Part shown: in pieces, positions 1 through 64,000 of the stretch
How the letters are laid out: each line of letters opens with the position of its first letter
Position numbering within the stretch: position 1 is the first letter of the stretch
Origin: a virus
Lineage: Duplodnaviria > Caudoviricetes
IMG/VR virus record: IMGVR_UViG_2671180604_000001
Location: 1 to 64,000 of that record
Length of the DNA: 64,000 nucleotides
Reading direction: 5' to 3' (one strand)
Position numbers and translations under genes: made by a program
Notes under the pieces: generated by a model
What the model was told of the DNA's origin: nothing
What the model saw: only the letters and a program-made list of their open reading frames with translations
The model's database searches: none

Positions 1-264
1 TCAGATTACTTTTTTATGCTCTTCTACCTTTTTCTTGACGTAGGAAGCATACCAAAAAACATCTTTTGGGCTTAATCTAATCGGATTTTCTATTTCACCA
101 CACTTAATCATGCCATAAAACTTATCTTTCTCAATAGAAAGTAATTTCATAAATTCATTAGCGCGCACACGTCGATCAATAACAGTGCTTTGTTTAGAAA
201 GCTCATCAAGTTTATGCACCATTTTCTCTATGGTTGATGCATCTACAGTAGTTATCTGCACCAT
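1..264 (-). CDS. Excisionase / AlpA-like DNA-binding protein
   Basis: 87 aa with an AlpA/Xis-like pattern (FYGMIKCGEIENPIRLSPKDVFWY); last gene of the leftward operon, so an integrase is expected just outside the window. Confidence 0.7.
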   Translation of the reverse strand: MVQITTVDASTIEKMVHKLDELSKQSTVIDRRVRANEFMKLLSIEKDKFYGMIKCGEIENPIRLSPKDVFWYASYVKKKVEEHKKVI

Positions 265-492
265 CTTAAAGCACCTCCATATATATTGCTGTTAATTAGG
301 TCGCTTAATAATTTGAATTGAAAGTTATCAATTTCATCTTTGATACTAGACATTACTTTCTCCAAGTCGCTTCTTTGAATTTTGCATTTACGATCAGATC
401 TTCGATTTCACCAATTCCGACATTCTCAAAGATGTGAGTCATTTTGCTCCCGAACACTTCAAGTGTTCGGGTAATAGATGAATATTTAAATT

Positions 493-1533
493 TCATGTCA
501 GCTCCCCATCGATGCTAGAACCCTGGTTAAGCTGCTCAAGCTCAAAGCGGCGTTTCTTTACGTATCCCATCAAGCGTGGTTGTATATCTGGATGGCGTGT
601 AGACACATCGATCTCTAAAGCATCTAAGGCCGTAAGATCAGGTGCATTTTGAATTTGAACCATTAATGATGGTGGTTCTTTAGGCTGAAATTTTGATTGC
701 TCTTGAAGTTCGCACAGTCTTTTACTGATTGCAGAAAGTAGGGGTTTACGTTGCTCTTCTGTCCAGTGCTGAGTCTTAACAACAACACTATTAGCTTCGT
801 CTGGTGTATGAGCATGATTAACAACTGCAGTCAGATCCGCATATTCAATTTCATACTGAGAATTATCACCCAGATCTAAACAAGGTTTGTCATTGTGAAA
901 ACGTGTCCACTGACGTTCCTGTATTTGATTGTCAATTTCTTGAGCTTTGGTAATTGCTACAGCTGAAATATCTTCAAAAGATACATTTGTTTCAGGGCAT
1001 TGTGCTGTGACTGGTCCAATGATGTCATCCAAAGAATTATCATCATTAGCAGCTTGATTGGTCTGATGTTTTATTTCAGCAGAATCATTTTGTTTTTTTG
1101 ATTGCCGCTTTTTTTTAGGTTGTTCAGCAAACTCTAAACTTACTTCAAATATAGAACCTCCAACAGCTGAGCAGATTGCTTCATATTGTCGTTTTGCATT
1201 CTCAAAGTCACGTTGAGCAAAACCACTACGGATCCCAGTAACCAACTCTTCAATATTTTCATTGAATTTATATTGAAGAATCAAAGCCTGAGGTTGAATT
1301 AAAAATACATCTTGTTCAGGTTGCACCTCATCAAGTGCCAATGGCTTAGTAAATGTAATACCTGCCAATTCAATGGTCTCAATTTTGATGCAAAACTCGT
1401 GCACTGGCAGTGCAAACACAGTTGCAGGGAATTGGTCCAGTGAATCAAATTCACCAAGGATGTGACGGCATAAAACCGTCTTACCTGAGCGAAGTGCAGT
1501 AAAAGCTTCTTGAGCGTTTAAGATATTATTCAT
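493..1533 (-). CDS. Phage hypothetical protein (early-left operon)
   Basis: 346-aa ORF with a 4-bp overlap to the upstream ATPase gene. Confidence 0.75.
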   Translation of the reverse strand: MNNILNAQEAFTALRSGKTVLCRHILGEFDSLDQFPATVFALPVHEFCIKIETIELAGITFTKPLALDEVQPEQDVFLIQPQALILQYKFNENIEELVTGIRSGFAQRDFENAKRQYEAICSAVGGSIFEVSLEFAEQPKKKRQSKKQNDSAEIKHQTNQAANDDNSLDDIIGPVTAQCPETNVSFEDISAVAITKAQEIDNQIQERQWTRFHNDKPCLDLGDNSQYEIEYADLTAVVNHAHTPDEANSVVVKTQHWTEEQRKPLLSAISKRLCELQEQSKFQPKEPPSLMVQIQNAPDLTALDALEIDVSTRHPDIQPRLMGYVKKRRFELEQLNQGSSIDGELT

Positions 1534-2651
1534 GCGCGGACTCCCTGTTTTGCCAGGTTATCGATTTCTTGTTTTGCTGCTTCTAGTTGAGCCGCTTCAA
1601 TTTGCAGGAGGTTATCAATCCCTAAATGTTCACAAACTGTTTTAGCGTCTAAGCCACGTTGATCGATAAATTCAAGAAGTTGATCTCGCTGCTCATTTGA
1701 GATACCAATAAATTCTGGTTTACCGATCCACTTATTTTGATTTTTATCAAAATTACATCCAAGCTCTTTAGAGCGAGCTAACATAATTTGACGCATGTTA
1801 TGGTAGTAGATGTGGTCTTTACATAGAGACTCAGTTAGCTGATTTAAGTCGCTAGCATATTCAGCTTCTGTACAACTTTGCTTCCAGTTCTCAAGCTCAT
1901 CATTAGCTTTAGCTACAGCTAACTGAGCAGGGGTAAGTGTATTAATATGATCTTTAGCCGCTTTAATAAGTTCAGCCAAAAACATGGGATTTGTCTTTAA
2001 ATCAGGAACCCAAACTTCACCATTCTCACCACCTAAAGCTCCTGAATTTTTTGCATGATGGGTAGGAGATGGCTTAAAACTGATAAAACGGGCATTCTTA
2101 CCTTCACCTGTGTTTACCGTGGTCAGATAACCCATTATGTCGGCAATGCGATATAGCTCATTACGGTTTTTACCACCTAGATCTGGGCGATAGATAACTT
2201 GATCTCCGTTTTGATCTTCTGAGGCATGTGCAATAAACACCACGTCTTTACCAAGGCTTATCAATGTATTGATGTATTGCTTAAAAGTTTGATTTGCCAA
2301 ACCCTGAGCTTTTAATTTTAGTGCACCATCTTTTTGGCGATTGTTGGCAGTTAAAAGTAGGTGAGTCTTAATGCTTTCAAGCATTGCCCCGACAGTATCA
2401 ATAACAACGGTATTGAATGGTGCTAAGTCTTGTGGTGTTAAATCAGCTACATCTTTCCATTGTTGAACAGGAATCACAGCCCCTCGGCGTAGCTCACCAG
2501 TACGGTGTGAACCACGGTCAAAGTCGAAAGAAATTGCTTTATCAGCAGTAAAGCCCAAAGAGGTTTTACCTAGGCCAGGATCAGCATATAAATAGGTTAT
2601 TATTGCATTAACTTGTAATGGCTGATCAGCATTAATGATATTTATAGCCAT
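1530..2651 (-). CDS. Sak4-like (AAA_24) phage recombination ATPase
   Basis: Walker A ADPGLGKT, FDFDRG, Walker B VVIDT, FIAH and ADIMGYL motifs; position in the recombination module. Confidence 0.85.
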   Translation of the reverse strand: MAINIINADQPLQVNAIITYLYADPGLGKTSLGFTADKAISFDFDRGSHRTGELRRGAVIPVQQWKDVADLTPQDLAPFNTVVIDTVGAMLESIKTHLLLTANNRQKDGALKLKAQGLANQTFKQYINTLISLGKDVVFIAHASEDQNGDQVIYRPDLGGKNRNELYRIADIMGYLTTVNTGEGKNARFISFKPSPTHHAKNSGALGGENGEVWVPDLKTNPMFLAELIKAAKDHINTLTPAQLAVAKANDELENWKQSCTEAEYASDLNQLTESLCKDHIYYHNMRQIMLARSKELGCNFDKNQNKWIGKPEFIGISNEQRDQLLEFIDQRGLDAKTVCEHLGIDNLLQIEAAQLEAAKQEIDNLAKQGVRA

Positions 2652-2653
2652 GA

Positions 2654-2983
2654 TTACAACCCCTTATTAGATTTAGTATTGTTGTAAGCCATACGTTGAT
2701 TAGCGCTGTACGGTGTGCGTTGAAAGCAGTCTTTTGAATACATTGCTTCACGTTCTTTTTTACGTTGTGCACTAACTTCTTGCTGCAGATTGCGAAGAAT
2801 CCAAGGCTTTGATTTCAACAACTCAGGATCCACAGGTGTACCGCCGTTCTCAGTCTCTAAACGAATATCTTTAAATGTGTAATTCGTTGAAAAAGTCTGT
2901 GGACCTAAGCGAACGTGATAGCGCCCAGATTCATCACGAGTAATAAACTCGCGGAATGGGGTGGTGAAGGGTTTCTTTTCCAT
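2654..2983 (-). CDS. Phage hypothetical protein
   Basis: 109-aa ORF translationally coupled within the operon. Confidence 0.7.
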   Translation of the reverse strand: MEKKPFTTPFREFITRDESGRYHVRLGPQTFSTNYTFKDIRLETENGGTPVDPELLKSKPWILRNLQQEVSAQRKKEREAMYSKDCFQRTPYSANQRMAYNNTKSNKGL

Positions 2984-3441
2984 TAGATAGACTCCACCAT
3001 TTTGTTTTTTTCGATATGAGCGGTTATCACAGAAATCATGTTTCTGATGTCATCGGCGTTTGTGAAGTCGTTGTAAAATCCGCCGTTACTTAACAAGACG
3101 CGATCTACAGCTAAGTTTTTTATAAATACAGCTTGTGTGTCGCTACCTAATTGACCGTTGTAATCTGGTACTAGCTCGAAATCAAAGCTAGTAAAAACAT
3201 GAAAGCCATCAAGATTGACAATTGCTTCGCCAGTGTTATCAGACGTGATTTTTACTGACATCACGCCGTACATGGAATTTGTATTGGCATATGAGTAAAC
3301 AGGATTTGTTTCGACTGGCTTGGTGACCAGAGCATAAGCGCCTGTCAAACCACACAAAGTAATTGCAGAAATTGCAGTACCGACAAGAAAAGACTTGCCT
3401 AGCGTATAAGTGCGATTGTGATTTAAAACATTTTGTTCCAT
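2983..3441 (-). CDS. Phage hypothetical protein with N-terminal hydrophobic segment
   Basis: 152 aa; GAGG RBS upstream on the minus strand; first gene after the OL operators. Confidence 0.7.
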   Translation of the reverse strand: MEQNVLNHNRTYTLGKSFLVGTAISAITLCGLTGAYALVTKPVETNPVYSYANTNSMYGVMSVKITSDNTGEAIVNLDGFHVFTSFDFELVPDYNGQLGSDTQAVFIKNLAVDRVLLSNGGFYNDFTNADDIRNMISVITAHIEKNKMVESI

Positions 3442-3518
3442 AATCTACCTCATGTAGTGAGAAGCCCTGATCGCCGTGGTAAGTTGTCAGGGCTTTTTGC
3501 TGTTCATGAGATTAAATA

Positions 3519-3589
3519 TACCTACAAGGTAAAATATTGTAAATACCTATAAGGTAAAATCTAATAAATTATTTTATACTTGTTAGGTA
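3519..3589. promoter_or_regulatory. Left operator (OL): three repressor sites
   Basis: TACCTACAAGGTA 3519-3531, TACCTATAAGGTA 3544-3556, TACTTGTTAGGTA 3577-3589; the same palindrome lies between cI and cro. Confidence 0.85.
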
Positions 3590-3615
3590 AAATATTGTAT
3601 TTTAGTGGACAAAAG

Positions 3616-3640
3616 AAAACCCATCCGATGATGGGTTTTT
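3616..3640. terminator. Intrinsic terminator downstream of the cI operon
   Basis: AAAACCCATC-cgat-GATGGGTTTT hairpin flanked by A/T tracts. Confidence 0.7.
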
Positions 3641-3675
3641 AACTGATTTAACCAAACCTACCTAATTGAGCACCT

Positions 3676-3975
3676 TTAAGAACCGTACTTTTCTAAAAGC
3701 TCATCAATCCAGCCTTGTGCCTGCTCTAAATTGATTATGTCTGCCAATTTTAGATTAGTACCCTCAGCCTCATTAAACCCCTCGATTATTGCTTCGAAGA
3801 TATTTGCTTCAGTAACGACCTCGCGTGCCATTTCCTCAGCGTCATAACTTTGCTTCGCTTTTTTAAGTGATGCTATTTGTTTATCAATACCATCACCTAT
3901 TTTTGATAATGCTGCTTTAAATTCTTGTTTGTTAATAGATAGTGTGGTTTTAGATTTATTAAGTGTTCCGATCAT
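3676..3975 (-). CDS. Hypothetical protein co-transcribed with cI
   Basis: 99-aa ORF directly downstream of the repressor. Confidence 0.7.
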   Translation of the reverse strand: MIGTLNKSKTTLSINKQEFKAALSKIGDGIDKQIASLKKAKQSYDAEEMAREVVTEANIFEAIIEGFNEAEGTNLKLADIINLEQAQGWIDELLEKYGS

Positions 3976-4008
3976 GATTTTATTCCTGGGAATTTCTGTA
4001 GGGGTTTT

Positions 4009-4773
4009 TTATGGTCTAACCAATGCAGACTCCAATCGACCAATAAAATGCAATTCATTTAATTGCTCTCGAGTAATCACCTCATCTGGGTATTTTTTCT
4101 TATCCGGATTGTCACTTTGCAGACGTACAGTTCTTTCGTCACCATAGCTAATAAAAACTCGCTTCATGCGCAAAAGACTATTATGAAGAAAAACATAAAC
4201 ATCCCCGCTAATCATTGCTTCAGTATCAATTGGAGAAATATCAACAAATAAAGGGCTATCTGGAGCAACTGTAGGCCACATACTATATTCTGCAGAGTAA
4301 ATAATTCTTAAATTATTAGGATTAGCTTTGATTCCAAGTAATTTCAATATTTGTGGGTCGATATCAAGATAGTCTGAAATATCTTCTAAGAAATTTGCAA
4401 CACCATCCCCGCAGGATGCTTTTACATCTTTATGCACCGGAATCCTTACTGTGTTTTTGTTTTCATCGGATGGATTGAATCTTAAAGGTGATATATAGAC
4501 TTCATCTTTGGAGGACACATTGATTGGTGGTGCAATGGATTGATCTAAAAATCCTTTAGGTTTACCGAAAGCTTGTTCAATTTTTTCAGCCGTTTCATCA
4601 CCAATATTCTTCGTTGGGTTCTTTCCAATGTATTGACTGAGCAAGTTGTAAGACATTTCAATTTTTTCTGCAAATTCAGATCTGCTTATACCTAAGTCTT
4701 TCATAAGCTTTCTAGTATTACTAAGTCTTATCTCATGAATTGTTTGCAATTCAGCCATGATGAACTCTACCAC
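4009..4773 (-). CDS. cI: CI-type prophage repressor (HTH + S24 peptidase); start may be the ATG at 4758
   Basis: N-terminal XRE HTH, ASCGDG cleavage region, SM(W)P catalytic Ser, MKR Lys, SDNPDK; divergent from cro. Confidence 0.92.
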   Translation of the reverse strand: MVEFIMAELQTIHEIRLSNTRKLMKDLGISRSEFAEKIEMSYNLLSQYIGKNPTKNIGDETAEKIEQAFGKPKGFLDQSIAPPINVSSKDEVYISPLRFNPSDENKNTVRIPVHKDVKASCGDGVANFLEDISDYLDIDPQILKLLGIKANPNNLRIIYSAEYSMWPTVAPDSPLFVDISPIDTEAMISGDVYVFLHNSLLRMKRVFISYGDERTVRLQSDNPDKKKYPDEVITREQLNELHFIGRLESALVRP

Positions 4774-4793
4774 CCTTTAATTACTTAGTAATT

Positions 4794-4882
4794 TACCTGC
4801 TAGGTAGAAAAAATAAATACCCTGACAGGTTGTTTTTAATTTACCTAATAGGTATATTTATATTTAATTTACCTTATAGGTG
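4794..4882. promoter_or_regulatory. Right operator (OR): 3-4 repressor sites
   Basis: TACCTGCTAGGTA 4794-4806, an imperfect site at 4818-4831, TACCTAATAGGTA 4842-4854, TACCTTATAGGTG 4870-4882. Confidence 0.85.
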
Positions 4883-4887
4883 TACTT

Positions 4888-5121
4888 ATGCTCACTCTTT
4901 ATGATTTTTGGCGTGGGTTAGAGAAAAGTGAACGTATCCATTTTTGTGAAGTAACAAGCATTTCTTATGGATATATGGAGTCTCACTTAATCCACGGCCG
5001 TAAAAAACCAAGTATGGACACCATTCAAAAAATGGTTGATGCCAGCGAAAAAAAACTAACCCATGAGGGTTTGTTTAACTTCTTTTTAGGAAAAAAAGTA
5101 GAGCAACAGGTGGTTGTATGA
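4888..5121 (+). CDS. cro: Cro-like transcriptional regulator
   Basis: 77-aa HTH-like protein divergent from cI. Confidence 0.75.
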   Translation: MLTLYDFWRGLEKSERIHFCEVTSISYGYMESHLIHGRKKPSMDTIQKMVDASEKKLTHEGLFNFFLGKKVEQQVVV

Positions 5122-5381
5122 GTCTCGAAAAAGAAGATCTTCGTTTGAAGATGCTCCCAGACATGATGGAGCGTTTGCGACTGATCGCAGATGTCCGCGG
5201 TAAAGATTATGCACATCAAGCAGTTATCCTTTTAGAAAAAGCAATCATGGGTGATTACCATGAGGTTAGCTTAATGCTTGAAAGGGCTAATAAAAATAGG
5301 AAGAAAAGGGAGAGTTTGGGATTGGTTGGGCGTGTTGGGGTAAACCCTGAATCTCAAATTTTAGAAATAAAAAAAGCCTGA
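5118..5381 (+). CDS. Small DNA-binding protein at the CII position (RHH/Arc-like N-terminus)
   Basis: DLRLKMLPDMMERLRLIADVRGK; follows cro with an ATGA overlap. Confidence 0.6.
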   Translation: MSLEKEDLRLKMLPDMMERLRLIADVRGKDYAHQAVILLEKAIMGDYHEVSLMLERANKNRKKRESLGLVGRVGVNPESQILEIKKA

Positions 5382-5487
5382 TTTCGTGGATCAGACTTTT
5401 TGTGTTCATTAATTATTGGAACCAAAGAACATGACAAATATATCAAATCATCTTCAATCAAACAACGCCATTAGCTGCATAAAAGAA

Positions 5488-5516
5488 AAAAGCCCGGGAT
5501 TGGTGCTCGGGCTTTT
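5488..5516 (+). terminator. Intrinsic terminator-like hairpin (tR1-like)
   Basis: AAAAGCCCGGG...CTCGGGCTTTT. Confidence 0.55.
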
Positions 5517-5546
5517 AACGCTCTTTAATCAAGGAGATTAAATCAC

Positions 5547-5816
5547 ATGTTCACTGTATCAAAGCCATCTGAACCGAACAACAGTGATTATGTAGTTGGC
5601 GACACAGTTGTTTTTATCGATGCAAGCAAGCCTGATCATTTAATGACAGTGACTCAAGCGCAGAAAAATGGTGTGTTACTCAATGGGAATAACAGCTTTG
5701 CACTTAATCATTTGATTCGTCACGCAAGTATTTCTGAAGTATTGGCAAAAAAACGCCAAATAGTATCGATTGATGATCTTTTAGAAATACTAGATTCAAA
5801 AATGGAGGTGTTATGA
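5547..5816 (+). CDS. Phage hypothetical protein
   Basis: 89 aa, AGGAG RBS. Confidence 0.7.
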   Translation: MFTVSKPSEPNNSDYVVGDTVVFIDASKPDHLMTVTQAQKNGVLLNGNNSFALNHLIRHASISEVLAKKRQIVSIDDLLEILDSKMEVL

Positions 5817-6112
5817 AAACTTCCGCTAAATTGCCTGAGCACAAACAAATCCAGAGTGTGCAGTCCTGGTATGAACCAGCGCTTTATAGACTTGAGCAAA
5901 TGTTAGATATACGTAAGGCAAATCTACGCAAGCGAAATAACGATGCAAATCAAGCTGCTGTTACTCGCGATGAGTTTCTTGAAACTTTGCATGACTTGGA
6001 TGGCATTCAGCTACATGAAGCTGCTCGATTGGTATCGAGCCTAAAGAGTGCTGGAAAAATTAAATGTTTTGGTCGGTTCATTCAGATGGGTGAGCAGGGT
6101 GGTGATGAATGA
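5813..6112 (+). CDS. Phage hypothetical protein (possible winged helix)
   Basis: 99 aa, GGAGG RBS, 4-bp overlaps at both ends. Confidence 0.7.
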   Translation: MKTSAKLPEHKQIQSVQSWYEPALYRLEQMLDIRKANLRKRNNDANQAAVTRDEFLETLHDLDGIQLHEAARLVSSLKSAGKIKCFGRFIQMGEQGGDE

Positions 6113-7053
6113 GTTTAGACGCAACAGTCTGGGCTTGGAAAAAACAATTCACTCAGGTGAAAGGTGGACCATCCCCAGCGTTAAAAAAATTGGTTTTATT
6201 GTCTATGGCTGATCGTGCAGATGAACAACATTGTTGTTATCCGAGTACAGGTCGGTTAGCTGAAGATTGTCAAATTAATAAAAAGACGCTTTTTAAGATT
6301 TTAGAAGAGCTAATTTCTGACGGCGTAATTTTTGATACAGGTGAGAGAAAGGGTAGAACTAAGCAGGTAATTGTCTACCGATTAATTGGTGTACAAGGCC
6401 GTGAGCAAACAGGACCAACATTGGAACACTTAGAAGATGAAAGCATTGATACGCAAGGCTTAAATTCTGAAACAGTGCCAACATTGGAACAGTTCCAACA
6501 TTTCCCTGAAACAATACCAACATTTCCAGTAAACAGTACCAATATTGGTACACGGAATCTTTCAAAGAATCTATCAATAGAATCTAAAAATAAAAAACAC
6601 TGGCTTTGTTCAAAAAAATTGAGTGAAGAAATTGCTCAAGCAAATCCTGAGATCGATGCAAATAAGATCATCTCAGCAAGTTGGTTCAATCGTGAATTTA
6701 GAGCATTTGAAAAATTCAATGCTGAAAAATCTATGTGTGATGAACTCATGATTTACCACTTTGCTAATTGGCTGCTTGAGGCAAAAGCTAAATTAGATCG
6801 TATGAATCGCTCTGTTCATTCAAGCAAGAAACAGGAATCTAAATCTGATAACACCCTTACTGAAAAACAAATCAAGTTTTTAGCAGGGAAGTTATCCCGC
6901 ATTCCTGATTTCGGAAAATACGCCGTAGGCAATGAATCACATGATCAACTTGCAGTTCGCTTAGAAACAATGCTGAAAAATCCTAAGAACATTCAAAAGT
7001 GGTCTGAATATTTAACTGCGGTTGGATTTGAACAAAAGGGGAATGCGGCATGA
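6109..7053 (+). CDS. Phage replication initiator (lambda O-like, N-terminal HTH_36)
   Basis: KLVLLSMADRADEQHCCYPSTGRLAEDC pattern; internal iterons. Confidence 0.85.
   Translation: MSLDATVWAWKKQFTQVKGGPSPALKKLVLLSMADRADEQHCCYPSTGRLAEDCQINKKTLFKILEELISDGVIFDTGERKGRTKQVIVYRLIGVQGREQTGPTLEHLEDESIDTQGLNSETVPTLEQFQHFPETIPTFPVNSTNIGTRNLSKNLSIESKNKKHWLCSKKLSEEIAQANPEIDANKIISASWFNREFRAFEKFNAEKSMCDELMIYHFANWLLEAKAKLDRMNRSVHSSKKQESKSDNTLTEKQIKFLAGKLSRIPDFGKYAVGNESHDQLAVRLETMLKNPKNIQKWSEYLTAVGFEQKGNAA
6407..6552 (+). repeat. Replication-origin iterons inside the initiator gene
   Basis: Five imperfect copies of (A/G)AACAGTACCAACATT at about 6407, 6470, 6487, 6509 and 6531, followed by an A-rich tract. 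Confidence 0.8.
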
Positions 7054-8591
7054 CAAGTTTTGTTCAATACAACACTGATTTTAAAACTCAATTTGATTTA
7101 GATTTTGCAGGAAAAATTATTGTTGACTTCTTTGCAGGTGGAGGCGGTGCAAGCACAGGCTTGGAGATGGGTTTAAATCGTGGAGTATATGTAGCTGTAA
7201 ACCATAATCCAAAATCAATTGCCATGCATGAGGCAAATCATCCTTACACAAAGCATTATGTTCAAGATGTATTTGCTGTTGATCCAGTTGAGATTTGCGA
7301 AGGCTTTCCTGTTGGTTGGTTCCATGCAAGCCCAGATTGCACACATCATTCACAAGCGGCAGGTGGGCAACCAAGGAAAAAAGAAATTAGGGATTTGGCT
7401 TGGGTAGTACATAAATTCGCAGGGAAAGTAAAACCTGATGTTATTTCTCTTGAAAACGTTAAGCAGATGCTCAAGTGGGGACCATTGATTGCAAAGCGTG
7501 ACAAGTCAACAGGTCGAGTCATCACACTTGAAAAGATAGAGGTGAGCGGAAAGCTCATTTATCGAATTGCAGAGCCTGGTGAAATTGTACCAAGACATAA
7601 TCAATTTTTAGTTCCAGATCCAAAACGTGCAGGAAAAACATGGAAGCATTTCATTTGTGGTCTAGTTGGTCTGGGTTATCAGGTTGAATGGAATAAAAAC
7701 GTTGTTGCTGCTGATTTTGGTGCAGGAACTACACGAGAGCGTTTGTTTATGGTTGCTCGTTGTGATGGCAAGCCGATTGTGTGGCCTGAGCAATACTTTG
7801 CAAAACAACCTAAGGATAAACAGAAAAAATGGGTTCCAGCAGCAGATTCTATTGATTGGTCTGATTTAGGTAATTCAATTTTTGATCGACCTAAAGGTCC
7901 ACTTGTACCTGCAACGCTTAAACGGTTAGCAAAGGGTTTGAAGCGTTTTGTTATTGATGCTGAAAATCCTTATTTCATCAAATCTTCTACGCCATTTATT
8001 TGTCGTGATTTCAATACAAGCATTGGACACAGCATTACAGAGCCACTTGCTACAACAACTGCAAGTTATGGCGGTCACAGTCAACTTGTTTGCCCGATTT
8101 TAGCGCCGTTTCTAACTGAGTTTGCTAATGCATCACAACAGCGTAACTGGTCTATAGATCAACCGTTATCAACGATTTGTGCCCAAGTGAAAGGTGGTCA
8201 TCACGGATTAGTCACTGCAAAGTTAAGTAAAGATGATTTTGATGGTGCTTTGCGTGTCGCATCATTCTTAATCAATTACTACGGCAATGGCGATGCAAGA
8301 GACATCACCGCACCAATGGATACATTAACGACAAAAGACCGATTAGCTTTGGTGACTGTATGGATTAAAGGTGATCCTTGGGTAATTGTTGATATTTGCT
8401 TGCGTATGTTGAAACCAATTGAGCTTTATAAAGCGCAAGGTTTTCCTGATTCATACATCATCGATCCGATATTTGACGGCAAACCATTGTCAAAAAAAGA
8501 TCAGGTACAGATGTGCGGAAACAGTGTTTCTCCTTTACCTATGGCAGCAATTGCCCGTGCAAATAACCCTTTTGAGTGGGGTAGCTTATGA
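7050..8591 (+). CDS. DNA (cytosine-5) methyltransferase, orphan phage type
   Basis: Motif I FAGGGG, catalytic SPDC, ENV, RERLF, C-terminal GNSV. Confidence 0.92.
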   Translation: MTSFVQYNTDFKTQFDLDFAGKIIVDFFAGGGGASTGLEMGLNRGVYVAVNHNPKSIAMHEANHPYTKHYVQDVFAVDPVEICEGFPVGWFHASPDCTHHSQAAGGQPRKKEIRDLAWVVHKFAGKVKPDVISLENVKQMLKWGPLIAKRDKSTGRVITLEKIEVSGKLIYRIAEPGEIVPRHNQFLVPDPKRAGKTWKHFICGLVGLGYQVEWNKNVVAADFGAGTTRERLFMVARCDGKPIVWPEQYFAKQPKDKQKKWVPAADSIDWSDLGNSIFDRPKGPLVPATLKRLAKGLKRFVIDAENPYFIKSSTPFICRDFNTSIGHSITEPLATTTASYGGHSQLVCPILAPFLTEFANASQQRNWSIDQPLSTICAQVKGGHHGLVTAKLSKDDFDGALRVASFLINYYGNGDARDITAPMDTLTTKDRLALVTVWIKGDPWVIVDICLRMLKPIELYKAQGFPDSYIIDPIFDGKPLSKKDQVQMCGNSVSPLPMAAIARANNPFEWGSL

Positions 8592-8782
8592 ATATCACCC
8601 TCACCAATTCAGACATCCGTTTCTTTTTGGTCTGGTTGGCCAACATGAAACGCCGTCCACACTATGAAATTATCGTTGTTCGCCAAGTAATCAAAGCTTT
8701 CCATAACAACACTGAACATCAACTTAAAGCTGAGGTCTTGAATCTTGCTGATTTAAGCCGCCGTACGGGAGAAGGACGATGA
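8588..8782 (+). CDS. Phage hypothetical protein
   Basis: 64 aa, coupled by 4-bp overlaps. Confidence 0.65.
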   Translation: MNITLTNSDIRFFLVWLANMKRRPHYEIIVVRQVIKAFHNNTEHQLKAEVLNLADLSRRTGEGR

Positions 8783-9183
8783 GCTACGAAGAAAAATACT
8801 CTATTGAAGTTAATGATACAGAAAAGGTTATCAAGTTCACTCGTAAGTTTGAGCGCTCTACATGCCTGCACAAACATATTGAGATCTCAAGGGAGGATGA
8901 TCAGGTCTTATGTCTTGACTGTAAAATGAGTTTAAACCCTGTCTGGTGGATTGCGGATTATTTAAAGCACTTAAATCGCGTAACGGAACGCAATAACAAA
9001 ATGCTTTCAGAGGCTAGAGAAATTGAAAAGCGTTTGGAAAAGAAAAACAAATTCATGTGCAAGCATTGCCACGAGGTTAATACGATTGATTTCAAAAAAC
9101 TACCATCTCAAGCTGCTGTAACTCGCGGCATATCGGTAATTGAAAATGAATTTGATGGAATGAAAGTGGAGCAAAACCAGTGA
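8779..9183 (+). CDS. Zinc-finger phage protein
   Basis: CxH...CxxC and CxxC clusters. Confidence 0.7.
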   Translation: MSYEEKYSIEVNDTEKVIKFTRKFERSTCLHKHIEISREDDQVLCLDCKMSLNPVWWIADYLKHLNRVTERNNKMLSEAREIEKRLEKKNKFMCKHCHEVNTIDFKKLPSQAAVTRGISVIENEFDGMKVEQNQ

Positions 9184-9626
9184 AAAATACTCAAGCTCTA
9201 AAGATCAAAAAAGGCGATCTCGTGATTGTGGATTTCATTAGTGAATCACGAACAATTTATTCAGGAAAACGTTTCACTGGTTATGGTGTAGAAGATGGTT
9301 ATGTGTTTGGTCAATTGGAACAAGGCACACCATTTATGTGCCCTGAACAATTTGTTCAACTCACTTCAGCTGAAATTATTAAGCAAATTCGTGCTGAGTT
9401 TGAAACATGGTTAAAAAAACAAAAGCAATATTCCGTTTTAATTAACCAACATGGAGCAGATTTATTTAATTACGATTCAATTGATGGCTATCAAAAACTT
9501 GCCGTGGTATTGGCATTCGAACTTTGGAAAGAGTTAAGTTTAAGCCGTGATACCAATAAAGCTTTATTAAAAAAACTCAATGTTTCTTCCGCTACTTTTA
9601 CGAATGGCGGTACACATCATGAGTAA
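9180..9626 (+). CDS. Phage hypothetical protein
   Basis: 148 aa, GTGA overlap. Confidence 0.65.
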   Translation: MKNTQALKIKKGDLVIVDFISESRTIYSGKRFTGYGVEDGYVFGQLEQGTPFMCPEQFVQLTSAEIIKQIRAEFETWLKKQKQYSVLINQHGADLFNYDSIDGYQKLAVVLAFELWKELSLSRDTNKALLKKLNVSSATFTNGGTHHE

Positions 9627-10302
9627 GAATAGAAATATGTGGGAACAGTGGTCTAAAGGCAAAACTGATTTTTTTGCAATGAATCTACTGGCAGAATCTA
9701 AATCGAATCGCCAATCACGAGTTCGTCGAGCTTTAGATAAAAAAGTTATTTTGCCATGCGCAGTGACGAGTGAAACAGTAAACGGTGATCAATTGCATCA
9801 AGGTAGCACTGGTGGATTAGTCATTACTGGTGAACGTTTTATCACTGTAAAACTTCCATACGGTATCAGTGCTAATGATATTTGGCGTGCCACGATAGAT
9901 GAGAGCACAGGTAAACAACGTAATAGTTTATCGATTGGCGCTAAGAAGTTTAAACGCCGTGTGTTTGAAATCTATGCACCTATTTTTAAAGCACTTAAAT
10001 TGAAAGCAATATCACAGCAATGTGAGATTCGATTGCTTGTTCAACCACCACGAAAAAATCGTAGTTACAGTGCAAGTTCATATCCGCGCTTTGATATTGA
10101 TAACTATCCAAAATTATTAATTGATTCTTTAAAAGGTACAGAACTGCTTTTTAAAGATGACAACATCTTTGTAAAAGAAAAAATCGAATTTGCTGAACCT
10201 ATAGAAAACGGTTGTGTCTGGTTATCGTGTGTTTTTATCAATGAAACAAACTGGTTAGACAAAAAGGTCGATTTTGAGTGGCTGGCTGGGAGAGTTGCTT
10301 AA
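9619..10302 (+). CDS. rusA: RusA-family Holliday junction resolvase
   Basis: SANDIWR, DIDNYPKLLIDSL and DD motifs; ATG at 9619 preferred. Confidence 0.85.
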   Translation: MSKNRNMWEQWSKGKTDFFAMNLLAESKSNRQSRVRRALDKKVILPCAVTSETVNGDQLHQGSTGGLVITGERFITVKLPYGISANDIWRATIDESTGKQRNSLSIGAKKFKRRVFEIYAPIFKALKLKAISQQCEIRLLVQPPRKNRSYSASSYPRFDIDNYPKLLIDSLKGTELLFKDDNIFVKEKIEFAEPIENGCVWLSCVFINETNWLDKKVDFEWLAGRVA

Positions 10303-11006
10303 TGGCTAAAAGAACTGATTTAGAAAAAAGAGTCCTGATAGGGCGAAAACTTGCACTTGCAAGAGAACGCCGTGGAATGCTTCAACATGAAGTCGCAATA
10401 GAACTTTTCGGCGTTGAACAAAAGAATCGTATCTCTGAGATGGAAAATGGCAAAACATTGCCTGATGCAGAACTATTACAAGTCATGTGCAGTATGTACC
10501 GTGTGTCAGTTGACTGGGTATTAGGTTTTACGATTAATCCTGAACTCAATGAAACTGAATCTGTAGCAGGGGTATTGTTCAATAGTGTTGGTGATATTTT
10601 GGCTGATAATTTGAATGCAATTACTTCACAGATTTCTTTGTTATGCGCCAAACATATCAACTCATTTCCGAAAGCACTTCAGATACAACTATTAGAGCAA
10701 TCTAAAGCAGCTGCAAAACAATTTCTCCAACTTGATCGCAGTCAGCAAGAGAAATTAAAACCGGAGATGATGGATCTAATTCAAACAATTCAAGAGTGTG
10801 AAAAGGAACGTGCGGTCCAATTCAATCATATTGCTAAGGGATTGGAAGATATAACTGAACGAGATGAGGATGAAATTCAAGAGAAAATACTTCAAGACTT
10901 AAAGAGTCAGCGTAAATCGCGTTTTACTCAAACGACTTTGAAAGACAAAAAGGGAGATGCGGAAGAACCGCAACTTGATTTCTTATCTGGCACTGGATTG
11001 GTTTAA
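10302..11006 (+). CDS. XRE-family HTH regulator with long helical C-terminus (candidate late-gene activator)
   Basis: IGRKLALARERRGMLQHEVA...ISEMENGKTLPD...VSVDWVLG; located after rusA, where lambdoid Q usually lies. Confidence 0.75.
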   Translation: MAKRTDLEKRVLIGRKLALARERRGMLQHEVAIELFGVEQKNRISEMENGKTLPDAELLQVMCSMYRVSVDWVLGFTINPELNETESVAGVLFNSVGDILADNLNAITSQISLLCAKHINSFPKALQIQLLEQSKAAAKQFLQLDRSQQEKLKPEMMDLIQTIQECEKERAVQFNHIAKGLEDITERDEDEIQEKILQDLKSQRKSRFTQTTLKDKKGDAEEPQLDFLSGTGLV

Positions 11007-11008
11007 CC

Positions 11009-11869
11009 ATGGCAGTGCAATCGTATTCTCAAGAAATATGGGATCGACTCAAATTAGTTTATGAGTCATCCCCTAAGATCACCTGGCAAAAACTAGTTGA
11101 TCAAGTGGGTGAGGAGTTAGGCTGTGAAATGCCTTCTCCCTCTGTTGTTCGCCGTAAAGCAATCGCTGAAAAGTGGAAAAAGTGCACCAAAAATCTAGTC
11201 AAAAAGACTGCGCGTGAACTCAATAATGAAATTAAAAAATTGACTAGAAAAAAGACTAGTCAAGAAAGTTCACAATCATCTGAAAATAAAGGAGAAAATG
11301 ATAGTCAAAATAATGTCAAAAATCCGTCAAATATTGTCGATATTTGGGGTCAAAAATCCAAGGAAAAAAATGAATTTAGTAAGGCTGATTTAAACCGTCT
11401 AACTTCTGCTCAAATCATTCAGAACAATCGCTATAGGTTAGCTGATTTAGGTCAATTAGCTGGTGACACTATTACCAGCGTGATTCATATCAGAGATGAA
11501 GTTTTACAGCTCGATATATCTAATTTGAATGCAGAGGATGAAGAAGCTTTAAAAATTATTAATGGTCTTAAATTCAAAATGGGTTTGATCAGTCAGATTG
11601 TGGACCTAAATGTTAAGCAAAGTATTACTTTAGCCAATATCGCTAAATCAGAAGCCTTGTTTTGGGGCTTTGAAATTGAAGAACTCAAAGATCAGTCAGA
11701 GGTTCAGTCGAAACGCTCTGCGGTTGTGGCTGGTGCTGAAGAACGTATGCGGATCGCTAAAGAACAAATGGCCACTGATAAAAAAGCAGCTTTTGCTCGT
11801 AAGTTAGCAATGATTGAAGCTGGTGATCCAGAACCTGATCAAGATGAACAACAAGAGGCTATCGCATGA
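11009..11869 (+). CDS. Probable terminase small subunit
   Basis: N-terminal HTH ending in VRRKAIAEKW, typical of TerS N-termini; helical C-terminus; internal phased repeats. Confidence 0.55.
   Translation: MAVQSYSQEIWDRLKLVYESSPKITWQKLVDQVGEELGCEMPSPSVVRRKAIAEKWKKCTKNLVKKTARELNNEIKKLTRKKTSQESSQSSENKGENDSQNNVKNPSNIVDIWGQKSKEKNEFSKADLNRLTSAQIIQNNRYRLADLGQLAGDTITSVIHIRDEVLQLDISNLNAEDEEALKIINGLKFKMGLISQIVDLNVKQSITLANIAKSEALFWGFEIEELKDQSEVQSKRSAVVAGAEERMRIAKEQMATDKKAAFARKLAMIEAGDPEPDQDEQQEAIA
11198..11353 (+). repeat. Phased GTCAA repeat cluster (candidate pac site)
   Basis: GTCAA at 11198, 11259, 11304, 11315, 11326 and 11349; GTCGA at 11336; inverted TTGAC at 11240. Confidence 0.5.
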
Positions 11870-12534
11870 TTAAAACAAATTTAACTCATAGAGAATTGTG
11901 TGAAGTCGGCGCTGCATTATTACGCAAGCCAGAGTCTGCAAATGGTCATGGATGCCATTTTTCAATTGTAGAGCCTTCATGTTATGGAGAAAATCCCGAT
12001 GTGTTCGGTGTTCGTCACGGTAATGGATACGATGTTGGCACAATTTTATTGGAAGCCAAAACAAGCCGATCTGACTTTTTAGCAGATAAGAAAAAACCGC
12101 ATCGAATTGAACCAACAATCGGCGTTGGAAAATGGCGCTATTTCATTTGCCCGACAGACTTAATTCAACCTGAAGAATTACCGGAGCGATGGGGATTGAT
12201 ATACGTTTCGAATGGGAAGCGATGCAAATATATCAAAGGTGCTATGGCTGTGCCTAAAGTGAAATATGTCAATGAATGGAATCAAAATTCTCAATATTGG
12301 CGAAATGGTAAAGCATTAGAACAAAGCTTTATCGATTTTGCTTTCAATGATCGAAATGTACAGAACGAGTTCAATTTATTGACGATGGCATTAGCTCGAT
12401 TAAGAGATCCTGAAAAGATCCTTTACATGCAACGAAATTTCACCCGCTTAGAAATGGAATGCCAAAGACAAGCCCATGAAATTCGAAAGCTACAGCAAGA
12501 TGTAAATATCAATAATTGTATAAAACTTAAATAA
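11866..12534 (+). CDS. PD-(D/E)xK nuclease-like protein (MmcB-related phage family)
   Basis: ENPDVFG...LLEAKTSRSDFLADKKK, ELPERWGL. Confidence 0.7.
   Translation: MIKTNLTHRELCEVGAALLRKPESANGHGCHFSIVEPSCYGENPDVFGVRHGNGYDVGTILLEAKTSRSDFLADKKKPHRIEPTIGVGKWRYFICPTDLIQPEELPERWGLIYVSNGKRCKYIKGAMAVPKVKYVNEWNQNSQYWRNGKALEQSFIDFAFNDRNVQNEFNLLTMALARLRDPEKILYMQRNFTRLEMECQRQAHEIRKLQQDVNINNCIKLK
12428..12454 (+). repeat. Left copy of a 27-bp imperfect direct repeat bounding the IetAS island
   Basis: TGCAACGAAATTTCACCCGCTTAGAAA; 25/27 identical to 17350-17376. Confidence 0.8.
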
Positions 12535-12716
12535 ATTTAAGGAGAAAATCCAAATAAAAAGTACAAAACAACTATTTCTTAAAGATGGTGGAAGTTTAAT
12601 TTTTAATCAGTAATATTAATCTTTGTACAAAAATAAAAAATACAAAATAAATGTACATGTTTTAATTTAATTAAAATATAATATTAATAAATGATTTCTT
12701 GGTTTGGTTGTATAGT

Positions 12717-13859
12717 ATGGATATTTATGGTGAATTTTGTAATGTCTTAAGGCTTTGCTTAAATGGGCAACCTGAGGACATTCGTCTGTATTCTGCCAAA
12801 TTAGTAAGAAAGTATCGTAAAGAAAATCCCGAATTTGCCGTAGAAATTGAAAAATTACTAAAGGCCACTCCTACAAGGTCTACAATCAATCCAATAGCAA
12901 GGGATTCAGGTGCCTTAGATAAAAAAATTATAAAAAATGAATCTGAAGGCTTTTCTTTAAGTTCACCTGTAGATCAAGATACCTACTTATCACTTTTATC
13001 CAAAATTGAAACTAATGTTTCAGTATTACTTATGAATTCGAATTTAAAAAAGGAGCTTGATAATTTTATAAAGGAAAGAGAAAAAGCTAATATTTTAAAA
13101 GAATTTGATTTAAAGCCTCTTCAGTCAGCAATTTTTATTGGCGAACCTGGTTTAGGTAAAACTCTTAGTGCCAAATATTTAGCACAAGAATTAGGTTTAC
13201 CACTTTATAAGCTTGATTTAGCTACCATAATGAGTAGTTATTTAGGCAAATCGGGAATAAATCTTAAAGCAGCATTCCAATTTGCTAAACAAAGTTCTTG
13301 TATATTATTTCTAGATGAAATTGATGCTGTTGCTAAAACACGGAATGATAGTAGTGATATTGGCGAGCTGAAAAGGGTTGTAACAGTAATTCTTCAAGAG
13401 CTTGATTCATGGAAATCTGAAAGCATTATTGTAGCTGCTACTAATCATCCAGAATTAATTGATCATGCAATTTGGCGCAGATTTGATACGGTAATTAAAT
13501 TTGAACCACCGACAGGAGAAATGCTAAATAGAGCAATATCATTTTTTTCGAAGGAATCAAAATGCAAAATTGAAAAATATGAACCATTATTATGTGAATT
13601 ATACAAAGGCAAATCTTTTGCTTATATTGAATCTGAACTCGTAAAAATTAGAAAAACTTTGATTCTTAATGAGGATATTGAACAATACCTAGTTGATTAT
13701 ATTGCAAAATTAATTCAAAGTAATACTATTGATAAAAATGATCTCAAATTGATTGCCAAAAACTGTATAAAAAGTACAAAGTTGACAATTAATAAGGTAT
13801 CAATCTTGACGGGATTGCATAGAAACACCTTAAAAAACTTAACTGAAGGTAGTGAATAA
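12717..13859 (+). CDS. ietA: AAA+ ATPase, IetA-like, with C-terminal HTH
   Basis: Walker A GEPGLGKT, Walker B LFLDEID, ATNHPELID..IWRRFD; directly upstream of an S8 protease. Confidence 0.85.
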   Translation: MDIYGEFCNVLRLCLNGQPEDIRLYSAKLVRKYRKENPEFAVEIEKLLKATPTRSTINPIARDSGALDKKIIKNESEGFSLSSPVDQDTYLSLLSKIETNVSVLLMNSNLKKELDNFIKEREKANILKEFDLKPLQSAIFIGEPGLGKTLSAKYLAQELGLPLYKLDLATIMSSYLGKSGINLKAAFQFAKQSSCILFLDEIDAVAKTRNDSSDIGELKRVVTVILQELDSWKSESIIVAATNHPELIDHAIWRRFDTVIKFEPPTGEMLNRAISFFSKESKCKIEKYEPLLCELYKGKSFAYIESELVKIRKTLILNEDIEQYLVDYIAKLIQSNTIDKNDLKLIAKNCIKSTKLTINKVSILTGLHRNTLKNLTEGSE

Positions 13860-13861
13860 TT

Positions 13862-16075
13862 ATGGCTAATTTTTTAATTGGTAGGGGTGAATTAATAACT
13901 GAAAAAATGGATCCGCCCAACAAATTTAGACGCCCTGGTGATGAGGTTTATACCTTTTCAGCAGTTAAGAATAGAATTCTACCGAAGTTAGTAAAGATAT
14001 CTGAAGGGATGGTTGACAGAAACTCTAGGGAGTTGCCGGGTAATCTGGATGTAATTAGAGTTGTTATGAATCCTAGTTACACTGCACGTTCGAACTTTCC
14101 TACAAGGTTTTTAAAAGAGGCCGGACTAAACCCTATTGGAAGTAAAAATACAAGAATAAAGCCTGAAAAGTGGTCTAAAAAAAAACCTGTTGAAGAAACA
14201 CTAACTACAGAAATTTTTGTATCTGGAACTAAAGATGTTCTTATTGAGTTGCCGAATTTTATTAAAAGCTTGGATGAAAATTCAAAAGTAGCTAAAGAAT
14301 TTATTCATATAGAAGAAATTTCTGAAATTCTTCCAGAGGATAAAATCAAAAAAGGCGTTTTAGATAATCCTAAAGTAATGTTTTTTGAAATTGGACTTCA
14401 TATCGATGATGACAAAGATCTCATTTATAAAAAGTTTAAAGAATTAGTAAATGAGTTGCAGGGTACTGTATATGATGATTGTGCTATCTATACAGGGTCA
14501 TTATGTTTTGTGCCAATAAAAATTGATAATAAAAAAATTCTAGATATTGCAAAATTTTCAATGGTAAGACTAATTAGGAATGTTTCATATTTAAGAGAGT
14601 TACAGCCCATTAGAAATATCACTTCAATTGGGGTGAAATGCGAATTACCCGAATTACCACCTTTATCAACTAAGCCAAAAGTTGCTATCCTTGATGGAGG
14701 AATACCACATAATCATATTTTAGAAAATTGGTTAACTAAAGTGCATTTAGGAGATGAGGAAGCGAATGATATTGCTGAGCTTAATCAACATGGTTTGGGG
14801 GTAACTTCAGCATTTTTATTTGGATCGCTATTACCTAGAACAACCGCTTTACAACCATATTCGTATGTTCATCATATAAGAGTGTTAGATGATAAAACCG
14901 CTACAGATGATCCATTTGAGTTATATAGAACATTAAAATTAATTCAGGATGTTTTGGTATCTAAAGCTTATGAGTTTATTAATTTAAGTCTAGGACCAAA
15001 TCTGTGTGTAAGCGATGATGATGTTCATCCATGGTCATCTGTAATTGATCAAGAATTAAGTGATGGTAAAACATTATTAACTGTTGCTGCTGGAAATAAT
15101 GGGGAGTTAGATCCTAACTCAGGTAACAATAGAATCCAAATACCTTCTGATTCTGTTAATTCGCTTGTTGTAGGTGCTTCAAATAGCAATAAGCCAAATT
15201 GGGAAAAAGCATGTTACAGTGCTGTAGGTCCTGGTCGCGTACCTGGAAGAGTAAAACCAGATGTAGTAGCTTTCGGAGGGGATGTTGATGAGTATTTTCA
15301 CGTATTATCACCCGACAGCTCCTCAACGATTGCTCCTACATGTGGAACTAGTTTCGCTGCACCTTTAGTACTTCGTCAAGCAGTTGGAATTAGATCAATT
15401 CTTGGGGAAGAAATTACACCAATAGCATTAAAGGCTCTACTAATTCATACCGCTAACACAAATGGACATAATCAAGATTTAGTTGGTTGGGGTAAGATTG
15501 AAAATAACATTTCAAAAATTATTCAATGTGAAGATGGTGAAGCACGGATTTTATATCAAGGTTATTTAGAACCAGGAAAGTATCTTAAAGCAAATATTCC
15601 ATTACCAGAAACTGTAAAGGACGGAATTGTAGAAATTACAGCTTCTCTTTGTTTTGCTTGTGATGTAGATTCAGAACATTCATCAGCTTATACTCAATCA
15701 GGCTTAGAAATCACTTTTAGACCACACACAGACAAATTCAATAAAGCCGGCACGGCAATTGAAACAGCTCCATTTTTTAGTAATGGAGGTGCAAGCAATG
15801 AGCTTGAACGAAGACTCAAAGAGCACAAATGGGAAACCGTTTTGCATAAAAAGAAAAACAAACAAGCAAGTTCGCTTAAGAATCCATTTTTTGAGATTCA
15901 TCATATAGCTAGAGAGAATGCAACTTTACCTAAAAAACCTAAAGCAATTCCTTATGCTATGGTAATAACTGTTAAGTCTAGGAAAAACATGAATTTATAC
16001 AATGATATTCTACAAACATATGTTAATAGATTGTCACCATTAAAACCGAAAGTTGATATATCGATCAATTTATAA
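13862..16075 (+). CDS. ietS: Subtilisin-like S8 serine protease, IetS-like (Y4bN type)
   Basis: ILDGG (Asp), HGLGV (His), AAGNNG (oxyanion Asn), KPDVVAFGG, GTSFAAP (Ser); no signal peptide. Confidence 0.88.
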   Translation: MANFLIGRGELITEKMDPPNKFRRPGDEVYTFSAVKNRILPKLVKISEGMVDRNSRELPGNLDVIRVVMNPSYTARSNFPTRFLKEAGLNPIGSKNTRIKPEKWSKKKPVEETLTTEIFVSGTKDVLIELPNFIKSLDENSKVAKEFIHIEEISEILPEDKIKKGVLDNPKVMFFEIGLHIDDDKDLIYKKFKELVNELQGTVYDDCAIYTGSLCFVPIKIDNKKILDIAKFSMVRLIRNVSYLRELQPIRNITSIGVKCELPELPPLSTKPKVAILDGGIPHNHILENWLTKVHLGDEEANDIAELNQHGLGVTSAFLFGSLLPRTTALQPYSYVHHIRVLDDKTATDDPFELYRTLKLIQDVLVSKAYEFINLSLGPNLCVSDDDVHPWSSVIDQELSDGKTLLTVAAGNNGELDPNSGNNRIQIPSDSVNSLVVGASNSNKPNWEKACYSAVGPGRVPGRVKPDVVAFGGDVDEYFHVLSPDSSSTIAPTCGTSFAAPLVLRQAVGIRSILGEEITPIALKALLIHTANTNGHNQDLVGWGKIENNISKIIQCEDGEARILYQGYLEPGKYLKANIPLPETVKDGIVEITASLCFACDVDSEHSSAYTQSGLEITFRPHTDKFNKAGTAIETAPFFSNGGASNELERRLKEHKWETVLHKKKNKQASSLKNPFFEIHHIARENATLPKKPKAIPYAMVITVKSRKNMNLYNDILQTYVNRLSPLKPKVDISINL

Positions 16076-16208
16076 TGAAGAATTTAATTAATTTTAGAGA
16101 AGTGTTTGTCAATAAAATATTCTAACTTTATTAAATTTTCAAAAAGGTAATTTTTAATTTTATTATAAGATATAGACTTATACCAAATTTCGTATATCTT
16201 TTCGTTTA

Positions 16209-16237
16209 AAATCACCCAATTTCTATATGGGTGATTT
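16209..16237. terminator. Hairpin between convergent genes
   Basis: AAATCACCCA...TGGGTGATTT. Confidence 0.55.
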
Positions 16238-16252
16238 AAATGAAAAATCTGT

Positions 16253-17164
16253 CTATTTTTCTGATTTTTTTGAAGTAGTAGACTTGTTTTTTTCTGAGCT
16301 TTCTAAGTGAGGGTTTTGTATAGTAATTTCCTTAATATCATAGGTTTTGATATTTCCTGAGCTATCAGTGACTGCACATATGCCTTTAACGCACAATGGT
16401 GTTAAAAAATAACTTGCCCCTGATTTATCCCCTTTAATTTGAACTTGCGGATATTTAATTGCTTTTGGTTTGTCACCATCTTTTTGCTTCAATTTCCCAG
16501 TAGAAACTTGGAAGTCAATTCGCGCTTGTTCTTCACCAGTATTTGCTAAATTTTCAGCTGTCTTGAACACATATAAAAAGAATACAAGGAATAAAATCAT
16601 ACCTAAATAGTGTAAAAGTGCTGAGACTTCAAATCTATTCGGGCTTTCATCATATTTCAAAGAAGCATCCATATCTATATGAGTCAGTGTCATTTGGTTC
16701 TTGTGAAGAAAATCATATGAACCTGCGTATATCCACTTAAAGGAACCTATAATAAAATTTATTCCTTTTTTGGGTGGATTTACAATTTTCTCAACTTTTT
16801 GAAAATCAATTTCTTCTTTGAAAAATTCATAAATATTAATGATTAAGAACTTTAGTAGTACAAATACGGGGCGTACTGAAACAATTATTAAAGCTGTAAA
16901 TATGTTAAGAAAGTAAAACCATTGACGGAGTGTTATTTTGGATATTAATGAAAAAATAATCATTAAAATAATGACATAAACGAAAACCTCAAATCCTCTT
17001 AACAAACCCTCCATAAGCATTAGAGATATTGGGAAATCAAAGGCATTTAATTTATAGTTAAAATAATAAGCATAGCCGTAGTTGTACCAGTAACCACACC
17101 AGAACAGAAGAATAGTAAAAACAGATGTTATAAATGCCCAGTCAAAACGGATGTTTATTTTCAT
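16253..17164 (-). CDS. Multi-pass membrane protein (moron)
   Basis: 303 aa with about 4 hydrophobic helices; AT-rich; opposite orientation to its neighbours. Confidence 0.75.
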   Translation of the reverse strand: MKINIRFDWAFITSVFTILLFWCGYWYNYGYAYYFNYKLNAFDFPISLMLMEGLLRGFEVFVYVIILMIIFSLISKITLRQWFYFLNIFTALIIVSVRPVFVLLKFLIINIYEFFKEEIDFQKVEKIVNPPKKGINFIIGSFKWIYAGSYDFLHKNQMTLTHIDMDASLKYDESPNRFEVSALLHYLGMILFLVFFLYVFKTAENLANTGEEQARIDFQVSTGKLKQKDGDKPKAIKYPQVQIKGDKSGASYFLTPLCVKGICAVTDSSGNIKTYDIKEITIQNPHLESSEKNKSTTSKKSEK

Positions 17165-17349
17165 TTTGGACCCTTCTAATAATTAAAGTTCAATTTAGAA
17201 GGTGGGTATTTTAAATACTTAAATTATAATTTTGGAACTATTCTAAAATTATGTCCTAATTTTATTTGAAAATTGTTCTTAAATTTTTATCTTAAAGCTC
17301 AAATATGTCTAATTATGCTCAAGATCAGAAATTCCTTTATGAGCATATG

Positions 17350-17376
17350 TGCAACGAAATTTCACTCGTTTAGAAA
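17350..17376 (+). repeat. Right copy of the 27-bp direct repeat (relic of the nuclease gene 3' end)
   Basis: TGCAACGAAATTTCACTCGTTTAGAAA. Confidence 0.8.
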
Positions 17377-17408
17377 AGTAAACCCAAATTCAGTGGAGTA
17401 GGAATAAA

Positions 17409-17753
17409 ATGCTAGAAAAATTTATTCAATATTGCCATTCAAAACGAGACGGCTTAAGTGATTACTACATCACTCAGACATATAAAAACATGCAAGAGTT
17501 GTTATATGTTCAGTTTTTAGAAGCAGAATTGCAGACTCAATTACAACTAAATGAAAGCTTGGAACAAAAGTTGAGTCAAGATAGTCAAATACTTCACAAC
17601 ATTATTGATATGGAAACCAGAAAAACTCAGAAATTGCAGAATCGAATCAATCATGTAATGAGTTTATTTGGTTGCCAGCAGGTAGTTAATCCAAACGATA
17701 TTATTGAAGCTTTATCAGGTGATATAGATCAATCACTTTATGAGGTAGATTGA
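17409..17753 (+). CDS. Phage hypothetical coiled-coil protein
   Basis: 114 aa, AGGA RBS. Confidence 0.7.
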   Translation: MLEKFIQYCHSKRDGLSDYYITQTYKNMQELLYVQFLEAELQTQLQLNESLEQKLSQDSQILHNIIDMETRKTQKLQNRINHVMSLFGCQQVVNPNDIIEALSGDIDQSLYEVD

Positions 17754-18160
17754 AGATGATTAATGATATGAATCAATTTAGTGTGGGTGAGAAGGTGCTT
17801 TATATTGGTTTATGGGGTTCGGATTTTAACTTAGTTGATGAAGTGGTAGGTATCGTTTGGGATGGTTTACTTCAGCGAAATAAGTATCTTATTAGAGACT
17901 CAGAATCAGGCACTGTAATTCAACAGTATGGCGATAACTATCGAATTGCTGATGCAGATGAAATTGCCATTGAGCATAGACTACGCTCTAACAATGGTAA
18001 GAATATATGTTCAAAAGGCGCACAAGAAATTATGAAATCTGAATCCTTTATTGATTATCTACTTCAATGTGAGAAAGTCGTTAAACAGTGGCCTGAATGG
18101 AAAGTTAGTAGCTTAAGAGATGCTTTTGACATGAACCCCTTATCTAAAATGAATGGGTAG
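17750..18160 (+). CDS. Phage hypothetical protein
   Basis: 136 aa, GAGGT RBS. Confidence 0.65.
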   Translation: MKMINDMNQFSVGEKVLYIGLWGSDFNLVDEVVGIVWDGLLQRNKYLIRDSESGTVIQQYGDNYRIADADEIAIEHRLRSNNGKNICSKGAQEIMKSESFIDYLLQCEKVVKQWPEWKVSSLRDAFDMNPLSKMNG

Positions 18161-18224
18161 AATGACTTGTCTAATATTATTGATTTGATGTATATTTGAT
18201 CAATTCAATAATTAGAGATATTTT

Positions 18225-18515
18225 ATGAAAACACAAAACATGACATGGGATGCACTGTTGGTTTTAGTGCTTGTACTTGCATTTTCTTTCTCAGTGGTTT
18301 GGTCACTTTTTCCCATTTTTATGAAATTTGTAATGCCAATTTCTGAGATGATGATTTCGATAGCAGCACAGCATCATAGTGATCTTTTATTTGTAATTTT
18401 CACATTAATTCATATAGTAGTTGTAATGTCTTATCTTGTACTTTTACCATTTAAAGTTGCTCAAGCAATTATCGACAAGATTCTTATTTCAAGAACTAAA
18501 AATATTACAGCCTAA
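18225..18515 (+). CDS. Small two-TM membrane protein
   Basis: 96 aa with two hydrophobic stretches. Confidence 0.6.
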   Translation: MKTQNMTWDALLVLVLVLAFSFSVVWSLFPIFMKFVMPISEMMISIAAQHHSDLLFVIFTLIHIVVVMSYLVLLPFKVAQAIIDKILISRTKNITA

Positions 18516-18527
18516 AATAATTTAGGT

Positions 18528-18594
18528 TGGAACAATCGCTTTTTTCAAATAGCTGTAATGTCAAAATCATCCTATGTAAAAATAGGGTGATTTT
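18528..18594 (+). promoter_or_regulatory. Late-promoter-like element plus RBS-covering hairpin
   Basis: TGGAAC 18528, AAAAT 18563 (29-nt spacer); inverted repeat 18563-18575 / 18582-18594. Confidence 0.75.
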
Positions 18595-18597
18595 TTT

Positions 18598-20658
18598 ATG
18601 TCTGAATTTAAGAGTGGTCTACAGTACGACGAACTTGGTTTTTTAATAGGGCTAAAGCAATCAAGTCGTGACGTATCAAAAATAGATAAGAACGTGGAGC
18701 AAATCCGCGATATTTTACTTAGTTTAGGGAAAGAGATAGAGAGTCAGTACTCAAGAGCTGAGAACGAACCAAGACCAAAATTAAGCGCATTAGAACAAGC
18801 ACTCATTGATGCCCAGATTAAACCAGCTGATTTTTCTGATCTAATCCGTGAACAAGCAAATCCATTGGTTCAATCCTCATTAGCTTTAGATCGAGCTGCT
18901 AAATCAATTGAAGACTTGATAGCTGAATCAAGAAAATCTGACGATAACAATGCTCAACCTAAAGCAAAGCCTAAACGCCGTGCGATTGAAATTAATAGCA
19001 CTGAAGACGTTATAAGAGAATTTGGTAATAACGATCGCCAACGTGATGCAAACGGGCGATATGTTGGTTCTAGTTCCGAACAAACAACTTTGAGTAAAGT
19101 TACACAGACTATTGGGACCGCAATTAAGGGTGTATTACCTTCAAATCCACAGGGTGTTGACCCAACGCTTGACGCTATTAATGAAGTTGCGACTGTACTA
19201 TCACCAGTGAAGCGAGCAGCTGGATTTATGCTGCGTCCGCTTACTGGTTGGATGAAGTCGCGAAAACGCAATGAACCATTGCCAAAAGAACAGAGTGACC
19301 ATAATCGTAAGCTGATCAAAGTACTAGAAAAGATTGCTGCAAACAATGGAGGTGGATTATTTGGTCTATTGAAAATACTACCATTAGCATTAGCTGGCTT
19401 AGGTTCAACTGTGGCTGCTGCTGTTGCTGGTTTAGGACCAATTTTAGCAACCGCCCTTGCTGGTGCAGTTGGTGCTTATTTGGGTAGTAAAATTCATGAT
19501 AAGTTAGATGAAACTGAAACTGGGCAAGCCGTTAATGAATTTATAGGTAATGCAGCAGCTCGAACTCTTGCTTCACTAGGTAATGATGCAGCGAAAGAAG
19601 TCGTAGAGGCACATGATAAAGCTGACGATGCCGAACGTTATAAGTCTAGAAAAGAAAATCCAGCATGGTACTCAAATGATGGCGTATATCGCTTTGCACG
19701 TAAACTTGGTGTCCAACGTTACATGAAAGAAAATACACCTGGTTCGATGCTCTACCAAAAACAATACGGTGGACAGGGTGTTAATGGTAATGAGGTAGCA
19801 CAGTTTGGAGCTGCTGCAAGTTCAGGAAAATTAGTTGGAAACAATACGGCTGAAAAAACTTTGGCTTTAATTCGTAAACATGAAGGTTACAAAGAAAAAG
19901 CATATTGGGATGTCAATGCCTATAGAGTTGGGTATGGAAGTGATACTTTGACTGATAAAAATGGAAAAATTACTTCTGTAAATAAAACTTCGACTACTGA
20001 TAGGAAAGGTGCTGAAAGAGATTTAGTCCGCCGATCTAAAATATTTGCTAATGAAGCACGAGAAAAAGTCGGAGCGGAAAATTGGGATAAATTACCCGAT
20101 GATACAAAGGCAGCCTTAACATCGGTTGCTTATAACTATGGTTCATTGCCGAAAAAAGTAGTGAAGGCAGTTCAAACAAATGATATCAGTCAAATTTCAG
20201 AATCTGTTCGAAGTTTAGAGTCTCACAATGATGGGATCAATAAAAATCGTAGAAACGATGAAGCTAATATCATCAAGAACTCAATTATAAGAGAACCCAA
20301 TAAATATGCAGATTCAAAAGGTAAAAGAACAGAATCTCACCCAGAACAAAAAGTAACGCAAATTAGTAATGCTGCTGAACTTTTAAAGCAAAAATCTAAA
20401 ATGAATCAGCCATTATTAAATTTAAAAACTCCAGTAACACCAACTGCTACTCGTACAAGTAATTTTGGATCGAGTTATATTCAACCAAAAACTGAAACTA
20501 CAATCCAGCCTGCAAAAGAGTTTTTAACCTCACCGAAACCACAGGAAGTAGTTGTTAAGAATCAAAATAATGGTACTATCAATCAAAATGTGAGCAATCG
20601 ATTGCTTGCTCATGCAATAACTGGCGGCTTAGGAATGGGGGATAAATGGAACGTTTAA
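18598..20658 (+). CDS. Tape-measure / P1 Sit-like virion protein with GH24-type lysozyme domain
   Basis: Helical N-half, Gly/Ala-rich hydrophobic segment, LIRKHEGYKEKAYWDVNAYRVGYG...ALTSVAYNYG...RRNDEA. Confidence 0.8.
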   Translation: MSEFKSGLQYDELGFLIGLKQSSRDVSKIDKNVEQIRDILLSLGKEIESQYSRAENEPRPKLSALEQALIDAQIKPADFSDLIREQANPLVQSSLALDRAAKSIEDLIAESRKSDDNNAQPKAKPKRRAIEINSTEDVIREFGNNDRQRDANGRYVGSSSEQTTLSKVTQTIGTAIKGVLPSNPQGVDPTLDAINEVATVLSPVKRAAGFMLRPLTGWMKSRKRNEPLPKEQSDHNRKLIKVLEKIAANNGGGLFGLLKILPLALAGLGSTVAAAVAGLGPILATALAGAVGAYLGSKIHDKLDETETGQAVNEFIGNAAARTLASLGNDAAKEVVEAHDKADDAERYKSRKENPAWYSNDGVYRFARKLGVQRYMKENTPGSMLYQKQYGGQGVNGNEVAQFGAAASSGKLVGNNTAEKTLALIRKHEGYKEKAYWDVNAYRVGYGSDTLTDKNGKITSVNKTSTTDRKGAERDLVRRSKIFANEAREKVGAENWDKLPDDTKAALTSVAYNYGSLPKKVVKAVQTNDISQISESVRSLESHNDGINKNRRNDEANIIKNSIIREPNKYADSKGKRTESHPEQKVTQISNAAELLKQKSKMNQPLLNLKTPVTPTATRTSNFGSSYIQPKTETTIQPAKEFLTSPKPQEVVVKNQNNGTINQNVSNRLLAHAITGGLGMGDKWNV

Positions 20659-21035
20659 TATTGTGTTTTTTATTCATATTTTTCAGCATTAATGTTCATG
20701 CAGATATGGTGGGATGTAAAGGATTATCAAAACAATCAGATTTGAATAATTGTGCTAATAATTTTTTAGCTAAAACCAATGAAAAGCTTAATAAAGTTTA
20801 TTCAAATTATTTGTCTGACTTGACACCTGATGAGCAATCCAAACTTAAAGAATCTCAAAAAATATGGGGGCAATTTAAAGATAAAGATTGTGCATTTGAA
20901 TCTTCTCCAGTTAAGAAAGGTTCAATGTATCCTTATGTTTTATCTTCGTGTTTAGTAAATCGTAATGAAATAAGAATAGTTGAGCTTGAGAATATGATGT
21001 CATGTAAAAACGGGACTGAGCCAAGCTGTATATAA
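20646..21035 (+). CDS. LprI-family (DUF1311) lysozyme inhibitor, exported
   Basis: Signal peptide; C..QSDLNNCA..LNKVY..LKESQKIWGQFKDKDC..CL...R pattern. Confidence 0.8.
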   Translation: MERLILCFLFIFFSINVHADMVGCKGLSKQSDLNNCANNFLAKTNEKLNKVYSNYLSDLTPDEQSKLKESQKIWGQFKDKDCAFESSPVKKGSMYPYVLSSCLVNRNEIRIVELENMMSCKNGTEPSCI

Positions 21036-21098
21036 GTATAGGCAATAAATTATTGGCTCATGCAATATCAGGTGGATTGGGTATGGGGGGGAAATGGA

Positions 21099-21392
21099 AT
21101 GGTTAAAAAAATAATATTTGCAGCAGTAATTGTTTCACCAATAATTGCAGTACATGCAGGATTTTTTCCATCTAAGGATATCCAAAAGCTCATTGAAAAA
21201 GCAGAGATTCTAAATGATAAGTGTCGTGGCGGATCTGGTGATGATCCTAAAACTATGAAAGCGTGTGAGGAACGTGATAATTTGATTCTAAAAATTGAAT
21301 CAAAGGGTTATTGTTGGGGTTCTATGAACAAAAATGTTTCCACTAATTTATATACCTGGATTCCTTGCAAGAAAGATGTCACAAGGAAATAA
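21099..21392 (+). CDS. Small exported Cys-containing protein
   Basis: Signal peptide MVKKIIFAAVIVSPIIAVHA; CRGGSGD...ACEER...GYCWG. Confidence 0.7.
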   Translation: MVKKIIFAAVIVSPIIAVHAGFFPSKDIQKLIEKAEILNDKCRGGSGDDPKTMKACEERDNLILKIESKGYCWGSMNKNVSTNLYTWIPCKKDVTRK

Positions 21393-21619
21393 AATATAAC
21401 TTTAAGAGAGTTAATATCAATTTAAACTTTAAAAAAATTCATTTTGAAAAGTCTGTTAGATGCTTTTTTTAGAAAGTTTAGGAAAATTATTAAATATTAT
21501 ATAAGTACACTTTTTGAGATGAAATTAATAGAAATTCTATGAGGAATTTATAATTTATATAGACATATTTTAATGTTTTTAATAAAGTAGCGCATTACTT
21601 TCTGTAGCCCTTTGAGTTT

Positions 21620-22393
21620 ATGAAAAATTTTTATGCTTTCTTGGGGATGTCAATTGCATTAATTATTGAGCTTATCTTGATGACTATACTTGTTAAAAAA
21701 ATACATCCTAAGTTTTCTATTCCTTTGATTGGATTAATCACTATTTTAATCTTAATAGCGCTTTCATTTTACTTTCCAAAACATGACTTTGTTGATAACT
21801 ATCTCACGGTCAATGGTGCCGTTTTTACAATGATTGGAGCTGTGTTTACAGTAATAAATACAATTATCGTGATTTATCTAATGATTTGGCTACATAAAAA
21901 AGATTCATCATTAGCTTTGATGTCACACTTTCATGAGTTACAAAAAGAATTGATTATCATTAATAAATTTTTTAAAAGTGAGTTGGAATACTTTGAAACC
22001 AAACAATCTGATCTATCAGAAAACCTATATTTTATGAGCCATGAAGAAAGTGATCCAGAACATAAAGAATTATATCAACTTGAAATTAGTAATTTAAATA
22101 CAGTAATTAAAAGTTACAAAGAAGTTTTTACTCTGTTTATAGATTTTAGAGATAAATTAAAGTTAATCAAAGATGTTAACTTAACCAAAGTTCAGAAGCT
22201 TTCTACTGTTGTTAATTTACTTAATGAAATTTTTGCCTTAAAAAGTCCTGAGGCTAGTTATAAAAAGAGTTATTCAGAAGGTGCTGATCTTGATGCAGAT
22301 CCAAAAGAACAAATTAATGCAGCAAAAGAATCAAGTTTGACTATTATAGGTGAATTGAACAATGTTTTTGAAGTAACAGTTGAGACTACATAA
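21620..22393 (+). CDS. Membrane protein, 3 TM plus cytoplasmic coiled coil (moron)
   Basis: 257 aa, very AT-rich. Confidence 0.7.
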   Translation: MKNFYAFLGMSIALIIELILMTILVKKIHPKFSIPLIGLITILILIALSFYFPKHDFVDNYLTVNGAVFTMIGAVFTVINTIIVIYLMIWLHKKDSSLALMSHFHELQKELIIINKFFKSELEYFETKQSDLSENLYFMSHEESDPEHKELYQLEISNLNTVIKSYKEVFTLFIDFRDKLKLIKDVNLTKVQKLSTVVNLLNEIFALKSPEASYKKSYSEGADLDADPKEQINAAKESSLTIIGELNNVFEVTVETT

Positions 22394-22433
22394 CTGAAGA
22401 ATATTTACTTAATATTTTAATTTGGGGGGATAT

Positions 22434-23051
22434 ATGGAAGAAGAACAAAAAGTTGATTCAGACAAATTTGAGTTTCTTTACGACTACAAGTGCTTACATT
22501 TGAGTATATTGAGAGATGATTACAAGGAGTTAGAAAATAAAGCAACTAAATACTTAACTTTTATTACTTTTGTATTGACAATTGTAACCTTTTTATTTCG
22601 TTCATATATCATAGAGCCGGATACCACCAAAGGGATATTATATTACTTATCGTTAGCCCTATTATTTATATACGTTATTTCTGTTTTTCCACCTTTGCGA
22701 CAGTTGTTCTTATGCATAAAAATAAGTAAGTTAGGTGATTTACCTGTTGATGGAGTAAGGCAATACTTTCTCGATCATTCAAAGGAAACCGTCTATTTAG
22801 GAATGTCAGATAGATTGGACCAAATTATAGATATATATAAGAAAATTAATTTGGAAAAAGCAGGTTATTTGAAAAATGCATTCAAAGAGATCAAAACCTG
22901 TTCAATCATATTTTTATTATTTATAATTACTTTTTTTTTAAACATACTCATAAATCATCCTGATGAAACCAAAAACTCAGACCGAGACTCAGAAACCACC
23001 CAAAGAACCACAACCACAACCGCCTTATCACCCAGCTCCAGAGATAGGTAA
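22434..23051 (+). CDS. Three-TM membrane protein with Pycsar-effector-like topology (moron)
   Basis: LENKATKYL + TM + TM ... INLEKAGYLKNA + TM. Confidence 0.7.
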   Translation: MEEEQKVDSDKFEFLYDYKCLHLSILRDDYKELENKATKYLTFITFVLTIVTFLFRSYIIEPDTTKGILYYLSLALLFIYVISVFPPLRQLFLCIKISKLGDLPVDGVRQYFLDHSKETVYLGMSDRLDQIIDIYKKINLEKAGYLKNAFKEIKTCSIIFLLFIITFFLNILINHPDETKNSDRDSETTQRTTTTTALSPSSRDR

Positions 23052-23109
23052 AAGGGTAGGTAGTTTAGATAAACCAAGAGATAAAGGTATTAGAAATGAA
23101 TACAAATAA
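22963..23109 (+). CDS. Proline-rich micro-protein, 48 aa (not in ORF track)
   Basis: MKPKTQTETQKPPKEPQPQPPYHPAPEIGKRVGSLDKPRDKGIRNEYK; overlaps the tail of the TM gene in another frame. Confidence 0.5.
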   Translation: MKPKTQTETQKPPKEPQPQPPYHPAPEIGKRVGSLDKPRDKGIRNEYK

Positions 23110-23182
23110 CCCCAAACCACCAGCTCCGCCAGAAGTACCTGCACCAAATATTTCTTACGAAGAAAAAAGTGTAAAGCGCTAA
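23096..23182 (+). CDS. Proline-rich micro-protein, 28 aa (not in ORF track)
   Basis: MNTNNPKPPAPPEVPAPNISYEEKSVKR; AAGGT upstream. Confidence 0.5.
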   Translation: MNTNNPKPPAPPEVPAPNISYEEKSVKR

Positions 23183-23193
23183 TTTCCTTTCAT

Positions 23194-23219
23194 ACAAAGT
23201 CTTGTATACAAGACTTTGT
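23194..23219. repeat. Perfect 26-bp palindrome
   Basis: ACAAAGTCTTGTA|TACAAGACTTTGT, 11 bp after the second micro-ORF. Confidence 0.75.
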
Positions 23220-23271
23220 TTATTCTCAATTTTAATAGTATCAATTTTACAAAAATATTTCGAATATCTTT

Positions 23272-23610
23272 ATGAAAACAAAAATCTTACTTCTAACCAT
23301 TCTTACTACTGGTCTTGTTGGTTGTGATAAACAACCTGAACCGAAGCCAACTAAGAGTGAAATACAATCACAATATGATGTTGCTGATCAAAAAATCGAA
23401 AAGTTCCTTGATGTGTTAGATGATCCTAATGCTGATAAAGAACAGCAGACAAAGATACTTTGTGAGGACTATCCTAAAGTATATGAATTGGATTACATGC
23501 CAGCTTTATTGAAAATTTCTCCTCAAGATTATACAAAGGAAAAACTACTATCTGATTTCAAAGTGGCATCCGATTATTACAAAGAAAAGTTAGGGATTAA
23601 ATGTAGCTAA
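23272..23610 (+). CDS. Lipoprotein
   Basis: Lipobox LVGC after a hydrophobic signal. Confidence 0.8.
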   Translation: MKTKILLLTILTTGLVGCDKQPEPKPTKSEIQSQYDVADQKIEKFLDVLDDPNADKEQQTKILCEDYPKVYELDYMPALLKISPQDYTKEKLLSDFKVASDYYKEKLGIKCS

Positions 23611-23632
23611 AGTATGAAAGGATGATAACTTC

Positions 23633-23890
23633 ATGAAGTTAAGTAAAAATTGTCAATTAGATATTAGTAATCATAAAACTCAAAATTTAAGCGAGTTATT
23701 GGATGGATATAAAAGATATTTAGAAGAGTTCAAATTTAAGAACACTTATCTAAAGCAACTTATGTATGTCAGAAAAAATATACCGCAGGTTTATTATTCC
23801 TTGTATGACGTGAAAAATGAAAGTGAGTTGATTAATAAATTTGTTCAATTGTATGAAGCACACGAGAACTTAGGGGATGAACTGATTTAA
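23633..23890 (+). CDS. Hypothetical protein
   Basis: 85 aa, AAGGA RBS. Confidence 0.6.
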   Translation: MKLSKNCQLDISNHKTQNLSELLDGYKRYLEEFKFKNTYLKQLMYVRKNIPQVYYSLYDVKNESELINKFVQLYEAHENLGDELI

Positions 23891-23896
23891 GTTGGA
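23874..23896 (+). repeat. Left copy of a 23-bp direct repeat bounding the hydrolase/SDR/AraC cassette
   Basis: GGGATGAACTGATTTAAGTTGGA, identical at 27274-27296. Confidence 0.9.
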
Positions 23897-24010
23897 TAAT
23901 ATTCAATATTAATTAAATATAATTCAGCATAATGATACATCTACTTAAGTAGAAAAAATTAAAAATACTATTGAGTTTTTTACTCCAAATGTTCTTCTCG
24001 TATTTATAAA

Positions 24011-24967
24011 CTAATCTATGTTTAAAAAAACTTTAACAGGTGCAACAGACTTTAAAGGATCCTCCTCTTGCGGAACATGCCCCAAATTTTCAAATTTCAC
24101 AAGTTGACTTTCATTAATGTCTTTGTGGAATTGATCTGCATACGCAACTGGGATCAAATTATCCTTTTCTCCCCAAAGAATTAAAGTAGGTTGGTTAATC
24201 AATTTAATCAGTTTGGAGTCTTTACTGCTATTAGGTATTTGTTTAAAGCGTTGTATCAATGCATGACGATTCCCAGCACGCAATGTAAGGTCATAATAAC
24301 GATCTACTAATTCAACAGTAACTTTATTCGGATCAGCGTAAACATTTCGTACGCTAGATTCAACCATCTTACGTGGCAAGGTGTACTCCATTATTTTGTT
24401 CAATAATGGGATTTTGGCAATTCTAAAACCAATTGGCATCGACTTAGAATTATCAGGATATCCTACCGCATCTACTAAAATGAGCTTATTTATTCGTAAT
24501 GGTTGTTTAAGAGCCGTATGCCACGCTAATGCTCCTCCGAATGAATTTCCTACTAATACGTATTGTTGAATTTCCATAATATCCAAAAATTCTTCTAAAA
24601 ATTCGACATAGTGATCCATTGTATAATTGTCATCGGGAAATGGACCTGTGAGTCCAAAACCAGGTAAATCCAAGCGAATGATCCGCCGTTGATGTTTGAG
24701 ATTTTGAGTCCAACCTTCCCAAGTGTGTAGGCTAGAAGATGTTCCATGCAATAACACAATGGGATTCGGATCGTCACGAGGACCTTCATCACGGAAGTGT
24801 ACATTCATTTTATCTACCATGACGAAATTTGATGGAGGGGTTCCCCATTTTGATTTTAGGTCGGTTAATGGTATGTCACTCGTACAACCCGTCATTGTAA
24901 TAATTAGAACCATTGAGAGCATCATAGTAATACCCGATCCGAAATAGTATCGTTTGAGTGCTTGCAT
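24011..24967 (-). CDS. Alpha/beta-fold hydrolase (lipase/esterase), probable lipoprotein
   Basis: LLHG, DLPGFG, GNSFGG nucleophile elbow, WGEKD, GHVPQEE; MTGC lipobox-like. Confidence 0.9.
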   Translation of the reverse strand: MQALKRYYFGSGITMMLSMVLIITMTGCTSDIPLTDLKSKWGTPPSNFVMVDKMNVHFRDEGPRDDPNPIVLLHGTSSSLHTWEGWTQNLKHQRRIIRLDLPGFGLTGPFPDDNYTMDHYVEFLEEFLDIMEIQQYVLVGNSFGGALAWHTALKQPLRINKLILVDAVGYPDNSKSMPIGFRIAKIPLLNKIMEYTLPRKMVESSVRNVYADPNKVTVELVDRYYDLTLRAGNRHALIQRFKQIPNSSKDSKLIKLINQPTLILWGEKDNLIPVAYADQFHKDINESQLVKFENLGHVPQEEDPLKSVAPVKVFLNID

Positions 24968-25009
24968 GACTATACTCCGTGTGATTTAGGTGAAATTAAC
25001 TAGGTTGGT

Positions 25010-25822
25010 TTAATTCATTTGATTAGCTCGATGACTAATGGAAAACTTACGCGCGATTTTAGTTGCACCTGTCAATTTTTGAGCTAAAAAGTTCATAGTT
25101 GGCGAGAAGTACGCTAGATGTATCCCCAAATCGAGAATAAAGCTCATTACATTAACAGATGCTAGATTTTTTTTGATAGCTCGAACAACCGCTAGAGCTA
25201 CTTCATTTGAGGTGCTGCTAGGTGTACCAAATGGTAAAATGACACCACTATCGGCAATCATGCCTGCATCACGAATAGGTCCTGGATAGATGGTGGATAC
25301 GCCCACACCAGTTCCATGTAAATCCATTCGAATACAATCAGCAAATCCGCGTAAACCATATTTGCTAGAACTATATAAAGATGACAATGAAGAAGGCATT
25401 TTCCCTGAGATTGAACTAACAAAAAGTAAATGTCCATGTCCACGTTCAACCATTTGTGGCATCAATCCTCTTGCTAATAAAATAGGTGCTCTTAAATTAA
25501 CAGTCAGGCAATTATCAATTTCTTGCTTTGAACAAGCTGTAATATCGTCGATACCAGGTAAGCCTGCATTGGCAATTAGAATGTCTACTTTACCCACTTC
25601 AGATAAAAGTCTTTCTAAATCTTCATCGCAACTTAAATCAGCAGCAATGAAAGATACGTCGTCAGCTGTACCACCTAGTTCCTTAGCAAATTGGGATAAG
25701 TTGGTTGTATTTCGACCACTTAAGATCAGTTGTGCTCCTTGAATCTTTAATTCGCGTGCGATCGCCATTCCAATCCCACCTGTAGCTCCAGTAAGTAATA
25801 CTCGTTTACCATTAATATCCAT
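25010..25822 (-). CDS. Short-chain dehydrogenase/reductase
   Basis: TGATGGIG, NAG, YSSSK. Confidence 0.92.
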   Translation of the reverse strand: MDINGKRVLLTGATGGIGMAIARELKIQGAQLILSGRNTTNLSQFAKELGGTADDVSFIAADLSCDEDLERLLSEVGKVDILIANAGLPGIDDITACSKQEIDNCLTVNLRAPILLARGLMPQMVERGHGHLLFVSSISGKMPSSLSSLYSSSKYGLRGFADCIRMDLHGTGVGVSTIYPGPIRDAGMIADSGVILPFGTPSSTSNEVALAVVRAIKKNLASVNVMSFILDLGIHLAYFSPTMNFLAQKLTGATKIARKFSISHRANQMN

Positions 25823-26142
25823 ATATGACTCCTACGTGTTCATATTTCGGGTTGTGCTAAAAATTATTATTTACCTTCGTCTTTTTAATCGTTGAATTCT
25901 CAAGAATGTTTGTCAGATCAAGAAAATTCAAGAAAGGAATTATCTTTAATCTTATGAATCTTAGAATTGATTCAATAGTGATGGCGATAAGTCTCATTTC
26001 TTTAGATAGATACTCTAGGAATAAATTAAACGAGTCGTTAGAATGTCAAACAGCGTAAAAGTTGTATTGTTCTAAAATGCATTTTGATTGTGATTTCACG
26101 CAAAGGTGTTAGGAAATTAAAACTCAAATTAGTAAAGGAAGT

Positions 26143-27129
26143 GTGAGCTCAGTCTATGTAAGAGCTTTGCTGGACTATCTGATAAATATTGGAATTGATC
26201 CAAAAAATCTTTTTGATAATGATCTCATCTCAGCCATCCATGCTCAAGATCGACGTATTTCTATTCCTGATTGGCAAAGGATGTTTGAAAAATCGATTGC
26301 GTTTACTAATGATTCGAATCTCCCGCTTAAAGTTGCTGAAATTCAAGAACCACGTTATTTAGGTATGCTTGGATTTGCCGCTATGAGTAGCCGAACACTC
26401 GGAGATGCAATTTCGATACTTGTCCGATTTGAACAATTGGTAGATGATGTTAATAGCGTACATTTAGTTGAAAAAAATCACCTTATAGAACTGCATTGGA
26501 TACCACTATCTGCATCCTCACCGATTTTTATGCAACTTTCTTTAGCTTGCTGGATAATTTTAGCCAGAATATTAACCAAACAGCCTACACTAGAGTGTGA
26601 AGCACATTTTAGCTTTAAAAAACCATTGAATCTTGAAGCCTATTATAGAATATTTGGAGATGCAGTGAGTTTTGAAGCAGAATCAACAAAATTAGTTTTC
26701 GATAAATCTTGGTTGAATTTACCTATTACTCTTTTTGATTCAGTGACCAATCATTTGTTAATAGGTCAAGCTGAAGAAATGCTACGAACAAAGAATCAAC
26801 CAGATTTTTTAAAAGACTTAAATCGCTATCTTTCTGCAAACCTAGCAACTAATCAGGTAACAATTTCCGAAGCTGCGAATGCTTTAAACCTTACCCCGCG
26901 AACACTGCAATTTAAACTACATGAACTAGGTTTAGGTTATAGAACACTCCTTGAAAAAATTCGACATGAACATGCAGAACGTTATCTCAAACATACGGAT
27001 TTAACGTTAAATGAAATTTCTTTTTTATTAGGTTACTTAGAGCAAAGTTCTTTTCAAAATGCCTTTAAACGTTGGACTGGTAAATCTCCAGGAAGCTTTC
27101 GTAAAAGTTTTGAGATATTTAAGCAATAA
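26143..27129 (+). CDS. AraC-family regulator (OruR-like N-terminal domain)
   Basis: C-terminal double HTH, EISFLLGYLEQSSFQNAFKRWTGKSPGSFR; divergent from SDR/hydrolase. Confidence 0.92.
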   Translation: MSSVYVRALLDYLINIGIDPKNLFDNDLISAIHAQDRRISIPDWQRMFEKSIAFTNDSNLPLKVAEIQEPRYLGMLGFAAMSSRTLGDAISILVRFEQLVDDVNSVHLVEKNHLIELHWIPLSASSPIFMQLSLACWIILARILTKQPTLECEAHFSFKKPLNLEAYYRIFGDAVSFEAESTKLVFDKSWLNLPITLFDSVTNHLLIGQAEEMLRTKNQPDFLKDLNRYLSANLATNQVTISEAANALNLTPRTLQFKLHELGLGYRTLLEKIRHEHAERYLKHTDLTLNEISFLLGYLEQSSFQNAFKRWTGKSPGSFRKSFEIFKQ

Positions 27130-27273
27130 TGAGAAAGGTACTTCTAATAAAATATCTAATGATATGAGTAAAATAAGTGAATAATATTGGCTATTCATAA
27201 ATTCAATAAAAAGCTTTTAAAATTAAATAAGTTAGCATGTTAAATAGCCATTCTGAGCCAAATATGAAGTTAA

Positions 27274-27296
27274 GGGATGAACTGATTTAAGTTGGA
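27274..27296 (+). repeat. Right copy of the 23-bp direct repeat
   Basis: Runs into the TGGAAC promoter motif at 27293. Confidence 0.9.
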
Positions 27297-27333
27297 ACAG
27301 CCATACTTAAAAGAGATTATATTACTTCAAAAT
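27293..27333 (+). promoter_or_regulatory. Late-promoter-like element
   Basis: TGGAAC 27293, AAAAT 27329 (30-nt spacer). Confidence 0.7.
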
Positions 27334-27361
27334 ATCCTTATAGAAACACAAGGCTTTTATT

Positions 27362-27877
27362 ATGGGTATTTTAAATTTAATAGCAATTACACCAGATTCG
27401 CCGTATATCAAAAAAATCAAATCAGCTTTGGAGAAGGCAACAGGTCAAAGCATTCCTTTGGTTGAAATTAAAAAGGTCCAACGTAAAGGCGGTGTAAGTA
27501 TTGTACCTGTATTTTTAGTTTTTGCTGGTGGGCAAGAGCTAACACTTTTCGCTCGAGCAAGCGCGGATGTGTTTAAAGCTGAATTGAATGGAAAAGAGAT
27601 CGTTTTACCAGGTGATTTTAGTGACGATTATAAGCAGACTTTTGATAACGCCGTTTCAGGAATTGCAAAGTTGATTCGCGATTCACAAGCCAAAGTAGAG
27701 CAACAAAACCAAAAAGGAAAGGTTAAATTGCCACCACGAAAAAATCGTAGTATCCAACAGCAAATCAGTGATAAGCGCGAAGAAGAAACACTACTCGATC
27801 TAGAGCTTTCGAATCTGACAGCACAACGAGACCAGCTTCTTGAACAACTAAAACAAGCACAGACGAATGCAGCGTAA
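27362..27877 (+). CDS. hdf: Hdf-like protein (stand-alone DarA N-terminal-type domain)
   Basis: KVQRKGGVSIVPVFLVFAGGQELTL...LNGKEIV resembles the corresponding segment of the DarA homolog at 55460; C-terminal coiled coil. Confidence 0.7.
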   Translation: MGILNLIAITPDSPYIKKIKSALEKATGQSIPLVEIKKVQRKGGVSIVPVFLVFAGGQELTLFARASADVFKAELNGKEIVLPGDFSDDYKQTFDNAVSGIAKLIRDSQAKVEQQNQKGKVKLPPRKNRSIQQQISDKREEETLLDLELSNLTAQRDQLLEQLKQAQTNAA

Positions 27878-27888
27878 TACTTAAAGAT

Positions 27889-27915
27889 AAAAAGACTACT
27901 TCGGTAGTCTTTTTT
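27889..27915 (+). terminator. Intrinsic terminator
   Basis: AAAAAGACTAC-TTCG-GTAGTCTTTTTT (cUUCGg loop). Confidence 0.85.
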
Positions 27916-27917
27916 AA

Positions 27918-27958
27918 TGGAACAAGAATAAAAAGTAACAGGTTCAAAGCAATAACCT
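27918..27958 (+). promoter_or_regulatory. Late-promoter-like element
   Basis: TGGAAC 27918, immediately after the terminator; TAACCT 27953. Confidence 0.6.
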
Positions 27959-27982
27959 TAGCTAATAGCTTTGGAGTTTGCC

Positions 27983-28348
27983 ATGTATCTTAACTATCAA
28001 TCTGTTATCGTCGATATTTTCATTATTACTTCATTCATTTTGCACGTATATCTTGCATTTGGCAGTATTAAAACAATGTCTGGCCCTTTATCGGCTTTAT
28101 TAAATAAGGGTGTAACGGATGTTATTTATAAGAAAGTAAAACGATTGATTTTTGGTTTGTCCTTTCTTTGTCTTTCCCTTACTTGTCTTGTTACTTGGCG
28201 AAGCTATGAATTGCTTTTATTCCTGAATGTGAATGGTTATGGACTTTATATTCTTTTAGCTACTTTTCTTCTGTATAGCTTTGCAATTTTAGCAGCTTTT
28301 ACTTTCTGTAAATTGTTGCTGATGACAGCACAAAGGTCAGGCTTATGA
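27983..28348 (+). CDS. Three-TM membrane protein, candidate holin
   Basis: Three hydrophobic helices, GGAG RBS, behind a late-type promoter. Confidence 0.45.
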   Translation: MYLNYQSVIVDIFIITSFILHVYLAFGSIKTMSGPLSALLNKGVTDVIYKKVKRLIFGLSFLCLSLTCLVTWRSYELLLFLNVNGYGLYILLATFLLYSFAILAAFTFCKLLLMTAQRSGL

Positions 28349-28683
28349 TTGATTCAAACAAGATCATGGCAATGCTTGCGCATTGGTTAGAGTCTGAGAT
28401 CAATGGATATATAGGTTCAGATTATGGCCCAGACTTTAATAGCTTATTTTTGGCACCACTCAGCGCACCAGTGGCAAATACTTTCATTGAGAAGATGAAA
28501 AGCGATATTCCTATTCTAAAACAGTTAAGTGCAGATCAATTTCAGATATGGGCTCAAGATGAGGGTTTTGAGACCAAGATTATCTATTTAAGAATTGGTC
28601 AACAGATCGTAATTAATTTAAATGAAGTGCGCGATTTGCAATTAGCGCGAAATGGAGAAACCTTCGATGTTGACGCAAGCTGA
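28345..28683 (+). CDS. Baseplate wedge small subunit (P1 gp26/gpW-like position)
   Basis: 112 aa with GYIGSDYG, directly before the baseplate J-like gene. Confidence 0.55.
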   Translation: MIDSNKIMAMLAHWLESEINGYIGSDYGPDFNSLFLAPLSAPVANTFIEKMKSDIPILKQLSADQFQIWAQDEGFETKIIYLRIGQQIVINLNEVRDLQLARNGETFDVDAS

Positions 28684-30109
28684 TTTTGAAGCACGGCTAG
28701 TTGCTAATTTAGATGATTTTGAAATACTCGAACGTTATAACGCCCAAGATCCTATCGTCTTAAAATACTTACGTTCACTTGGAGCTTATTTAACATTATT
28801 TGGTCAAGAATTTGAAATATCTGAGTTAGAACCATTCACAAAAACAAGAGATCGTTCCATTATCGCTGATGCTTCTAACAAGGGCATTTTACCTATTGGA
28901 ATGCCTACACAGCATATTTTGGAAGTCATTAATCGATCTACAAATATTATTAGCTTAAGCCAAGGTCGCTTAATTGAGGACAATAGTGGAGGTCGCTATT
29001 GGAGATTATTGCAGTCTGTCACTGTTGCAGCTGGTTCAATGGCCGAAGTTTTAGTAGAGCAAAGTGAATACCGTGAGATTCAATATACTGTAACTAATAC
29101 AGAGAATTTTCATCGCGTCGAACTTCAACTACAAGATGATTTGGCATTAGCTGGATTAACAGTTCGGGATAACACGAACCAAGTTTATCAATTAAAAAAA
29201 CGCTGGATGAATGTCGCACCTTTAGATTACGCATTTAATCTCACTACAGATAGTTTGCGCCGTATATTTGTTGAGTTCGGGGATGATAATAGAGCTGGGC
29301 GAACAGCTGAAGCAAATCAGACTTTTACTTTTGGCATTCTTGAGACCTTTGGAGAGGTAGACATTTCACGTCTAAAAGATGCTTCATTAGTCGAAGTATT
29401 AACTACAGATGAAACCAAAGTATCAGTACGTTTTAAGCAGGGCGGTGTAGTTCGAAACGGTGCAGACCCTTTAAATATTTCTCAGTTAAAAGTCCTTTCG
29501 ACTTATCCAGCACTCTACGATGAAGATGCCGTTTTTTTAGGGAATTTTGATCAAGCTGTAAGAAAAAAGTTTATGGCTCGTTGTCACTATATCGCGGTGT
29601 GGAATGAGAACGAACAAGATCGATATTACGGGGCAACATACCAGGATATAAACCATTTACATATCGCCGTAGTTGCAAAGGATATTGCTGAGCAAGCAAG
29701 CTTAGAACAAGAAATCATTCAGTACATTGGGCAAATTGATAATTTGTACAAAGATCGAGTCCGTGTACATGCGGTTGTTGAAAAACCTTTTGTCGTTACA
29801 TTTAAAGGGAGCTTAGCAGCGGTACATGCCGTTGATGTGGTAAATGCTCAAATTAAAGAACTATTTTTAGAAAGATACGGAAAGACTCAGCTGAGTTCTA
29901 GTCGTTGGTTAGTCACTGGATTTAATTCGCAAGAAATATCAACGCAAGTAAGAAATAGAATTACAGCCTTTCAGGACAATATTAGTGACTTTTCGTTAAT
30001 GGTTCCTAATGTGCTGAATAAACCGCATGAATGGGTTTATATGTCACCAGATAGCATCACTATTAATTTAGAACGGTCCGCAGAAATGGGGGCAGCATGG
30101 ATTCTATAA
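28667..30109 (+). CDS. Baseplate J / P1 BplA-like protein
   Basis: RSIIADA..KG, VEFGDDNRAG and NGADP motifs typical of T4 gp6/J-like wedge proteins. Confidence 0.75.
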   Translation: MLTQADFEARLVANLDDFEILERYNAQDPIVLKYLRSLGAYLTLFGQEFEISELEPFTKTRDRSIIADASNKGILPIGMPTQHILEVINRSTNIISLSQGRLIEDNSGGRYWRLLQSVTVAAGSMAEVLVEQSEYREIQYTVTNTENFHRVELQLQDDLALAGLTVRDNTNQVYQLKKRWMNVAPLDYAFNLTTDSLRRIFVEFGDDNRAGRTAEANQTFTFGILETFGEVDISRLKDASLVEVLTTDETKVSVRFKQGGVVRNGADPLNISQLKVLSTYPALYDEDAVFLGNFDQAVRKKFMARCHYIAVWNENEQDRYYGATYQDINHLHIAVVAKDIAEQASLEQEIIQYIGQIDNLYKDRVRVHAVVEKPFVVTFKGSLAAVHAVDVVNAQIKELFLERYGKTQLSSSRWLVTGFNSQEISTQVRNRITAFQDNISDFSLMVPNVLNKPHEWVYMSPDSITINLERSAEMGAAWIL

Positions 30110-31236
30110 GTTTCACACGTCCGATAGATGAGCAGCCAAACAACCACACAGGTTTAGAAACAGCCATGGCAAAAGCTTTTAAACAAGTCTTTGCCGAAGA
30201 ATTTCAACAACGTATTCAAGATATTTTAGATTATGGAGCACCACATTTAGGCAGTCGTACAGTCGTTGAAAGGTTTACGAAACAAGATGGATTAGTTGTT
30301 TTACGTCGTCCTCAAACCTCAGATACCTTAATGCGCGTAATCTATGCAAATTGGTCGAGTATGGCGAACAAAAGAGGCTTAGGGTTTCTTGAATTTGTAT
30401 TGCGTATGCTTTGGACTGATCAATGGCAAATTAAGCGTATGTGGCATCCAATCAGTACATATACAAATTATCCACAATTTCTAGTTGATGAAGAAAAGCC
30501 TAATCACTTTTTAACGAGTCGTATCCGCATATCTATAGATGAATCAGTAGATTTAGCAGAATTAATTGAGCTGTCACCAATTTTAAGGAAATTAGTACCA
30601 GCCAATATCGTGGTCAAAGTTCATGCAAAGGCTTTAGATACTGAATTAGGAGATACAGAAATAGGCGCAGCAGTCATTGCTAAAAGCTATATGGTTTATG
30701 ATGAAAGTAATGGAATAACTCATAATAAGCCGACCAATCAAACGACTATTCAAGATTTTGATTTTGCGGTTATACGCTACATATGGGACAGTAACGGGGG
30801 CACTGATTTAGACACACGTACCAGAATCATTAATCCAGCACGTAACGTTGACGTAGGATGGAGTAGAGGTTCAACGGATGGAGCGTACTTGAACTGGAAT
30901 GGCGACAATACGGGAAGTGGTGTTGAGTGCGTTTTGTTAAATCTAAATCAATTGAAGCTTGATTTTCCAAACATTAATAATTTTGAAATATCATTAAGAG
31001 CATATTGGTATTCGCAAAAGAACACAGGCAATTTTAGTCTGCAATTTGAATCATTCAAGGGTGGAACGATGCAGCCCAATGGGTTTGATTTTATTAATGT
31101 AGGTGGTACTTCAATTCAAAGTATTACTTTAAGCACAAATTCTCAACTTCAACAAAGCGCTAATGTTGATGGCGTAGAGGTTGGGCGACTCACTTATCAC
31201 AGCTCAATTCTCGAAGGTAGTTTGACACTCGTTTAA
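30097..31236 (+). CDS. Baseplate wedge protein with additional C-terminal beta domain
   Basis: KRGLGFLEFVLR...LRKLVPA N-half; C-half IRYIWDSNGGTDLDTRT. Confidence 0.6.
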   Translation: MDSISFTRPIDEQPNNHTGLETAMAKAFKQVFAEEFQQRIQDILDYGAPHLGSRTVVERFTKQDGLVVLRRPQTSDTLMRVIYANWSSMANKRGLGFLEFVLRMLWTDQWQIKRMWHPISTYTNYPQFLVDEEKPNHFLTSRIRISIDESVDLAELIELSPILRKLVPANIVVKVHAKALDTELGDTEIGAAVIAKSYMVYDESNGITHNKPTNQTTIQDFDFAVIRYIWDSNGGTDLDTRTRIINPARNVDVGWSRGSTDGAYLNWNGDNTGSGVECVLLNLNQLKLDFPNINNFEISLRAYWYSQKNTGNFSLQFESFKGGTMQPNGFDFINVGGTSIQSITLSTNSQLQQSANVDGVEVGRLTYHSSILEGSLTLV

Positions 31237-31326
31237 AGATTGGAACTCAAGAAAACTAAGTGAACTTAGCAATGGTTTTATGTAGTTGTTTGATGAAACA
31301 ACATAAACCATTGTTAGGATTTATAC

Positions 31327-31737
31327 ATGACTCAAGATAATACTGAGGAATTTGCATTAACAACAAATGTTGGTAGTGATGGTGATCTTCTAGTAGAGCA
31401 GTTCTTAGGCTTTGCAAAACACGATATTAGCGATGAAGATTTCGAAAAACTACTCGCTGGTCAATCTGTAGAAGACGTAACAGCCTATAAACCTGCAACC
31501 TATTACAAGATTTCAGCCGATCCAAATTCACCAGACTACAACGAACCATTCGACATTCACATCCACTTCCAAGATGGACCAACATTGATCGACGGTGTAA
31601 ACGGTGCAACTAATGAATCGTTATTAAAGATCCTGATTCATCGCACTCAATACCTAGACAGTAAATTCCCATCAGACCAGTACAAACAAGCCATTGCATC
31701 TATGGAATCGGCTTTAAGTAACTTAAAAAGTATTTAA
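31327..31737 (+). CDS. Tad1-like anti-defence sponge-fold protein (divergent)
   Basis: IHFQDGP...GVNGATNESLLKILIHR...FPS....A...MESAL matches the Tad1 family core. Confidence 0.65.
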   Translation: MTQDNTEEFALTTNVGSDGDLLVEQFLGFAKHDISDEDFEKLLAGQSVEDVTAYKPATYYKISADPNSPDYNEPFDIHIHFQDGPTLIDGVNGATNESLLKILIHRTQYLDSKFPSDQYKQAIASMESALSNLKSI

Positions 31738-31940
31738 TTACTGCAATTGAGGTAAAGTAATAAGCTTAAAATACTTATTGCTTTACTTAAATATACATGC
31801 AAAAATTTTTTGCAGTAATTTTTAAAATAATTTAAAAAAAATAAATCTAATCGAAGTTTTAAATTTGTAAATGATTTTTAAATCGTTAATATTAATATTT
31901 CGTATGACAAATAATTAGAATTCAATCAGAAGGTGGAAAT

Positions 31941-33248
31941 ATGAAAAAAATTTCAATATGTATTTTATTAACTTTGATAACTATTAATCCAGTAAAAACT
32001 AACAGTGAGCCTGTGACAATTATCACATCTATTGTTGGTTCTGCATCTGTTGGGGCTACTTTGCAAGGTATATCTGGTTTAGTGGAAGATTCAATTGATA
32101 AAGCACAGAATACAGGTGATTATTTATTATTTAAAAGTGCTACAGAGCTGAAAAGCGTGATATCAACATGGGAAAGTGCTAACCAGAATTTGTTAGATAA
32201 AACTTTTAATGAGTTAAATGAATCACAAAGAATATTTTTTAATAACATCAATGCCACTGCTAATCAATTAAACTCAAATGTTGAGAATCACTTGGAAACA
32301 GCAACAAGAATTGCTGAACTCGCAAATCAAAGTGTGCAAGATATTAGAATTTTTGATGGAGGATTAGGACTTTTTAGATATTCGCCCAGAATTGTATATT
32401 CAGGTATACCAGAGGATGTTACTTTTATAATTAGAGGAGTTAACTTTGATAAAGCTGATCCAAAACTGATACTACCCTCTGGTGGTAATGCAAACAGAGT
32501 TTCATTAACTAGGCAAGAAGCAGTATTTGTATTTAGCAAAGATGAATTTAAGTTTAATGATATTAAAGCTGAATTCACAAATTTGAAACTTGAATATTTA
32601 GCACCATCAGATTCGGTATTCGGAAAAATTAAGGATACTTTTAGGGGAAGAAAAACCATTAAGTCCGCTAATATCTCTATTTTACAGTTACCAAATAATC
32701 TTGGTAATTATTCACTAACTTATAAAACTAAAGAAAGTCATAAAGAAATTTGGAGTGGCGAGAGACAATTTCATCATTCTGGAAGAAACTCAAGCGCTAC
32801 TTTCAACCAAGGACCTCATGATAATAATTGGAAAATGATAATTTCATCTTTAGGGAAAGCTAGAGAATGGGGACGTGCTGGTAAAGGTTGTAGTGTAGTT
32901 ACAAATAATGAATATGGATTTTCAATAAAAATTCAAGTTGGAGTAATTAGAGAGTTGTTCAATCCTAATGCACCTGGCTATCAACATTGTATTTATAGAT
33001 GGCAAGAATTTAGGGAGTATCAACAGGAAAAGGAATTTCCTGAATTAAATGGTAGATTGAAATGGGAAATTGATTCAGCTATAGCGTTACCTGAAAATTT
33101 AAAGTCTTTTAAACTCAATATTAGCACTTGGGATGGAAAGACTAGGGTATTTAACGGTTCTGCGAGCGAAACATTTTATAAAATTGATGAATCAAAGGAT
33201 TTATTAATTATCAAACCCCAAATTCCTAAAGATTTAAATTCCTTTTAG
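31941..33248 (+). CDS. Exported hypothetical protein (moron)
   Basis: Signal peptide MKKISICILLTLITINPVKT; helical then beta-rich; AT-rich upstream region. Confidence 0.75.
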   Translation: MKKISICILLTLITINPVKTNSEPVTIITSIVGSASVGATLQGISGLVEDSIDKAQNTGDYLLFKSATELKSVISTWESANQNLLDKTFNELNESQRIFFNNINATANQLNSNVENHLETATRIAELANQSVQDIRIFDGGLGLFRYSPRIVYSGIPEDVTFIIRGVNFDKADPKLILPSGGNANRVSLTRQEAVFVFSKDEFKFNDIKAEFTNLKLEYLAPSDSVFGKIKDTFRGRKTIKSANISILQLPNNLGNYSLTYKTKESHKEIWSGERQFHHSGRNSSATFNQGPHDNNWKMIISSLGKAREWGRAGKGCSVVTNNEYGFSIKIQVGVIRELFNPNAPGYQHCIYRWQEFREYQQEKEFPELNGRLKWEIDSAIALPENLKSFKLNISTWDGKTRVFNGSASETFYKIDESKDLLIIKPQIPKDLNSF

Positions 33249-33254
33249 TTTGAA

Positions 33255-33321
33255 TGGAACATATAGAAATAAGAATATTTTAATTTGCAAAAATAGCCCT
33301 AATACACAATCTATTGGGGCT
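33255..33321 (+). promoter_or_regulatory. Late-promoter-like element plus hairpin
   Basis: TGGAAC 33255, AAAAT 33290; inverted repeat 33295-33304 / 33312-33321. Confidence 0.75.
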
Positions 33322-33326
33322 TTTTC

Positions 33327-34250
33327 ATGTCTGAAACAGGTCGAAAAACGAAAAGAATTACATACAATCTGCATGAACGTGGTCGCTCTCACTTAGGTAA
33401 GGACCGCAGCAATGTTGATATGAATGAAATGATCAAACAGATCAATAGTCCTCAAGTACAAGAAATGGTAAAGACAGGGACTTTGTACGGTTATAACGGA
33501 CATGAAATTCGTAAGCGTTATGGGATGAATCCGCCTGATTCCGTCATCATTGATGGAAAGGTAGTTTATCTTGAGCGCTCATTTAGAACAATCGAAGCTT
33601 ATGCAGATAAAGAGGGGAATGTAACGCATGTCACTGAGTTTTTAGATAATGAATCTGGTGAATATGCACGAACTCAATATCAAGCACGAGTAGGCGGTTT
33701 TAGTTCAGCACAAAACTATAAGAAAGCAGGATTAGGACTTATTCCAGTAGGTTTCTACGGCTTTGATTATGTGACTCAACCTAACTACACAACCAATGTT
33801 GGAGATGGGCAATTATTTGATGGCTTAGCCATTCCAGTTGATCAAGATGGATTGATTGCATCCTTTGATAGCAGTACGGACGTAACTTTGCTTTCGCCGT
33901 CAGAAGCAATGATTGCTCATTTACTTGAACAGCAAATTATTCGTGACTTTGACAATATTCATGCTCAGTTACAGCTTTTACAAATGAATGGTCAATCATT
34001 AGACCAGATTGATGAATTAGCGAATCAAATTGCACGAAAAGATAAGCGAGAAGCGATTCAATCACAGCGTATGCAAGACCTTTGTTCTGGATTAGTTGGT
34101 GAAGTTCGTTCATTTGATTCTGTATGTGCTGAAGCAGAGGAACGATTAACTGAAAGTGATCTAGCGCGAATGCGTATAAGTGGTGAAACCACTAAAAATA
34201 ACAAAGCTAGACCACGCATTTTTAAGAGTATGTTCGGATTTGGAGGGTAA
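33327..34250 (+). CDS. pro: Prohead protease (P1 Pro-like)
   Basis: LYGYNGH, VTHVTEFLDNESG, GGFSSA and GFDYVTQPNY match P1 Pro motifs as recalled. Confidence 0.8.
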   Translation: MSETGRKTKRITYNLHERGRSHLGKDRSNVDMNEMIKQINSPQVQEMVKTGTLYGYNGHEIRKRYGMNPPDSVIIDGKVVYLERSFRTIEAYADKEGNVTHVTEFLDNESGEYARTQYQARVGGFSSAQNYKKAGLGLIPVGFYGFDYVTQPNYTTNVGDGQLFDGLAIPVDQDGLIASFDSSTDVTLLSPSEAMIAHLLEQQIIRDFDNIHAQLQLLQMNGQSLDQIDELANQIARKDKREAIQSQRMQDLCSGLVGEVRSFDSVCAEAEERLTESDLARMRISGETTKNNKARPRIFKSMFGFGG

Positions 34251-34256
34251 ATACTT

Positions 34257-35063
34257 ATGTCTTTACCTAAAGATTCACTTAAATGCATACAAGATGCCTG
34301 GTACAAACTACTAGTCGATTTTAGATCGTGGTATATGCCAGAAACCATTCAGACAGATGAATGGAAAAAGCGTGATATTCGAACCGCAATTAAAAGTTGT
34401 CCTTCACGTATGATGGATGATTCTGAAGCAATGCTTGCAGAATATCGTAAAAGTCAAAATGCAGAAGTTGATGGTGGTGCAACGGCATTCATACCAATTA
34501 TGTTGACTGCTACAGCAATGTTAGATCAACCGCCTGATACGATGCAGCTATTACCGATGCCTTACTTTGTGCCTGTAGTAATAGGCGATAAGCAAGTTCA
34601 AATTCGATTGATAGCTAAAACGGTCAGAGCACAATTAGCGTTCTATGCAACCAATTCGCATGATGCACGTTCCGTATGCGACCAGTTCTGTACTTTTGTA
34701 CAAAATGAAGATAAACGCCGTTTCCAAGTACCATTTGACATGGGCATGAACCATATTCAAAAAAGTACTTTTACCATAGTAGAGAATCAGTTATTTCCAT
34801 CACCTGTACCAAGTGAAGCCATTAACCTTTCTATTTTCACTATTGATGTGCAATTGGTCGGTTATGCTCCTCAAATCATAGGACTTGGTGGACCAAACGA
34901 CAATACAACCGGAAATGGATATAACCCTGATGGTTCAGTGGTTGATAAACCAATTCAGGATCTTGTAGTCATTCAAGCTGATCAGTTCACTGTAGATGGT
35001 CATACTCGTGTTTTAGCAGATCGTGAAACTGGAGAAATCACAGTGGAGCGTTTCGATGACTGA
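34257..35063 (+). CDS. P1-like tail completion / morphogenesis protein
   Basis: 268 aa in a late operon. Confidence 0.55.
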   Translation: MSLPKDSLKCIQDAWYKLLVDFRSWYMPETIQTDEWKKRDIRTAIKSCPSRMMDDSEAMLAEYRKSQNAEVDGGATAFIPIMLTATAMLDQPPDTMQLLPMPYFVPVVIGDKQVQIRLIAKTVRAQLAFYATNSHDARSVCDQFCTFVQNEDKRRFQVPFDMGMNHIQKSTFTIVENQLFPSPVPSEAINLSIFTIDVQLVGYAPQIIGLGGPNDNTTGNGYNPDGSVVDKPIQDLVVIQADQFTVDGHTRVLADRETGEITVERFDD

Positions 35064-35565
35064 AATTATTAAGATTGATGCGCGAGTAACTGGATTTTCT
35101 AATGATGAAATAAGATTGATCAGTCTTTGTTTTGCGGATTCTGGTCAAATCCTTGTCCAAAAAACAGATATTTTCACGGCTTTACCTGTACGTCCTGATC
35201 AGCAAGCCGATACGATTGTTGTGACGGATTCACCGAATGTAATCCAAAATTGGCAATTAAAATTTGATGCACAGCAGCATTTAGAAGAAGTCATTAGAGT
35301 TTATCAAGCAAGCTTTAGAGCTGGATTAGTTGAGTTCGAAAAATCGCTTGAACGCTACAATCCTATGAACATTCTTCAGGTTCGGAAAATTGATAAAAAT
35401 GGATTACAGCAAGAGTTCGATAGTAGTTCATTAGATAACGGTCATATCGCAGCATTAATTTCTATTTGGGCAAGTCATAAAATAGCAATTTCACATGCAG
35501 TCACTTCAAAAGAGGAAGTTAAAGAAGAATACATCGATAGAACTATGTTGCCGTTTAGTATTTAA
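35056..35565 (+). CDS. P1-like morphogenesis protein
   Basis: ATG 35056 with GGAG RBS; directly upstream of the terminase. Confidence 0.6.
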   Translation: MTEIIKIDARVTGFSNDEIRLISLCFADSGQILVQKTDIFTALPVRPDQQADTIVVTDSPNVIQNWQLKFDAQQHLEEVIRVYQASFRAGLVEFEKSLERYNPMNILQVRKIDKNGLQQEFDSSSLDNGHIAALISIWASHKIAISHAVTSKEEVKEEYIDRTMLPFSI

Positions 35566-35576
35566 AGCGGTGATGT

Positions 35577-37565
35577 ATGGCTCTAAAACCACTTAAAGAT
35601 ATCCCCGAATGGTGGGAACTTTGCGCACGTTATCGTTATGATATCTATGCCTTTGCAGTAGAGGCTTTAGGTGTTACACCGACTTGGCAGCAAGAACTAC
35701 TATTTGAGTCAATCCAGTTTGATGGTAGCCGTACATCGGTTGCATCTGGGCATGGTTGCTTTGGTAAAGGTACGAAAATCCGTTTAGCCAACGGGAAGTG
35801 GAAACGTGTTGAAAAAATAACAATAAATGATGCAGTAATGGGAACAGATGGCTTTTCACCGCGAGAAGTGATCAAAGTTGTACAGGGATACCAAGAGCTA
35901 TATCAATTTGAATATGCCAATGGTTCAAAGCATGTCTATAACAAATCTCACATTCTTTGTTTAGTCTCACTCGAAACAAAAAACGGTTGGAAAGCTGGCG
36001 ATACCATTGAAGTCCTGGTATCGAAATACCTTGAATGGCCTGAAGAAACCAAGTGCCAATTTGCAGCATATGAACTGAAACATAGAAAATTCCAGCCTGT
36101 AAAAATTAATAGCGTCACAGCCTTGGGAGAGGGTGATTATTACGGCTTTGTCCTCGATGGTGATGCAACTTTTCTAACAGCTGATGGCATGGTTCACCAT
36201 AACACTGGTAAAACTGCATCGGCTGGTATCGTTGCTTTATGGCATCTATTGTTCTTTGTTGAATCCATTACGATGTTCACTGCTCCGCAAATCGGGCAGT
36301 TAAAGAAACAAGTCTGGAAAGAAATCAGTATTAACCTGTCACGTCTAAAAGCTGGACCATTGGGATGGCTTGCTGATTATATCGGTTATCAGTCTGAATT
36401 AGTCTATATCAAAGGCTATAAAGAAAAGTGGTATGTCTTTGCAAAAACAGCACCTAAGCACCAGCCAACGAACTTGGCAGGGAACCATGCAGATAATTAC
36501 TTGCTATGGGGTGATGAGGCAAGTGGTATTCCTGATGAGGTTATGGATGTTGTCCTAGGTGCTTTGACGCATGAAGATAACAGAGCTGTTTTAACTTCAC
36601 AGCCGACACGTAACGCAGGATTATTCTATGAGACACATCATAAATTAAGTCACAGAGCCGGTGGTATTTGGATTGCTTTAACGTTCAATGGAGAAGAATC
36701 TCCATTAGTAAGTAAGCAATCATTAGAAGAACAACGTCAGAAATACGGTAGCCGTGACGATCCTCAATACCAAATCCGTGTTTTAGGTCGCTTTCCAGAC
36801 CGTGCTGATGAGTTCTTAATCACGAAACGACAATCCGAAGAAATGTATGTCGGTGCATCGATTTTCGAAGAACACGTTTTTGGTTATGTGATTACAGTCG
36901 ATGTAGGCGGTGGCGTTGGGCGAGATGATTCTGTAATTGCTGTATCGAAAGTTTGGGGTGAAGCTCAATGGGGAGATCGAGCACGCCGTGTTGAAGTTGT
37001 TGATATTCCACTTTGTAAGAATAGAGATGACATCACAGAGCTTTTTGCCAAGATTAATGAATGCATTTTGAAATATCCTAATGCAACTTTGGTTGTTGAT
37101 GATAATGGCGCTGGTAAAGGTTTAGGACAACTGCTTAAGAAACATGGTATTTGGTTTATGCCTGTTTATTGGGGAGGTGCATGCTTCAATAATGACAATC
37201 GTAAAGAGTATGTAAATAAACGTGCCTTGGCTTATGTTTGTCTTAAACGTGCAATTGAATCGGGTCGTTTCAAAGTTAAAACGAAAAAATTCTTAGTCAA
37301 GATTCAAGATCAAATAATCAAGATCCCTTATACATTTGATGAGCACAGCCGTTACAAGATTCTAAGTAAAGATGAAATGAAGCGGAAAGGGATTAAATCT
37401 CCCGATCTTGGTGACGTTTTCGCATTCTTATTCTTAGAAAATGTGTTCTATACAGAAGCATATGAGAATGTTGTTATTGCAGATGATAGTCCAGAAGCAC
37501 AGGAACGGGCAGAGCGTAAATCTAGGTTTGATCAACTTAAAGAAGCAGCAAAGAACATTGATTGA
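35577..37565 (+). CDS. pacB: Terminase large subunit (P1 PacB-like) containing an intein
   Basis: Walker A SGHG/TGKT split by the intein, Walker B WGDEASG, nuclease VDVGGG, SPDLGD. Confidence 0.9.
   Translation: MALKPLKDIPEWWELCARYRYDIYAFAVEALGVTPTWQQELLFESIQFDGSRTSVASGHGCFGKGTKIRLANGKWKRVEKITINDAVMGTDGFSPREVIKVVQGYQELYQFEYANGSKHVYNKSHILCLVSLETKNGWKAGDTIEVLVSKYLEWPEETKCQFAAYELKHRKFQPVKINSVTALGEGDYYGFVLDGDATFLTADGMVHHNTGKTASAGIVALWHLLFFVESITMFTAPQIGQLKKQVWKEISINLSRLKAGPLGWLADYIGYQSELVYIKGYKEKWYVFAKTAPKHQPTNLAGNHADNYLLWGDEASGIPDEVMDVVLGALTHEDNRAVLTSQPTRNAGLFYETHHKLSHRAGGIWIALTFNGEESPLVSKQSLEEQRQKYGSRDDPQYQIRVLGRFPDRADEFLITKRQSEEMYVGASIFEEHVFGYVITVDVGGGVGRDDSVIAVSKVWGEAQWGDRARRVEVVDIPLCKNRDDITELFAKINECILKYPNATLVVDDNGAGKGLGQLLKKHGIWFMPVYWGGACFNNDNRKEYVNKRALAYVCLKRAIESGRFKVKTKKFLVKIQDQIIKIPYTFDEHSRYKILSKDEMKRKGIKSPDLGDVFAFLFLENVFYTEAYENVVIADDSPEAQERAERKSRFDQLKEAAKNID
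35757..36203 (+). mobile_element. Mini-intein (149 aa, no homing endonuclease)
   Basis: Starts CFGKGT, block B NKSH, block F YYGF..DGD, ends HHN followed by Thr(+1). Confidence 0.92.
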
Positions 37566-37566
37566 T

Positions 37567-37641
37567 TGGAACTGAACGCTTAAGAAGCGGTTCTAAAATA
37601 CCAAAATAGCCATAGTGATAAATAGGTGATCTATGGCTATT
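37567..37641 (+). promoter_or_regulatory. Late-promoter-like element plus hairpin covering the start codon
   Basis: TGGAAC 37567, AAAAT 37603; perfect inverted repeat AATAGCCATAG 37605-37615 / CTATGGCTATT 37631-37641. Confidence 0.78.
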
Positions 37642-39180
37642 CAGTTTTACTTAACCAGTGCAGGGAAAAATGCAGCACTCAATGCTGCTAGTCTCGGTTT
37701 AAATGTTTCATTGACGCATATCGCCGTTGGTACAGGTAAATATGATCCATCAAATGCAATGACTCTAACTAATACTTCACTAGTTTCAGAACTTGAGCGA
37801 TATCCGCTAAATGGTGGGAGTGTTGAACCTATTTCACATACATTAAGATTTGTTGCGAATTTAGAACCGAGTCTAACAGCAGATGCTTTTGAAATAGGAC
37901 TTATCACTGATCAAGGTGTTTTATTTGCTGTCGCTGCGACAACTTCAAATACACCATTGATTCGATTGGTTGCGAATATTGTTGCAATCGTCACTTTTGG
38001 GATGATCTTATCAAATCTCAATCTTAGTAATTTAATTATTAATGTTGATCCAAATACGCCTATATCAGTTGCCTTGATGAATCAGCATCTTGACTCTGTT
38101 GATCCACATCCACAATACGCAACGAAATCACTGGTTCATAGTCTTATAGATTTGAATGTGGATAACGCAGTTGACTATTTAGTCTCTTTATTAAACCTAC
38201 ATCAGACTGGAATAAATCCACATCCTCAATACTTGTTAGCTTCAACTTTTGGCGTTGATTTGCAAATGAAAGCAAGTGTAAACACGCCAATTACAGAAGA
38301 AAACTGTGTTTTCGGGTGGAATGGAGAAAGTGGTGCGACGGCTGCATTTCATAAAACACCGAAATGGTGGGTAACTCATGATGAAACGGTAACATTTAAG
38401 CCATTCCGTGCGTATGGTCAGTTTTTATTAAACATCCAATTTCAACCAGAGGGTGACGGCACTTTAGCAATTGCGATCTTCAATAAAGATGACGTTAAGA
38501 TTGCAGAGGACACAATATTAAGTGTTAGCTCCACTAGTTTTAATCAATTGGTGAAGCATGTTTTCTATCTCAATAAGGGTGAATATGCAAAAGTTAGAAT
38601 TTATGGACGAGTATGGAATGAGAATTGGGCACACTTTAGTGGGTCAATATATGTTGATGATCGAGTAAAAGTCTTTAGTCCAGTCGGTTTTCAATCTACC
38701 GTTGATTTTGCAAATACGATAGAAGATGGCTCAGTATCTGTTGAAACACCACTTGATTACTCAACCTTTTCAAGTTCTGAATGGTCATATTTCGATAGTG
38801 GTTCAGAGCTGAATGTGGCACTTAGTGCTAGTACAACATTTGCAACACCTGAATCTCATACTCCACATTATCACCGTGCACTATTTACTACTAATCCAAA
38901 TACAGAATTATGGATTGTTATCGAAGTCGGAAAACAATTAGTCGAAACACCAAGTGATTATGCAGCTGTAGAAGCGAAAGTGATTCGTGGTTCTACTGAT
39001 GTAAGTGGCAATATCGTCATTCAAATACCATTTTCGATGCGTACTGTTGCTACTCCGAATAATGAAACGTTGATTTATCGCGTTGCTTACTATTTAGCAG
39101 CAGTTACTAAAACACTCGCTGATCCTTTTCCTTCCGGCAATATTGATGGAATTCATGAGTTCTTTGCGGAGTTGTCGTGA
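37633..39180 (+). CDS. Tail fiber protein
   Basis: N-terminal LT.AG..A / THIAVGTG / EIGL...G.LFA baseplate-attachment domain; two HPQY repeats. Confidence 0.8.
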   Translation: MAIQFYLTSAGKNAALNAASLGLNVSLTHIAVGTGKYDPSNAMTLTNTSLVSELERYPLNGGSVEPISHTLRFVANLEPSLTADAFEIGLITDQGVLFAVAATTSNTPLIRLVANIVAIVTFGMILSNLNLSNLIINVDPNTPISVALMNQHLDSVDPHPQYATKSLVHSLIDLNVDNAVDYLVSLLNLHQTGINPHPQYLLASTFGVDLQMKASVNTPITEENCVFGWNGESGATAAFHKTPKWWVTHDETVTFKPFRAYGQFLLNIQFQPEGDGTLAIAIFNKDDVKIAEDTILSVSSTSFNQLVKHVFYLNKGEYAKVRIYGRVWNENWAHFSGSIYVDDRVKVFSPVGFQSTVDFANTIEDGSVSVETPLDYSTFSSSEWSYFDSGSELNVALSASTTFATPESHTPHYHRALFTTNPNTELWIVIEVGKQLVETPSDYAAVEAKVIRGSTDVSGNIVIQIPFSMRTVATPNNETLIYRVAYYLAAVTKTLADPFPSGNIDGIHEFFAELS

Positions 39181-39452
39181 TGATTAATGAATACCGCAAC
39201 GCAATTCGAGACCTCATCAATAAAAATATGCAGCTGGGAAAGTTGAATAGTTTAATTGTATGGGATGTTAAATCTGATGAGGCTCAAGATCCTACTTTAC
39301 TAAGTTTGAGAATATATGGTTCTCGTACTCATACGGATGTGATTCAGGTTGCATGTGGTGTTTCTGGGATTTGGGAAAAGTTACCTGAAAAACGAATAGC
39401 AGTGCCTTTAATCTCTGACGTAATGCGCTTACGCCGTGAATATCTGGTTTAG
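39180..39452 (+). CDS. Small baseplate protein (LysM-like/tail X type)
   Basis: DPTLLSLRIYGSR...ACG pattern. Confidence 0.55.
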   Translation: MINEYRNAIRDLINKNMQLGKLNSLIVWDVKSDEAQDPTLLSLRIYGSRTHTDVIQVACGVSGIWEKLPEKRIAVPLISDVMRLRREYLV

Positions 39453-39460
39453 GAGTCATC

Positions 39461-40633
39461 ATGTCTAATAATGATTCCTTTAAAAATGCATATCAACAAA
39501 TGCAAGAATCACTTAAAAGTGGGCGATTGCGTAGAGATTTGCAGGGGCGTAGGAGTGCTGATAATCAGCAGCGTGCATTTGCTGAACGTGAAATTGAATA
39601 TGATGAGTTTGGCAAGAAAATCCCAAAGCCTAGATTCTTACGCCCTGAGGATATTGCTCAGGGTGAAGAATATGATGCTGAACGTGCGCTTTATACTACG
39701 CTGGGTCTAAGAAAAGGGGAGCCAGTTAGAAAAATTACTCGTGATGATATTTTAGCGTTTCAAGACAATATCCTTTTGCTGAAGGATCAATATAAAAAAG
39801 GCATTACAGTACAAAATATTATCAATTTAAGTATGCAAGATGATATTGATCGTGCAAACCAGCAAATTCACATGGCTGTTCCTCTTAGTCGTAAAAGTGG
39901 TTTAGTTCACTTTCTCACGAATGCAGGTCCAGATAGTAAAGTTCAAAACCATCATGTAGAAGTTGAGTTTTCTAATTTCAATTCAGTCGTTTTTGATGTT
40001 CAAAAAGAAGCAATTAGTACTGTTAAAAACAGACTTGCTAACGGGAAGATCAAATTTGAATGCGATTGTGAACGGCATACATTCTGGTATCGATATATGG
40101 CGACTATTGGCGGATATGGCTTAGGTCGCCAAGAGGGTGGATTTCCTAAGGTGCGTAATCCACATTTATCTGGTGTGGCTTGTAAGCATGTTTTACGAGT
40201 AGCGCAATGGATTATTTCACCAGCTGGTATCCAATATCTCAAAAAACAAGTTGAAGCTGACCGAAAAAAACAAGTTGGTGCACGATATAAACTGTCAGAT
40301 GCTCAAATTATTGAGCAACTTAATAAACAAAAAGCTGATTTAGAAACAGGTACCACAAAACAAATTGTTGGCAATATTCAAAAAGCTGAACAAGAAATGA
40401 TGCGCCGTGCCGAAAAAGTCGCTAAAAAGCACTTTGCTAAGCAATTGAAAGAGTTAAAAGCATTAGAAAACAAGATGCATAAATTAACAGTACAAGCCCA
40501 ACTAGAGGCTGTGCTTCAAACACTGAGTAAAGATAAACAGACTCAAGCCAAACGTATGGCTGATCTATGGGTGAGAAATGAAATTACTCAAGTTGATTTT
40601 GATATTTACATGCGAGGTCTAAATGCTAAATAG
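39461..40633 (+). CDS. SWIM zinc-finger phage protein
   Basis: ECDCERHTFWYRY...P..RNP...G.ACKH. Confidence 0.7.
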   Translation: MSNNDSFKNAYQQMQESLKSGRLRRDLQGRRSADNQQRAFAEREIEYDEFGKKIPKPRFLRPEDIAQGEEYDAERALYTTLGLRKGEPVRKITRDDILAFQDNILLLKDQYKKGITVQNIINLSMQDDIDRANQQIHMAVPLSRKSGLVHFLTNAGPDSKVQNHHVEVEFSNFNSVVFDVQKEAISTVKNRLANGKIKFECDCERHTFWYRYMATIGGYGLGRQEGGFPKVRNPHLSGVACKHVLRVAQWIISPAGIQYLKKQVEADRKKQVGARYKLSDAQIIEQLNKQKADLETGTTKQIVGNIQKAEQEMMRRAEKVAKKHFAKQLKELKALENKMHKLTVQAQLEAVLQTLSKDKQTQAKRMADLWVRNEITQVDFDIYMRGLNAK

Positions 40634-41495
40634 TGCAGTCAATCGAGTAGCAAATGGCCGTCATTTAGCTGCAAGACGAGTTGTCATGAATACGCTAGGG
40701 AGTATTCCATGCCAAATATGGCGCAAAAGAATTGTATACAGCAATCCAGCAGATGCTCATTCACCAATTGATCCACTTTCATTTGAGGCAAACGCTTTAT
40801 CAATCCAAGATGAACCTAACTATGAATATGATCATTTAGGTTTCGCGTATGTTCTAGCAGACAAATTTAACGGAGGTATGATTCATAAAAATAACAGTAT
40901 GAATAACCCAAGTGACTTGACCTTGATTGTTCAAATCGCTGCTTACAATGCTGATTTAGACACTTTAACAGAGCAGATTAATGAAATACCTGATACCCAA
41001 TTTCAAGAAGGTGACTTGCTTGCTTTGATGATCTATCAAGGATTCATTGTTTGGTTTGAAATCGTTGGAATCACAGGGCAAACGTTGATGTCAGACTTTG
41101 GTAAAAAGTATGTATTAAACAGACGAGATGAGTTGGGAGTTGATCCAGTTCTAAGCGAAGTAAAGTTAAGGGTGGCCATCAAAGTGTTAAGTGATCTAAT
41201 AGAGTTCAAACGTGGCGAAGTTTTTAATACAGCAATAAGTTTTACAGACAAAGAAAATAACCAAATCCTTGAGCTCACAGATGATATGCAGATTACAGCT
41301 CAAGTTAAATCAAAAGACGGTCAAATCATATCTGCTTTACAGGTCCAAAAAGATGAAGATCAAGTAGGACGCGTTTGGGTGGAATCTATAGCAGATAGTA
41401 GCCTATGGCAGTCAGGCTATGCCCAATTAGAAGTCATTATTAAGCAAAATGAAATCGTAATAGGTGAACACATATTGCCTTTCAAGGTGGTGTAA
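40623..41495 (+). CDS. Virion structural protein (head-tail/neck-like) with C-terminal BppU-like domain
   Basis: 290 aa in a late operon; C-terminal FKRGEVF...ITAQVK beta domain. Confidence 0.5.
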   Translation: MLNSAVNRVANGRHLAARRVVMNTLGSIPCQIWRKRIVYSNPADAHSPIDPLSFEANALSIQDEPNYEYDHLGFAYVLADKFNGGMIHKNNSMNNPSDLTLIVQIAAYNADLDTLTEQINEIPDTQFQEGDLLALMIYQGFIVWFEIVGITGQTLMSDFGKKYVLNRRDELGVDPVLSEVKLRVAIKVLSDLIEFKRGEVFNTAISFTDKENNQILELTDDMQITAQVKSKDGQIISALQVQKDEDQVGRVWVESIADSSLWQSGYAQLEVIIKQNEIVIGEHILPFKVV

Positions 41496-41497
41496 CA

Positions 41498-42724
41498 ATG
41501 AAAACTTTAGCACGTATTAATTTATCTGGTGATCGTCCAAATCGTTGGGGTAAAGTTCAAGGTAACCTATCTGATCAGACAGATTTAAATGAAGCATTAC
41601 AAGGAAAAACAAATAAAGAAGAAACGGCTGTATTGGTTGAAAATATAAATCAAGTGCAGGTTTTGGCTCAAACTAATGAGTTAAAGCTAAGTAACAAGGC
41701 TGATCAAATTGATTTCGAAAATGCCCAAATTCAAGTCGAAGTAAACCGCCTTTCAATTCTCACGAAAGCTGATATTCAAGCTTTAGCGTTATTGACTCAA
41801 TTAGTTGATACAAAAGCAGACCAAGCATATGTTAATCAGCAGATTGCTGATCTAGTTGGTTCAGCTCCAGAGGCTTTAAATACAATTTATGAGCTTGCAG
41901 CTGCTATCCAAAATGATCAGAGTATCATTGGTACACTCAATCAATCGGTTGCTAATCGTGTTCGTTTTGATGTTGCTACACAAGCGCTTACAGAGCTTCA
42001 AAAGCAAAATGCCCGTACAAATATCGGTGCTGAAAAGTTAGGGACAGCGCAAGAACTTGTGAGTCAAATCACTGCTCAAAGCTTAGGAGCAGCAACGGCT
42101 GCGCAAGGTTTAAAAGCTGATACAGCATTACAAAGTGTGGATGTTGCGCCAGTTGCCTTAACGGGACTTTTTTCGAGTTTGGCAAATCAAAACAAAATCT
42201 TTGATGTAATCTTTAATAATTATTCCATTGGTTCTAATACAGTTATATCTGCTACTGATTCATTGGGACAAATGCTTGCAAAACTTCAAGCTCAAATAAG
42301 TAATTTCAACGCTGGCAGCAACAGCTTTGATTGGGTAAAAGCTGAAGACATTGCAGGCTTTACTATCCAAAGTCCAATCGTCCACAAGTCTCTTAAATTT
42401 GCAAAAAAAGATGGTTTGTTGTGGATTAGTGGTTGTTTACAAGCAACAGGATTTTTCGGAGCTGGACTCAAACTTTTTAATATTTCAAATCCAGCTTACA
42501 TGATTGAACAACATGTAACGAATACCTATGGTGCCGAGTCTCAAGTCTCAATCATGCGAGCTAATTACTACACAGTTCAATACTTTGCTGCACCAACAAA
42601 TGGTAATGGACTTGCAACTTTTTACGTGCTTGGTAATAACTTGTACGTCAAGATGCAATATCAAATACCTAGCGAAGGTGGGTGGATTGCTTTTGATCCA
42701 ACACCTATTGGCAAGCTTTTATGA
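41498..42724 (+). CDS. Fiber-like virion protein
   Basis: WG.VQGNLSDQTDL, LVGSAPEALNTIYELAAAI, QKQNARTNIGA; variable C-terminal beta domain. Confidence 0.75.
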   Translation: MKTLARINLSGDRPNRWGKVQGNLSDQTDLNEALQGKTNKEETAVLVENINQVQVLAQTNELKLSNKADQIDFENAQIQVEVNRLSILTKADIQALALLTQLVDTKADQAYVNQQIADLVGSAPEALNTIYELAAAIQNDQSIIGTLNQSVANRVRFDVATQALTELQKQNARTNIGAEKLGTAQELVSQITAQSLGAATAAQGLKADTALQSVDVAPVALTGLFSSLANQNKIFDVIFNNYSIGSNTVISATDSLGQMLAKLQAQISNFNAGSNSFDWVKAEDIAGFTIQSPIVHKSLKFAKKDGLLWISGCLQATGFFGAGLKLFNISNPAYMIEQHVTNTYGAESQVSIMRANYYTVQYFAAPTNGNGLATFYVLGNNLYVKMQYQIPSEGGWIAFDPTPIGKLL

Positions 42725-42742
42725 AAATGTCCAAAGTGGTTT

Positions 42743-42782
42743 TGGAACCTTAGAGAATAAAAATAGTATTTTCTTTAAGAAT
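42743..42782 (+). promoter_or_regulatory. Late-promoter-like element
   Basis: TGGAAC 42743, AGAAT 42778 (29-nt spacer). Confidence 0.6.
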
Positions 42783-42815
42783 GTCTATATCAAATTAAGT
42801 GAAGTAATAAAGTTA

Positions 42816-43118
42816 ATGACTTATTTAGTTTTCAAAGAAAAAGGCAAGAATATAGGTGATAAAGGCATGGTTGCTCAATGCACTTCTGCTATTTTTAATT
42901 ACCAGGTGATCGGTGCAGGGGCAGTGGTTGAATTCTTTGGTAGTAATCATCCTTCTCCCGATATTAGCGATGAAGATCATTGGATCACTATTGCGACAAT
43001 CACCGCTGGTATTCCTGACACAGAACCATTTCGACAACATGCGTGGGATAAATTGCGCTATGTTGTAACCGCAGGTAATGATGTTGAAATCTATGTTTCA
43101 AGTGGTGTATCTGGCTAA
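42816..43118 (+). CDS. Small beta-rich virion protein (100 aa)
   Basis: ATG 42816 lies just downstream of the promoter motif; the longer 42528 start overlaps the fiber gene. Confidence 0.65.
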   Translation: MTYLVFKEKGKNIGDKGMVAQCTSAIFNYQVIGAGAVVEFFGSNHPSPDISDEDHWITIATITAGIPDTEPFRQHAWDKLRYVVTAGNDVEIYVSSGVSG

Positions 43119-43136
43119 ACTTTAATTTTTTTTAAG

Positions 43137-43164
43137 AAAGCTCATCGATGTATGGGCTTTTTTT
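43137..43164 (+). terminator. Intrinsic terminator
   Basis: AAAGCTCAT...ATGGGCTTTTTTT. Confidence 0.65.
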
Positions 43165-43194
43165 ACATCTGAATAAGTCAAATTAAATAGCAAT

Positions 43195-43234
43195 TGGAAC
43201 TGAACAAAATCAGGAATTTTCTACATGCGAAATT
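43195..43234 (+). promoter_or_regulatory. Late-promoter-like element
   Basis: TGGAAC 43195, GAAATT 43229. Confidence 0.6.
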
Positions 43235-43273
43235 AGGTTATCAATTTTCATAAACCTATTTGCAGGTGAAAAA

Positions 43274-45028
43274 ATGTCAGTTTTATCTGATCCACAAAAT
43301 GCACAATACCAGACGCAATTGTCCTCAACTGCTGAGTGTCAAAAATATTTCTACCAGAATGAAGATGCAGCTGGTTTTGATAGTGCAAATAATATGGTTG
43401 AAACTAGACCTAGTGCATTAAATAAAATTTTAGAAATCGTCGGCTTTGATAGTGCATCTGATATTGATAAAGCAATCAATGTTGGTTTATCTCAATATCA
43501 ATACTGTCACGGTGGTGAATTACCTCATGCGTCAGTGTTAGCAACTGCTTTAGATGCAGGTTTAACTATTGCAAGCAAAATTAAACCTTTGGCTGATTCA
43601 TTTCAAAAATTTGAAGATGGTTTTGATGATGTAAGTAATACTCATCAAGAATCTGTCAGTATCGTACCAGCAATAACAGTAGCAACTATTGCAACTTTAA
43701 TTGCTTTCGCAACACCGATCATTGCGTATATTCCTAACAGTAATGGTTCAAATGAAGTGCCAATTGTTGCAGTTCGATTTACTACTGACCGTTCATTTGG
43801 TGCAATGAACAAAGGTGAATATTTAGATGGTGTGAATGCGTCTAAACCATACACAGAAGGGCGCTTCCGCTTTGTTCTTAACAATGGTGGTGCTGGTACC
43901 ACATATACTGCAACTGCTCATACAAAGTATGCAGACTTTGCAGCTAAGACTGCTGACACAACTGCACCATTGTTGCCATTCATCGGTGGGAATATTTCGA
44001 TTCGTATCAATGGCAAAGAAGTAGCGCATACCCGTAATCGTAGTAAATCGAAACTATCTGGTCAAATTTCAGCGATTGCTGAAAAATCTGCAAAAATTGC
44101 AGGTGTTGAATACAAAGTAACTGCAAGCACAATTAATTTAGACACAAGTGCAATTTCAGTAACTTTAGATCAAGCCTTACCAAATGGGGCGAAATTAGAA
44201 GTGTTCTTGGTTGCTGACTATGATGCACGAGATAACTCAAATAAATTTAAGCTTGATCCTGTTGGCGTAAGCATCGCTACAGATTATGAAACCTTGGTGA
44301 GCTCTCCAATTGTTACGCAAATTCGAGCTTCAAAACTATTGGTCAATCAGATTACCAATGAATTGAATGTTGGTTTTGTGGGAACAGCACTGTCATTGAT
44401 GCAGGGCAAAATTTACCTTGAACAAACAGTACGTTTGTTAGGTGAAGGAAAAGAACGTGCTATCTACAATGAACGGGAATTTACTTTTGATGCTAGCCGT
44501 GGTGTCACAGGTAATTTAGCTGCTGCTTACAATACATCTGGTGACTTGTTCGGTGAGTTCATGAAGTATCTTGAAGCTGCCAAAATCGGCATTGTACAGG
44601 ATACTGGCGGTGCATCAGTCGGCTTTGATTTGTACGTGGGTGATAATGCGAAAGTGTTTTTTGCTCAACTATCATCTGACAAAATGCCGACTAAAACAGG
44701 TGCAACTGCTGGACATGGTCAAATTGTTCGTATCGGCACATTAGCAGATGGAACCAACGTTTATCATATTCCAAGTTCTGCTGATGTTCTGGTTGAAGCA
44801 GATCAAGCATTTGAAATGTTATTGGTTGGACGTGGTAGTGAACCAGTACGAAATCCACTCGTTGGCTTTATTGAGATGCCATTAACGGTTAGTGAAGCCA
44901 CACCTGATCCGCGAGAAAGCTTGCTTGGATTAATGGGTTCACAAGCTGCTGAACTCAATCCTATTGATCGTTATTCAGATCAGTTTGCTTTACTCAACGC
45001 GATCAACATGCCAAGACTCAAAAGTTAA
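43274..45028 (+). CDS. Major capsid protein (P1 gp23-like)
   Basis: 584 aa with its own promoter and terminator, strong codon bias, N-terminal propeptide with FD motifs, RIGTLADGTNVYH. Confidence 0.8.
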   Translation: MSVLSDPQNAQYQTQLSSTAECQKYFYQNEDAAGFDSANNMVETRPSALNKILEIVGFDSASDIDKAINVGLSQYQYCHGGELPHASVLATALDAGLTIASKIKPLADSFQKFEDGFDDVSNTHQESVSIVPAITVATIATLIAFATPIIAYIPNSNGSNEVPIVAVRFTTDRSFGAMNKGEYLDGVNASKPYTEGRFRFVLNNGGAGTTYTATAHTKYADFAAKTADTTAPLLPFIGGNISIRINGKEVAHTRNRSKSKLSGQISAIAEKSAKIAGVEYKVTASTINLDTSAISVTLDQALPNGAKLEVFLVADYDARDNSNKFKLDPVGVSIATDYETLVSSPIVTQIRASKLLVNQITNELNVGFVGTALSLMQGKIYLEQTVRLLGEGKERAIYNEREFTFDASRGVTGNLAAAYNTSGDLFGEFMKYLEAAKIGIVQDTGGASVGFDLYVGDNAKVFFAQLSSDKMPTKTGATAGHGQIVRIGTLADGTNVYHIPSSADVLVEADQAFEMLLVGRGSEPVRNPLVGFIEMPLTVSEATPDPRESLLGLMGSQAAELNPIDRYSDQFALLNAINMPRLKS

Positions 45029-45039
45029 TTGAAGAAAAT

Positions 45040-45064
45040 AAAAGGCGCTTAAATGCGCCTTTTT
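45040..45064 (+). terminator. Intrinsic terminator
   Basis: AAAAGGCGC-ttaaat-GCGCCTTTTT. Confidence 0.8.
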
Positions 45065-45094
45065 GTTACCTAATAATATTAATTGGTGAAGAAG

Positions 45095-45700
45095 ATGACA
45101 GAAACAAATGATGTAGTGAAACCAAAACGTGGACCAAAACCTAAAAATGCTCAAATTGAATCAAAACAACAGGAACAAGGACAAGCGCCGTCAATTGATC
45201 CTGAAACTAAAAAAGACGACGAAACTATCGTTGTTGAAAAAATAGTTGAAAAAGACAATTCTGACGTTTCAGTTAAAAGCAGTGATGCAGATCAAAAAGG
45301 CGATGAAACTAGCAATTCTGATCTTGCCTTGAAAACAGCTGAAAATGGTACTGTGAAATCTGATCTTTCTTCATCTCAAGTTGAAATTGCTCAAGATGAA
45401 TCAAAAGAACAACAACAAGCACAAACGCCGTCAATTGATCCTGAAACTAAAAATGACGACGAAACTATCGTTGTTGAAAAAGTAGCTGAATCTAATTCAA
45501 GCCAGATAAATGCATTGGTTATAGAAGTTAGAAATTTGGGGTTAAGAGCGATCTTTGAACCGATTTCAAAAACAACTATTGCACCAGGTCAAACCTTAAA
45601 AATTGAATGTTCAACACTTTCAGTTAAGCAATCTGTTCTCAATAACCTGAAACAGTTTATTGATTTAGGCAAAAATTTAGAGGTTGTACAGAATGACTGA
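45095..45700 (+). CDS. Phage protein with disordered, internally duplicated N-half
   Basis: Duplicated QxPSIDPETKxDDETIVVEK; C-terminal folded domain. Confidence 0.7.
   Translation: MTETNDVVKPKRGPKPKNAQIESKQQEQGQAPSIDPETKKDDETIVVEKIVEKDNSDVSVKSSDADQKGDETSNSDLALKTAENGTVKSDLSSSQVEIAQDESKEQQQAQTPSIDPETKNDDETIVVEKVAESNSSQINALVIEVRNLGLRAIFEPISKTTIAPGQTLKIECSTLSVKQSVLNNLKQFIDLGKNLEVVQND
45158..45490 (+). repeat. ~93-bp imperfect direct repeat, copies 240 bp apart
   Basis: 45158-45250 vs 45398-45490; core 45181-45240 vs 45421-45480 differs at 2 positions. Confidence 0.9.
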
Positions 45701-45968
45701 GTATAACGGCACAAATCCTTTACTTGATGCTTTAGGTGATGAACATATTATTCGTGATGTCACATTTTTAAATAACGATCCATCAAAGATCATTGAACCT
45801 TTAACAGGCATTCATTTAGTCTACCTTCAGGAAATCACAATTCGTGTGATAGGTGATGCAGCTTTTGAGCAAATTAAAAATAACATTGATCAATTGAATA
45901 GCTTGAAAGGTGATGTTATTGAACTCGATTTTGAGTTAGTAGATGACGTTGTAGATCCTGAAGAATAA
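45693..45968 (+). CDS. Small acidic phage protein
   Basis: 91 aa; IIEPLTG...NNIDQLNSL resembles the C-domain of the upstream gene. Confidence 0.65.
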   Translation: MTEYNGTNPLLDALGDEHIIRDVTFLNNDPSKIIEPLTGIHLVYLQEITIRVIGDAAFEQIKNNIDQLNSLKGDVIELDFELVDDVVDPEE

Positions 45969-45986
45969 CTTTTGAAAACTAAATTC

Positions 45987-46013
45987 AAAACTCTGCTAAA
46001 TGCAGAGTTTTTT
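45987..46013 (+). terminator. Intrinsic terminator
   Basis: AAAACTCTGC-taaat-GCAGAGTTTTTT. Confidence 0.8.
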
Positions 46014-46018
46014 CATAT

Positions 46019-46058
46019 TGGAACATAAGAGATTTTAAATAAACCACAAGTGCAAAAT
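46019..46058 (+). promoter_or_regulatory. Late-promoter-like element
   Basis: TGGAAC 46019, AAAAT 46054 (29-nt spacer). Confidence 0.72.
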
Positions 46059-46088
46059 AACTAAAACGTTTAGCCAAAGGCAAACAAA

Positions 46089-46391
46089 GTGAACACAACA
46101 AAGATATTAGGTGAGGCGGTCGGGATTCAAAGCCAAGGCACCATCGACAAAACTGAAACACAAACGAATGAAGGGCTAACTTCAGCATTAATTATAGGTC
46201 GGTTTCTGCGCGGTCGAGTCGATAAGCCGATGACCATTCATCAAGGCAATATACGCGGTCAATTGGGTTATCAGCCAGACAACATCGATTATATCGCCGT
46301 CCAAGACTGCTTAGATACAGGCGTGCCCAGCGTCCAAGTGTTACGGGTTGGTCAAACCTTAGATTCTGAAGAAGCTGAACAGCCTCAATAA
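46089..46391 (+). CDS. Tail sheath N-terminal-like protein
   Basis: GI....IDKT...IIGRFLRGRVDKP...VQVLRV, typical of sheath N-termini. Confidence 0.6.
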   Translation: MNTTKILGEAVGIQSQGTIDKTETQTNEGLTSALIIGRFLRGRVDKPMTIHQGNIRGQLGYQPDNIDYIAVQDCLDTGVPSVQVLRVGQTLDSEEAEQPQ

Positions 46392-46401
46392 TGGAGTAGC
46401 T

Positions 46402-47685
46402 ATGACAAACTTAAAATTAGCCAGTAACGGGACATTGTCTACTGGTGGAAATGGAGCTGCTGTATTAAGCCTATTCTTGAGCACTTACAGTTTTTTAGAA
46501 AATACTGAACTTGAAGTTGCATTTTTCAGTAAGAAAAATATTCCGACAGTGTTGTCAGACATCAACCTTCGGTTACGAATTATTGATTCAACAACGGGTG
46601 ATGAAGTAATTAAAATACAGGGCACAATCGATAATGATCCTGATAATTTAGCTTCAATTGTCGCTGTAGCTGATGCAACTGAGGAATTTGAGCAATTCGA
46701 CTTACAATTTGATGATGCTTTAAGCTCAATTTTATTAAGTAGTGCTTACAATCCACCAAATAGTCTTGGTCGAAATAAAGAAGTTTTAGCATTATTTGAT
46801 GAAATGCCTCCTCCTTTTGATGCAGATGCAACTTATACATTGATTGCCAATTTAGTTGATACGCCAAGTTATTTGGTTTTACCTTCAACTGATCAATTAA
46901 GTATTTATGTCGCGATATTGCGTGCAGCTGAAAAATTAAATATCCCTTTGGATATTGAAGTTGATTCTACTCTGACACCTGAACAAGTTGCCCAATTTGC
47001 TGAAAGCTTGGATGCTCAATCGCATCAAGTTCAACTGATATGGTCGCCTAACGTATGTCGTCCACGTGACGCAGTTTCACTACGGGGTCGTAAAGTACCT
47101 GCTACTTATATAGGTCAATACATTGGTGACAAACTGCTTCGCAATGCGCGTACAAATGCGCAAGGTTTTGCGCCCATTCACTATGCAGTAGCTTGGAAAG
47201 ACTATCCGTTTAAGAAAAAAGCATTAGAACTTCGTCCAGATGTTGTACTCGATGAACCAACATTGGAAATACTTGCTCAAGCAAAAGTAAATGTAGTTCG
47301 TCCAATTAAATTTGAGCGAGTCCTATACGTGCTTAGTGATGTTCTTACACAACGTCAAAGTAAAAACAGTGCATTACGTTTAGTCAATGCAGCTGAAATT
47401 GCGATGCGCACTAAAAATGATGCTGTGAATATTCTTAAAAATCATATGTTGAAACCAACTGAAGATTATTTAGAAAAAGCCAGCAAAGAAATTGAGAAAT
47501 ACTTATCGACTGCTGCTACTTCAGGATGGTTAAAACCTGCTGAAGATTTGAATGGCAAGCCTTACGCATTCCGTTTGACTCCTGACAATGATTTCCCTTT
47601 TGAGAGAGTGCGATTGTATTTAGCACGCCGACCAGAAGGTGCAACTCGTTCCGTAGTCTTTGATGAAGATGTTTTAGTTAAATAA
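46402..47685 (+). CDS. Tail sheath protein, main part (P1 gp22-like)
   Basis: LAQAKVNVV, SDVLT...SALRL; C-terminal sheath domain. Confidence 0.7.
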   Translation: MTNLKLASNGTLSTGGNGAAVLSLFLSTYSFLENTELEVAFFSKKNIPTVLSDINLRLRIIDSTTGDEVIKIQGTIDNDPDNLASIVAVADATEEFEQFDLQFDDALSSILLSSAYNPPNSLGRNKEVLALFDEMPPPFDADATYTLIANLVDTPSYLVLPSTDQLSIYVAILRAAEKLNIPLDIEVDSTLTPEQVAQFAESLDAQSHQVQLIWSPNVCRPRDAVSLRGRKVPATYIGQYIGDKLLRNARTNAQGFAPIHYAVAWKDYPFKKKALELRPDVVLDEPTLEILAQAKVNVVRPIKFERVLYVLSDVLTQRQSKNSALRLVNAAEIAMRTKNDAVNILKNHMLKPTEDYLEKASKEIEKYLSTAATSGWLKPAEDLNGKPYAFRLTPDNDFPFERVRLYLARRPEGATRSVVFDEDVLVK

Positions 47686-47697
47686 ATAGGTGATGAA

Positions 47698-48474
47698 ATG
47701 TTAGGTGCAAATAATCCGTTTAATCAAAAACCGCAAAAAAATGTATTGAGAGCATTTGATTCTGCTGCTGCAGAAATTAGTAGCAGTGTTAAAACACTGA
47801 CAAGTTCAATAAGAGAAGAACTTTCATTTATCGAACATGTTCGAGAATTAGCTTTGAATATTGTTTCTGATCTTGTTGACGCGGTCACAGACAATACTTT
47901 AGATGAAGAAGAGTTGCCGACTGATCGACTTGATTTTCTAATTCTTGATGCGCTAGATGGTGCAGATGATGAAAATAGCACATTAGAAAATGCATTAGTT
48001 TCTTCTATTGATGATGCATTATCTAGCTTTGGAGTAGATGACTCAGTGATTGCTGAAATCTTTAGTGATAATGTTGAAGCTGCTGATGCTGCTATTGAAG
48101 CTGCTGCAAGCACAGTGATTGCCAATATGCCAGATGATGGTGATCCGTTAGATGAACTTGTACGAGAGTTTATCTATGGAGAACCCGATGAGGAAGAAGG
48201 TTTTGACTCGGTTGGGGGTAAGAAAAAGCTTTCACGCGGTCAGATGTCTACGAAATCAGTTGGTGGTCGTAAAGTACGTTATAAGGCGATTGCAGCAATC
48301 CGTAACGGTGTAAAAAAGATTGTGAATAAGCGTTTACCCGGTCAACGTATTCGTCTTTCAAGTGAACAAAAAGCTGGGCTTAAAAAGGCAAGTTTAAAAT
48401 CGCGTTCAGCGAATTCATTGAGAAAACGTATGAAGTCTTTGCTCAAAGGTAAAAAGATTGGTTTGTATAAATAA
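47698..48474 (+). CDS. Prohead core / scaffold-like protein
   Basis: Very acidic N-part, very basic C-terminus, two FDS motifs. Confidence 0.55.
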   Translation: MLGANNPFNQKPQKNVLRAFDSAAAEISSSVKTLTSSIREELSFIEHVRELALNIVSDLVDAVTDNTLDEEELPTDRLDFLILDALDGADDENSTLENALVSSIDDALSSFGVDDSVIAEIFSDNVEAADAAIEAAASTVIANMPDDGDPLDELVREFIYGEPDEEEGFDSVGGKKKLSRGQMSTKSVGGRKVRYKAIAAIRNGVKKIVNKRLPGQRIRLSSEQKAGLKKASLKSRSANSLRKRMKSLLKGKKIGLYK

Positions 48475-48484
48475 AAGCATCCAG

Positions 48485-48544
48485 TTGACATTCTAATTAA
48501 TCATACTAATATAAGTGTATTACAAAATAGTTTGTAATACACTT
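48485..48544 (+). promoter_or_regulatory. Sigma70 promoter and 14-bp inverted-repeat operator
   Basis: TTGACA 48485, TAATAT 48507; AAGTGTATTACAAA-atag-TTTGTAATACACTT 48513-48544. Confidence 0.7.
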
Positions 48545-48555
48545 TGGTGCGTACT

Positions 48556-49233
48556 ATGGTTATGAAAAAGCAAAATCGTCCATTAAGTTTACGAATTGAC
48601 GATTCACAGCAACCTTATATCGATCTTTTAAACCGAGCAAGCTTGTCTACAAGTGAGGGTATTCGAATGTTAATTGAGCGTTCTTTAAATCAAATTAATC
48701 AAATTGATTTATCAAATTTTAATGTAAATATCGAATTTAATTGGAATAAAACTTCCAATAATTCATTTCCAGAAAATGTTGGGTGTTTGCGCGTTAATGT
48801 TACACCACCGCAAAATCTGAGTAATGAAGACTTACACAGAATCGTTTTTTTGATTCCTGAGTTTTTAAAAAGTAATGCCACCAATAGCAGTGAATATGAG
48901 CCGTTTCGTATAGATTCATATTATTTTCATAGAGCAACTAATGGAAGAGTTGGATTCGAAAGTACGAAAGTACGTAGAAATACACTGGGATTTAGATTAA
49001 TTGATAACAAATGGAGAGCTGGAATTTTTTATTATGATTTCAATGAAATTGATTTAAAAGCTTTAGAAACTGAAATAACGCAACGCTTAAAAGAGCATAT
49101 TGAATCATCGATTATTCTTTTTATGATTGGGCAATTATCTGTAGAAAGGGTTCTAAAGGATGATGAACTAAAAACTTTTAATTCGATTACATATAAACAC
49201 AATATTGAAGCAAGTGATCTGTCTTTTGAATAA
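48556..49233 (+). CDS. Moron: RHH-like DNA-binding N-terminus plus unknown domain
   Basis: RPLSLRIDD...STSEGIRMLIERSL; own promoter/operator. Confidence 0.7.
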   Translation: MVMKKQNRPLSLRIDDSQQPYIDLLNRASLSTSEGIRMLIERSLNQINQIDLSNFNVNIEFNWNKTSNNSFPENVGCLRVNVTPPQNLSNEDLHRIVFLIPEFLKSNATNSSEYEPFRIDSYYFHRATNGRVGFESTKVRRNTLGFRLIDNKWRAGIFYYDFNEIDLKALETEITQRLKEHIESSIILFMIGQLSVERVLKDDELKTFNSITYKHNIEASDLSFE

Positions 49234-49287
49234 AATTTTAATGATGGTTTAGAATAAAATTTGCTAAACCATCGCCTTTTAATAATT

Positions 49288-49327
49288 CGGAACACTTTAA
49301 TTTTTGAAATTATTTAGCATTCATAAT
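49288..49327 (+). promoter_or_regulatory. Late-promoter-like element (CGGAAC variant)
   Basis: CGGAAC 49288, CATAAT 49322. Confidence 0.6.
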
Positions 49328-49354
49328 TGATGTATCTATTAAGATTTGAGAATT

Positions 49355-50005
49355 ATGATGCGTCAAGTCAATCCAATGCTTTTAAATCAAATGAAAGCTG
49401 ACTCAATAGCTATTCAGCAACTTGGTTCACCGATATTGTCCTGTCAAGGTATGTTGGTTCCTCGTGGTTTGGAAGATTACCGTTTTTTAATTAAAAGCTG
49501 CCCACGCCCGATTATAAGCAATGAAGATCCAGCTGAAGTTCAATTCCCTGGTGGATTTACTGGGATTGTGGCTGGACCTCCAAAAACACATTACACAGGG
49601 AATTTACAACTCTTGGTCACTGAAGCTGGCCATGATCAACTTTTCGCTGAATATGTAGTAGCTAGTAAGGGAATAATTGATTGCGATTATTATGATGGGC
49701 ATTTAAAAAGTTTTACACGAGCTTATGCGCTTGAAAACTGTGCTATTCGTTTTGAAATGGCTGAGTATGATACAGATAGTCGTTCGCAAGTCATGACTGT
49801 TTCTTGTCCTATCGATTTTAACTTTTTTGGTGGCTTCGCAAATATTGGTAGTAATGGCACTGTATTACCAGGTCTAAAACAAATTGAAGGGGTAGAAGAT
49901 TTAATTAGCAGAGTTCAAAGTGTAGTGAATACTGCTCAAGCTGTTACTGGTTTAGCTGGGGCAGCTACAGGTCTTACTCGTCAAATTGGTTCGTTATTTG
50001 GGTAA
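49355..50005 (+). CDS. Tail tube protein (P1 Tub-like)
   Basis: 219-aa beta-rich tube-like pattern; first gene of the tail operon. Confidence 0.6.
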   Translation: MMRQVNPMLLNQMKADSIAIQQLGSPILSCQGMLVPRGLEDYRFLIKSCPRPIISNEDPAEVQFPGGFTGIVAGPPKTHYTGNLQLLVTEAGHDQLFAEYVVASKGIIDCDYYDGHLKSFTRAYALENCAIRFEMAEYDTDSRSQVMTVSCPIDFNFFGGFANIGSNGTVLPGLKQIEGVEDLISRVQSVVNTAQAVTGLAGAATGLTRQIGSLFG

Positions 50006-50010
50006 CTGCT

Positions 50011-50457
50011 ATGCAATTGCTACCTGATGATGGCTCTCTTTATCCAAAGGTAATTGCTGGTTCAATAGAAGAACTAGCAATGATCTTTTATCAAAAACTA
50101 CAAATGAAAGGCTATTCACTTCTAGCTGAAGACGTGACAAATGCTTTAATTGAAGAAACAAAGCGTTATGCTGGTTGTGCTACCTTGAGATGTCATCGTG
50201 GCTCTACAGCTGTAATCACGATTGATAAAAACATAGTTCTTGAAGGATTTGAATGGTTCATCATCGAATCTTGCTTTAGTGCAAACTGCGATTTAATCCA
50301 AGCTCAGCTTGTTGAAGCATCACGAAGTATGGGTGGTGATGGTTTTGGCATGTCAGTGAGTGAAGCTGAACAAGCATTTAATCAAGCCAAAGAGTTAATG
50401 CCTAAAAATGCATTTGTGGAACCTCCGTTTAGTTTTAAAACGTTAGGGGGGAATTGA
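50011..50457 (+). CDS. Phage structural/assembly protein
   Basis: 148 aa in the tail operon. Confidence 0.6.
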   Translation: MQLLPDDGSLYPKVIAGSIEELAMIFYQKLQMKGYSLLAEDVTNALIEETKRYAGCATLRCHRGSTAVITIDKNIVLEGFEWFIIESCFSANCDLIQAQLVEASRSMGGDGFGMSVSEAEQAFNQAKELMPKNAFVEPPFSFKTLGGN

Positions 50458-51353
50458 TGCGAATCGCGATATTGGCAACTAACAAACTTATCTCTGCATC
50501 TGAATTGATGATTGCAACATTGAGAACTGATCTAGTTCCTGTGCCTGTTAGTATCGAATTCGCGGTCAAATATACAAAAGAACTCAATGATCAATTGGTA
50601 GATGGCGCGGAAATTATCGTGAATGATATTCCATATCCATTCGAGATCGTTTATTCACATCCTGTTAAGTCTCAAACGATTAAAGATAATTCTCGAATTG
50701 GTGCGATTTCATGTATCGCAGTGTTTAAGGGTTGTAAAAATATTCTGGAGCAAGCTAAAAAGGCTGTAATTTTGGAGCAGACCTCTTTTAATGCTGTATA
50801 TCGTGCATGTGGTGCCTCAAATATCCGCTTAGGTGATGATATTCCTTTACCTGAATTTATTTGTCTCAACGGTAGCTTGATTTCAGAACGTATAGCACTT
50901 TATTTACAACAAGAAGCTGCGGTGATTTGTTTTAAAGATAATAAGATTTGTGTTCTAAAACTGGATTCACTTTTTAAACAAGAAGCCGTACTTAAATTAG
51001 ATCCTAGTGAAATCCAGTGGTTTAACAGTGATCAAATAGAGAAGTTTCAAAAATCCTCATACGTCTCAGTTGATCAAGATGGATCGACAGTAATTGGAGA
51101 TGATACGACTACAAAAGGGCAATCTGTTATTCAGAAAGCTGGTCTTGACTCTCGACAATTGAAGAATCTAGAAAAAGTATTAATACCGCGTGGTGTCGTA
51201 AATCGATCAATGAGTTTACAAGTGAATGGCGGTGATCTAGTCGAAGTCGATAAAAAGAAATATGTCATTTTGACAGCAGCACATGAAGTAGAAACAGGTG
51301 CTATAGGTGGCAATGTCGGTTCAACAACAAAACTTTGGTTAGCAAGTTTATAG
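50457..51353 (+). CDS. Baseplate hub protein
   Basis: LRTDLVPVPVSIEF N-terminus; immediately before the spike gene. Confidence 0.6.
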   Translation: MRIAILATNKLISASELMIATLRTDLVPVPVSIEFAVKYTKELNDQLVDGAEIIVNDIPYPFEIVYSHPVKSQTIKDNSRIGAISCIAVFKGCKNILEQAKKAVILEQTSFNAVYRACGASNIRLGDDIPLPEFICLNGSLISERIALYLQQEAAVICFKDNKICVLKLDSLFKQEAVLKLDPSEIQWFNSDQIEKFQKSSYVSVDQDGSTVIGDDTTTKGQSVIQKAGLDSRQLKNLEKVLIPRGVVNRSMSLQVNGGDLVEVDKKKYVILTAAHEVETGAIGGNVGSTTKLWLASL

Positions 51354-51359
51354 GTGGCG

Positions 51360-51875
51360 ATGATGAATGGTTTCAAAAAAGCCAAAATCTTGAGTTACGA
51401 TGCGCAAGGCAGAACTGCAAAGATTCATATACCAGGTCTTACAGATGGAGCTAGTAATGGATTAACAGCTACTTTTGCCTATCCCGTAGGTGATAGCGAC
51501 AAAGATACTGAACGCGAAATCTTAGAGGGTGAGGATGTATATATCTTCTTTGAAAATAATGAACAATCGCGTCCTGTCATCGCCTTTTACAGTAGTCATA
51601 GCAAAGAAGCTGTAGTTGACATTCGCCGTATTAGACAAGAAAACATTGAAATATTGGCAAGAACAGAAATTACTATGGATGCACCAACTATCCATTTAAA
51701 AGGAAAAGTGATAATTGACGGGGATATTGTCCACACAGGTGATCAAACTACGACAGGGACTATTTCAGCGACTGATGATGTTATTGCAGCAGGTATTTCA
51801 GGTAAATCGCATCCTCATACTGGTGTTAGAGGCGGAACAGATAATAGTGGTCCGCCGTTACCATCTGGAACTTGA
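51360..51875 (+). CDS. Baseplate central spike (gpV/gp5-like)
   Basis: OB-fold N-terminus, beta-helix, C-terminal HPH metal-binding apex (SGKSHPHTGV). Confidence 0.85.
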   Translation: MMNGFKKAKILSYDAQGRTAKIHIPGLTDGASNGLTATFAYPVGDSDKDTEREILEGEDVYIFFENNEQSRPVIAFYSSHSKEAVVDIRRIRQENIEILARTEITMDAPTIHLKGKVIIDGDIVHTGDQTTTGTISATDDVIAAGISGKSHPHTGVRGGTDNSGPPLPSGT

Positions 51876-51906
51876 TTGATATATCAAACTTATAACAAGC
51901 CAAAAT
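51866..51906 (+). promoter_or_regulatory. Late-promoter-like element
   Basis: TGGAAC 51866 (inside the last codons of the spike gene), AAAAT 51902. Confidence 0.7.
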
Positions 51907-51935
51907 AGTTGTAATTGTTAATCTTTGGCGAATAT

Positions 51936-53477
51936 ATGGCTGCTTCAGACATTTTATCCCTTTTGTTAGGACCAAGTGCGAATAGCATCCCTCAGCAATT
52001 GGTTGATGCTAACCAAGAAGTCATGGCGCAAATGTATGATTCAGTAGCTCCATTTTCACTTGGCACGCATACTACACCTGAAAATAAAAAAAGAACCCGT
52101 AAAGAGATTTTGACCAAGTGGGAGCAAATGCTAAAGTTTGCCCCCGTACCAGAAGGCATCGGTATACATGTCATGGCTGCGCTTGGGGGTGATACGCACA
52201 GTGGTCAACAAATTTTTATCACACCAACAGAGCGATTACGTGGAGAAATTGGAGCAACGGAAAAAGCCCAATTAGAAAAACTAAAAAAGCGAATTAAACC
52301 TGTAGAAACCATTATTAATAAATACATTACTAAATTATGTTCGGAAGGTATTTCCTTTGGGGATGCCTATGCCCGTGTATATGGCAAAAAGGGAGTAGGT
52401 GTTACTGACTTACTTAGTAATGAATATACCTATGCACCTCAAATACAGGCATTCGAGCAGGGCAGTAAGACAGTCGCTTACTTTGCTCTGAATCCAAAGA
52501 ACTGGTCCAAAGTCATTACGAAATTAAATGCCACACAGATGGTACGGATGAAATTGCCACGGATTCAAAATGTACCGCAATTTGATCCAGTAGAAGCTAG
52601 TTTAATTTCTCAAATGCTGGAAGGTGACGATCCTGAAGAACTACCGATTTTACCAGCGCAAGTTGGTGGCTCTTTTTTGATTGCCATAGAGAAAACCTAT
52701 GATGATGTCATTCTTGCCTTAACCACGATGAACAGTCAGCAAGTCGCTGATGCTGTTAATCAAATGTTTCTGACGCTGAACATGGCAGGTATGCCTCCAG
52801 CACAACGAGATGCTTATATCCGTGGTCTAGAGGGAATGCTCAAAGATCATGAGAAGTTCGTAAAAAATGCAATGGAAGGTGGTGAAGGTATTTGGAATAC
52901 TAAATATCACGTATTACCGACTTGGGATGAAAAACAGATTCTTAATCCCGTTGGAGATATCAAAGGGCAACGTAATTCACCGGTTAATATTGAAACTTTT
53001 ATGATTAATGTTCGCTTGCTAATGGGGGGAATTGGTCTTGACCCTTCAATGGTTGGGTGGGCTGATATGCTTTCTGGTGGAATTGGAGATGGGGCAGCCT
53101 TTCATACGTCAAGTCAGATTATGCGCCGTTCCATGTATATCAGACAATCAGCCGTTCAATTCGCCAATGATATTATGCACATCGATTGGGGCTATTGTTA
53201 CAACGAACAATTTGAAGCAGGTGAGCTTGATTTTCCATGGCAAATTGAATTTTCTAGTACCCAGTCAGCAGCTGTGACTGAAGAAAATACCAATAAGCAA
53301 ACTCAAATGAATACATCGCTGCTTAAAATCCAAGTCATTACCTCCCTTAAAGAATCGGAATTAAGCGAAGAAACCATGCAATATATATTAGAAAAAGATG
53401 CTGGTTTTAATTATGACGATTCATGTCGCATCGCTGCGGATATTGCGAAATCTCGTAAAAATGCTGGGAGTGAATAA
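51936..53477 (+). CDS. prt: Portal protein (P1 Prt-like)
   Basis: ~513 aa; FGDAYARVYG and GIGLDPSMVGWADMLSGGIGDGA motifs. Confidence 0.8.
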   Translation: MAASDILSLLLGPSANSIPQQLVDANQEVMAQMYDSVAPFSLGTHTTPENKKRTRKEILTKWEQMLKFAPVPEGIGIHVMAALGGDTHSGQQIFITPTERLRGEIGATEKAQLEKLKKRIKPVETIINKYITKLCSEGISFGDAYARVYGKKGVGVTDLLSNEYTYAPQIQAFEQGSKTVAYFALNPKNWSKVITKLNATQMVRMKLPRIQNVPQFDPVEASLISQMLEGDDPEELPILPAQVGGSFLIAIEKTYDDVILALTTMNSQQVADAVNQMFLTLNMAGMPPAQRDAYIRGLEGMLKDHEKFVKNAMEGGEGIWNTKYHVLPTWDEKQILNPVGDIKGQRNSPVNIETFMINVRLLMGGIGLDPSMVGWADMLSGGIGDGAAFHTSSQIMRRSMYIRQSAVQFANDIMHIDWGYCYNEQFEAGELDFPWQIEFSSTQSAAVTEENTNKQTQMNTSLLKIQVITSLKESELSEETMQYILEKDAGFNYDDSCRIAADIAKSRKNAGSE

Positions 53478-53480
53478 TAG

Positions 53481-54194
53481 ATGGCTATGCACTTAAATAT
53501 TTCCAAAGGTCGTAATACAAGTGGTGTATGGACTGGAATGCCAATTGATGAAGCTTTAACGCAATACCAGAAAATTTACAGTTGGGGGACGTTATCCTCA
53601 TTACATTATGGTGTATGGCTTGAACCATTCGACGAGGAAGGGAAAATAGCAAAAGAGTCAATCGAGCTGATTGACTCTTACGATTTAACACATCATGAGG
53701 CAGGAAATTTCAATGCTTTTGAAAAAGGAGAAAAAGGATTTTTACCTGGAACTAAAATCGAAAGTATTCCATTGATGGACAACACAAAATTGCCTTGGCT
53801 TTGTCAGAGTTTAGATTTATCCGTTTTAGATGCTCAAACAGATAGCGTACAAATTGGTACATTCCAACTCAATCACATCACTGGAAATAGTTCGGGTGAA
53901 ATATCAATTCCCTTCATTGAAACACGTAATGCATCAATTCTGAATAGTGCTTTGGCAATAAAAGCGATCATGTTTCCTGAAGGTGAGGATGGAGGGACAC
54001 AAGCCTTACCAAATGATTATTTGATGCGGTTGACAATTTACATTTACGACAGACATAGTATTTCTACGCGAGTTTTTGAGATCAAGCATTTAGTAGCTTT
54101 GCAAACTGGAAGTATTCCACTAGACGCAACTAACAAAAATGGTGTTGGGATCGTTACTTTGAATTTTATTAAGATGTTCCCGATGTTGAAGTAA
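53481..54194 (+). CDS. Tail tube-like / baseplate tube initiator protein
   Basis: ISIPFIETRN, GTQALPNDY, final beta strand IVTLNF. Confidence 0.55.
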   Translation: MAMHLNISKGRNTSGVWTGMPIDEALTQYQKIYSWGTLSSLHYGVWLEPFDEEGKIAKESIELIDSYDLTHHEAGNFNAFEKGEKGFLPGTKIESIPLMDNTKLPWLCQSLDLSVLDAQTDSVQIGTFQLNHITGNSSGEISIPFIETRNASILNSALAIKAIMFPEGEDGGTQALPNDYLMRLTIYIYDRHSISTRVFEIKHLVALQTGSIPLDATNKNGVGIVTLNFIKMFPMLK

Positions 54195-54309
54195 TAACAT
54201 AGTAAATAAACACAAATGTTTACAACTAAAGCTATTAATAATCATAATTGTAATTTATATTTTTAGGTAAGAGTTTTTATTATATAATTTTTTTTAAAAG
54301 GATAATTAA

Positions 54310-55368
54310 ATGAAAGTAATAAATATAAATGAATTGTCTAATATTTTAGAGCATTCTGATGATTTTACTAAGGAGTTAAGTAAGTATGTAGATGTTGTAT
54401 ATACAGATGATGGTTTTGATTTTGTACCTAAGGGAAATTTGAAAGTAATTGATGATGATGGTACAGAAATATATAATTTTGAAAATTCACTAATGTTGAA
54501 GGACAGAAGAGGATTCGTTTTAAATACTAATTCTCAATGGACCTTGGCATCAAAAAGTATATTTAAAAATTCAGCATTTAAAGGAGTATTTAATCCTTTT
54601 AAAGATTTTATTATAGATATAGAAAGAAAAAATAGAATTAAAAAATTCTACTCAAAGAAAAAAAGCGGTAATTACAATAGGATAGTAATTTCATGTGGTG
54701 ATTCTTGGCTACAGCATCCTTTAAATAAAGATATTATCGATGCATTGGAAGAATCCGATAATGATTATGCAATATACTGCATAGCACGTGCTGGAAAAGA
54801 GTTACGAGAAATAATTAACGAAAAAGAGTTTATTTCTCCTCTAAAAACTGAAAAAGCTAGTGCATTTATATTTAGTGCAGGAGGTAATGATATATTAGAT
54901 GATGTATCCCTATTTGTTCATAATTTTGATGTAAATAAATCACCTAGAGAACATTTAAATCAAGACTATTTTAATAAACTTGATCAGTTGAAATATTGGT
55001 ATAAAGAGGTTTTCTTGAGTGTCATTCAATACAGTAAATCAATCGATAAAATAATTGTACATAGTTATGATTATCCAATACCTGTAAGCCACAATGATGG
55101 GCGATCTGGAAATTGGATTGGAAAAAAGTTAGACGAAAAGCGTAATATTAAAGATAGATCTTTACAAAAGAAAATTATTACAGAGGTGATTAATGATATT
55201 TATGCAATATTGCATGAATTATCTACATCGAAAGAGTTTTTGGATAAAATAATTCTATTAGATTTTAGAGGGAAATTCACTAAAGCATCAGAATGGTTTG
55301 ATGAAATTCACCCGAATAAGTCTAGTAATAAAATTCTGGCTAATATTATTGCAAATCAAATTTCTTAA
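54310..55368 (+). CDS. SGNH/GDSL hydrolase (moron)
   Basis: GDSW, AG, SAGGND and DEIHP blocks; AT-rich. Confidence 0.85.
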   Translation: MKVININELSNILEHSDDFTKELSKYVDVVYTDDGFDFVPKGNLKVIDDDGTEIYNFENSLMLKDRRGFVLNTNSQWTLASKSIFKNSAFKGVFNPFKDFIIDIERKNRIKKFYSKKKSGNYNRIVISCGDSWLQHPLNKDIIDALEESDNDYAIYCIARAGKELREIINEKEFISPLKTEKASAFIFSAGGNDILDDVSLFVHNFDVNKSPREHLNQDYFNKLDQLKYWYKEVFLSVIQYSKSIDKIIVHSYDYPIPVSHNDGRSGNWIGKKLDEKRNIKDRSLQKKIITEVINDIYAILHELSTSKEFLDKIILLDFRGKFTKASEWFDEIHPNKSSNKILANIIANQIS

Positions 55369-55383
55369 AAATTAGTTTAGTGA

Positions 55384-55451
55384 TGGAACTAGTCAGGTTT
55401 CTTAAACTTTCATAATGAAATAATTGCCTCAATCAGAAAAATATTGAGGCA
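55384..55451 (+). promoter_or_regulatory. Late-promoter-like element plus RBS-covering hairpin
   Basis: TGGAAC 55384, ATAAT 55420; TGCCTCAAT 55425-55433 / ATTGAGGCA 55443-55451. Confidence 0.75.
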
Positions 55452-55459
55452 TTTTTTAA

Positions 55460-57361
55460 ATGCGAAATATCGACATATTTACTTTATTACATGAACCACA
55501 TACCAGTCGTTTAGTACAGGGATTTGATTCTGTAAATAGTGGTGCTTGTTCAATTGGATTGATCAAAGGGCAATATCGTCAGCTCAATGCGATTGTTGCA
55601 GAGTCTGCAACGGAAGAAGATCAGTGGCGTATTGTCAATTTAAAGGGTTCAATCAATAGCATTGCAGCGTTTGATTCAGTTGCCGTTTTAGGTGCAGTTG
55701 ATAATGACCATGCAAGTGCATTAGCACAAATGCAGTTTGGACGTATGTTCGATGCCATTGAAAATGATGTAATTGAAACCAATACAAATGGTCTCTTACG
55801 CCATTTAGCCACATCACAATTTCATAAGAATATGCAACTTATTCATCGAGATCATTTAGTCGCATTGCAAGACATTCCATGTGCTGTATTACCAGGTTGG
55901 GACAGTATTGAACTTACAACACATGAAGGAAAAACAGCAAATCTGCTATTAGACATGCAACTTCATGATGACAATACAGAACTATTATCTAGTTTTGATG
56001 GTTTAGCCAATTTGCTTGAATCAATTGGAGCAGAACACCCTGATTTTGATTCAATCATTGTTGAGTATCAATATCTCGATAAATTAATGAATATGCTGCA
56101 TACAGCCATGCAAACAGCGTCTAAAGGCGGTGTAAAGGTTCTAAATGTAGATCGTAGTGAAAAGCCATTTCGACACAAAAAAGTGCTGAATGTCGCCGTT
56201 TCATATGATTTTGAAGATGGGCAATCCATTACGATTCTATTCCATAATCCTGATCGTGACGCAAAACGGATTTCGCCACAAGACACTTTATTGTCGTGGA
56301 AGATTCTCATGAATAAGCGTGATGTAACAGGCGTGATTCAGCCAAACCAAGGTGAGGGTATTGCATTACCTGTACTTGCTGGGCGTGTTGTTAAATTGAT
56401 TAATCAGAACAGCGCACGGTTTAAACGTACTCAGGCTAAGAAAGCCGAAAGTGCGCAAACTTTAGCTGATACCGAACAACGTATTGCAGATAAGCAAAAT
56501 CAAAAGACGGCATTATCTTCAGAAATTCAGGGGCTACTTGATCAAATTGATGGATTAAATAAGCAAAATAATGGTCAAGCTCCAAATGTTGATACTGGTG
56601 CGGTGGATAATGCTGCACAATCTGTAAATACAAAAGCTGTGACCAAAGCTGAAGCTCGTCAAATTTATGATGTTTTAAGTACAAGTCACCGTTGGTTGAC
56701 TGGTGGTACCACTGAAGAATTCTATAACCAGAATTATCCTACTGGAATAGATGAAGCGCTTATAGATGCAAAAAACCTTCTTGAACGTCCATTTGGAAAA
56801 GTTGCTTTGGCAAATGGATTAAAAGATTCAATTGAACGAATGATTGCAACTGTAGAAAATACAATTGAACGCTGGAATAAAGGTTTAAGTGAAGATTCAT
56901 CAAAAGCCAAAACCTATCCGCCTATTGAGGACTTAGGTGATGGTTATTACAAAGCCTTCAAAAATGATAAAAAACTTGATGATTGGACAGCCCATATCAA
57001 TACATATGGCGAATGGCAAGTATCAGCAAATAATGCTTCATCTCGTGCTTGGAACAATGGCTATGGGGCACCTCGATTCTTTAAAACACTTGATGAAATG
57101 ATTGCTAAGTATCCAGCATTTGCTGCATTACCTGCAATGTTACCAACAGAGGATAATGCAAACGATAATAGCAATAATGATGATGCAGAATATTTGAATA
57201 AAGTCATTAAAGGTGAGGTTGATTTCTCAAATGCAAGTGAAGTTGAAACTCAACTAGAAACTATTGGTGGGCGTTTAACGTCTGAAACAAATGATTTATT
57301 TGAACAAGCTGTTTCAGCTTATTCGATGTATCAAGTAAACCAAGCTGCATCGGTCAATTAA
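55460..57361 (+). CDS. darA: DarA-like internal head / antirestriction protein
   Basis: FEDGQSITILFHNPD...LLSWKILMNKRDVT core, coiled coil, C-terminal YLNKVIKGEVD...LFEQAV domain. Confidence 0.8.
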   Translation: MRNIDIFTLLHEPHTSRLVQGFDSVNSGACSIGLIKGQYRQLNAIVAESATEEDQWRIVNLKGSINSIAAFDSVAVLGAVDNDHASALAQMQFGRMFDAIENDVIETNTNGLLRHLATSQFHKNMQLIHRDHLVALQDIPCAVLPGWDSIELTTHEGKTANLLLDMQLHDDNTELLSSFDGLANLLESIGAEHPDFDSIIVEYQYLDKLMNMLHTAMQTASKGGVKVLNVDRSEKPFRHKKVLNVAVSYDFEDGQSITILFHNPDRDAKRISPQDTLLSWKILMNKRDVTGVIQPNQGEGIALPVLAGRVVKLINQNSARFKRTQAKKAESAQTLADTEQRIADKQNQKTALSSEIQGLLDQIDGLNKQNNGQAPNVDTGAVDNAAQSVNTKAVTKAEARQIYDVLSTSHRWLTGGTTEEFYNQNYPTGIDEALIDAKNLLERPFGKVALANGLKDSIERMIATVENTIERWNKGLSEDSSKAKTYPPIEDLGDGYYKAFKNDKKLDDWTAHINTYGEWQVSANNASSRAWNNGYGAPRFFKTLDEMIAKYPAFAALPAMLPTEDNANDNSNNDDAEYLNKVIKGEVDFSNASEVETQLETIGGRLTSETNDLFEQAVSAYSMYQVNQAASVN

Positions 57362-57374
57362 GGAAAAGCTTTAA

Positions 57375-57692
57375 ATGAATGGCTTAGAGAAGTTAAAACT
57401 TACGAAAGAATTACGTACTTTACTTGAGCAGATCCCGAATCTAAAAGGAATGGAGAAACTTCAAAGCGCTAAGCGATTACGTGAACTGCTTGAGTTGCTT
57501 GGTGGAAAGTCTAATGAGGCCGTGAATAAGCTGTTTCAGTCTATCATTGACGGTGATGTCAAAGTTTCTGTTGAGCTACTACAAAATGTTCGTAGTGAAG
57601 CCGAGAAAAACTTAGATGACCCACTATTACTTGAGGCGGTAAATGTCTTGATAGCTCAAGTTAATGAGATAGTTGGAACTGAGCAAGCTTAG
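57375..57692 (+). CDS. Small dar-operon protein with DarA-C-like domain
   Basis: LEKLKLTKEL N-terminus; LFQSIIDGDV...LLEAV resembles the DarA C-terminus. Confidence 0.6.
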   Translation: MNGLEKLKLTKELRTLLEQIPNLKGMEKLQSAKRLRELLELLGGKSNEAVNKLFQSIIDGDVKVSVELLQNVRSEAEKNLDDPLLLEAVNVLIAQVNEIVGTEQA

Positions 57693-57735
57693 ACAAGCAA
57701 TAAGCTTTCAAAATAGTCCTTAAATGGGCTATTTT
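57674..57735 (+). promoter_or_regulatory. Late-promoter-like element plus hairpin
   Basis: TGGAAC 57674, AAAAT 57710; AAAATAGTCC / GGGCTATTTT. Confidence 0.75.
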
Positions 57736-57749
57736 TTTGAGTTTTATCT

Positions 57750-60578
57750 ATGAAGAAGATCGATAATATTTCCAAATATACGGATGTTTTGGCTGCTATT
57801 GATTCAATGGTTACAGCATTAGGCAATCAAGTCATTGTTGAGTGGGATGGTGAACAGGAGAGTAAAATATATCAGGAATATTTAGATAATCTTGATCAAT
57901 ATGATGGTAAATCAATTACAGCATCAAAGGCTTATTTTAATGAGCATTTAAATGGAAAGTTGATTAAAACCAAAATTGGTTTAGTTCGTATTAACTCTAA
58001 ATCTCGTGGAAAAATTCATGACCGTATGCGAGATGCAAAGTATCTTGCATTACCTTATATTCCAGAAGTTTTGATGACGGGTGATGTAAGTGATTTAGTA
58101 CCGCTAAATAAAGATCGTGATGATAGTGCGGTAGGTTACTATGTATTTAATAAATTAAAGGAATTGGAAAATTACAGTCTGAATATTACATTAAAAGTGG
58201 CTTTGGATTCTGATGGGAATTTATTGTATTACTTAGGAGCAGCAAAAGAAAAAGCCAACTTACGGACTGTCTCACAGGTCATTAACCCCACAGGCTCTAA
58301 AGCTGGCTTTGATTCTATTGAATCATATGATGATGATGAAATCAATCTATATGTACAAGTTTTAGACAAAAACGGTAATGTACTGGCAGAGGATGATGCT
58401 GAAAAATTAATATGGGGAGATAGTCCAAAAGCTGCATCTTTAATTCTTAAAGGCAGATTAAACAACGTCAAAACAGCTAAAGGCACTAAGGTATCAACAG
58501 TATTTGCAGTATTGGAAGTTGATAAGGTTATTGCCTCACATACTGCAACTGGCAGCGAAAATCCTAATTATCCTCAAGAACTACAACCACGAGATCGTAG
58601 TCGAGAGTCTTCTCAAGCGTGGGTGCAAAAAACTTCAAATACTTTAGATCCAGAAAGCTTGGGACGTTCAGGTCGTGCAGATACGGGTGCGCCTATTGTC
58701 GGTGATGATTTGGTAGTTGAGTCTGGTAATGGCCGTACTATGGCAATCCAGCTTGCATATGAGCGCGGAAATGCTGATGAGTACAAAGAATGGTTGATTG
58801 ATGAAGCAGAATATTTTGGCTTTAGTGCGGATCAAATCAACCAATTTAAACAGCCTATCCTTGTGCGTATTCGTACCTCTGAAATTGATCGTATTCAATT
58901 CACAGTAGAAGCCAATCAAGATGATAAGTTGTCCTTTAGTGCTACTGAACGAGCAAAAACAGATGCAAGACGATTAGATGAGAACCTATTGTCACTGTTT
59001 ACACCTGGTGAAGATGGCGACCTAATCACTGCAAGTAATCAGAAGTTTATCCAAGGATTTTTAAAGTCTTTAGGTGAAACGGAAGCAGCTCAATATATCG
59101 GGACAGATGGAAAGCCAACACAAGCATTAGTCACACGTATGAAAGCTGCAATATTCAGCAAAGCTTATAATGATGACCGACTTCTTGAAATGATGGCAGA
59201 CCAAACAAAACCAGACTTGCAAAATATGCTAAATGCACTGGGAGCAGCTGCTCCAAAATTTATTGAAGCGCAATCTGTCAGCCGTGGTGACGTGCAGGAT
59301 GTATCAAGTTCTATCGTTGATGGTATTGAGCAAGCACTTGATAAGCGAGTGACAAATGCAATTATTGATGCAGCGAATACGATCTTGGCAGCAAAGCAAA
59401 ATGATCAAGATATTGTTGAATTTGTAAAACAACAGGGGTTATTTGGTGATCTAGGCGAAGGCGTGCCAGAGCTTGCAGTATTCTTATCTAAGAATAGTCG
59501 CAGCGCCAAAAAGATGAGTTTGCTATTCAAAGCAATGGCAGAGTTTGCAGAAAAAGAAGCGATTGATGGGAAAAACATGGGGCTTTTTGGTGAACCTGAA
59601 CCTGTCAACATCAAAGATGCAATCAATTACGCCGTGAAAGTGATTGAGGATAATTATGGTGATAATGCCAATCTGAGCATGTTTGATTCTATTGATTCAC
59701 TTACGACAATAGATGAAAAAGCACATGATGCAGCTACATCACCTCATAATGATTTAGACTTTCCAACAGCAGAACAAAAGCAAACTGGTGAATACCCAAA
59801 AGGGCAATTATCAATTGGTGATTTACAGATTGCAATTGAGAATCCAGCAGGTTCAACGCGCTCTGGTGTTGACCCCAATGGAAATGATTGGGAAATCAAA
59901 CTTTGTCATCATTATGGATACATAGAGAATACTACTGGTGCCGATGGTGACGAAATTGATGTATTTGTTAAGAATCATCTAGAGCATGTACCAGAGTTCG
60001 CTTATATCATCAATCAGCTAAATTTAGATGGTACTTTTGACGAACAGAAAGTGATTTTAGGAGCTGAGACAGAAGAAGAAGCCAAAGCGATCTATATGTC
60101 TAATTATTCTGAGAGGTGGCAGGGTTTTGGCGGAATCAAAAAGATTTCAATGAAGGAACTACTTACTAAGATTCAGCATACGTGGTCTGAGTTTGATTCT
60201 TGGGTAATGGATGGAAATTATGAGCATATTCCAGTTGATAAAATCAATATGGAAAATGCCCCTAAGATTCATGAAAGTAATATTAGTAAAGAAGATCCAA
60301 TTGTAGTAATAGAAAAGAATGGGACATACTTTCTTGTTGCTGGCTTAGAACGCATTGCGTTTGCAAAACAAAGAAGTGAAAAACTCATTCCAGCGATCAT
60401 TTTTGATGATAAAGAAGTGAAAACATCAATTATTCAAAAAGCTATTAAAAAAGCAGGTTCAAGCGTGGACCCTGTTGCATTGGCTGCGCTTATTGTTGAT
60501 GAATTAGATAAAAGTGTATTGAAAGAATTCGATGATATTTCAAATACAGTATTAGACTTCCTACATAGATTTGAGTGA
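57750..60578 (+). CDS. ddrB: DdrB-like polyvalent protein (LPD3-like, ddrB-ParB, inorganic-pyrophosphatase-like and ParB-like domains)
   Basis: NPNYPQELQPRDR, GAPIVG..VESGNGRT and NSRSAKKM (P1 DdrB); IENPAGSTRSG..YGYI..T.GADGDEIDVFV..FDEQKV (InPase). Confidence 0.85.
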   Translation: MKKIDNISKYTDVLAAIDSMVTALGNQVIVEWDGEQESKIYQEYLDNLDQYDGKSITASKAYFNEHLNGKLIKTKIGLVRINSKSRGKIHDRMRDAKYLALPYIPEVLMTGDVSDLVPLNKDRDDSAVGYYVFNKLKELENYSLNITLKVALDSDGNLLYYLGAAKEKANLRTVSQVINPTGSKAGFDSIESYDDDEINLYVQVLDKNGNVLAEDDAEKLIWGDSPKAASLILKGRLNNVKTAKGTKVSTVFAVLEVDKVIASHTATGSENPNYPQELQPRDRSRESSQAWVQKTSNTLDPESLGRSGRADTGAPIVGDDLVVESGNGRTMAIQLAYERGNADEYKEWLIDEAEYFGFSADQINQFKQPILVRIRTSEIDRIQFTVEANQDDKLSFSATERAKTDARRLDENLLSLFTPGEDGDLITASNQKFIQGFLKSLGETEAAQYIGTDGKPTQALVTRMKAAIFSKAYNDDRLLEMMADQTKPDLQNMLNALGAAAPKFIEAQSVSRGDVQDVSSSIVDGIEQALDKRVTNAIIDAANTILAAKQNDQDIVEFVKQQGLFGDLGEGVPELAVFLSKNSRSAKKMSLLFKAMAEFAEKEAIDGKNMGLFGEPEPVNIKDAINYAVKVIEDNYGDNANLSMFDSIDSLTTIDEKAHDAATSPHNDLDFPTAEQKQTGEYPKGQLSIGDLQIAIENPAGSTRSGVDPNGNDWEIKLCHHYGYIENTTGADGDEIDVFVKNHLEHVPEFAYIINQLNLDGTFDEQKVILGAETEEEAKAIYMSNYSERWQGFGGIKKISMKELLTKIQHTWSEFDSWVMDGNYEHIPVDKINMENAPKIHESNISKEDPIVVIEKNGTYFLVAGLERIAFAKQRSEKLIPAIIFDDKEVKTSIIQKAIKKAGSSVDPVALAALIVDELDKSVLKEFDDISNTVLDFLHRFE

Positions 60579-60604
60579 TCAAAAAATATTGTAGCAATCT
60601 TCAT

Positions 60605-60656
60605 TATGTTTTAGATCAACATTGGGGGGATTTCTCCCATGTTGATCTAAAACATA
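60605..60656. terminator. Long hairpin after ddrB
   Basis: Perfect 18-bp arms TATGTTTTAGATCAACAT / ATGTTGATCTAAAACATA, plus an inner G/C stem. Confidence 0.6.
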
Positions 60657-60745
60657 CTTATTATAGCTAAATATTATTTAAAATATTGAATTGAAACAAT
60701 ATGTTCTGATATATTCTTGATGTATGTAAATAGGTTAAATTTTTT

Positions 60746-61909
60746 ATGAAATTAATGTCGAGAAAACAAAGGAAATATTTTAAAAATATTCGCCATTATC
60801 GTTTCTTAGCTATTCAAAAGCCAAATAAACAAAAAAGAAGAGAAAGAGATGTATCAAAAGCTAGAAAAAAAAGAAATAAGCTGAAACTAGCTTCTGAACG
60901 TATTAATATTTATTTAAAAATGCCTACAAATGTAACGATTATCACGAGAAAAATACGTGGTGAGTTGATTAAAATTACAAGAAGGTTTAGAGAGTTTTAT
61001 CATCGTACTAATATTTGCCTGAATTTAGATTTTTCAGATACCAAGAAGATGTTTGCTGATGGCACTCTATACTTCTTAGCAGAACTTGACTCATTAATTA
61101 TTCTGAATAAAGACATTACTTTTAAAATCACATTTTCTAATGAAAAAATTGTAAATCAAGTTCTTGAACAAACAGGAATTCTTAAACTATTAAATAAAAA
61201 AATGAAATTTGATGATGAAGAGTTTGACGATACTGTGAAGTATTGGAATTATGCTTCTGGACACAATTCTGAAATTGATTCAGCAGATTCTATGTTAGAT
61301 GATTTCGATCAAATTCTTGCTTCTACAACGAGTCGAGATGTATTTACTGTATTAACTGAAGCTTTAACTAATTGTCATCAACATGCTTATATTGAAAAAC
61401 GTTTTCCAACTGCTCCAAAATCAATAAAAAAATGGTGGCTCTTTTCTGAGATTAGAGAAGATAAGTTAACAGTATGTGTATGTGATTTAGGGGTGGGGAT
61501 TCCTAACTCTTTAAAAGTTGACTCACCAGACGTACAGCAAAATTGGTTTCAGGTACTCAAAGATTTCTTAGCTAAACATAAAGTTAAGAATGATTTTGAT
61601 GGAGCAGCAATCAAGGCAGCTATTGAAATTTCTAATACAAGGACCAATTTACCAAATAGAGGTAAAGGGCTTAATCAGATCATCAACAAAGTTAATACAA
61701 TTAGTGACGAAAAGGTGTCTGTGGCAATTTACAGCAATAAAGGTTCCTATATAATTAATAGAGGACTTGTGACAGACTTGGAAAAAACAGGTATTGTTGA
61801 CGGAATTTCTATTCCGTACAAGGAATCTATTGAAGGTACGTTAATTGTTTGGAGTATACCTTTAGATAAGCAACCAAATAACCAAGATTTGGTGGTGTCA
61901 GATGAGTAA
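60746..61909 (+). CDS. STAS-like domain fused to a GHKL (RsbW/histidine-kinase-like) ATPase
   Basis: LNLDFSDTKKMFADG (STAS-like); N-box EALTNCHQHAY, G1 DLGVGI, G2 RGKGL, GT; Lys/Arg-rich N-terminus. Confidence 0.8.
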   Translation: MKLMSRKQRKYFKNIRHYRFLAIQKPNKQKRRERDVSKARKKRNKLKLASERINIYLKMPTNVTIITRKIRGELIKITRRFREFYHRTNICLNLDFSDTKKMFADGTLYFLAELDSLIILNKDITFKITFSNEKIVNQVLEQTGILKLLNKKMKFDDEEFDDTVKYWNYASGHNSEIDSADSMLDDFDQILASTTSRDVFTVLTEALTNCHQHAYIEKRFPTAPKSIKKWWLFSEIREDKLTVCVCDLGVGIPNSLKVDSPDVQQNWFQVLKDFLAKHKVKNDFDGAAIKAAIEISNTRTNLPNRGKGLNQIINKVNTISDEKVSVAIYSNKGSYIINRGLVTDLEKTGIVDGISIPYKESIEGTLIVWSIPLDKQPNNQDLVVSDE

Positions 61910-62240
61910 AAATGTAATGAAAATCAATGTAGCATCAGATTTCTCGAAGAATCCGTCTGGGCGTTATATTTTAGATGGTAAAACATCTGGCGAAGCATTT
62001 TTAAAAAATGTTTTGTTACCTGCCGTGAAAACGCATGATTTTGTCGAAATAAATTTTGATGGTGTACGTGGATATGGTTCATCCTTTCTAGAAGAGGCGT
62101 TCGGTGGTTTTATTCGTGAAACCAAGATGTCTGTTGCAGATTTTTTTAAGAAAATTAAAATTATTTCTCAAGACCCTTTTTTATTAATCGAAATTAAGGA
62201 ATATCTTGAGGATGAGTCTAAAAGGATATTGTCTGCTTAA
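61902..62240 (+). CDS. STAS-like DUF4325-type protein
   Basis: GRY..DG..SGEAF...INFDGVRGYGSSFLEEAFGG. Confidence 0.8.
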   Translation: MSKNVMKINVASDFSKNPSGRYILDGKTSGEAFLKNVLLPAVKTHDFVEINFDGVRGYGSSFLEEAFGGFIRETKMSVADFFKKIKIISQDPFLLIEIKEYLEDESKRILSA

Positions 62241-62704
62241 TGGCTCCTTGGATTAAAGACTCTATATTACCTTTTCTACCTTCACTACTCACTATCTTAG
62301 GGTGGTGGATAGTTGGTAGAAGGGATGGTATTGGTAAGAAAAAAGAAGCCCATAATCGAAGAGTAAACTTAGCTATTGAGCAGTCTCAAAAAATTTATGA
62401 ATCTGCAAAAAAATTCTATCTTTTATCTGGTTCAGCTCCAGAAGCTTCTGCGTTAGAAGATATGTTAAATTGCGACTTTAGAAGACTGAGCACGATCCTT
62501 GGTCTTGTAAACAAAAGCTTAATTTCTGAAAATCAAAAGCAATCGATAGGTAATTCATTCATCGAATATAAAAAAGTAGTTACTGGTGGGCAATTTGGTA
62601 CAAGATCTAGAAATGCATACCCCTTGAACCATCTGCTTTTTGTAGAAATAGATAATACTTATAATGATTTTTTTCTAGAACTTGAAAAAATTATGCAGAT
62701 TTAG
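62240..62704 (+). CDS. Membrane-anchored helical protein (putative effector)
   Basis: N-terminal TM SILPFLPSLLTILGWWIV; 1-bp overlap with the STAS gene. Confidence 0.7.
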   Translation: MAPWIKDSILPFLPSLLTILGWWIVGRRDGIGKKKEAHNRRVNLAIEQSQKIYESAKKFYLLSGSAPEASALEDMLNCDFRRLSTILGLVNKSLISENQKQSIGNSFIEYKKVVTGGQFGTRSRNAYPLNHLLFVEIDNTYNDFFLELEKIMQI

Positions 62705-62714
62705 TGATTATCAT

Positions 62715-62778
62715 TGGAACTCAGAAATAGTTCACTTTTAAAATATTTAAAATAGCTCTATTAACCTAGGGCTATTTT
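62715..62778 (+). promoter_or_regulatory. Late-promoter-like element plus RBS-covering hairpin
   Basis: TGGAAC 62715, AAAAT 62749; AAAATAGCTCTA / TAGGGCTATTTT. Confidence 0.75.
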
Positions 62779-62784
62779 CATTTC

Positions 62785-63624
62785 ATGGCAGACTTATCAA
62801 GAGCTCAGGCAGCAAATGCAGATCAAACAACTCAACCGATGGATTATAGCTCTGATCCATTTTGGGGTTATGTTTCCAAACATAAATTCGCTGAATTTAA
62901 TCTGTGTACTATGGGCCGTAATCCTGATAACAACGAGCCATTTTTTTCATATGATACTTCTCAACCAACCATTCGAGCATTTCTAACAGACGGTGATATT
63001 AGTTTTGAAAGTCAGTGGCAAACGCCGTTTGAGAACTCTAATCCTGAATTGAAAATGCCAATGATGATGGCTGCTCTACAAACTGGGCAAGCTTTGGCTT
63101 CAGGTGGTGCTGCTGGTACAGCGATTCGTAACAATTTTGGTGATGCAACAGCTGATCTGATTAGCAAAGGATTTCAACCATTAGCTGAATTTGCAAAAGG
63201 TGTTGAAGGAAAAACTAATCTTAATAAAGTCAACACAACTCAAGTCTTTCTTTCTACAGCTTCAGTTCATCTTAACTTAAGTGTTTTCTTTATCGCATTA
63301 AAAGATGCACGAGCAGAGGTGGAGAATAAGTTGATGTATCTACAGTCTTGGTCATTACCAACAAAATTATCTCAAGGGACTGTTCTGACAGATTTAATTT
63401 CAGAGGGTGGAGACGGTTTATTTTCAGGGCTAATTCCTCCCTACATCACTGTCACCACACACGGCAAAACTTATATCCCTTTTATTCTTCAAAGTGTTTC
63501 AGCACCTATTGTCACACCTATTGATAAAGATGGTAATCGACTCAGCCTAACTGTGAATTTAAGTCTCATTAGTCGAACAGCTTGGGATGCTCAAGATGTT
63601 CGTAATTTATATACAGTCAAATAA
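62785..63624 (+). CDS. P1-like baseplate/tail tube initiator protein
   Basis: ESQWQTPFEN...P.ILQSVSAPI..P.DKDG.RL. Confidence 0.6.
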   Translation: MADLSRAQAANADQTTQPMDYSSDPFWGYVSKHKFAEFNLCTMGRNPDNNEPFFSYDTSQPTIRAFLTDGDISFESQWQTPFENSNPELKMPMMMAALQTGQALASGGAAGTAIRNNFGDATADLISKGFQPLAEFAKGVEGKTNLNKVNTTQVFLSTASVHLNLSVFFIALKDARAEVENKLMYLQSWSLPTKLSQGTVLTDLISEGGDGLFSGLIPPYITVTTHGKTYIPFILQSVSAPIVTPIDKDGNRLSLTVNLSLISRTAWDAQDVRNLYTVK

Positions 63625-63634
63625 AGGACAGAAA

Positions 63635-64000
63635 ATGCTAAATTTTGATCCTATTCCTATTGGTGAAAATACTTATCAATTAAATGAAGTCACATTCAAT
63701 GAAGCGTTAAAAGTCGCAGCAATTGATCATAAATTAAATGAAAAGCGGATAACCTCATTTTTAGGTCATGCTTTGGGTAATTTTCAATTGCCATTAACAA
63801 TGTCTGCTCAAGAACGTTATTTCCTAATGATCAAGTATGTTCAAAACCAAACAAATACGTTGTTTTCGACCGATACAGATTTATCAAATTGCTTTAAAGA
63901 GCAAGTGGGTTGGAAATCTGAAGTTTCCGATGTCGGTGTAACTGTGCGTCAAGTGAATGGTAAGGAGACTGAATATTTAGAAGAACACTGTATGAATGCA
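63635..64000 (+). CDS. Phage tail/baseplate assembly protein (partial, runs off the window)
   Basis: AAGGA RBS; open frame MLNFDPIPIGENTYQLNEVTFNEALKVA... to the window end. Confidence 0.65.
   Translation, partial: MLNFDPIPIGENTYQLNEVTFNEALKVAAIDHKLNEKRITSFLGHALGNFQLPLTMSAQERYFLMIKYVQNQTNTLFSTDTDLSNCFKEQVGWKSEVSDVGVTVRQVNGKETEYLEEHCMNA

Follow-up and report, generated by a model that had tools for sequence, protein, structure and literature searches.

The middle and late promoters of phage Mu, activated by Mor and C, are used by sigma-70 polymerase and have a usable −10 and a poor −35, with the activator site overlapping the region from −35 to −50. Mor and C bind dyad-symmetric sites as dimers. 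In P2 and P4, one small phage activator (Ogr or Delta, respectively) acts at several late operons upstream of a −10 with a weak −35, and the Ogr site is the dyad TGT-N12-ACA near −55. The late promoters of P1 are activated by Lpa (gp10) with the host protein SspA; they are described as having a −10 hexamer and an additional element for the activator upstream of it, but lacking a −35 (PMC10695390).

The DNA considered here, the window, comprises 64,000 nucleotides (positions 1 to 64,000 of the IMG/VR record IMGVR_UViG_2671180604_000001) of an integrating Acinetobacter prophage with a lambdoid early region and a P1-like virion module. Almost every virion gene block of this prophage and its relatives is headed by a motif of two boxes. 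The first of them, TGGAAC, and a −10-type box 28–29 bases further on most likely form an undescribed late-gene promoter activated by a phage protein; our literature search found no published description of this TGGAAC/−10 grammar. We consider it likely that the cassettes are activator-dependent late promoters for the host sigma-70 polymerase, with a nested-hairpin logic and an XRE-family protein as the probable reader of the box. What we infer from the sequence is that the cassettes work as promoters, where transcription starts, that it is late, and which protein activates it.

Occurrence of the two-box motif

The two-box grammar itself is confirmed. All 14 boxes listed in the initial annotation (13 copies of TGGAAC, and CGGAAC at 49288) were found in place, and the additional TGGAAC at 31241 is indeed present without a hexamer carrying A at position 2 and T at position 6 (A2/T6) at 27–30 nt. 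The literal pattern proposed there, [TC]GGAAC-N28-30-A[ATG]AAT, holds at 12 of the 14 sites and fails at 27918 (TAACCT) and 43195 (GAAATT). An A2/T6 hexamer 27–29 nt past the box is present at all 14. The genome has one more full copy, the 15th, beyond the window at position 65625. The sites are listed in Table 1.

Table 1. Putative promoter cassettes and candidate regulator genes in the window.
Feature	Coordinates	Strand	Boxes and predicted start	Hairpins and remarks
Cassette	17233..17280	+	TGGAAC, 29-nt spacer, GAAAAT (17268-17273), predicted +1 near 17280	PWM score 20.6
Cassette before tail-tip lysozyme-like gene (18598)	18528..18597	+	TGGAAC, N28, CAAAAT (18562-18567), predicted +1 near 18574	Nested 13-bp hairpin and T-run, 18563-18594, SD in 3′ arm; classed as terminator-like by the tool
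Cassette before 27362 (Hdf/DarA-like)	27293..27361	+	TGGAAC, N29, CAAAAT (27328-27333)	Weak hairpin
Weaker cassette before ATG 27984	27918..27983	+	TGGAAC, N29, TAACCT (27953-27958)	11-bp terminator-like hairpin upstream, 27889-27914; orthologue in ABMM1 has TACCCT at identical spacing
Box-only TGGAAC, status uncertain	31241..31246	+	No A2/T6 hexamer at 27-30 nt	Long hairpin follows
Cassette before 33327	33255..33326	+	TGGAAC, N28, AAAAAT (33289-33294), predicted +1 near 33301	Nested 10-bp hairpin and T-run, 33295-33321; highest PWM score, 31.5
Cassette before tail-fibre gene 37633	37567..37632	+	TGGAAC, N29, CAAAAT (37602-37607)	Imperfect long hairpin taking in the start codon; TGGAAC begins directly past the final base of the upstream terminase ORF (35577-37565)
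Cassette before ATG 42825	42743..42824	+	TGGAAC, N28, AAGAAT (42777-42782)	No hairpin
Weaker cassette before 43274 (annotated as head vertex protein in ABMM1)	43195..43273	+	TGGAAC, N28, GAAATT (43229-43234)	Short nested hairpin, 43234-43258; PWM score 11.4; A2/T6 kept at the orthologous sites in L011 and L012
Cassette before 46089 and tail sheath block	46019..46088	+	TGGAAC, N28, CAAAAT (46053-46058)	Terminator-like hairpin upstream, 45987-46011
Cassette before tail tube gene (ATG 49355)	49288..49354	+	CGGAAC, N28, CATAAT (49322-49327)	11-bp hairpin upstream, 49242-49274; orthologous sites in relatives have TGGAAC
Cassette before portal gene (ATG 51936)	51866..51935	+	TGGAAC, N29, CAAAAT (51901-51906)	TGGAAC inside 3′ end of upstream gene
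Cassette before 55460	55384..55459	+	TGGAAC, N29, AATAAT (55419-55424), predicted +1 near 55431	Nested 9-bp hairpin and T-run, 55425-55451
Cassette before 57750	57674..57749	+	TGGAAC, N29, CAAAAT (57709-57714)	Nested 10-bp hairpin and T-run, 57710-57735; TGGAAC inside 3′ end of upstream gene
Cassette before PmgG-like gene 62785	62715..62784	+	TGGAAC, N27, TAAAAT (62748-62753)	Nested 12-bp hairpin, 62749-62778
XRE-family HTH protein, 234 aa from ATG 10302	10302..11006	+		Leading late-activator candidate
286-aa protein	11009..11869	+		N-terminal three-helix domain, disordered linker, long coiled coil; adjoins the XRE gene in every lineage examined

TGGAAC had been placed 30–50 nt before the gene starts, which proved to be the distance from the −10 box to the start codon. 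From TGGAAC to the ATG there are 66–82 nt at 13 of the 14 window sites, and 69 nt at 65625. At 27918, 49288 and 51866 the ORF caller chose a TTG, and the gene truly begins at an ATG further downstream. The site at 17233 is atypical, as the next ORF of at least 80 aa begins 176 nt past the box (17409).

The 15 copies head conserved virion, anti-restriction and lysis blocks, and the accessory genes between these blocks are without the motif. Between 17.1 and 64 kb, the full motif occurs in 14 of the 24 gaps of at least 35 nt that precede plus-strand genes; seven of the nine box-less gaps precede genes without a homologue in the four compared relatives.

TGGAAC alone is not enriched, with 36 copies observed vs. 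27.2 ± 5.0 expected (7 of 100 shuffles reach 36), and is strand-biased, with 27 copies on the plus strand and nine on the minus strand. The pattern TGGAAC-N28-30-AAAAT was found nine times on the plus strand and never on the minus strand, while 500 dinucleotide shuffles of the window yielded a mean of 0.22 and a maximum of 2. The motif also survived the comparison with shuffled intergenic DNA named in the initial annotation: in 33 intergenic pieces with the total length of 5707 nt, the two-box pattern occurs 13 times on the plus strand and not at all on the minus strand, against a mean of 0.148 and a maximum of 2 in 1000 shuffles. The histogram of box-to-box spacing has a sharp peak at 28–30. 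When the genome was scanned with a positional weight matrix (PWM) trained on 105 sites, all from other genomes, the top 12 plus-strand hits were 12 listed sites (65625 counted) with scores of 17.8–31.5; the next hit scored 13.9, and the best minus-strand hit 1.9.

The grammar is kept beyond this genome. ABMM1 has 12 copies at spacing 30 on the plus strand and none on the minus strand. In 18 IMG/VR relatives (portal 64–96% identical, GC 36–50%), we found 20 copies at spacing 29 and 63 at spacing 30 on the plus strand, vs. 0 and 1 on the minus strand. Phage-plasmids and distant Moraxellaceae prophages also retain the grammar, the spacer between the boxes not being conserved. Upstream of the portal gene in nine relatives, TGGAAC, C-A-x-A-A-T, an ATT near +1, and the ATG are all invariant, and no spacer column is.

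Promoter-like features and nested hairpins

The hexamer consensus is cAAAAT. In our alignment of 119 non-redundant sites the conservation of the hexamer is by construction, because its columns were selected for A2/A4/A5/T6; only the flanking columns and the portal alignment of nine relatives are free of this selection. Counts from the 119 sites also overstate the number of independent events, since many of the sites are orthologous. In this alignment a conserved A (1.0 bit), with a T before it, lies exactly 7 nt past the hexamer, and a weak A..ATT is seen at −36 to −31, ∼9 nt downstream of the box. With the hexamer set as −12 to −7, TGGAAC falls at −47 to −42. All 14 listed sites have the A2 and T6 of a sigma-70 −10 element, and the conserved A in the alignment agrees with a purine start ∼7 nt downstream. 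The absence of an evident −35, noted initially, was borne out: among the 12 sites at 17–57 kb, none was called a −35/−10 promoter (TTGACA-like hexamer 16–18 nt upstream of the −10) by a consensus scan. As far as sequence goes, the initial reading is supported in each of its parts: the activator site at about −45, the −10-like box, the missing −35, and an activating factor distinct from Lpa.

TGGAAC could also be read as the −35-like element of an alternative sigma (from the phage, or of the host ECF type), with the A-rich box as the start region. The −35 consensus of ECF-type sigmas contains GGAAC, the 28–30 nt between the box and the A-box are close to the spacer, −10 and discriminator of an ordinary promoter, and some spacers in this AT-rich phage hold TAnnnT-like hexamers. 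However, in GC-richer relatives the spacer of 28–29 nt has neither a conserved column nor a −10-like element 16–18 nt past the box, the genome has no match to the Sigma70_r2 or r4_2 profiles, and it is the downstream box that bears the A2/T6 signature of a −10 hexamer. We regard the alternative sigma as quite improbable.

Under activator-dependent transcription, a phage protein would bind TGGAAC at about −47 to −42 and recruit or stabilise the polymerase at the cAAAAT −10, 28–29 bp downstream of the box, and transcription would probably start at the conserved A 7 nt past the hexamer. As there is no −35, the promoter would be silent until the phage protein binds the box.

The boxes had also been described as often lying right after a terminator. 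Only four of the 15 sites have a terminator-like hairpin upstream; at 5 to 7 sites a terminator-like hairpin is nested downstream of the −10 box, and its 3′ arm carries the Shine-Dalgarno sequence (SD). None of the four sites with an upstream hairpin has a nested one, compared with seven of the other 11. The 119 aligned sites fold with a mean z of −1.88 (z below −2 in 56), while for 300 random windows the mean is −0.16 (z below −2 in 33). Of 89 hairpins, 63 have the final paired position of their 5′ arm at hexamer +10 to +16.

In the proposed nested hairpin, the 5′ arm would be the −10/discriminator region, the loop would open at about +1, and the 3′ arm would bring the SD, followed by the T-run and then the ATG. 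Because of this position of the arms, RNA coming from upstream would fold into the hairpin, which would end transcription or mask the SD; RNA begun at the promoter, having no 5′ arm, would be open to translation. This logic is not general, as a clear nested hairpin is missing from 8 to 10 of the 15 sites. Moreover, part of the AAAAT conservation could reflect terminator structure, since this tract pairs with the T-run of the hairpin.

The strong hairpin with a T-run directly past the A-box at five of the 15 sites might suggest a Q-type antitermination unit, with a weak constitutive promoter around the box, AAAAT as a sigma-dependent pause, and the hairpin and T-run as a terminator overridden by a phage antiterminator. 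The early region is lambdoid, and a conserved gene pair occupies the position of Q, after a RusA-like gene. Still, two Q-family profiles (PF06530 and PF03589) gave no match, there is no conserved −10 upstream of the A-box, and at 8 to 10 of the 15 sites the leader hairpin is not clear. The four sites with an upstream terminator never have a leader hairpin, which fits one terminator per junction better, and we consider antitermination very improbable.

Highly unlikely, in our opinion, is a cassette acting as RNA (a processing site or a translational operator), or an A-box that is the A-tract of a bidirectional terminator next to a TGGAAC with an unrelated DNA function. The fixed distance to the start codon (66–82 nt), the SD in the 3′ arm and the pairing of AAAAT with the T-run speak for it. 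By contrast, TGGAAC is sequence-invariant and has no pairing partner, the A-box is kept without a nested hairpin at 42743, 46019 and 65625, A2/T6 holds where other hexamer positions vary, and a search of the window against Rfam 15 at the gathering score gave 0 matches.

Candidate regulators

Lpa was rejected as the activator, as no family member was found: tblastn with P1 Lpa gave chance hits only (E 4.2 or worse), and a six-frame search with phrog_1704, its PHROG family, found nothing at E up to 10. The profiles of Mor (PF08765) and Ogr_Delta (PF04606) also had no matches in the genome. A zinc-finger-like ORF of 134 aa (8779–9183) is absent from three of the four full relatives. The only non-virion genes common to all four are 9580, 10278, and 11009. 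The adjacent genes for the XRE and 286-aa proteins recur as a pair in two phage-plasmids and five distant Moraxellaceae prophages; as the P1-like virion module always accompanies the pair, this co-occurrence cannot separate a regulator from structural linkage.

The XRE protein is the leading candidate because the two lineages with an altered box also have an altered recognition helix in this protein. Helix 3 is [KR]NR[IL]SE[MIL]ENG in every one of the six lineages whose boxes are of the GGAAC type (one of them, L068, represented by a single site); with the CGCAAAC box it is QNLLSQWETG, and with the AGGAATA box NNRIVELETG. This covariation is seen in two variant lineages and among unrooted, related sequences. 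Dimeric binding to dyads is usual for XRE proteins, and the 119-site alignment shows no evident second half-site for the box. The AlphaFold model of the protein, with pLDDT of 47, was too uncertain to be of use. The XRE HTH protein is most likely the reader of the box, possibly together with the 286-aa protein.

For the 286-aa protein there are two readings: a partner or alternative activator, or a protein resembling small terminases. It is doubtful that it reads the box itself, either unaided or as the part of a complex that binds the DNA, with the XRE protein acting elsewhere (e.g., in timing or repression) and the promoter architecture unchanged. Its small N-terminal three-helix domain, the best conserved part of the protein, has a basic helix and a shape that could read an asymmetric 6-bp box as a monomer, and its gene keeps its place beside the XRE gene. 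A search of 251 sampled Moraxellaceae genomes with its profile gave matches in 16, and GGAAC-type sites are present at four of the five distant loci examined. Unlike helix 3 of the XRE protein, however, its third helix varies among lineages sharing the GGAAC box. We found no significant fold match, and small terminase subunits are what the Atlas feature search suggests (score 0.93 with 161 shared features, below the guide of 170). As no PacA homologue was found elsewhere in the genome, the protein may fill the PacA role, and it may simply be the small terminase.

Comparison with described late promoters

Unlike the dyads bound by Mor and C, the prophage box is asymmetric, and the genome has no Mor-family match; it differs from P2 and P4 in having no Ogr_Delta match. 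The lambdoid Q unit is dissimilar in that a leader hairpin is confined here to 5 to 7 of the 15 sites, with the Q profiles unmatched, and ECF or other alternative sigma promoters in that there is neither a sigma match nor a conserved −10 16–18 nt past GGAAC.

Similar to P1, the prophage has many separate late operons with one promoter each, and the virion genes of the two are distant homologues (portal about 25% and PacB about 33% identical). Both have a −10, no −35, and an upstream element for the activator, predicted in the prophage. In P1, lpa lies upstream of pacA; likewise, the candidate activator gene lies just upstream of the possible small-terminase gene. The elements are different, as the initial annotation had stated. 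In the P1 record the box is annotated at −22, as an inverted repeat of 9 bp (AAGTTACTT and ATGTGACTT at LPhot and LPpac), whereas the prophage has an asymmetric hexamer placed at −47 to −42, and no conserved column that could correspond to a P1-type repeat near −22 is seen between the box and the hexamer (119 sites and nine portal promoters). What is new here is the link of the grammar to ABMM1-type prophages, a third box variant (CGCAAAC), and the covariation of the box with helix 3 of the XRE protein.

Genome layout and accessory genes

The virus record is a single sequence of 74,330 bp classed as a provirus; its first 64 kb, the window, have a GC content of 36%. Downstream of an early region of the lambdoid type (see the table) lie virion genes that are distant relatives of those of P1, with about 25% identity between the portal and P1 Prt and 33% identity between the large terminase and PacB. 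The closest named phage is Acinetobacter phage vB_AbaM_ABMM1 (hereafter ABMM1), at ~71% nucleotide identity over a part of the tail region. At its beginning (window 1–264), the record opens precisely with the stop codon of an excisionase-like gene, and at its end (genome 73104–74330) it stops precisely with the start codon of an integrase; therefore, it was cut at gene boundaries. The CheckV completeness figure for the record is 69.

Coordinates of early-region genes and of the XRE/286-aa gene pair
Feature	Coordinates	Strand	Remark
S24/HTH repressor	4009–4773	−	lambdoid early region
cro-like gene	5118 (start)		early region; divergent from the repressor
O-like replication initiator	6109–7053		early region
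RusA-like gene			early region
XRE-family HTH protein	10302–11006	+	
286-aa protein	11009–11869	+	adjacent to the XRE gene

Three near-identical dyads, AATTTACCTnnTAGGT(A/G), lie between the divergent repressor and cro-like genes (4774–5117) and are probably immunity operators. The O-like gene contains a cluster of CCAACAT-type short repeats (6422–6497), which includes TGGAAC at 6422, 6485, and, on the minus strand, 6492; these repeats look like origin iterons with no relation to the late motif of the virion operons. Between the regulator and the late genes, a gene pair encoding an AAA ATPase (PF00004) and a subtilase S8 (PF00082) at 12699–16075 has no counterpart in any of the four full relatives compared, and therefore looks like accessory cargo, possibly of a defence type. 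Host-like cargo at 24011–27129 comprises an alpha/beta hydrolase and a short-chain dehydrogenase on the minus strand, beside an AraC-family regulator; it carries no late motif, and the relatives lack it, except that the short-chain dehydrogenase has one weak (26%) match at another place in G003. Amid the virion operons, positions 60746–62704 hold a three-gene accessory cassette (a weak HATPase_c_2 match, a DUF4325 STAS-like protein, and a 154-aa ORF), in which we found no late motif and, in the four relatives, no homologues.

A two-box element ahead of the virion operons

The late motif consists of a TGGAAC box, a spacer, and a −10-like hexamer of the CAAAAT type. All 14 boxes listed in the initial annotation, as well as the solitary box at 31241, were verified at their coordinates. 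The literal grammar proposed there, with an AAAAT-, ATAAT- or AGAAT-type element 28–30 nt after the box, held at 12 of the 14 sites and failed at two, yet a hexamer with A at position 2 and T at position 6 is present 27–29 nt past the box at all 14; no such hexamer was found at this distance from the box at 31241. An additional full copy lies past the window, at genome position 65625, ahead of lysis-like genes.

TGGAAC by itself is not over-represented (36 copies vs 27.2 ± 5.0 expected). The two-box pattern occurs nine times on the plus strand of the window and never on the minus strand, the mean and maximum in 500 shuffles being 0.22 and 2. When intergenic DNA was compared with its shuffled versions, as the initial annotation had proposed, we counted 13 copies on the plus strand and none on the minus strand, far above the 1000 shuffles (mean 0.148, maximum 2), and thus the motif is in excess over shuffled DNA. 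The histogram of box-to-hexamer spacing has one peak, at 28–30. Moreover, a position weight matrix trained on 105 sites, all from other genomes, assigned its top 12 plus-strand scores in this genome to 12 known sites, and the best score on the minus strand was 1.9; the weaker copies under this matrix are those at 43195, 27918, and 49288.

The element is also found in relatives. ABMM1 carries 12 copies at a single spacing, and every one is on the coding strand. In 18 IMG/VR relatives, whose portals are 64–96% identical and whose GC content is 36–50%, we found 83 copies with spacings of 29–30 on the coding strand and one on the opposite strand. The spacer in the GC-richer relatives is neither AT-rich nor conserved, and contains no −10-like element. 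The sole invariant columns in the portal-gene promoters of nine relatives are TGGAAC, C-A-x-A-A-T, an ATT near the predicted start, two bases of the Shine-Dalgarno (SD) region, and the ATG. The late motif is a real, conserved family of promoter-like elements; in a widespread group of P1-related temperate phages of Acinetobacter and Moraxellaceae, it very probably serves as the late promoter. Among sequencing runs searched, no RNA run contained more than 0.13 of the sampled words.

Among 119 non-redundant sites, the hexamer is 29 nt from the box in 86 and 28 nt in 24, the commonest hexamer being CAAAAT (54 sites). As this alignment was chosen on the hexamer columns, only the flanking columns are informative. 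Among these are T's that immediately precede the box, and an A (1.0 bit), with a T before it, that is conserved exactly 7 nt past the hexamer, the position where the start site would be predicted to fall. No TTGACA-like element is seen at −35 in the alignment, and of the 12 sites that lie between 17 and 57 kb, not one was picked up by a scan for consensus −35/−10 promoters. With the hexamer set as −12 to −7, the box occupies −47 to −42. Sigma-54 promoters have the form TGGCAC-N5-TTGC; we rejected this assignment, as the box is not followed by a TTGC-like element.

The distance from the box to the ATG is 66–82 nt in 14 of 15 sites (the 14 in the window and 65625). The motif is present in 14 of the 24 gaps ahead of plus-strand genes between 17.1 and 64 kb, and seven of nine boxless gaps lead into genes without homologues in the four full relatives; these genes are accessory. 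One of them, 48544–49233, has its own near-consensus promoter, TTGACA-16-TAATAT (window 48475–48543), followed by a hairpin with the loop CAAAATAG, whose words are identical to the late −10 region.

Hairpins nested in the putative promoters

Many cassettes run on into a hairpin, the 5′ arm of which is the −10/discriminator region, while the loop starts at about +1; the 3′ arm holds the SD sequence, and beyond it come a T-run and then the ATG. Two such hairpins, 18563–18594 and 33295–33321, are terminator-like by the tool's own call. Folding of 48-nt segments at the 119 sites yielded a mean z of −1.88, with z < −2 in 56, compared with a mean of −0.16 and 33 values below −2 in 300 random windows. 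In 63 of 89 hairpins, the 5′ arm terminates at hexamer +10 to +16.

In this genome, a perfect stem of 9–13 bp is found at five sites (18528, 33255, 55384, 57674, and 62715), and weaker nested hairpins at two more (37567 and 43195). At 27918, 46019, 49288, and 65625, a terminator-like hairpin lies directly 5′ of the box, and none of these four has a nested one. The remaining four of the 15 sites have neither. The stem sequences vary between sites, and hence structure, not sequence, is kept. This argument is based on differing stems at differing sites; covariation is uninformative at the orthologous hairpin ahead of 55460, because the stems there are almost identical across relatives.

The simplest reading is that each operon junction has one terminator, which either precedes the promoter or is interleaved with it. 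For the latter arrangement, we infer that a transcript arriving from upstream would terminate or carry a masked SD, and RNA initiated at the promoter would be devoid of the 5′ arm. A terminator-nested promoter would be a compact insulation design.

Candidate activator and comparison with known systems

A search of the genome for known late regulator families, namely, Lpa, Mor, Ogr/Delta, two Q families, and sigma regions 2 and 4, gave no match. The only non-virion genes common to ABMM1 and three full IMG/VR relatives encode the RusA-like, XRE-HTH, and 286-aa proteins; they are adjacent and retain their order. Two other candidate activators were rejected: a zinc-finger-like ORF (8779–9183), considered as Ogr-like, is missing in G001, G003, and G005, and the AraC gene (26143–27129) is missing in all four relatives and adjoins host-like metabolic cargo. 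In ABMM1, a complete box and hexamer at 59516 (L002:19516–19560) precede the RusA–XRE–278-aa operon, which would give positive feedback; no copy of the motif was found at the equivalent place in this genome.

The XRE/286-aa pair extends to more distant elements. Phage-plasmid NZ_CP110255 has it at 27–28% identity, adjoining a VRR-NUC gene, and this plasmid carries GGAAC and an A-run 28 nt ahead of the hexamer (seven copies). A further phage-plasmid with the pair, NZ_CP029389, has AGGAATA as its box; its XRE protein (L053:32314–33618; 434 aa) is a tandem duplication fused into one chain, and the two copies differ in their helix-3 sequences. Promoters of this phage-plasmid have a second box, A[A/G]AAAC, ~10 bp past the first. 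Five distant Moraxellaceae prophages also encode the pair, among them L070 with the box CGCAAAC. In the alignment, helix 3 of the XRE protein is [KR]NR[IL]SE[MIL]ENG in all six GGAAC-type lineages, one of which (L068) has a single site only, QNLLSQWETG in the CGCAAAC prophage, and NNRIVELETG in the lineage with the AGGAATA box. In the 286-aa protein, the equivalent helix is variable even between GGAAC lineages. Since helix 3 follows the box and the 286-aa helix does not stay constant within one box type, the comparison favours the XRE protein as the putative specificity determinant, albeit on two variant lineages and for a pair never apart from the virion module. Its role as the activator is plausible but unproven.

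In the AlphaFold model of the 286-aa protein (pLDDT 68), a three-helix domain at the N terminus is joined by a disordered linker to a long coiled coil; with Foldseek, no PDB entry matched at E ≤ 0.001, and the weak coiled-coil and homeodomain-like rows were set aside as evidence. An Atlas lead points to small terminases, and no PacA homologue was found elsewhere in the genome. The model of the XRE protein (pLDDT 47) is too low to use. PDB sequence searches returned just a generic XRE HTH with 10278–11006 as the query, and nothing with 11009–11869 or 8779–9183.

Tentatively, these proteins may form a new family of XRE-type late activators, co-diversified with the boxes TGGAAC, AGGAATA, and CGCAAAC (as a fused tandem pair in one lineage), which would replace −35 recognition from about −44.5, one helical turn further upstream. 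The terminator of the preceding operon would house the promoter, so that the choice of the start site would decide between a terminated, SD-masked RNA and a translatable mRNA from the same roughly 45 bp. That all these parts hold jointly is possible, if somewhat short of probable.

This prophage family is common: one cluster of the linked 286-aa protein is found on at least 1000 contigs, whose sources name A. baumannii, and of 251 Moraxellaceae genomes sampled, 16 had a match to the protein's profile. A defined late promoter with a candidate activator would make late operons annotatable straight from sequence, and could provide box-driven reporters as a readout of prophage induction and tightly off/on promoter parts for Acinetobacter. 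It would also place next to P1 Lpa a second worked case of coordination among the many scattered late operons of P1-type phages. A search of openly available full texts found no description of the box; neither did passages of PMC10695390, PMC5795418, and PMC10345192 contain one, and in those of the last, the ABMM1 paper, the word "promoter" occurs zero times.

Analogous in function are Mu Mor/C and P2 Ogr, whose protein families are absent from this genome. Unlike the P1 Lpa system, this phage has neither the −22 inverted repeat nor Lpa, the two features by which kinship could be tested. On the other hand, it resembles that system in having many late operons, a −10 element without a −35, and a phage activator, predicted here. 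In P1, lpa is just 5′ of pacA; the XRE gene would be in exactly that place were the 286-aa protein the small terminase.

Follow-up and report, generated by a model that had tools for sequence, protein, structure and literature searches.

Candidate late promoters of a temperate Acinetobacter myophage lie within RNA hairpins that probably block read-through expression

The 64,000-nucleotide stretch of DNA analysed here (the window) comes from a temperate myophage of Acinetobacter, distantly akin to P1 in its virion genes, with PHROG matches to DarA/DarB, DdrA, Hdf, and PmgG and a portal protein showing 24.6% identity. It contains 15 sites that combine a TGGAAC box with a downstream hexamer, and every one of them precedes lysis or virion genes (Table 1; sites are called by the first base of the box, hairpins by their own first base), a gene content that suggests late timing of these units. 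An earlier note on this DNA had placed late -10 boxes at the edge of six inverted repeats. All six repeats (18563, 33295, 37605, 55425, 57710, and 62749) lie where it put them, and before each of them a conserved TGGAAC is followed, after 27-29 nt, by an xAxxxT hexamer, usually CAAAAT. Conservation at this fixed distance backs the -10 assignments, but the TGGAAC box itself had been overlooked, as had nine further sites and the use, at three sites, of a separate upstream hairpin instead.

Table 1. Coordinates and folding properties of the 15 TGGAAC-hexamer sites in the window. Costs of opening the ribosome-binding site (RBS) are for read-through vs promoter-initiated RNA.
Site	Span	Strand	Box	-10 hexamer	Hairpin or pairing	Start codon and context	z	Cross-start pairing (of 300)	RBS opening (kcal/mol)
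1	17233..17290	+	TGGAAC 17233-17238	GAAAAT 17268-17273	weak A-U hairpin only, not significant	ATG 17409, 129-nt leader	+0.3	142	
2	18528..18600	+	TGGAAC 18528-18533	CAAAAT 18562-18567	13-bp hairpin 18563-18594 with T-run; SD-like AGGGTG in right arm	ATG 18598 (lysozyme-domain protein)	-3.9	2	17.9 vs 3.9
3	27293..27373	+	TGGAAC 27293-27298	CAAAAT 27328-27333	left arm 27329-27337 with 27364-27372, enclosing SD and ATG	ATG 27362 (Hdf-like gene)	-2.5	7	
4	27893..27985	+	TGGAAC 27918-27923	TAACCT 27953-27958	separate terminator-like hairpin 27893-27910, T-run 27911-27916; none significant over -10	ATG 27983	-1.1	51	
5	31241..31329	+	TGGAAC 31241-31246	TTTTAT 31276-31281 (non-consensus, in -10 place)	long hairpin 31271-31312	ATG 31327	-2.1	0	
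6	33255..33329	+	TGGAAC 33255-33260	AAAAAT 33289-33294	hairpin 33295-33321, then TTTTT; GGGG in right arm	ATG 33327; moron-like gene 31941-33248 precedes	-2.7	14	16.0 vs 6.9
7	37567..37641	+	TGGAAC 37567-37572	CAAAAT 37602-37607	hairpin 37605-37641 without adjacent T-run; ATG in right arm	ATG 37633; downstream of large terminase gene	-3.2	2	14.3 vs 4.8
8	42743..42818	+	TGGAAC 42743-42748	AAGAAT 42777-42782	no hairpin	ATG 42816		288	
9	43195..43276	+	TGGAAC 43195-43200	GAAATT 43229-43234	hairpin 43226-43264 without T-run	ATG 43274	-1.3	1	12.7 vs 8.8
10	45987..46091	+	TGGAAC 46019-46024	CAAAAT 46053-46058	separate two-way terminator 45987-46011; no hairpin over -10	GTG 46089	-0.7	38	
11	49246..49364	+	CGGAAC 49288-49293	CATAAT 49322-49327	upstream hairpin 49246-49270; possible GATGTAT 49329-49335 with ATGCGTC 49358-49364, two G-U pairs	start codon in ATGCGTC (tail-tube gene)		44 (not significant)	
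12	51866..51938	+	TGGAAC 51866-51871	CAAAAT 51901-51906	GCCAAA 51899-51904 with TTTGGC 51924-51929; weak in window	ATG 51936 (portal gene)	-0.3	71	
13	55384..55462	+	TGGAAC 55384-55389	AATAAT 55419-55424	hairpin 55425-55451, then TTTTTT; GAGG in right arm	ATG 55460 (DarA-like gene); moron-like gene 54310-55368 precedes	-2.6	16	13.7 vs 5.7
14	57674..57752	+	TGGAAC 57674-57679	CAAAAT 57709-57714	hairpin 57710-57735, then T-run; terminator-like, RBS uncovered	ATG 57750	-2.2	8	4.6 vs 4.7
15	62715..62787	+	TGGAAC 62715-62720	TAAAAT 62748-62753	hairpin 62749-62778	ATG 62785 (PmgG-like gene); moron-like genes 60746-62704 precede	-3.2	0	11.8 vs 6.6

Relative to TGGAAC, 280 distinct sites show composition peaks at fixed offsets (A 0.83 at position 36, T 0.83 at position 40, and A 0.71 at position 47). 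Among 93 clusters with mutual identity under 60%, drawn from the window and 93 related loci and not fully independent because many related sites are orthologous, 74 have xAxxxT at a spacing of 27-29 nt vs 14-39 at nine other spacings. The hexamer keeps this spacing at sites devoid of an overlapping hairpin (27918, 46019, and 42743) and is therefore more than the A-tract of a terminator. By itself, AAAATAG occurs in the window about as often as expected (27 occurrences vs 25.5); its non-random feature is the fixed distance from TGGAAC. The -10 is not preceded by any -35-like conservation at a distance of 17 nt (positions 12-17 after TGGAAC). One separate sigma-70-like case occurs at 48485-48542. 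In the cultured phage vB_AbaM_ABMM1, the hexamer is found at spacing 29 in 12 of 15 candidate sites. For 11 of these, judged by eye, the fold places its 5′ arm at the predicted start or ahead of it, this start being set at the canonical 7-nt distance downstream of an inferred -10. Among the papers searched, none combines TGGAAC with a phage late promoter.

The hexamer and the bases that follow it form the 5′ arm of the hairpin, with the predicted start falling in the loop or where the arm ends. When a 56-nt segment, set at a constant offset from TGGAAC, was folded for each site and compared with 200 dinucleotide shuffles, only 1, 1, 1, 3, 6, and 1 shuffles folded as well for the six hairpins from 18563 to 62749, respectively. 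Across 74 representative sites, counted from the predicted start, 5′-arm pairing is 0.55-0.68 between -18 and -1 and drops to 0.15 at +3 to +5, while 3′-arm pairing climbs from +6. Pairing of the 25 nt before the predicted start with the 40 nt after it reached p<=0.05 in 34 of the 74, vs 2 of 74 for a mock start placed 30 nt downstream. In the window, pairing across the predicted start beats shuffles at 9 of the 15 sites; no significant promoter-leader pairing was detected at 17233, 27918, 42743, 46019, 49288, and 51866. Three of these (27918, 46019, and 49288) carry a distinct hairpin immediately before the box, which for 27918 is kept in 7 orthologues. The stem at 51866 is kept in 12 orthologues despite unrelated loops, relatives of 49288 have GACGCAT paired with ATGCGTC at the same place, and at 31241 ATGGTTTTAT is kept in 7 orthologues.

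The earlier note also held that the right arms hide the RBS, and that initiation inside the left arm removes the stem. Removal of the left arm lowers the computed RBS opening cost by at least 2 kcal/mol at 10 of the 15 sites, including five of the six proposed at first, the exception being 57710. The mean cost is 10.5 kcal/mol in read-through RNA vs 5.7 in promoter-initiated RNA; the gap is at least 8 kcal/mol at 18528, 33255, 37567, and 55384, and below 2 kcal/mol at 57674 (where it is equal with and without the left arm), 42743, 46019, 51866, and 17233. A cruder measure, the unpaired probability of the SD or AUG, barely shifts (0.52 to 0.53 at 37567 and 0.36 to 0.40 at 55384). The right arms do contain SD sequences at 18563, 33295, and 55425, and the start codon at 37633 does lie in the right arm of the 37605 hairpin, but the purine runs at 57710 and 62749, about 22 and 14 nt from the ATG, are too distant from it to be SDs. 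The 57710 hairpin hides no RBS, that at 62749 doubtfully does, and both look like plain terminators.

Several observations indicate selection on RNA pairing. As had been noticed, the only non-Watson-Crick positions in the six stems, four in all (in 18563, 33295, 57710, and 62749), pair a left-arm U with a right-arm G; 37605 and 55425 have stems free of imperfections. Comparison with relatives bore out the expected covariation, with pairing maintained by compensatory and wobble changes. For site 27293 (29 orthologues, 24 distinct rows), 90.8% of cells are paired vs 43-54% with the partner slid, and double changes occur at five pairs (20 cells), a result matched by none of 500 shuffles; one of them falls within the -10 hexamer. 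At 37567, relatives with a 77% identical terminase replace CCATAG x CTATGG by CCATAAC x GTTATGG. At 55384, 5 of 17 pairs are compensatory, each from a single sequence (the distant relative L093 every time, as we read the alignment). At 11 of 14 sites, L093 and L078, another distant relative, show an unrelated stem in the equivalent position, judged by eye. Overall, G-U pairs number 105 vs 4 A-C mismatches, and in 45 of 74 cases the + strand gives a better fold than its complement (p=0.008).

These hairpins might instead be ordinary intrinsic terminators or 3′-end stabilisers of the preceding units, overlapping promoters only as a result of the 65-90 nt gaps, with neither a selected translational lock nor unlocking by internal initiation. 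We consider this unlikely as a general explanation, although part of the evidence agrees with it. The T-runs mentioned in the earlier note follow immediately at 18563, 33295, 55425, and 57710 and are interrupted at 62749, whereas none adjoins 37605. The criteria of rho-independent terminators (a G-C stem and an immediate U-run) apply to 18563 and 33295 in a terminator scan and to 55425, 57710, and 62749 by sequence, with uncertain termination efficiency because several stems have only 3-4 G-C pairs. The uncovered RBS at 57674, the doubtful one at 62715, and the separate upstream hairpins at three sites fit the same explanation, as does the classical ending of morons in a terminator. Nevertheless, no adjacent U-run was found at 37605, 43226, 31271, and 51899, and at 37567, 43195, 31241, and, weakly, 49288, the start codon or SD is paired within a hairpin that has no T-run. 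Moreover, relatives use other bases to restore the pairing between 5′ arm and start codon, and the arm-to-loop boundary meets the predicted start across the 74 representatives, a match that compaction alone does not predict.

Since the start sites are predictions, transcription might also begin upstream of the whole stem, which would place the hairpin in every late mRNA as an antiterminator-dependent attenuator or a 5′ stabilising stem-loop. A second -10-like word does occur 18-21 nt after TGGAAC in some elements (TAAAAT at 37594 and 62739, CATAAT at 55411). We regard such starts as quite improbable: xAxxxT occurs at spacing 17-19 in 14 and at spacing 22-24 in 26 of the 93 clusters, far below its count at 27-29, and conservation never rises above 0.67 between 6 and 34 nt after TGGAAC. 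A terminator after each of about ten promoters would also demand a dedicated antiterminator, and no family match suggests one, a weak negative. It is highly improbable that the inverted repeats act as DNA, as operators for dimeric regulators or cruciforms over the -10 and start site; although they overlap the core promoter and several share AAAATAG...CTATTTT, their stems and loop lengths (6-19 nt) vary among sites and relatives with pairing maintained, their imperfections are G-U rather than A-C on the + strand, and that strand folds better.

Most late-gene promoters of this phage thus probably sit within the first half of an RNA hairpin, so that RNA derived from upstream would fold and be stopped or left untranslated, whereas RNA started at the promoter would be unable to fold. 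The lysis and virion genes would be divided into at least 15 short units, each opened by the same module, in which a TGGAAC box (around -47 to -42), presumably the site of a phage activator, is followed 27-29 nt downstream by an xAxxxT -10, with no -35 element. In most modules, the -10 and the bases up to the start site would double as the 5′ arm, the 3′ arm lying within the 20-40 nt leader and bearing a U-run, SD-like purines, or the start codon. RNA entering from lysogen-expressed morons, early operons, or the preceding late unit would contain both arms and fold, leading to termination at the U-run or keeping the ribosome site closed; the transcript of the module itself, starting within the loop or where the 5′ arm ends, would not fold and would run on and be translated. 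As to context, three of the six hairpins come after moron-like genes, in agreement with the earlier note; the genes ahead of three strong hairpins lack any PHROG or structural match, and their upstream regions are AT-rich. A lock or terminator acting on read-through RNA is well supported in silico, and we find the cassette as a whole, with activator box, -10 in the 5′ arm, blocking fold, and unlocking internal start, reasonably likely.

The principle is already known from T4; the novelty here is its use across the whole late region. The precedent invoked in the earlier note holds: as described in the cited accounts, the T4 genes e, soc, 49, and I-TevI have a hairpin that sequesters the RBS and whose 5′ strand houses a late promoter; in transcripts started upstream, a helix covers the SD or AUG, and late transcripts, lacking the 5′ strand, are translated (PMC3014915, PMC2988022). 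The phage studied here resembles these cases in the in silico sequestration of the SD or start codon in upstream-started RNA (10 of 15 sites). Its promoter, as predicted from conservation, would lie within the DNA for the 5′ strand, and the predicted start coincides with the arm-to-loop boundary. It differs in its promoter, TGGAAC-N27-29-(C)AAAAT instead of the gp55 promoter TATAAATA, and in the fact that about half of its hairpins also resemble intrinsic terminators, unlike the T4 cases as described there. T4 is lytic and applies this control to a few genes that do harm when expressed early, whereas this phage is temperate and has the arrangement at 9-10 of 15 late units; the T4 control is an established system, the present one being known from sequence and computation.

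A second parallel is provided by the PeSL (promoter-early stem-loop) cassettes of the T4-type phages RB49 and phi1, compact intergenic elements with the order stop codon, promoter, stem-loop, SD, and start codon, whose stem-loop was proposed, and demonstrated with a reporter, to end upstream transcription and shield late genes (Arbiol et al. 2010, PMC2839356). Our elements share with PeSLs, as characterized there, the cassette order, a stem-loop often over or just after the -10, and G-T pairs in the stems; a stem-loop at the -10, between stop codon and SD, is found at 9-10 of the 15 sites, and the T-runs at 18528, 33255, 55384, 57674, and 62715 resemble those of terminators. By contrast, PeSLs cluster among non-essential genes and act as strong early promoters of the sigma-70 type, complete with a -35 and AT-rich DNA upstream, whereas the elements described here lack a -35, bear TGGAAC around -45, and stand before virion and lysis genes.

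P1 itself, according to the AF234172 annotation, also has a late region in many units, each with a -10 and no -35, and 3 of its 11 late promoters pair with the SD of their own leader (LPsit 0/300, LPdar 10/300, LP23 16/300). P1 late promoters depend on Lpa (gp10), encoded by P1, through a conserved box of 9 bp (AAGTGACTT-like) that has its centre near -22 and lies 4 nt ahead of the -10. In its place, this phage has TGGAAC 27-29 nt upstream of the -10; there are no conserved positions at the equivalent offsets 22-30 after TGGAAC, and tblastn of P1 Lpa detected no homologue within the 64-kb window (best E 2.1). Together, PeSLs, these P1 promoters, and the present phage suggest that starting inside a hairpin is a general design and not a T4 curiosity.

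TGGAAC-N27-29-CAAAAT provides a concrete, testable late-promoter model for a common group of Acinetobacter prophages, in which the module could sharpen the annotation of operon boundaries. It also illustrates a way in which a temperate phage may leave many cargo genes on in its late region without leakage of lysis and virion proteins, and represents a compact natural insulator-promoter part. More tentatively, a widespread family of temperate Acinetobacter myophages, comprising the viral-contig relatives and ABMM1, might have made a genome-wide, self-insulating late-promoter cassette out of the T4 trick, with TGGAAC read by a new, non-Lpa type of activator, a CAAAAT -10, and a start-straddling hairpin. 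A single 75-90 nt module would then stop or silence RNA from lysogen-expressed morons and the preceding unit, switch on by starting inside the hairpin, and act as a joint for swapping morons and gene modules as PeSLs do in T4-type phages, where those cassettes mark genome exchange points (PMC2839356). A role of the elements in recombination is hinted at by the homology breakpoints, 16 of 119 of which fall in elements vs 4% expected; among intergenic breakpoints alone, the proportion is 13 of 19 vs 41% (p=0.016).

The six inverted repeats that the earlier note had described at late -10 boxes are all present at the places it gave, and every one of them is preceded by the hexamer TGGAAC, which it had overlooked. 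Base composition around 280 distinct non-coding TGGAAC sites from the window and 93 related loci (T of the box as position 0) peaks for A (0.83) at position 36 and for T (0.83) at position 40, inside yAAAAT at positions 35–40, with a further peak of A (0.71) at position 47. When the TGGAAC sites were reduced to 93 clusters sharing <60% identity, xAxxxT was found 27–29 nt past TGGAAC in 74 of them, compared with 14–39 for nine other spacings. This fixed spacing marks (C)AAAAT as the predicted -10 element, the same hexamer that the earlier note had singled out, and rules out our initial by-eye reading of a -10 located 18–21 nt past TGGAAC; a by-eye check likewise did not support a dyad partner of TGGAAC or a spacing of the ECF or sigma-54 type. 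TGGAAC thereby lies near -47 to -42, a -35 element is absent, and transcription is expected to start near position 47 from TGGAAC, 7 nt beyond the hexamer. As bare words, neither AAAATAG (27 versus 25.5 expected) nor TGGAAC (36 versus 27.2 expected, with 7/100 shuffles equally high) is clearly enriched in the window. The 15 sites of the window, named here by the first base of the box, are all located directly behind a stop codon and ahead of a lysis or virion gene, and the same modules are present in the cultured Acinetobacter phage vB_AbaM_ABMM1.

Late promoter modules of the window, with their hairpins (56-nt folding windows) and pairing across the predicted start, and other features discussed in the text
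Feature	Position (strand)	Hairpin	z	Shuffles as good	Significant pairing
Site 1	17233				no
Site 2	18528	18563	-3.9	1/200	yes
Site 3	27293				yes
Site 4	27918				no
Site 5	31241				yes
Site 6	33255	33295	-2.7	1/200	yes
Site 7	37567	37605	-3.2	1/200	yes
Site 8	42743				no
Site 9	43195				yes
Site 10	46019				no
Site 11 (CGGAAC)	49288				no
Site 12	51866				no
Site 13	55384	55425	-2.6	3/200	yes
Site 14	57674	57710	-2.2	6/200	yes
Site 15	62715	62749	-3.2	1/200	yes
Candidate activator gene	11009–11869 (+)
IetAS-like pair	12699–16075 (+)
Lysozyme-domain protein	18598–20658
LprI-type gene	20646–21035 (+)
Host-like cargo	24011–27129
First moron-like region	31941–33248 (+)
Sigma-70 promoter with hairpin and ATG	48485–48558 (+)	48515–48542
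Second moron-like region	54310–55368 (+)
Third moron-like region	60746–62704 (+)

The hairpins were folded in uniform windows against 200 dinucleotide shuffles each. Their six stems contain four non-Watson-Crick positions, every one U-G as previously claimed, and the ATG at 37633 does lie inside a right arm. The Shine-Dalgarno (SD) sequence is contained in the right arm at 18563, 33295, and 55425 but, contrary to the earlier proposal, not at 57710 and 62749, where the distance between the purines and the ATG is too great for an SD. U-runs are present in five hairpins, which resemble intrinsic terminators; four or five others lack one and cover the SD or the AUG instead. Across 74 representative sites, positions -18 to -1 of the predicted start act as 5'-arm partners in 55–68% of the folds, only 15% of them do so at +3 to +5, and pairing as the 3' arm increases from +6 onward. 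Pairing of the last 25 nt ahead of the predicted start with the first 40 nt beyond it (energy against shuffles, p ≤ 0.05) was significant in 34/74 sites, versus 2/74 for a mock start 30 nt downstream. Within the window this applies to nine of the 15 sites. Three of the six non-significant ones (27918, 46019, and 49288) carry a separate hairpin directly ahead of the box, which fits with insulation being needed at every unit. The start-inside-hairpin geometry seems to recur with a host-type promoter, a near-consensus sigma-70 one (TTGACA, 16 nt, TAATAT), where a perfect 12-bp hairpin begins 3 nt past TAATAT, ahead of the ATG at 48556.

Several observations point to selection for base pairing in the RNA. 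Covariation among related phages, proposed earlier as a check, came out in favor of the stem at site 27293 (29 orthologues, 24 distinct). Its 13 bp are 90.8% paired, against 43–54% with the partner slid, and double changes affect five pairs (20 cells), a level reached by 0/500 shuffles; one compensatory change is located within the -10 hexamer itself. At site 55384, five of 17 pairs are compensatory, each from one sequence (every time the distant relative L093, according to the alignment), and the variation at site 33255 is mainly wobble. Site 51866 keeps its -10 stem, GCCAAAAT with ATTTTGGC, around unrelated loops. At site 37567 the stem has been rebuilt from CCATAG/CTATGG to CCATAAC/GTTATGG with the start codon still paired; its pair counts were left out because the MAFFT alignment mixed two structural classes. 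By eye, the stems of L093 and of a second distant relative, L078, keep the position but are unrelated at 11/14 sites. L078 also has a variant module (18048–18110) in which the spacer separating TGGAAC from the -10 holds a terminator hairpin, whose T-run extends into the -10. G-U pairs outnumber A-C mismatches by 105 to 4, a count that is only indicative because the folding program favors G-U, and at 45/74 sites folding is better for the + strand than for the - strand (p = 0.008).

Opening the stretch that surrounds the start codon (-15 to +4) costs on average 10.5 kcal/mol in read-through RNA, which comes from upstream with both hairpin arms, versus 5.7 kcal/mol in RNA from the predicted start. 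The suggested comparison of long and promoter-initiated leaders yielded a gain of at least 2 kcal/mol at 10/15 sites, including 8–14 kcal/mol at 18528, 33255, 37567, and 55384, but nil at 57674; by the cruder measure of unpaired probability the changes are smaller. The opening costs, the U-runs, and the moron-adjacent hairpins make the mechanism put forward in the earlier note the most likely one for the late modules: RNA arriving from upstream would fold and be terminated or silenced, and RNA begun inside the hairpin would escape folding, termination, and silencing. The inferred parts of this scheme are the start position, its timing, the involvement of an activator, and the termination and silencing effects themselves. 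RNA-library contigs on 44000–63900 (from four of 22 runs) are few, short, low-depth, and silent on RNA starts and ends, and our literature search found no usable Acinetobacter primary transcriptome covering prophages.

Three strong hairpins come after moron-like genes within the late region, which have AT-rich upstream regions and no structural matches. PHROGs gave zero matches for the first two regions and only unnamed ones for the genes of the third, where 60746–62240 has a weak HATPase_c_2 match and a DUF4325 (STAS-like) match, and none in PADLOC. An RNA-library contig of a relative skips 54191–55421, including the whole second region, and rejoins at 55422, the junction of the -10 of site 55384 with its hairpin. 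Of the 119 points at which homology of the window to its relatives breaks off, 16 fall in the elements, an enrichment over the 4% expected; within intergenic DNA alone the figure is 13/19 versus 41% (p = 0.016), a weak hint of a recombination role for the elements.

The window modules share their proposed logic with e, soc, 49, and I-TevI of T4 (PMC3014915, PMC2988022), and the closest architecture is that of the PeSL cassettes, in which an early sigma-70 promoter has a stem-loop overlapping its -10 that terminates transcription from upstream (PMC2839356). The window modules are set apart by promoter type, temperate setting, and near genome-wide use. PHROG matches to Hdf, DarA/DarB, DdrA, PmgG-like proteins, sheath, tube, portal, and large terminase mark phage P1 as a distant relative; the portal is 24.6% identical to P1 Prt and 64.9% identical to that of vB_AbaM_ABMM1. 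The promoter type is not that of P1. In the annotated P1 late promoters a 9-bp box precedes the -10 by 4 nt, whereas conservation is absent at that offset in the window sites, and no Lpa homologue was found within the 64-kb window. Significant promoter-to-SD pairing occurs in P1 (AF234172) at 3/11 annotated late promoters, LPsit, LPdar, and LP23 (0/300, 10/300, and 16/300 shuffles as good), where the SDs of sit, lydA, and gene 23 are the respective partners of the -10 or discriminator region, and at none of the other eight Lpa promoters. In a literature search that had the P1 genome paper outside its reach, we found no report joining P1 late promoters, stem-loops, and ribosome binding sites.

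No late activator or sigma factor was named by PHROGs on all 74 ORFs of the window, nor by Pfam (48/74 ORFs) or NCBIfam (7 ORFs). Lambdoid phages encode Q in the position occupied here by the gene of a 286-aa protein, behind RusA-like and HTH genes, and we speculate that this product might be a TGGAAC-binding activator. The sole lead is a weak resemblance, by shared features, to clusters of the small-terminase or HTH kind in Atlas (score 0.93, 161 features, under the guide value of 170); the same search on 11866–12534 gave nothing useful.

The window has a G+C content of 36%. Its left end carries an excisionase, recombination genes, a CI-like repressor, a replication initiator, and a methyltransferase, and the lysis and virion genes extend on the + strand from ~17 kb onward. 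No tRNA gene was found in the window, and Rfam returned zero families at gathering score across its whole length. The early operon ends, directly ahead of the first TGGAAC promoter, with an AAA ATPase matching the IetA model (E 1.8e-76) and an S8 subtilase matching IetS (E 2.1e-53), the components of the IetAS anti-phage defence system. A protein with an LprI-type lysozyme-inhibitor domain (E 8.8e-17) is encoded directly 3' of the 686-aa lysozyme-domain protein, and the host-like cargo comprises an alpha/beta hydrolase and a short-chain dehydrogenase (-) and an AraC-family regulator (+).
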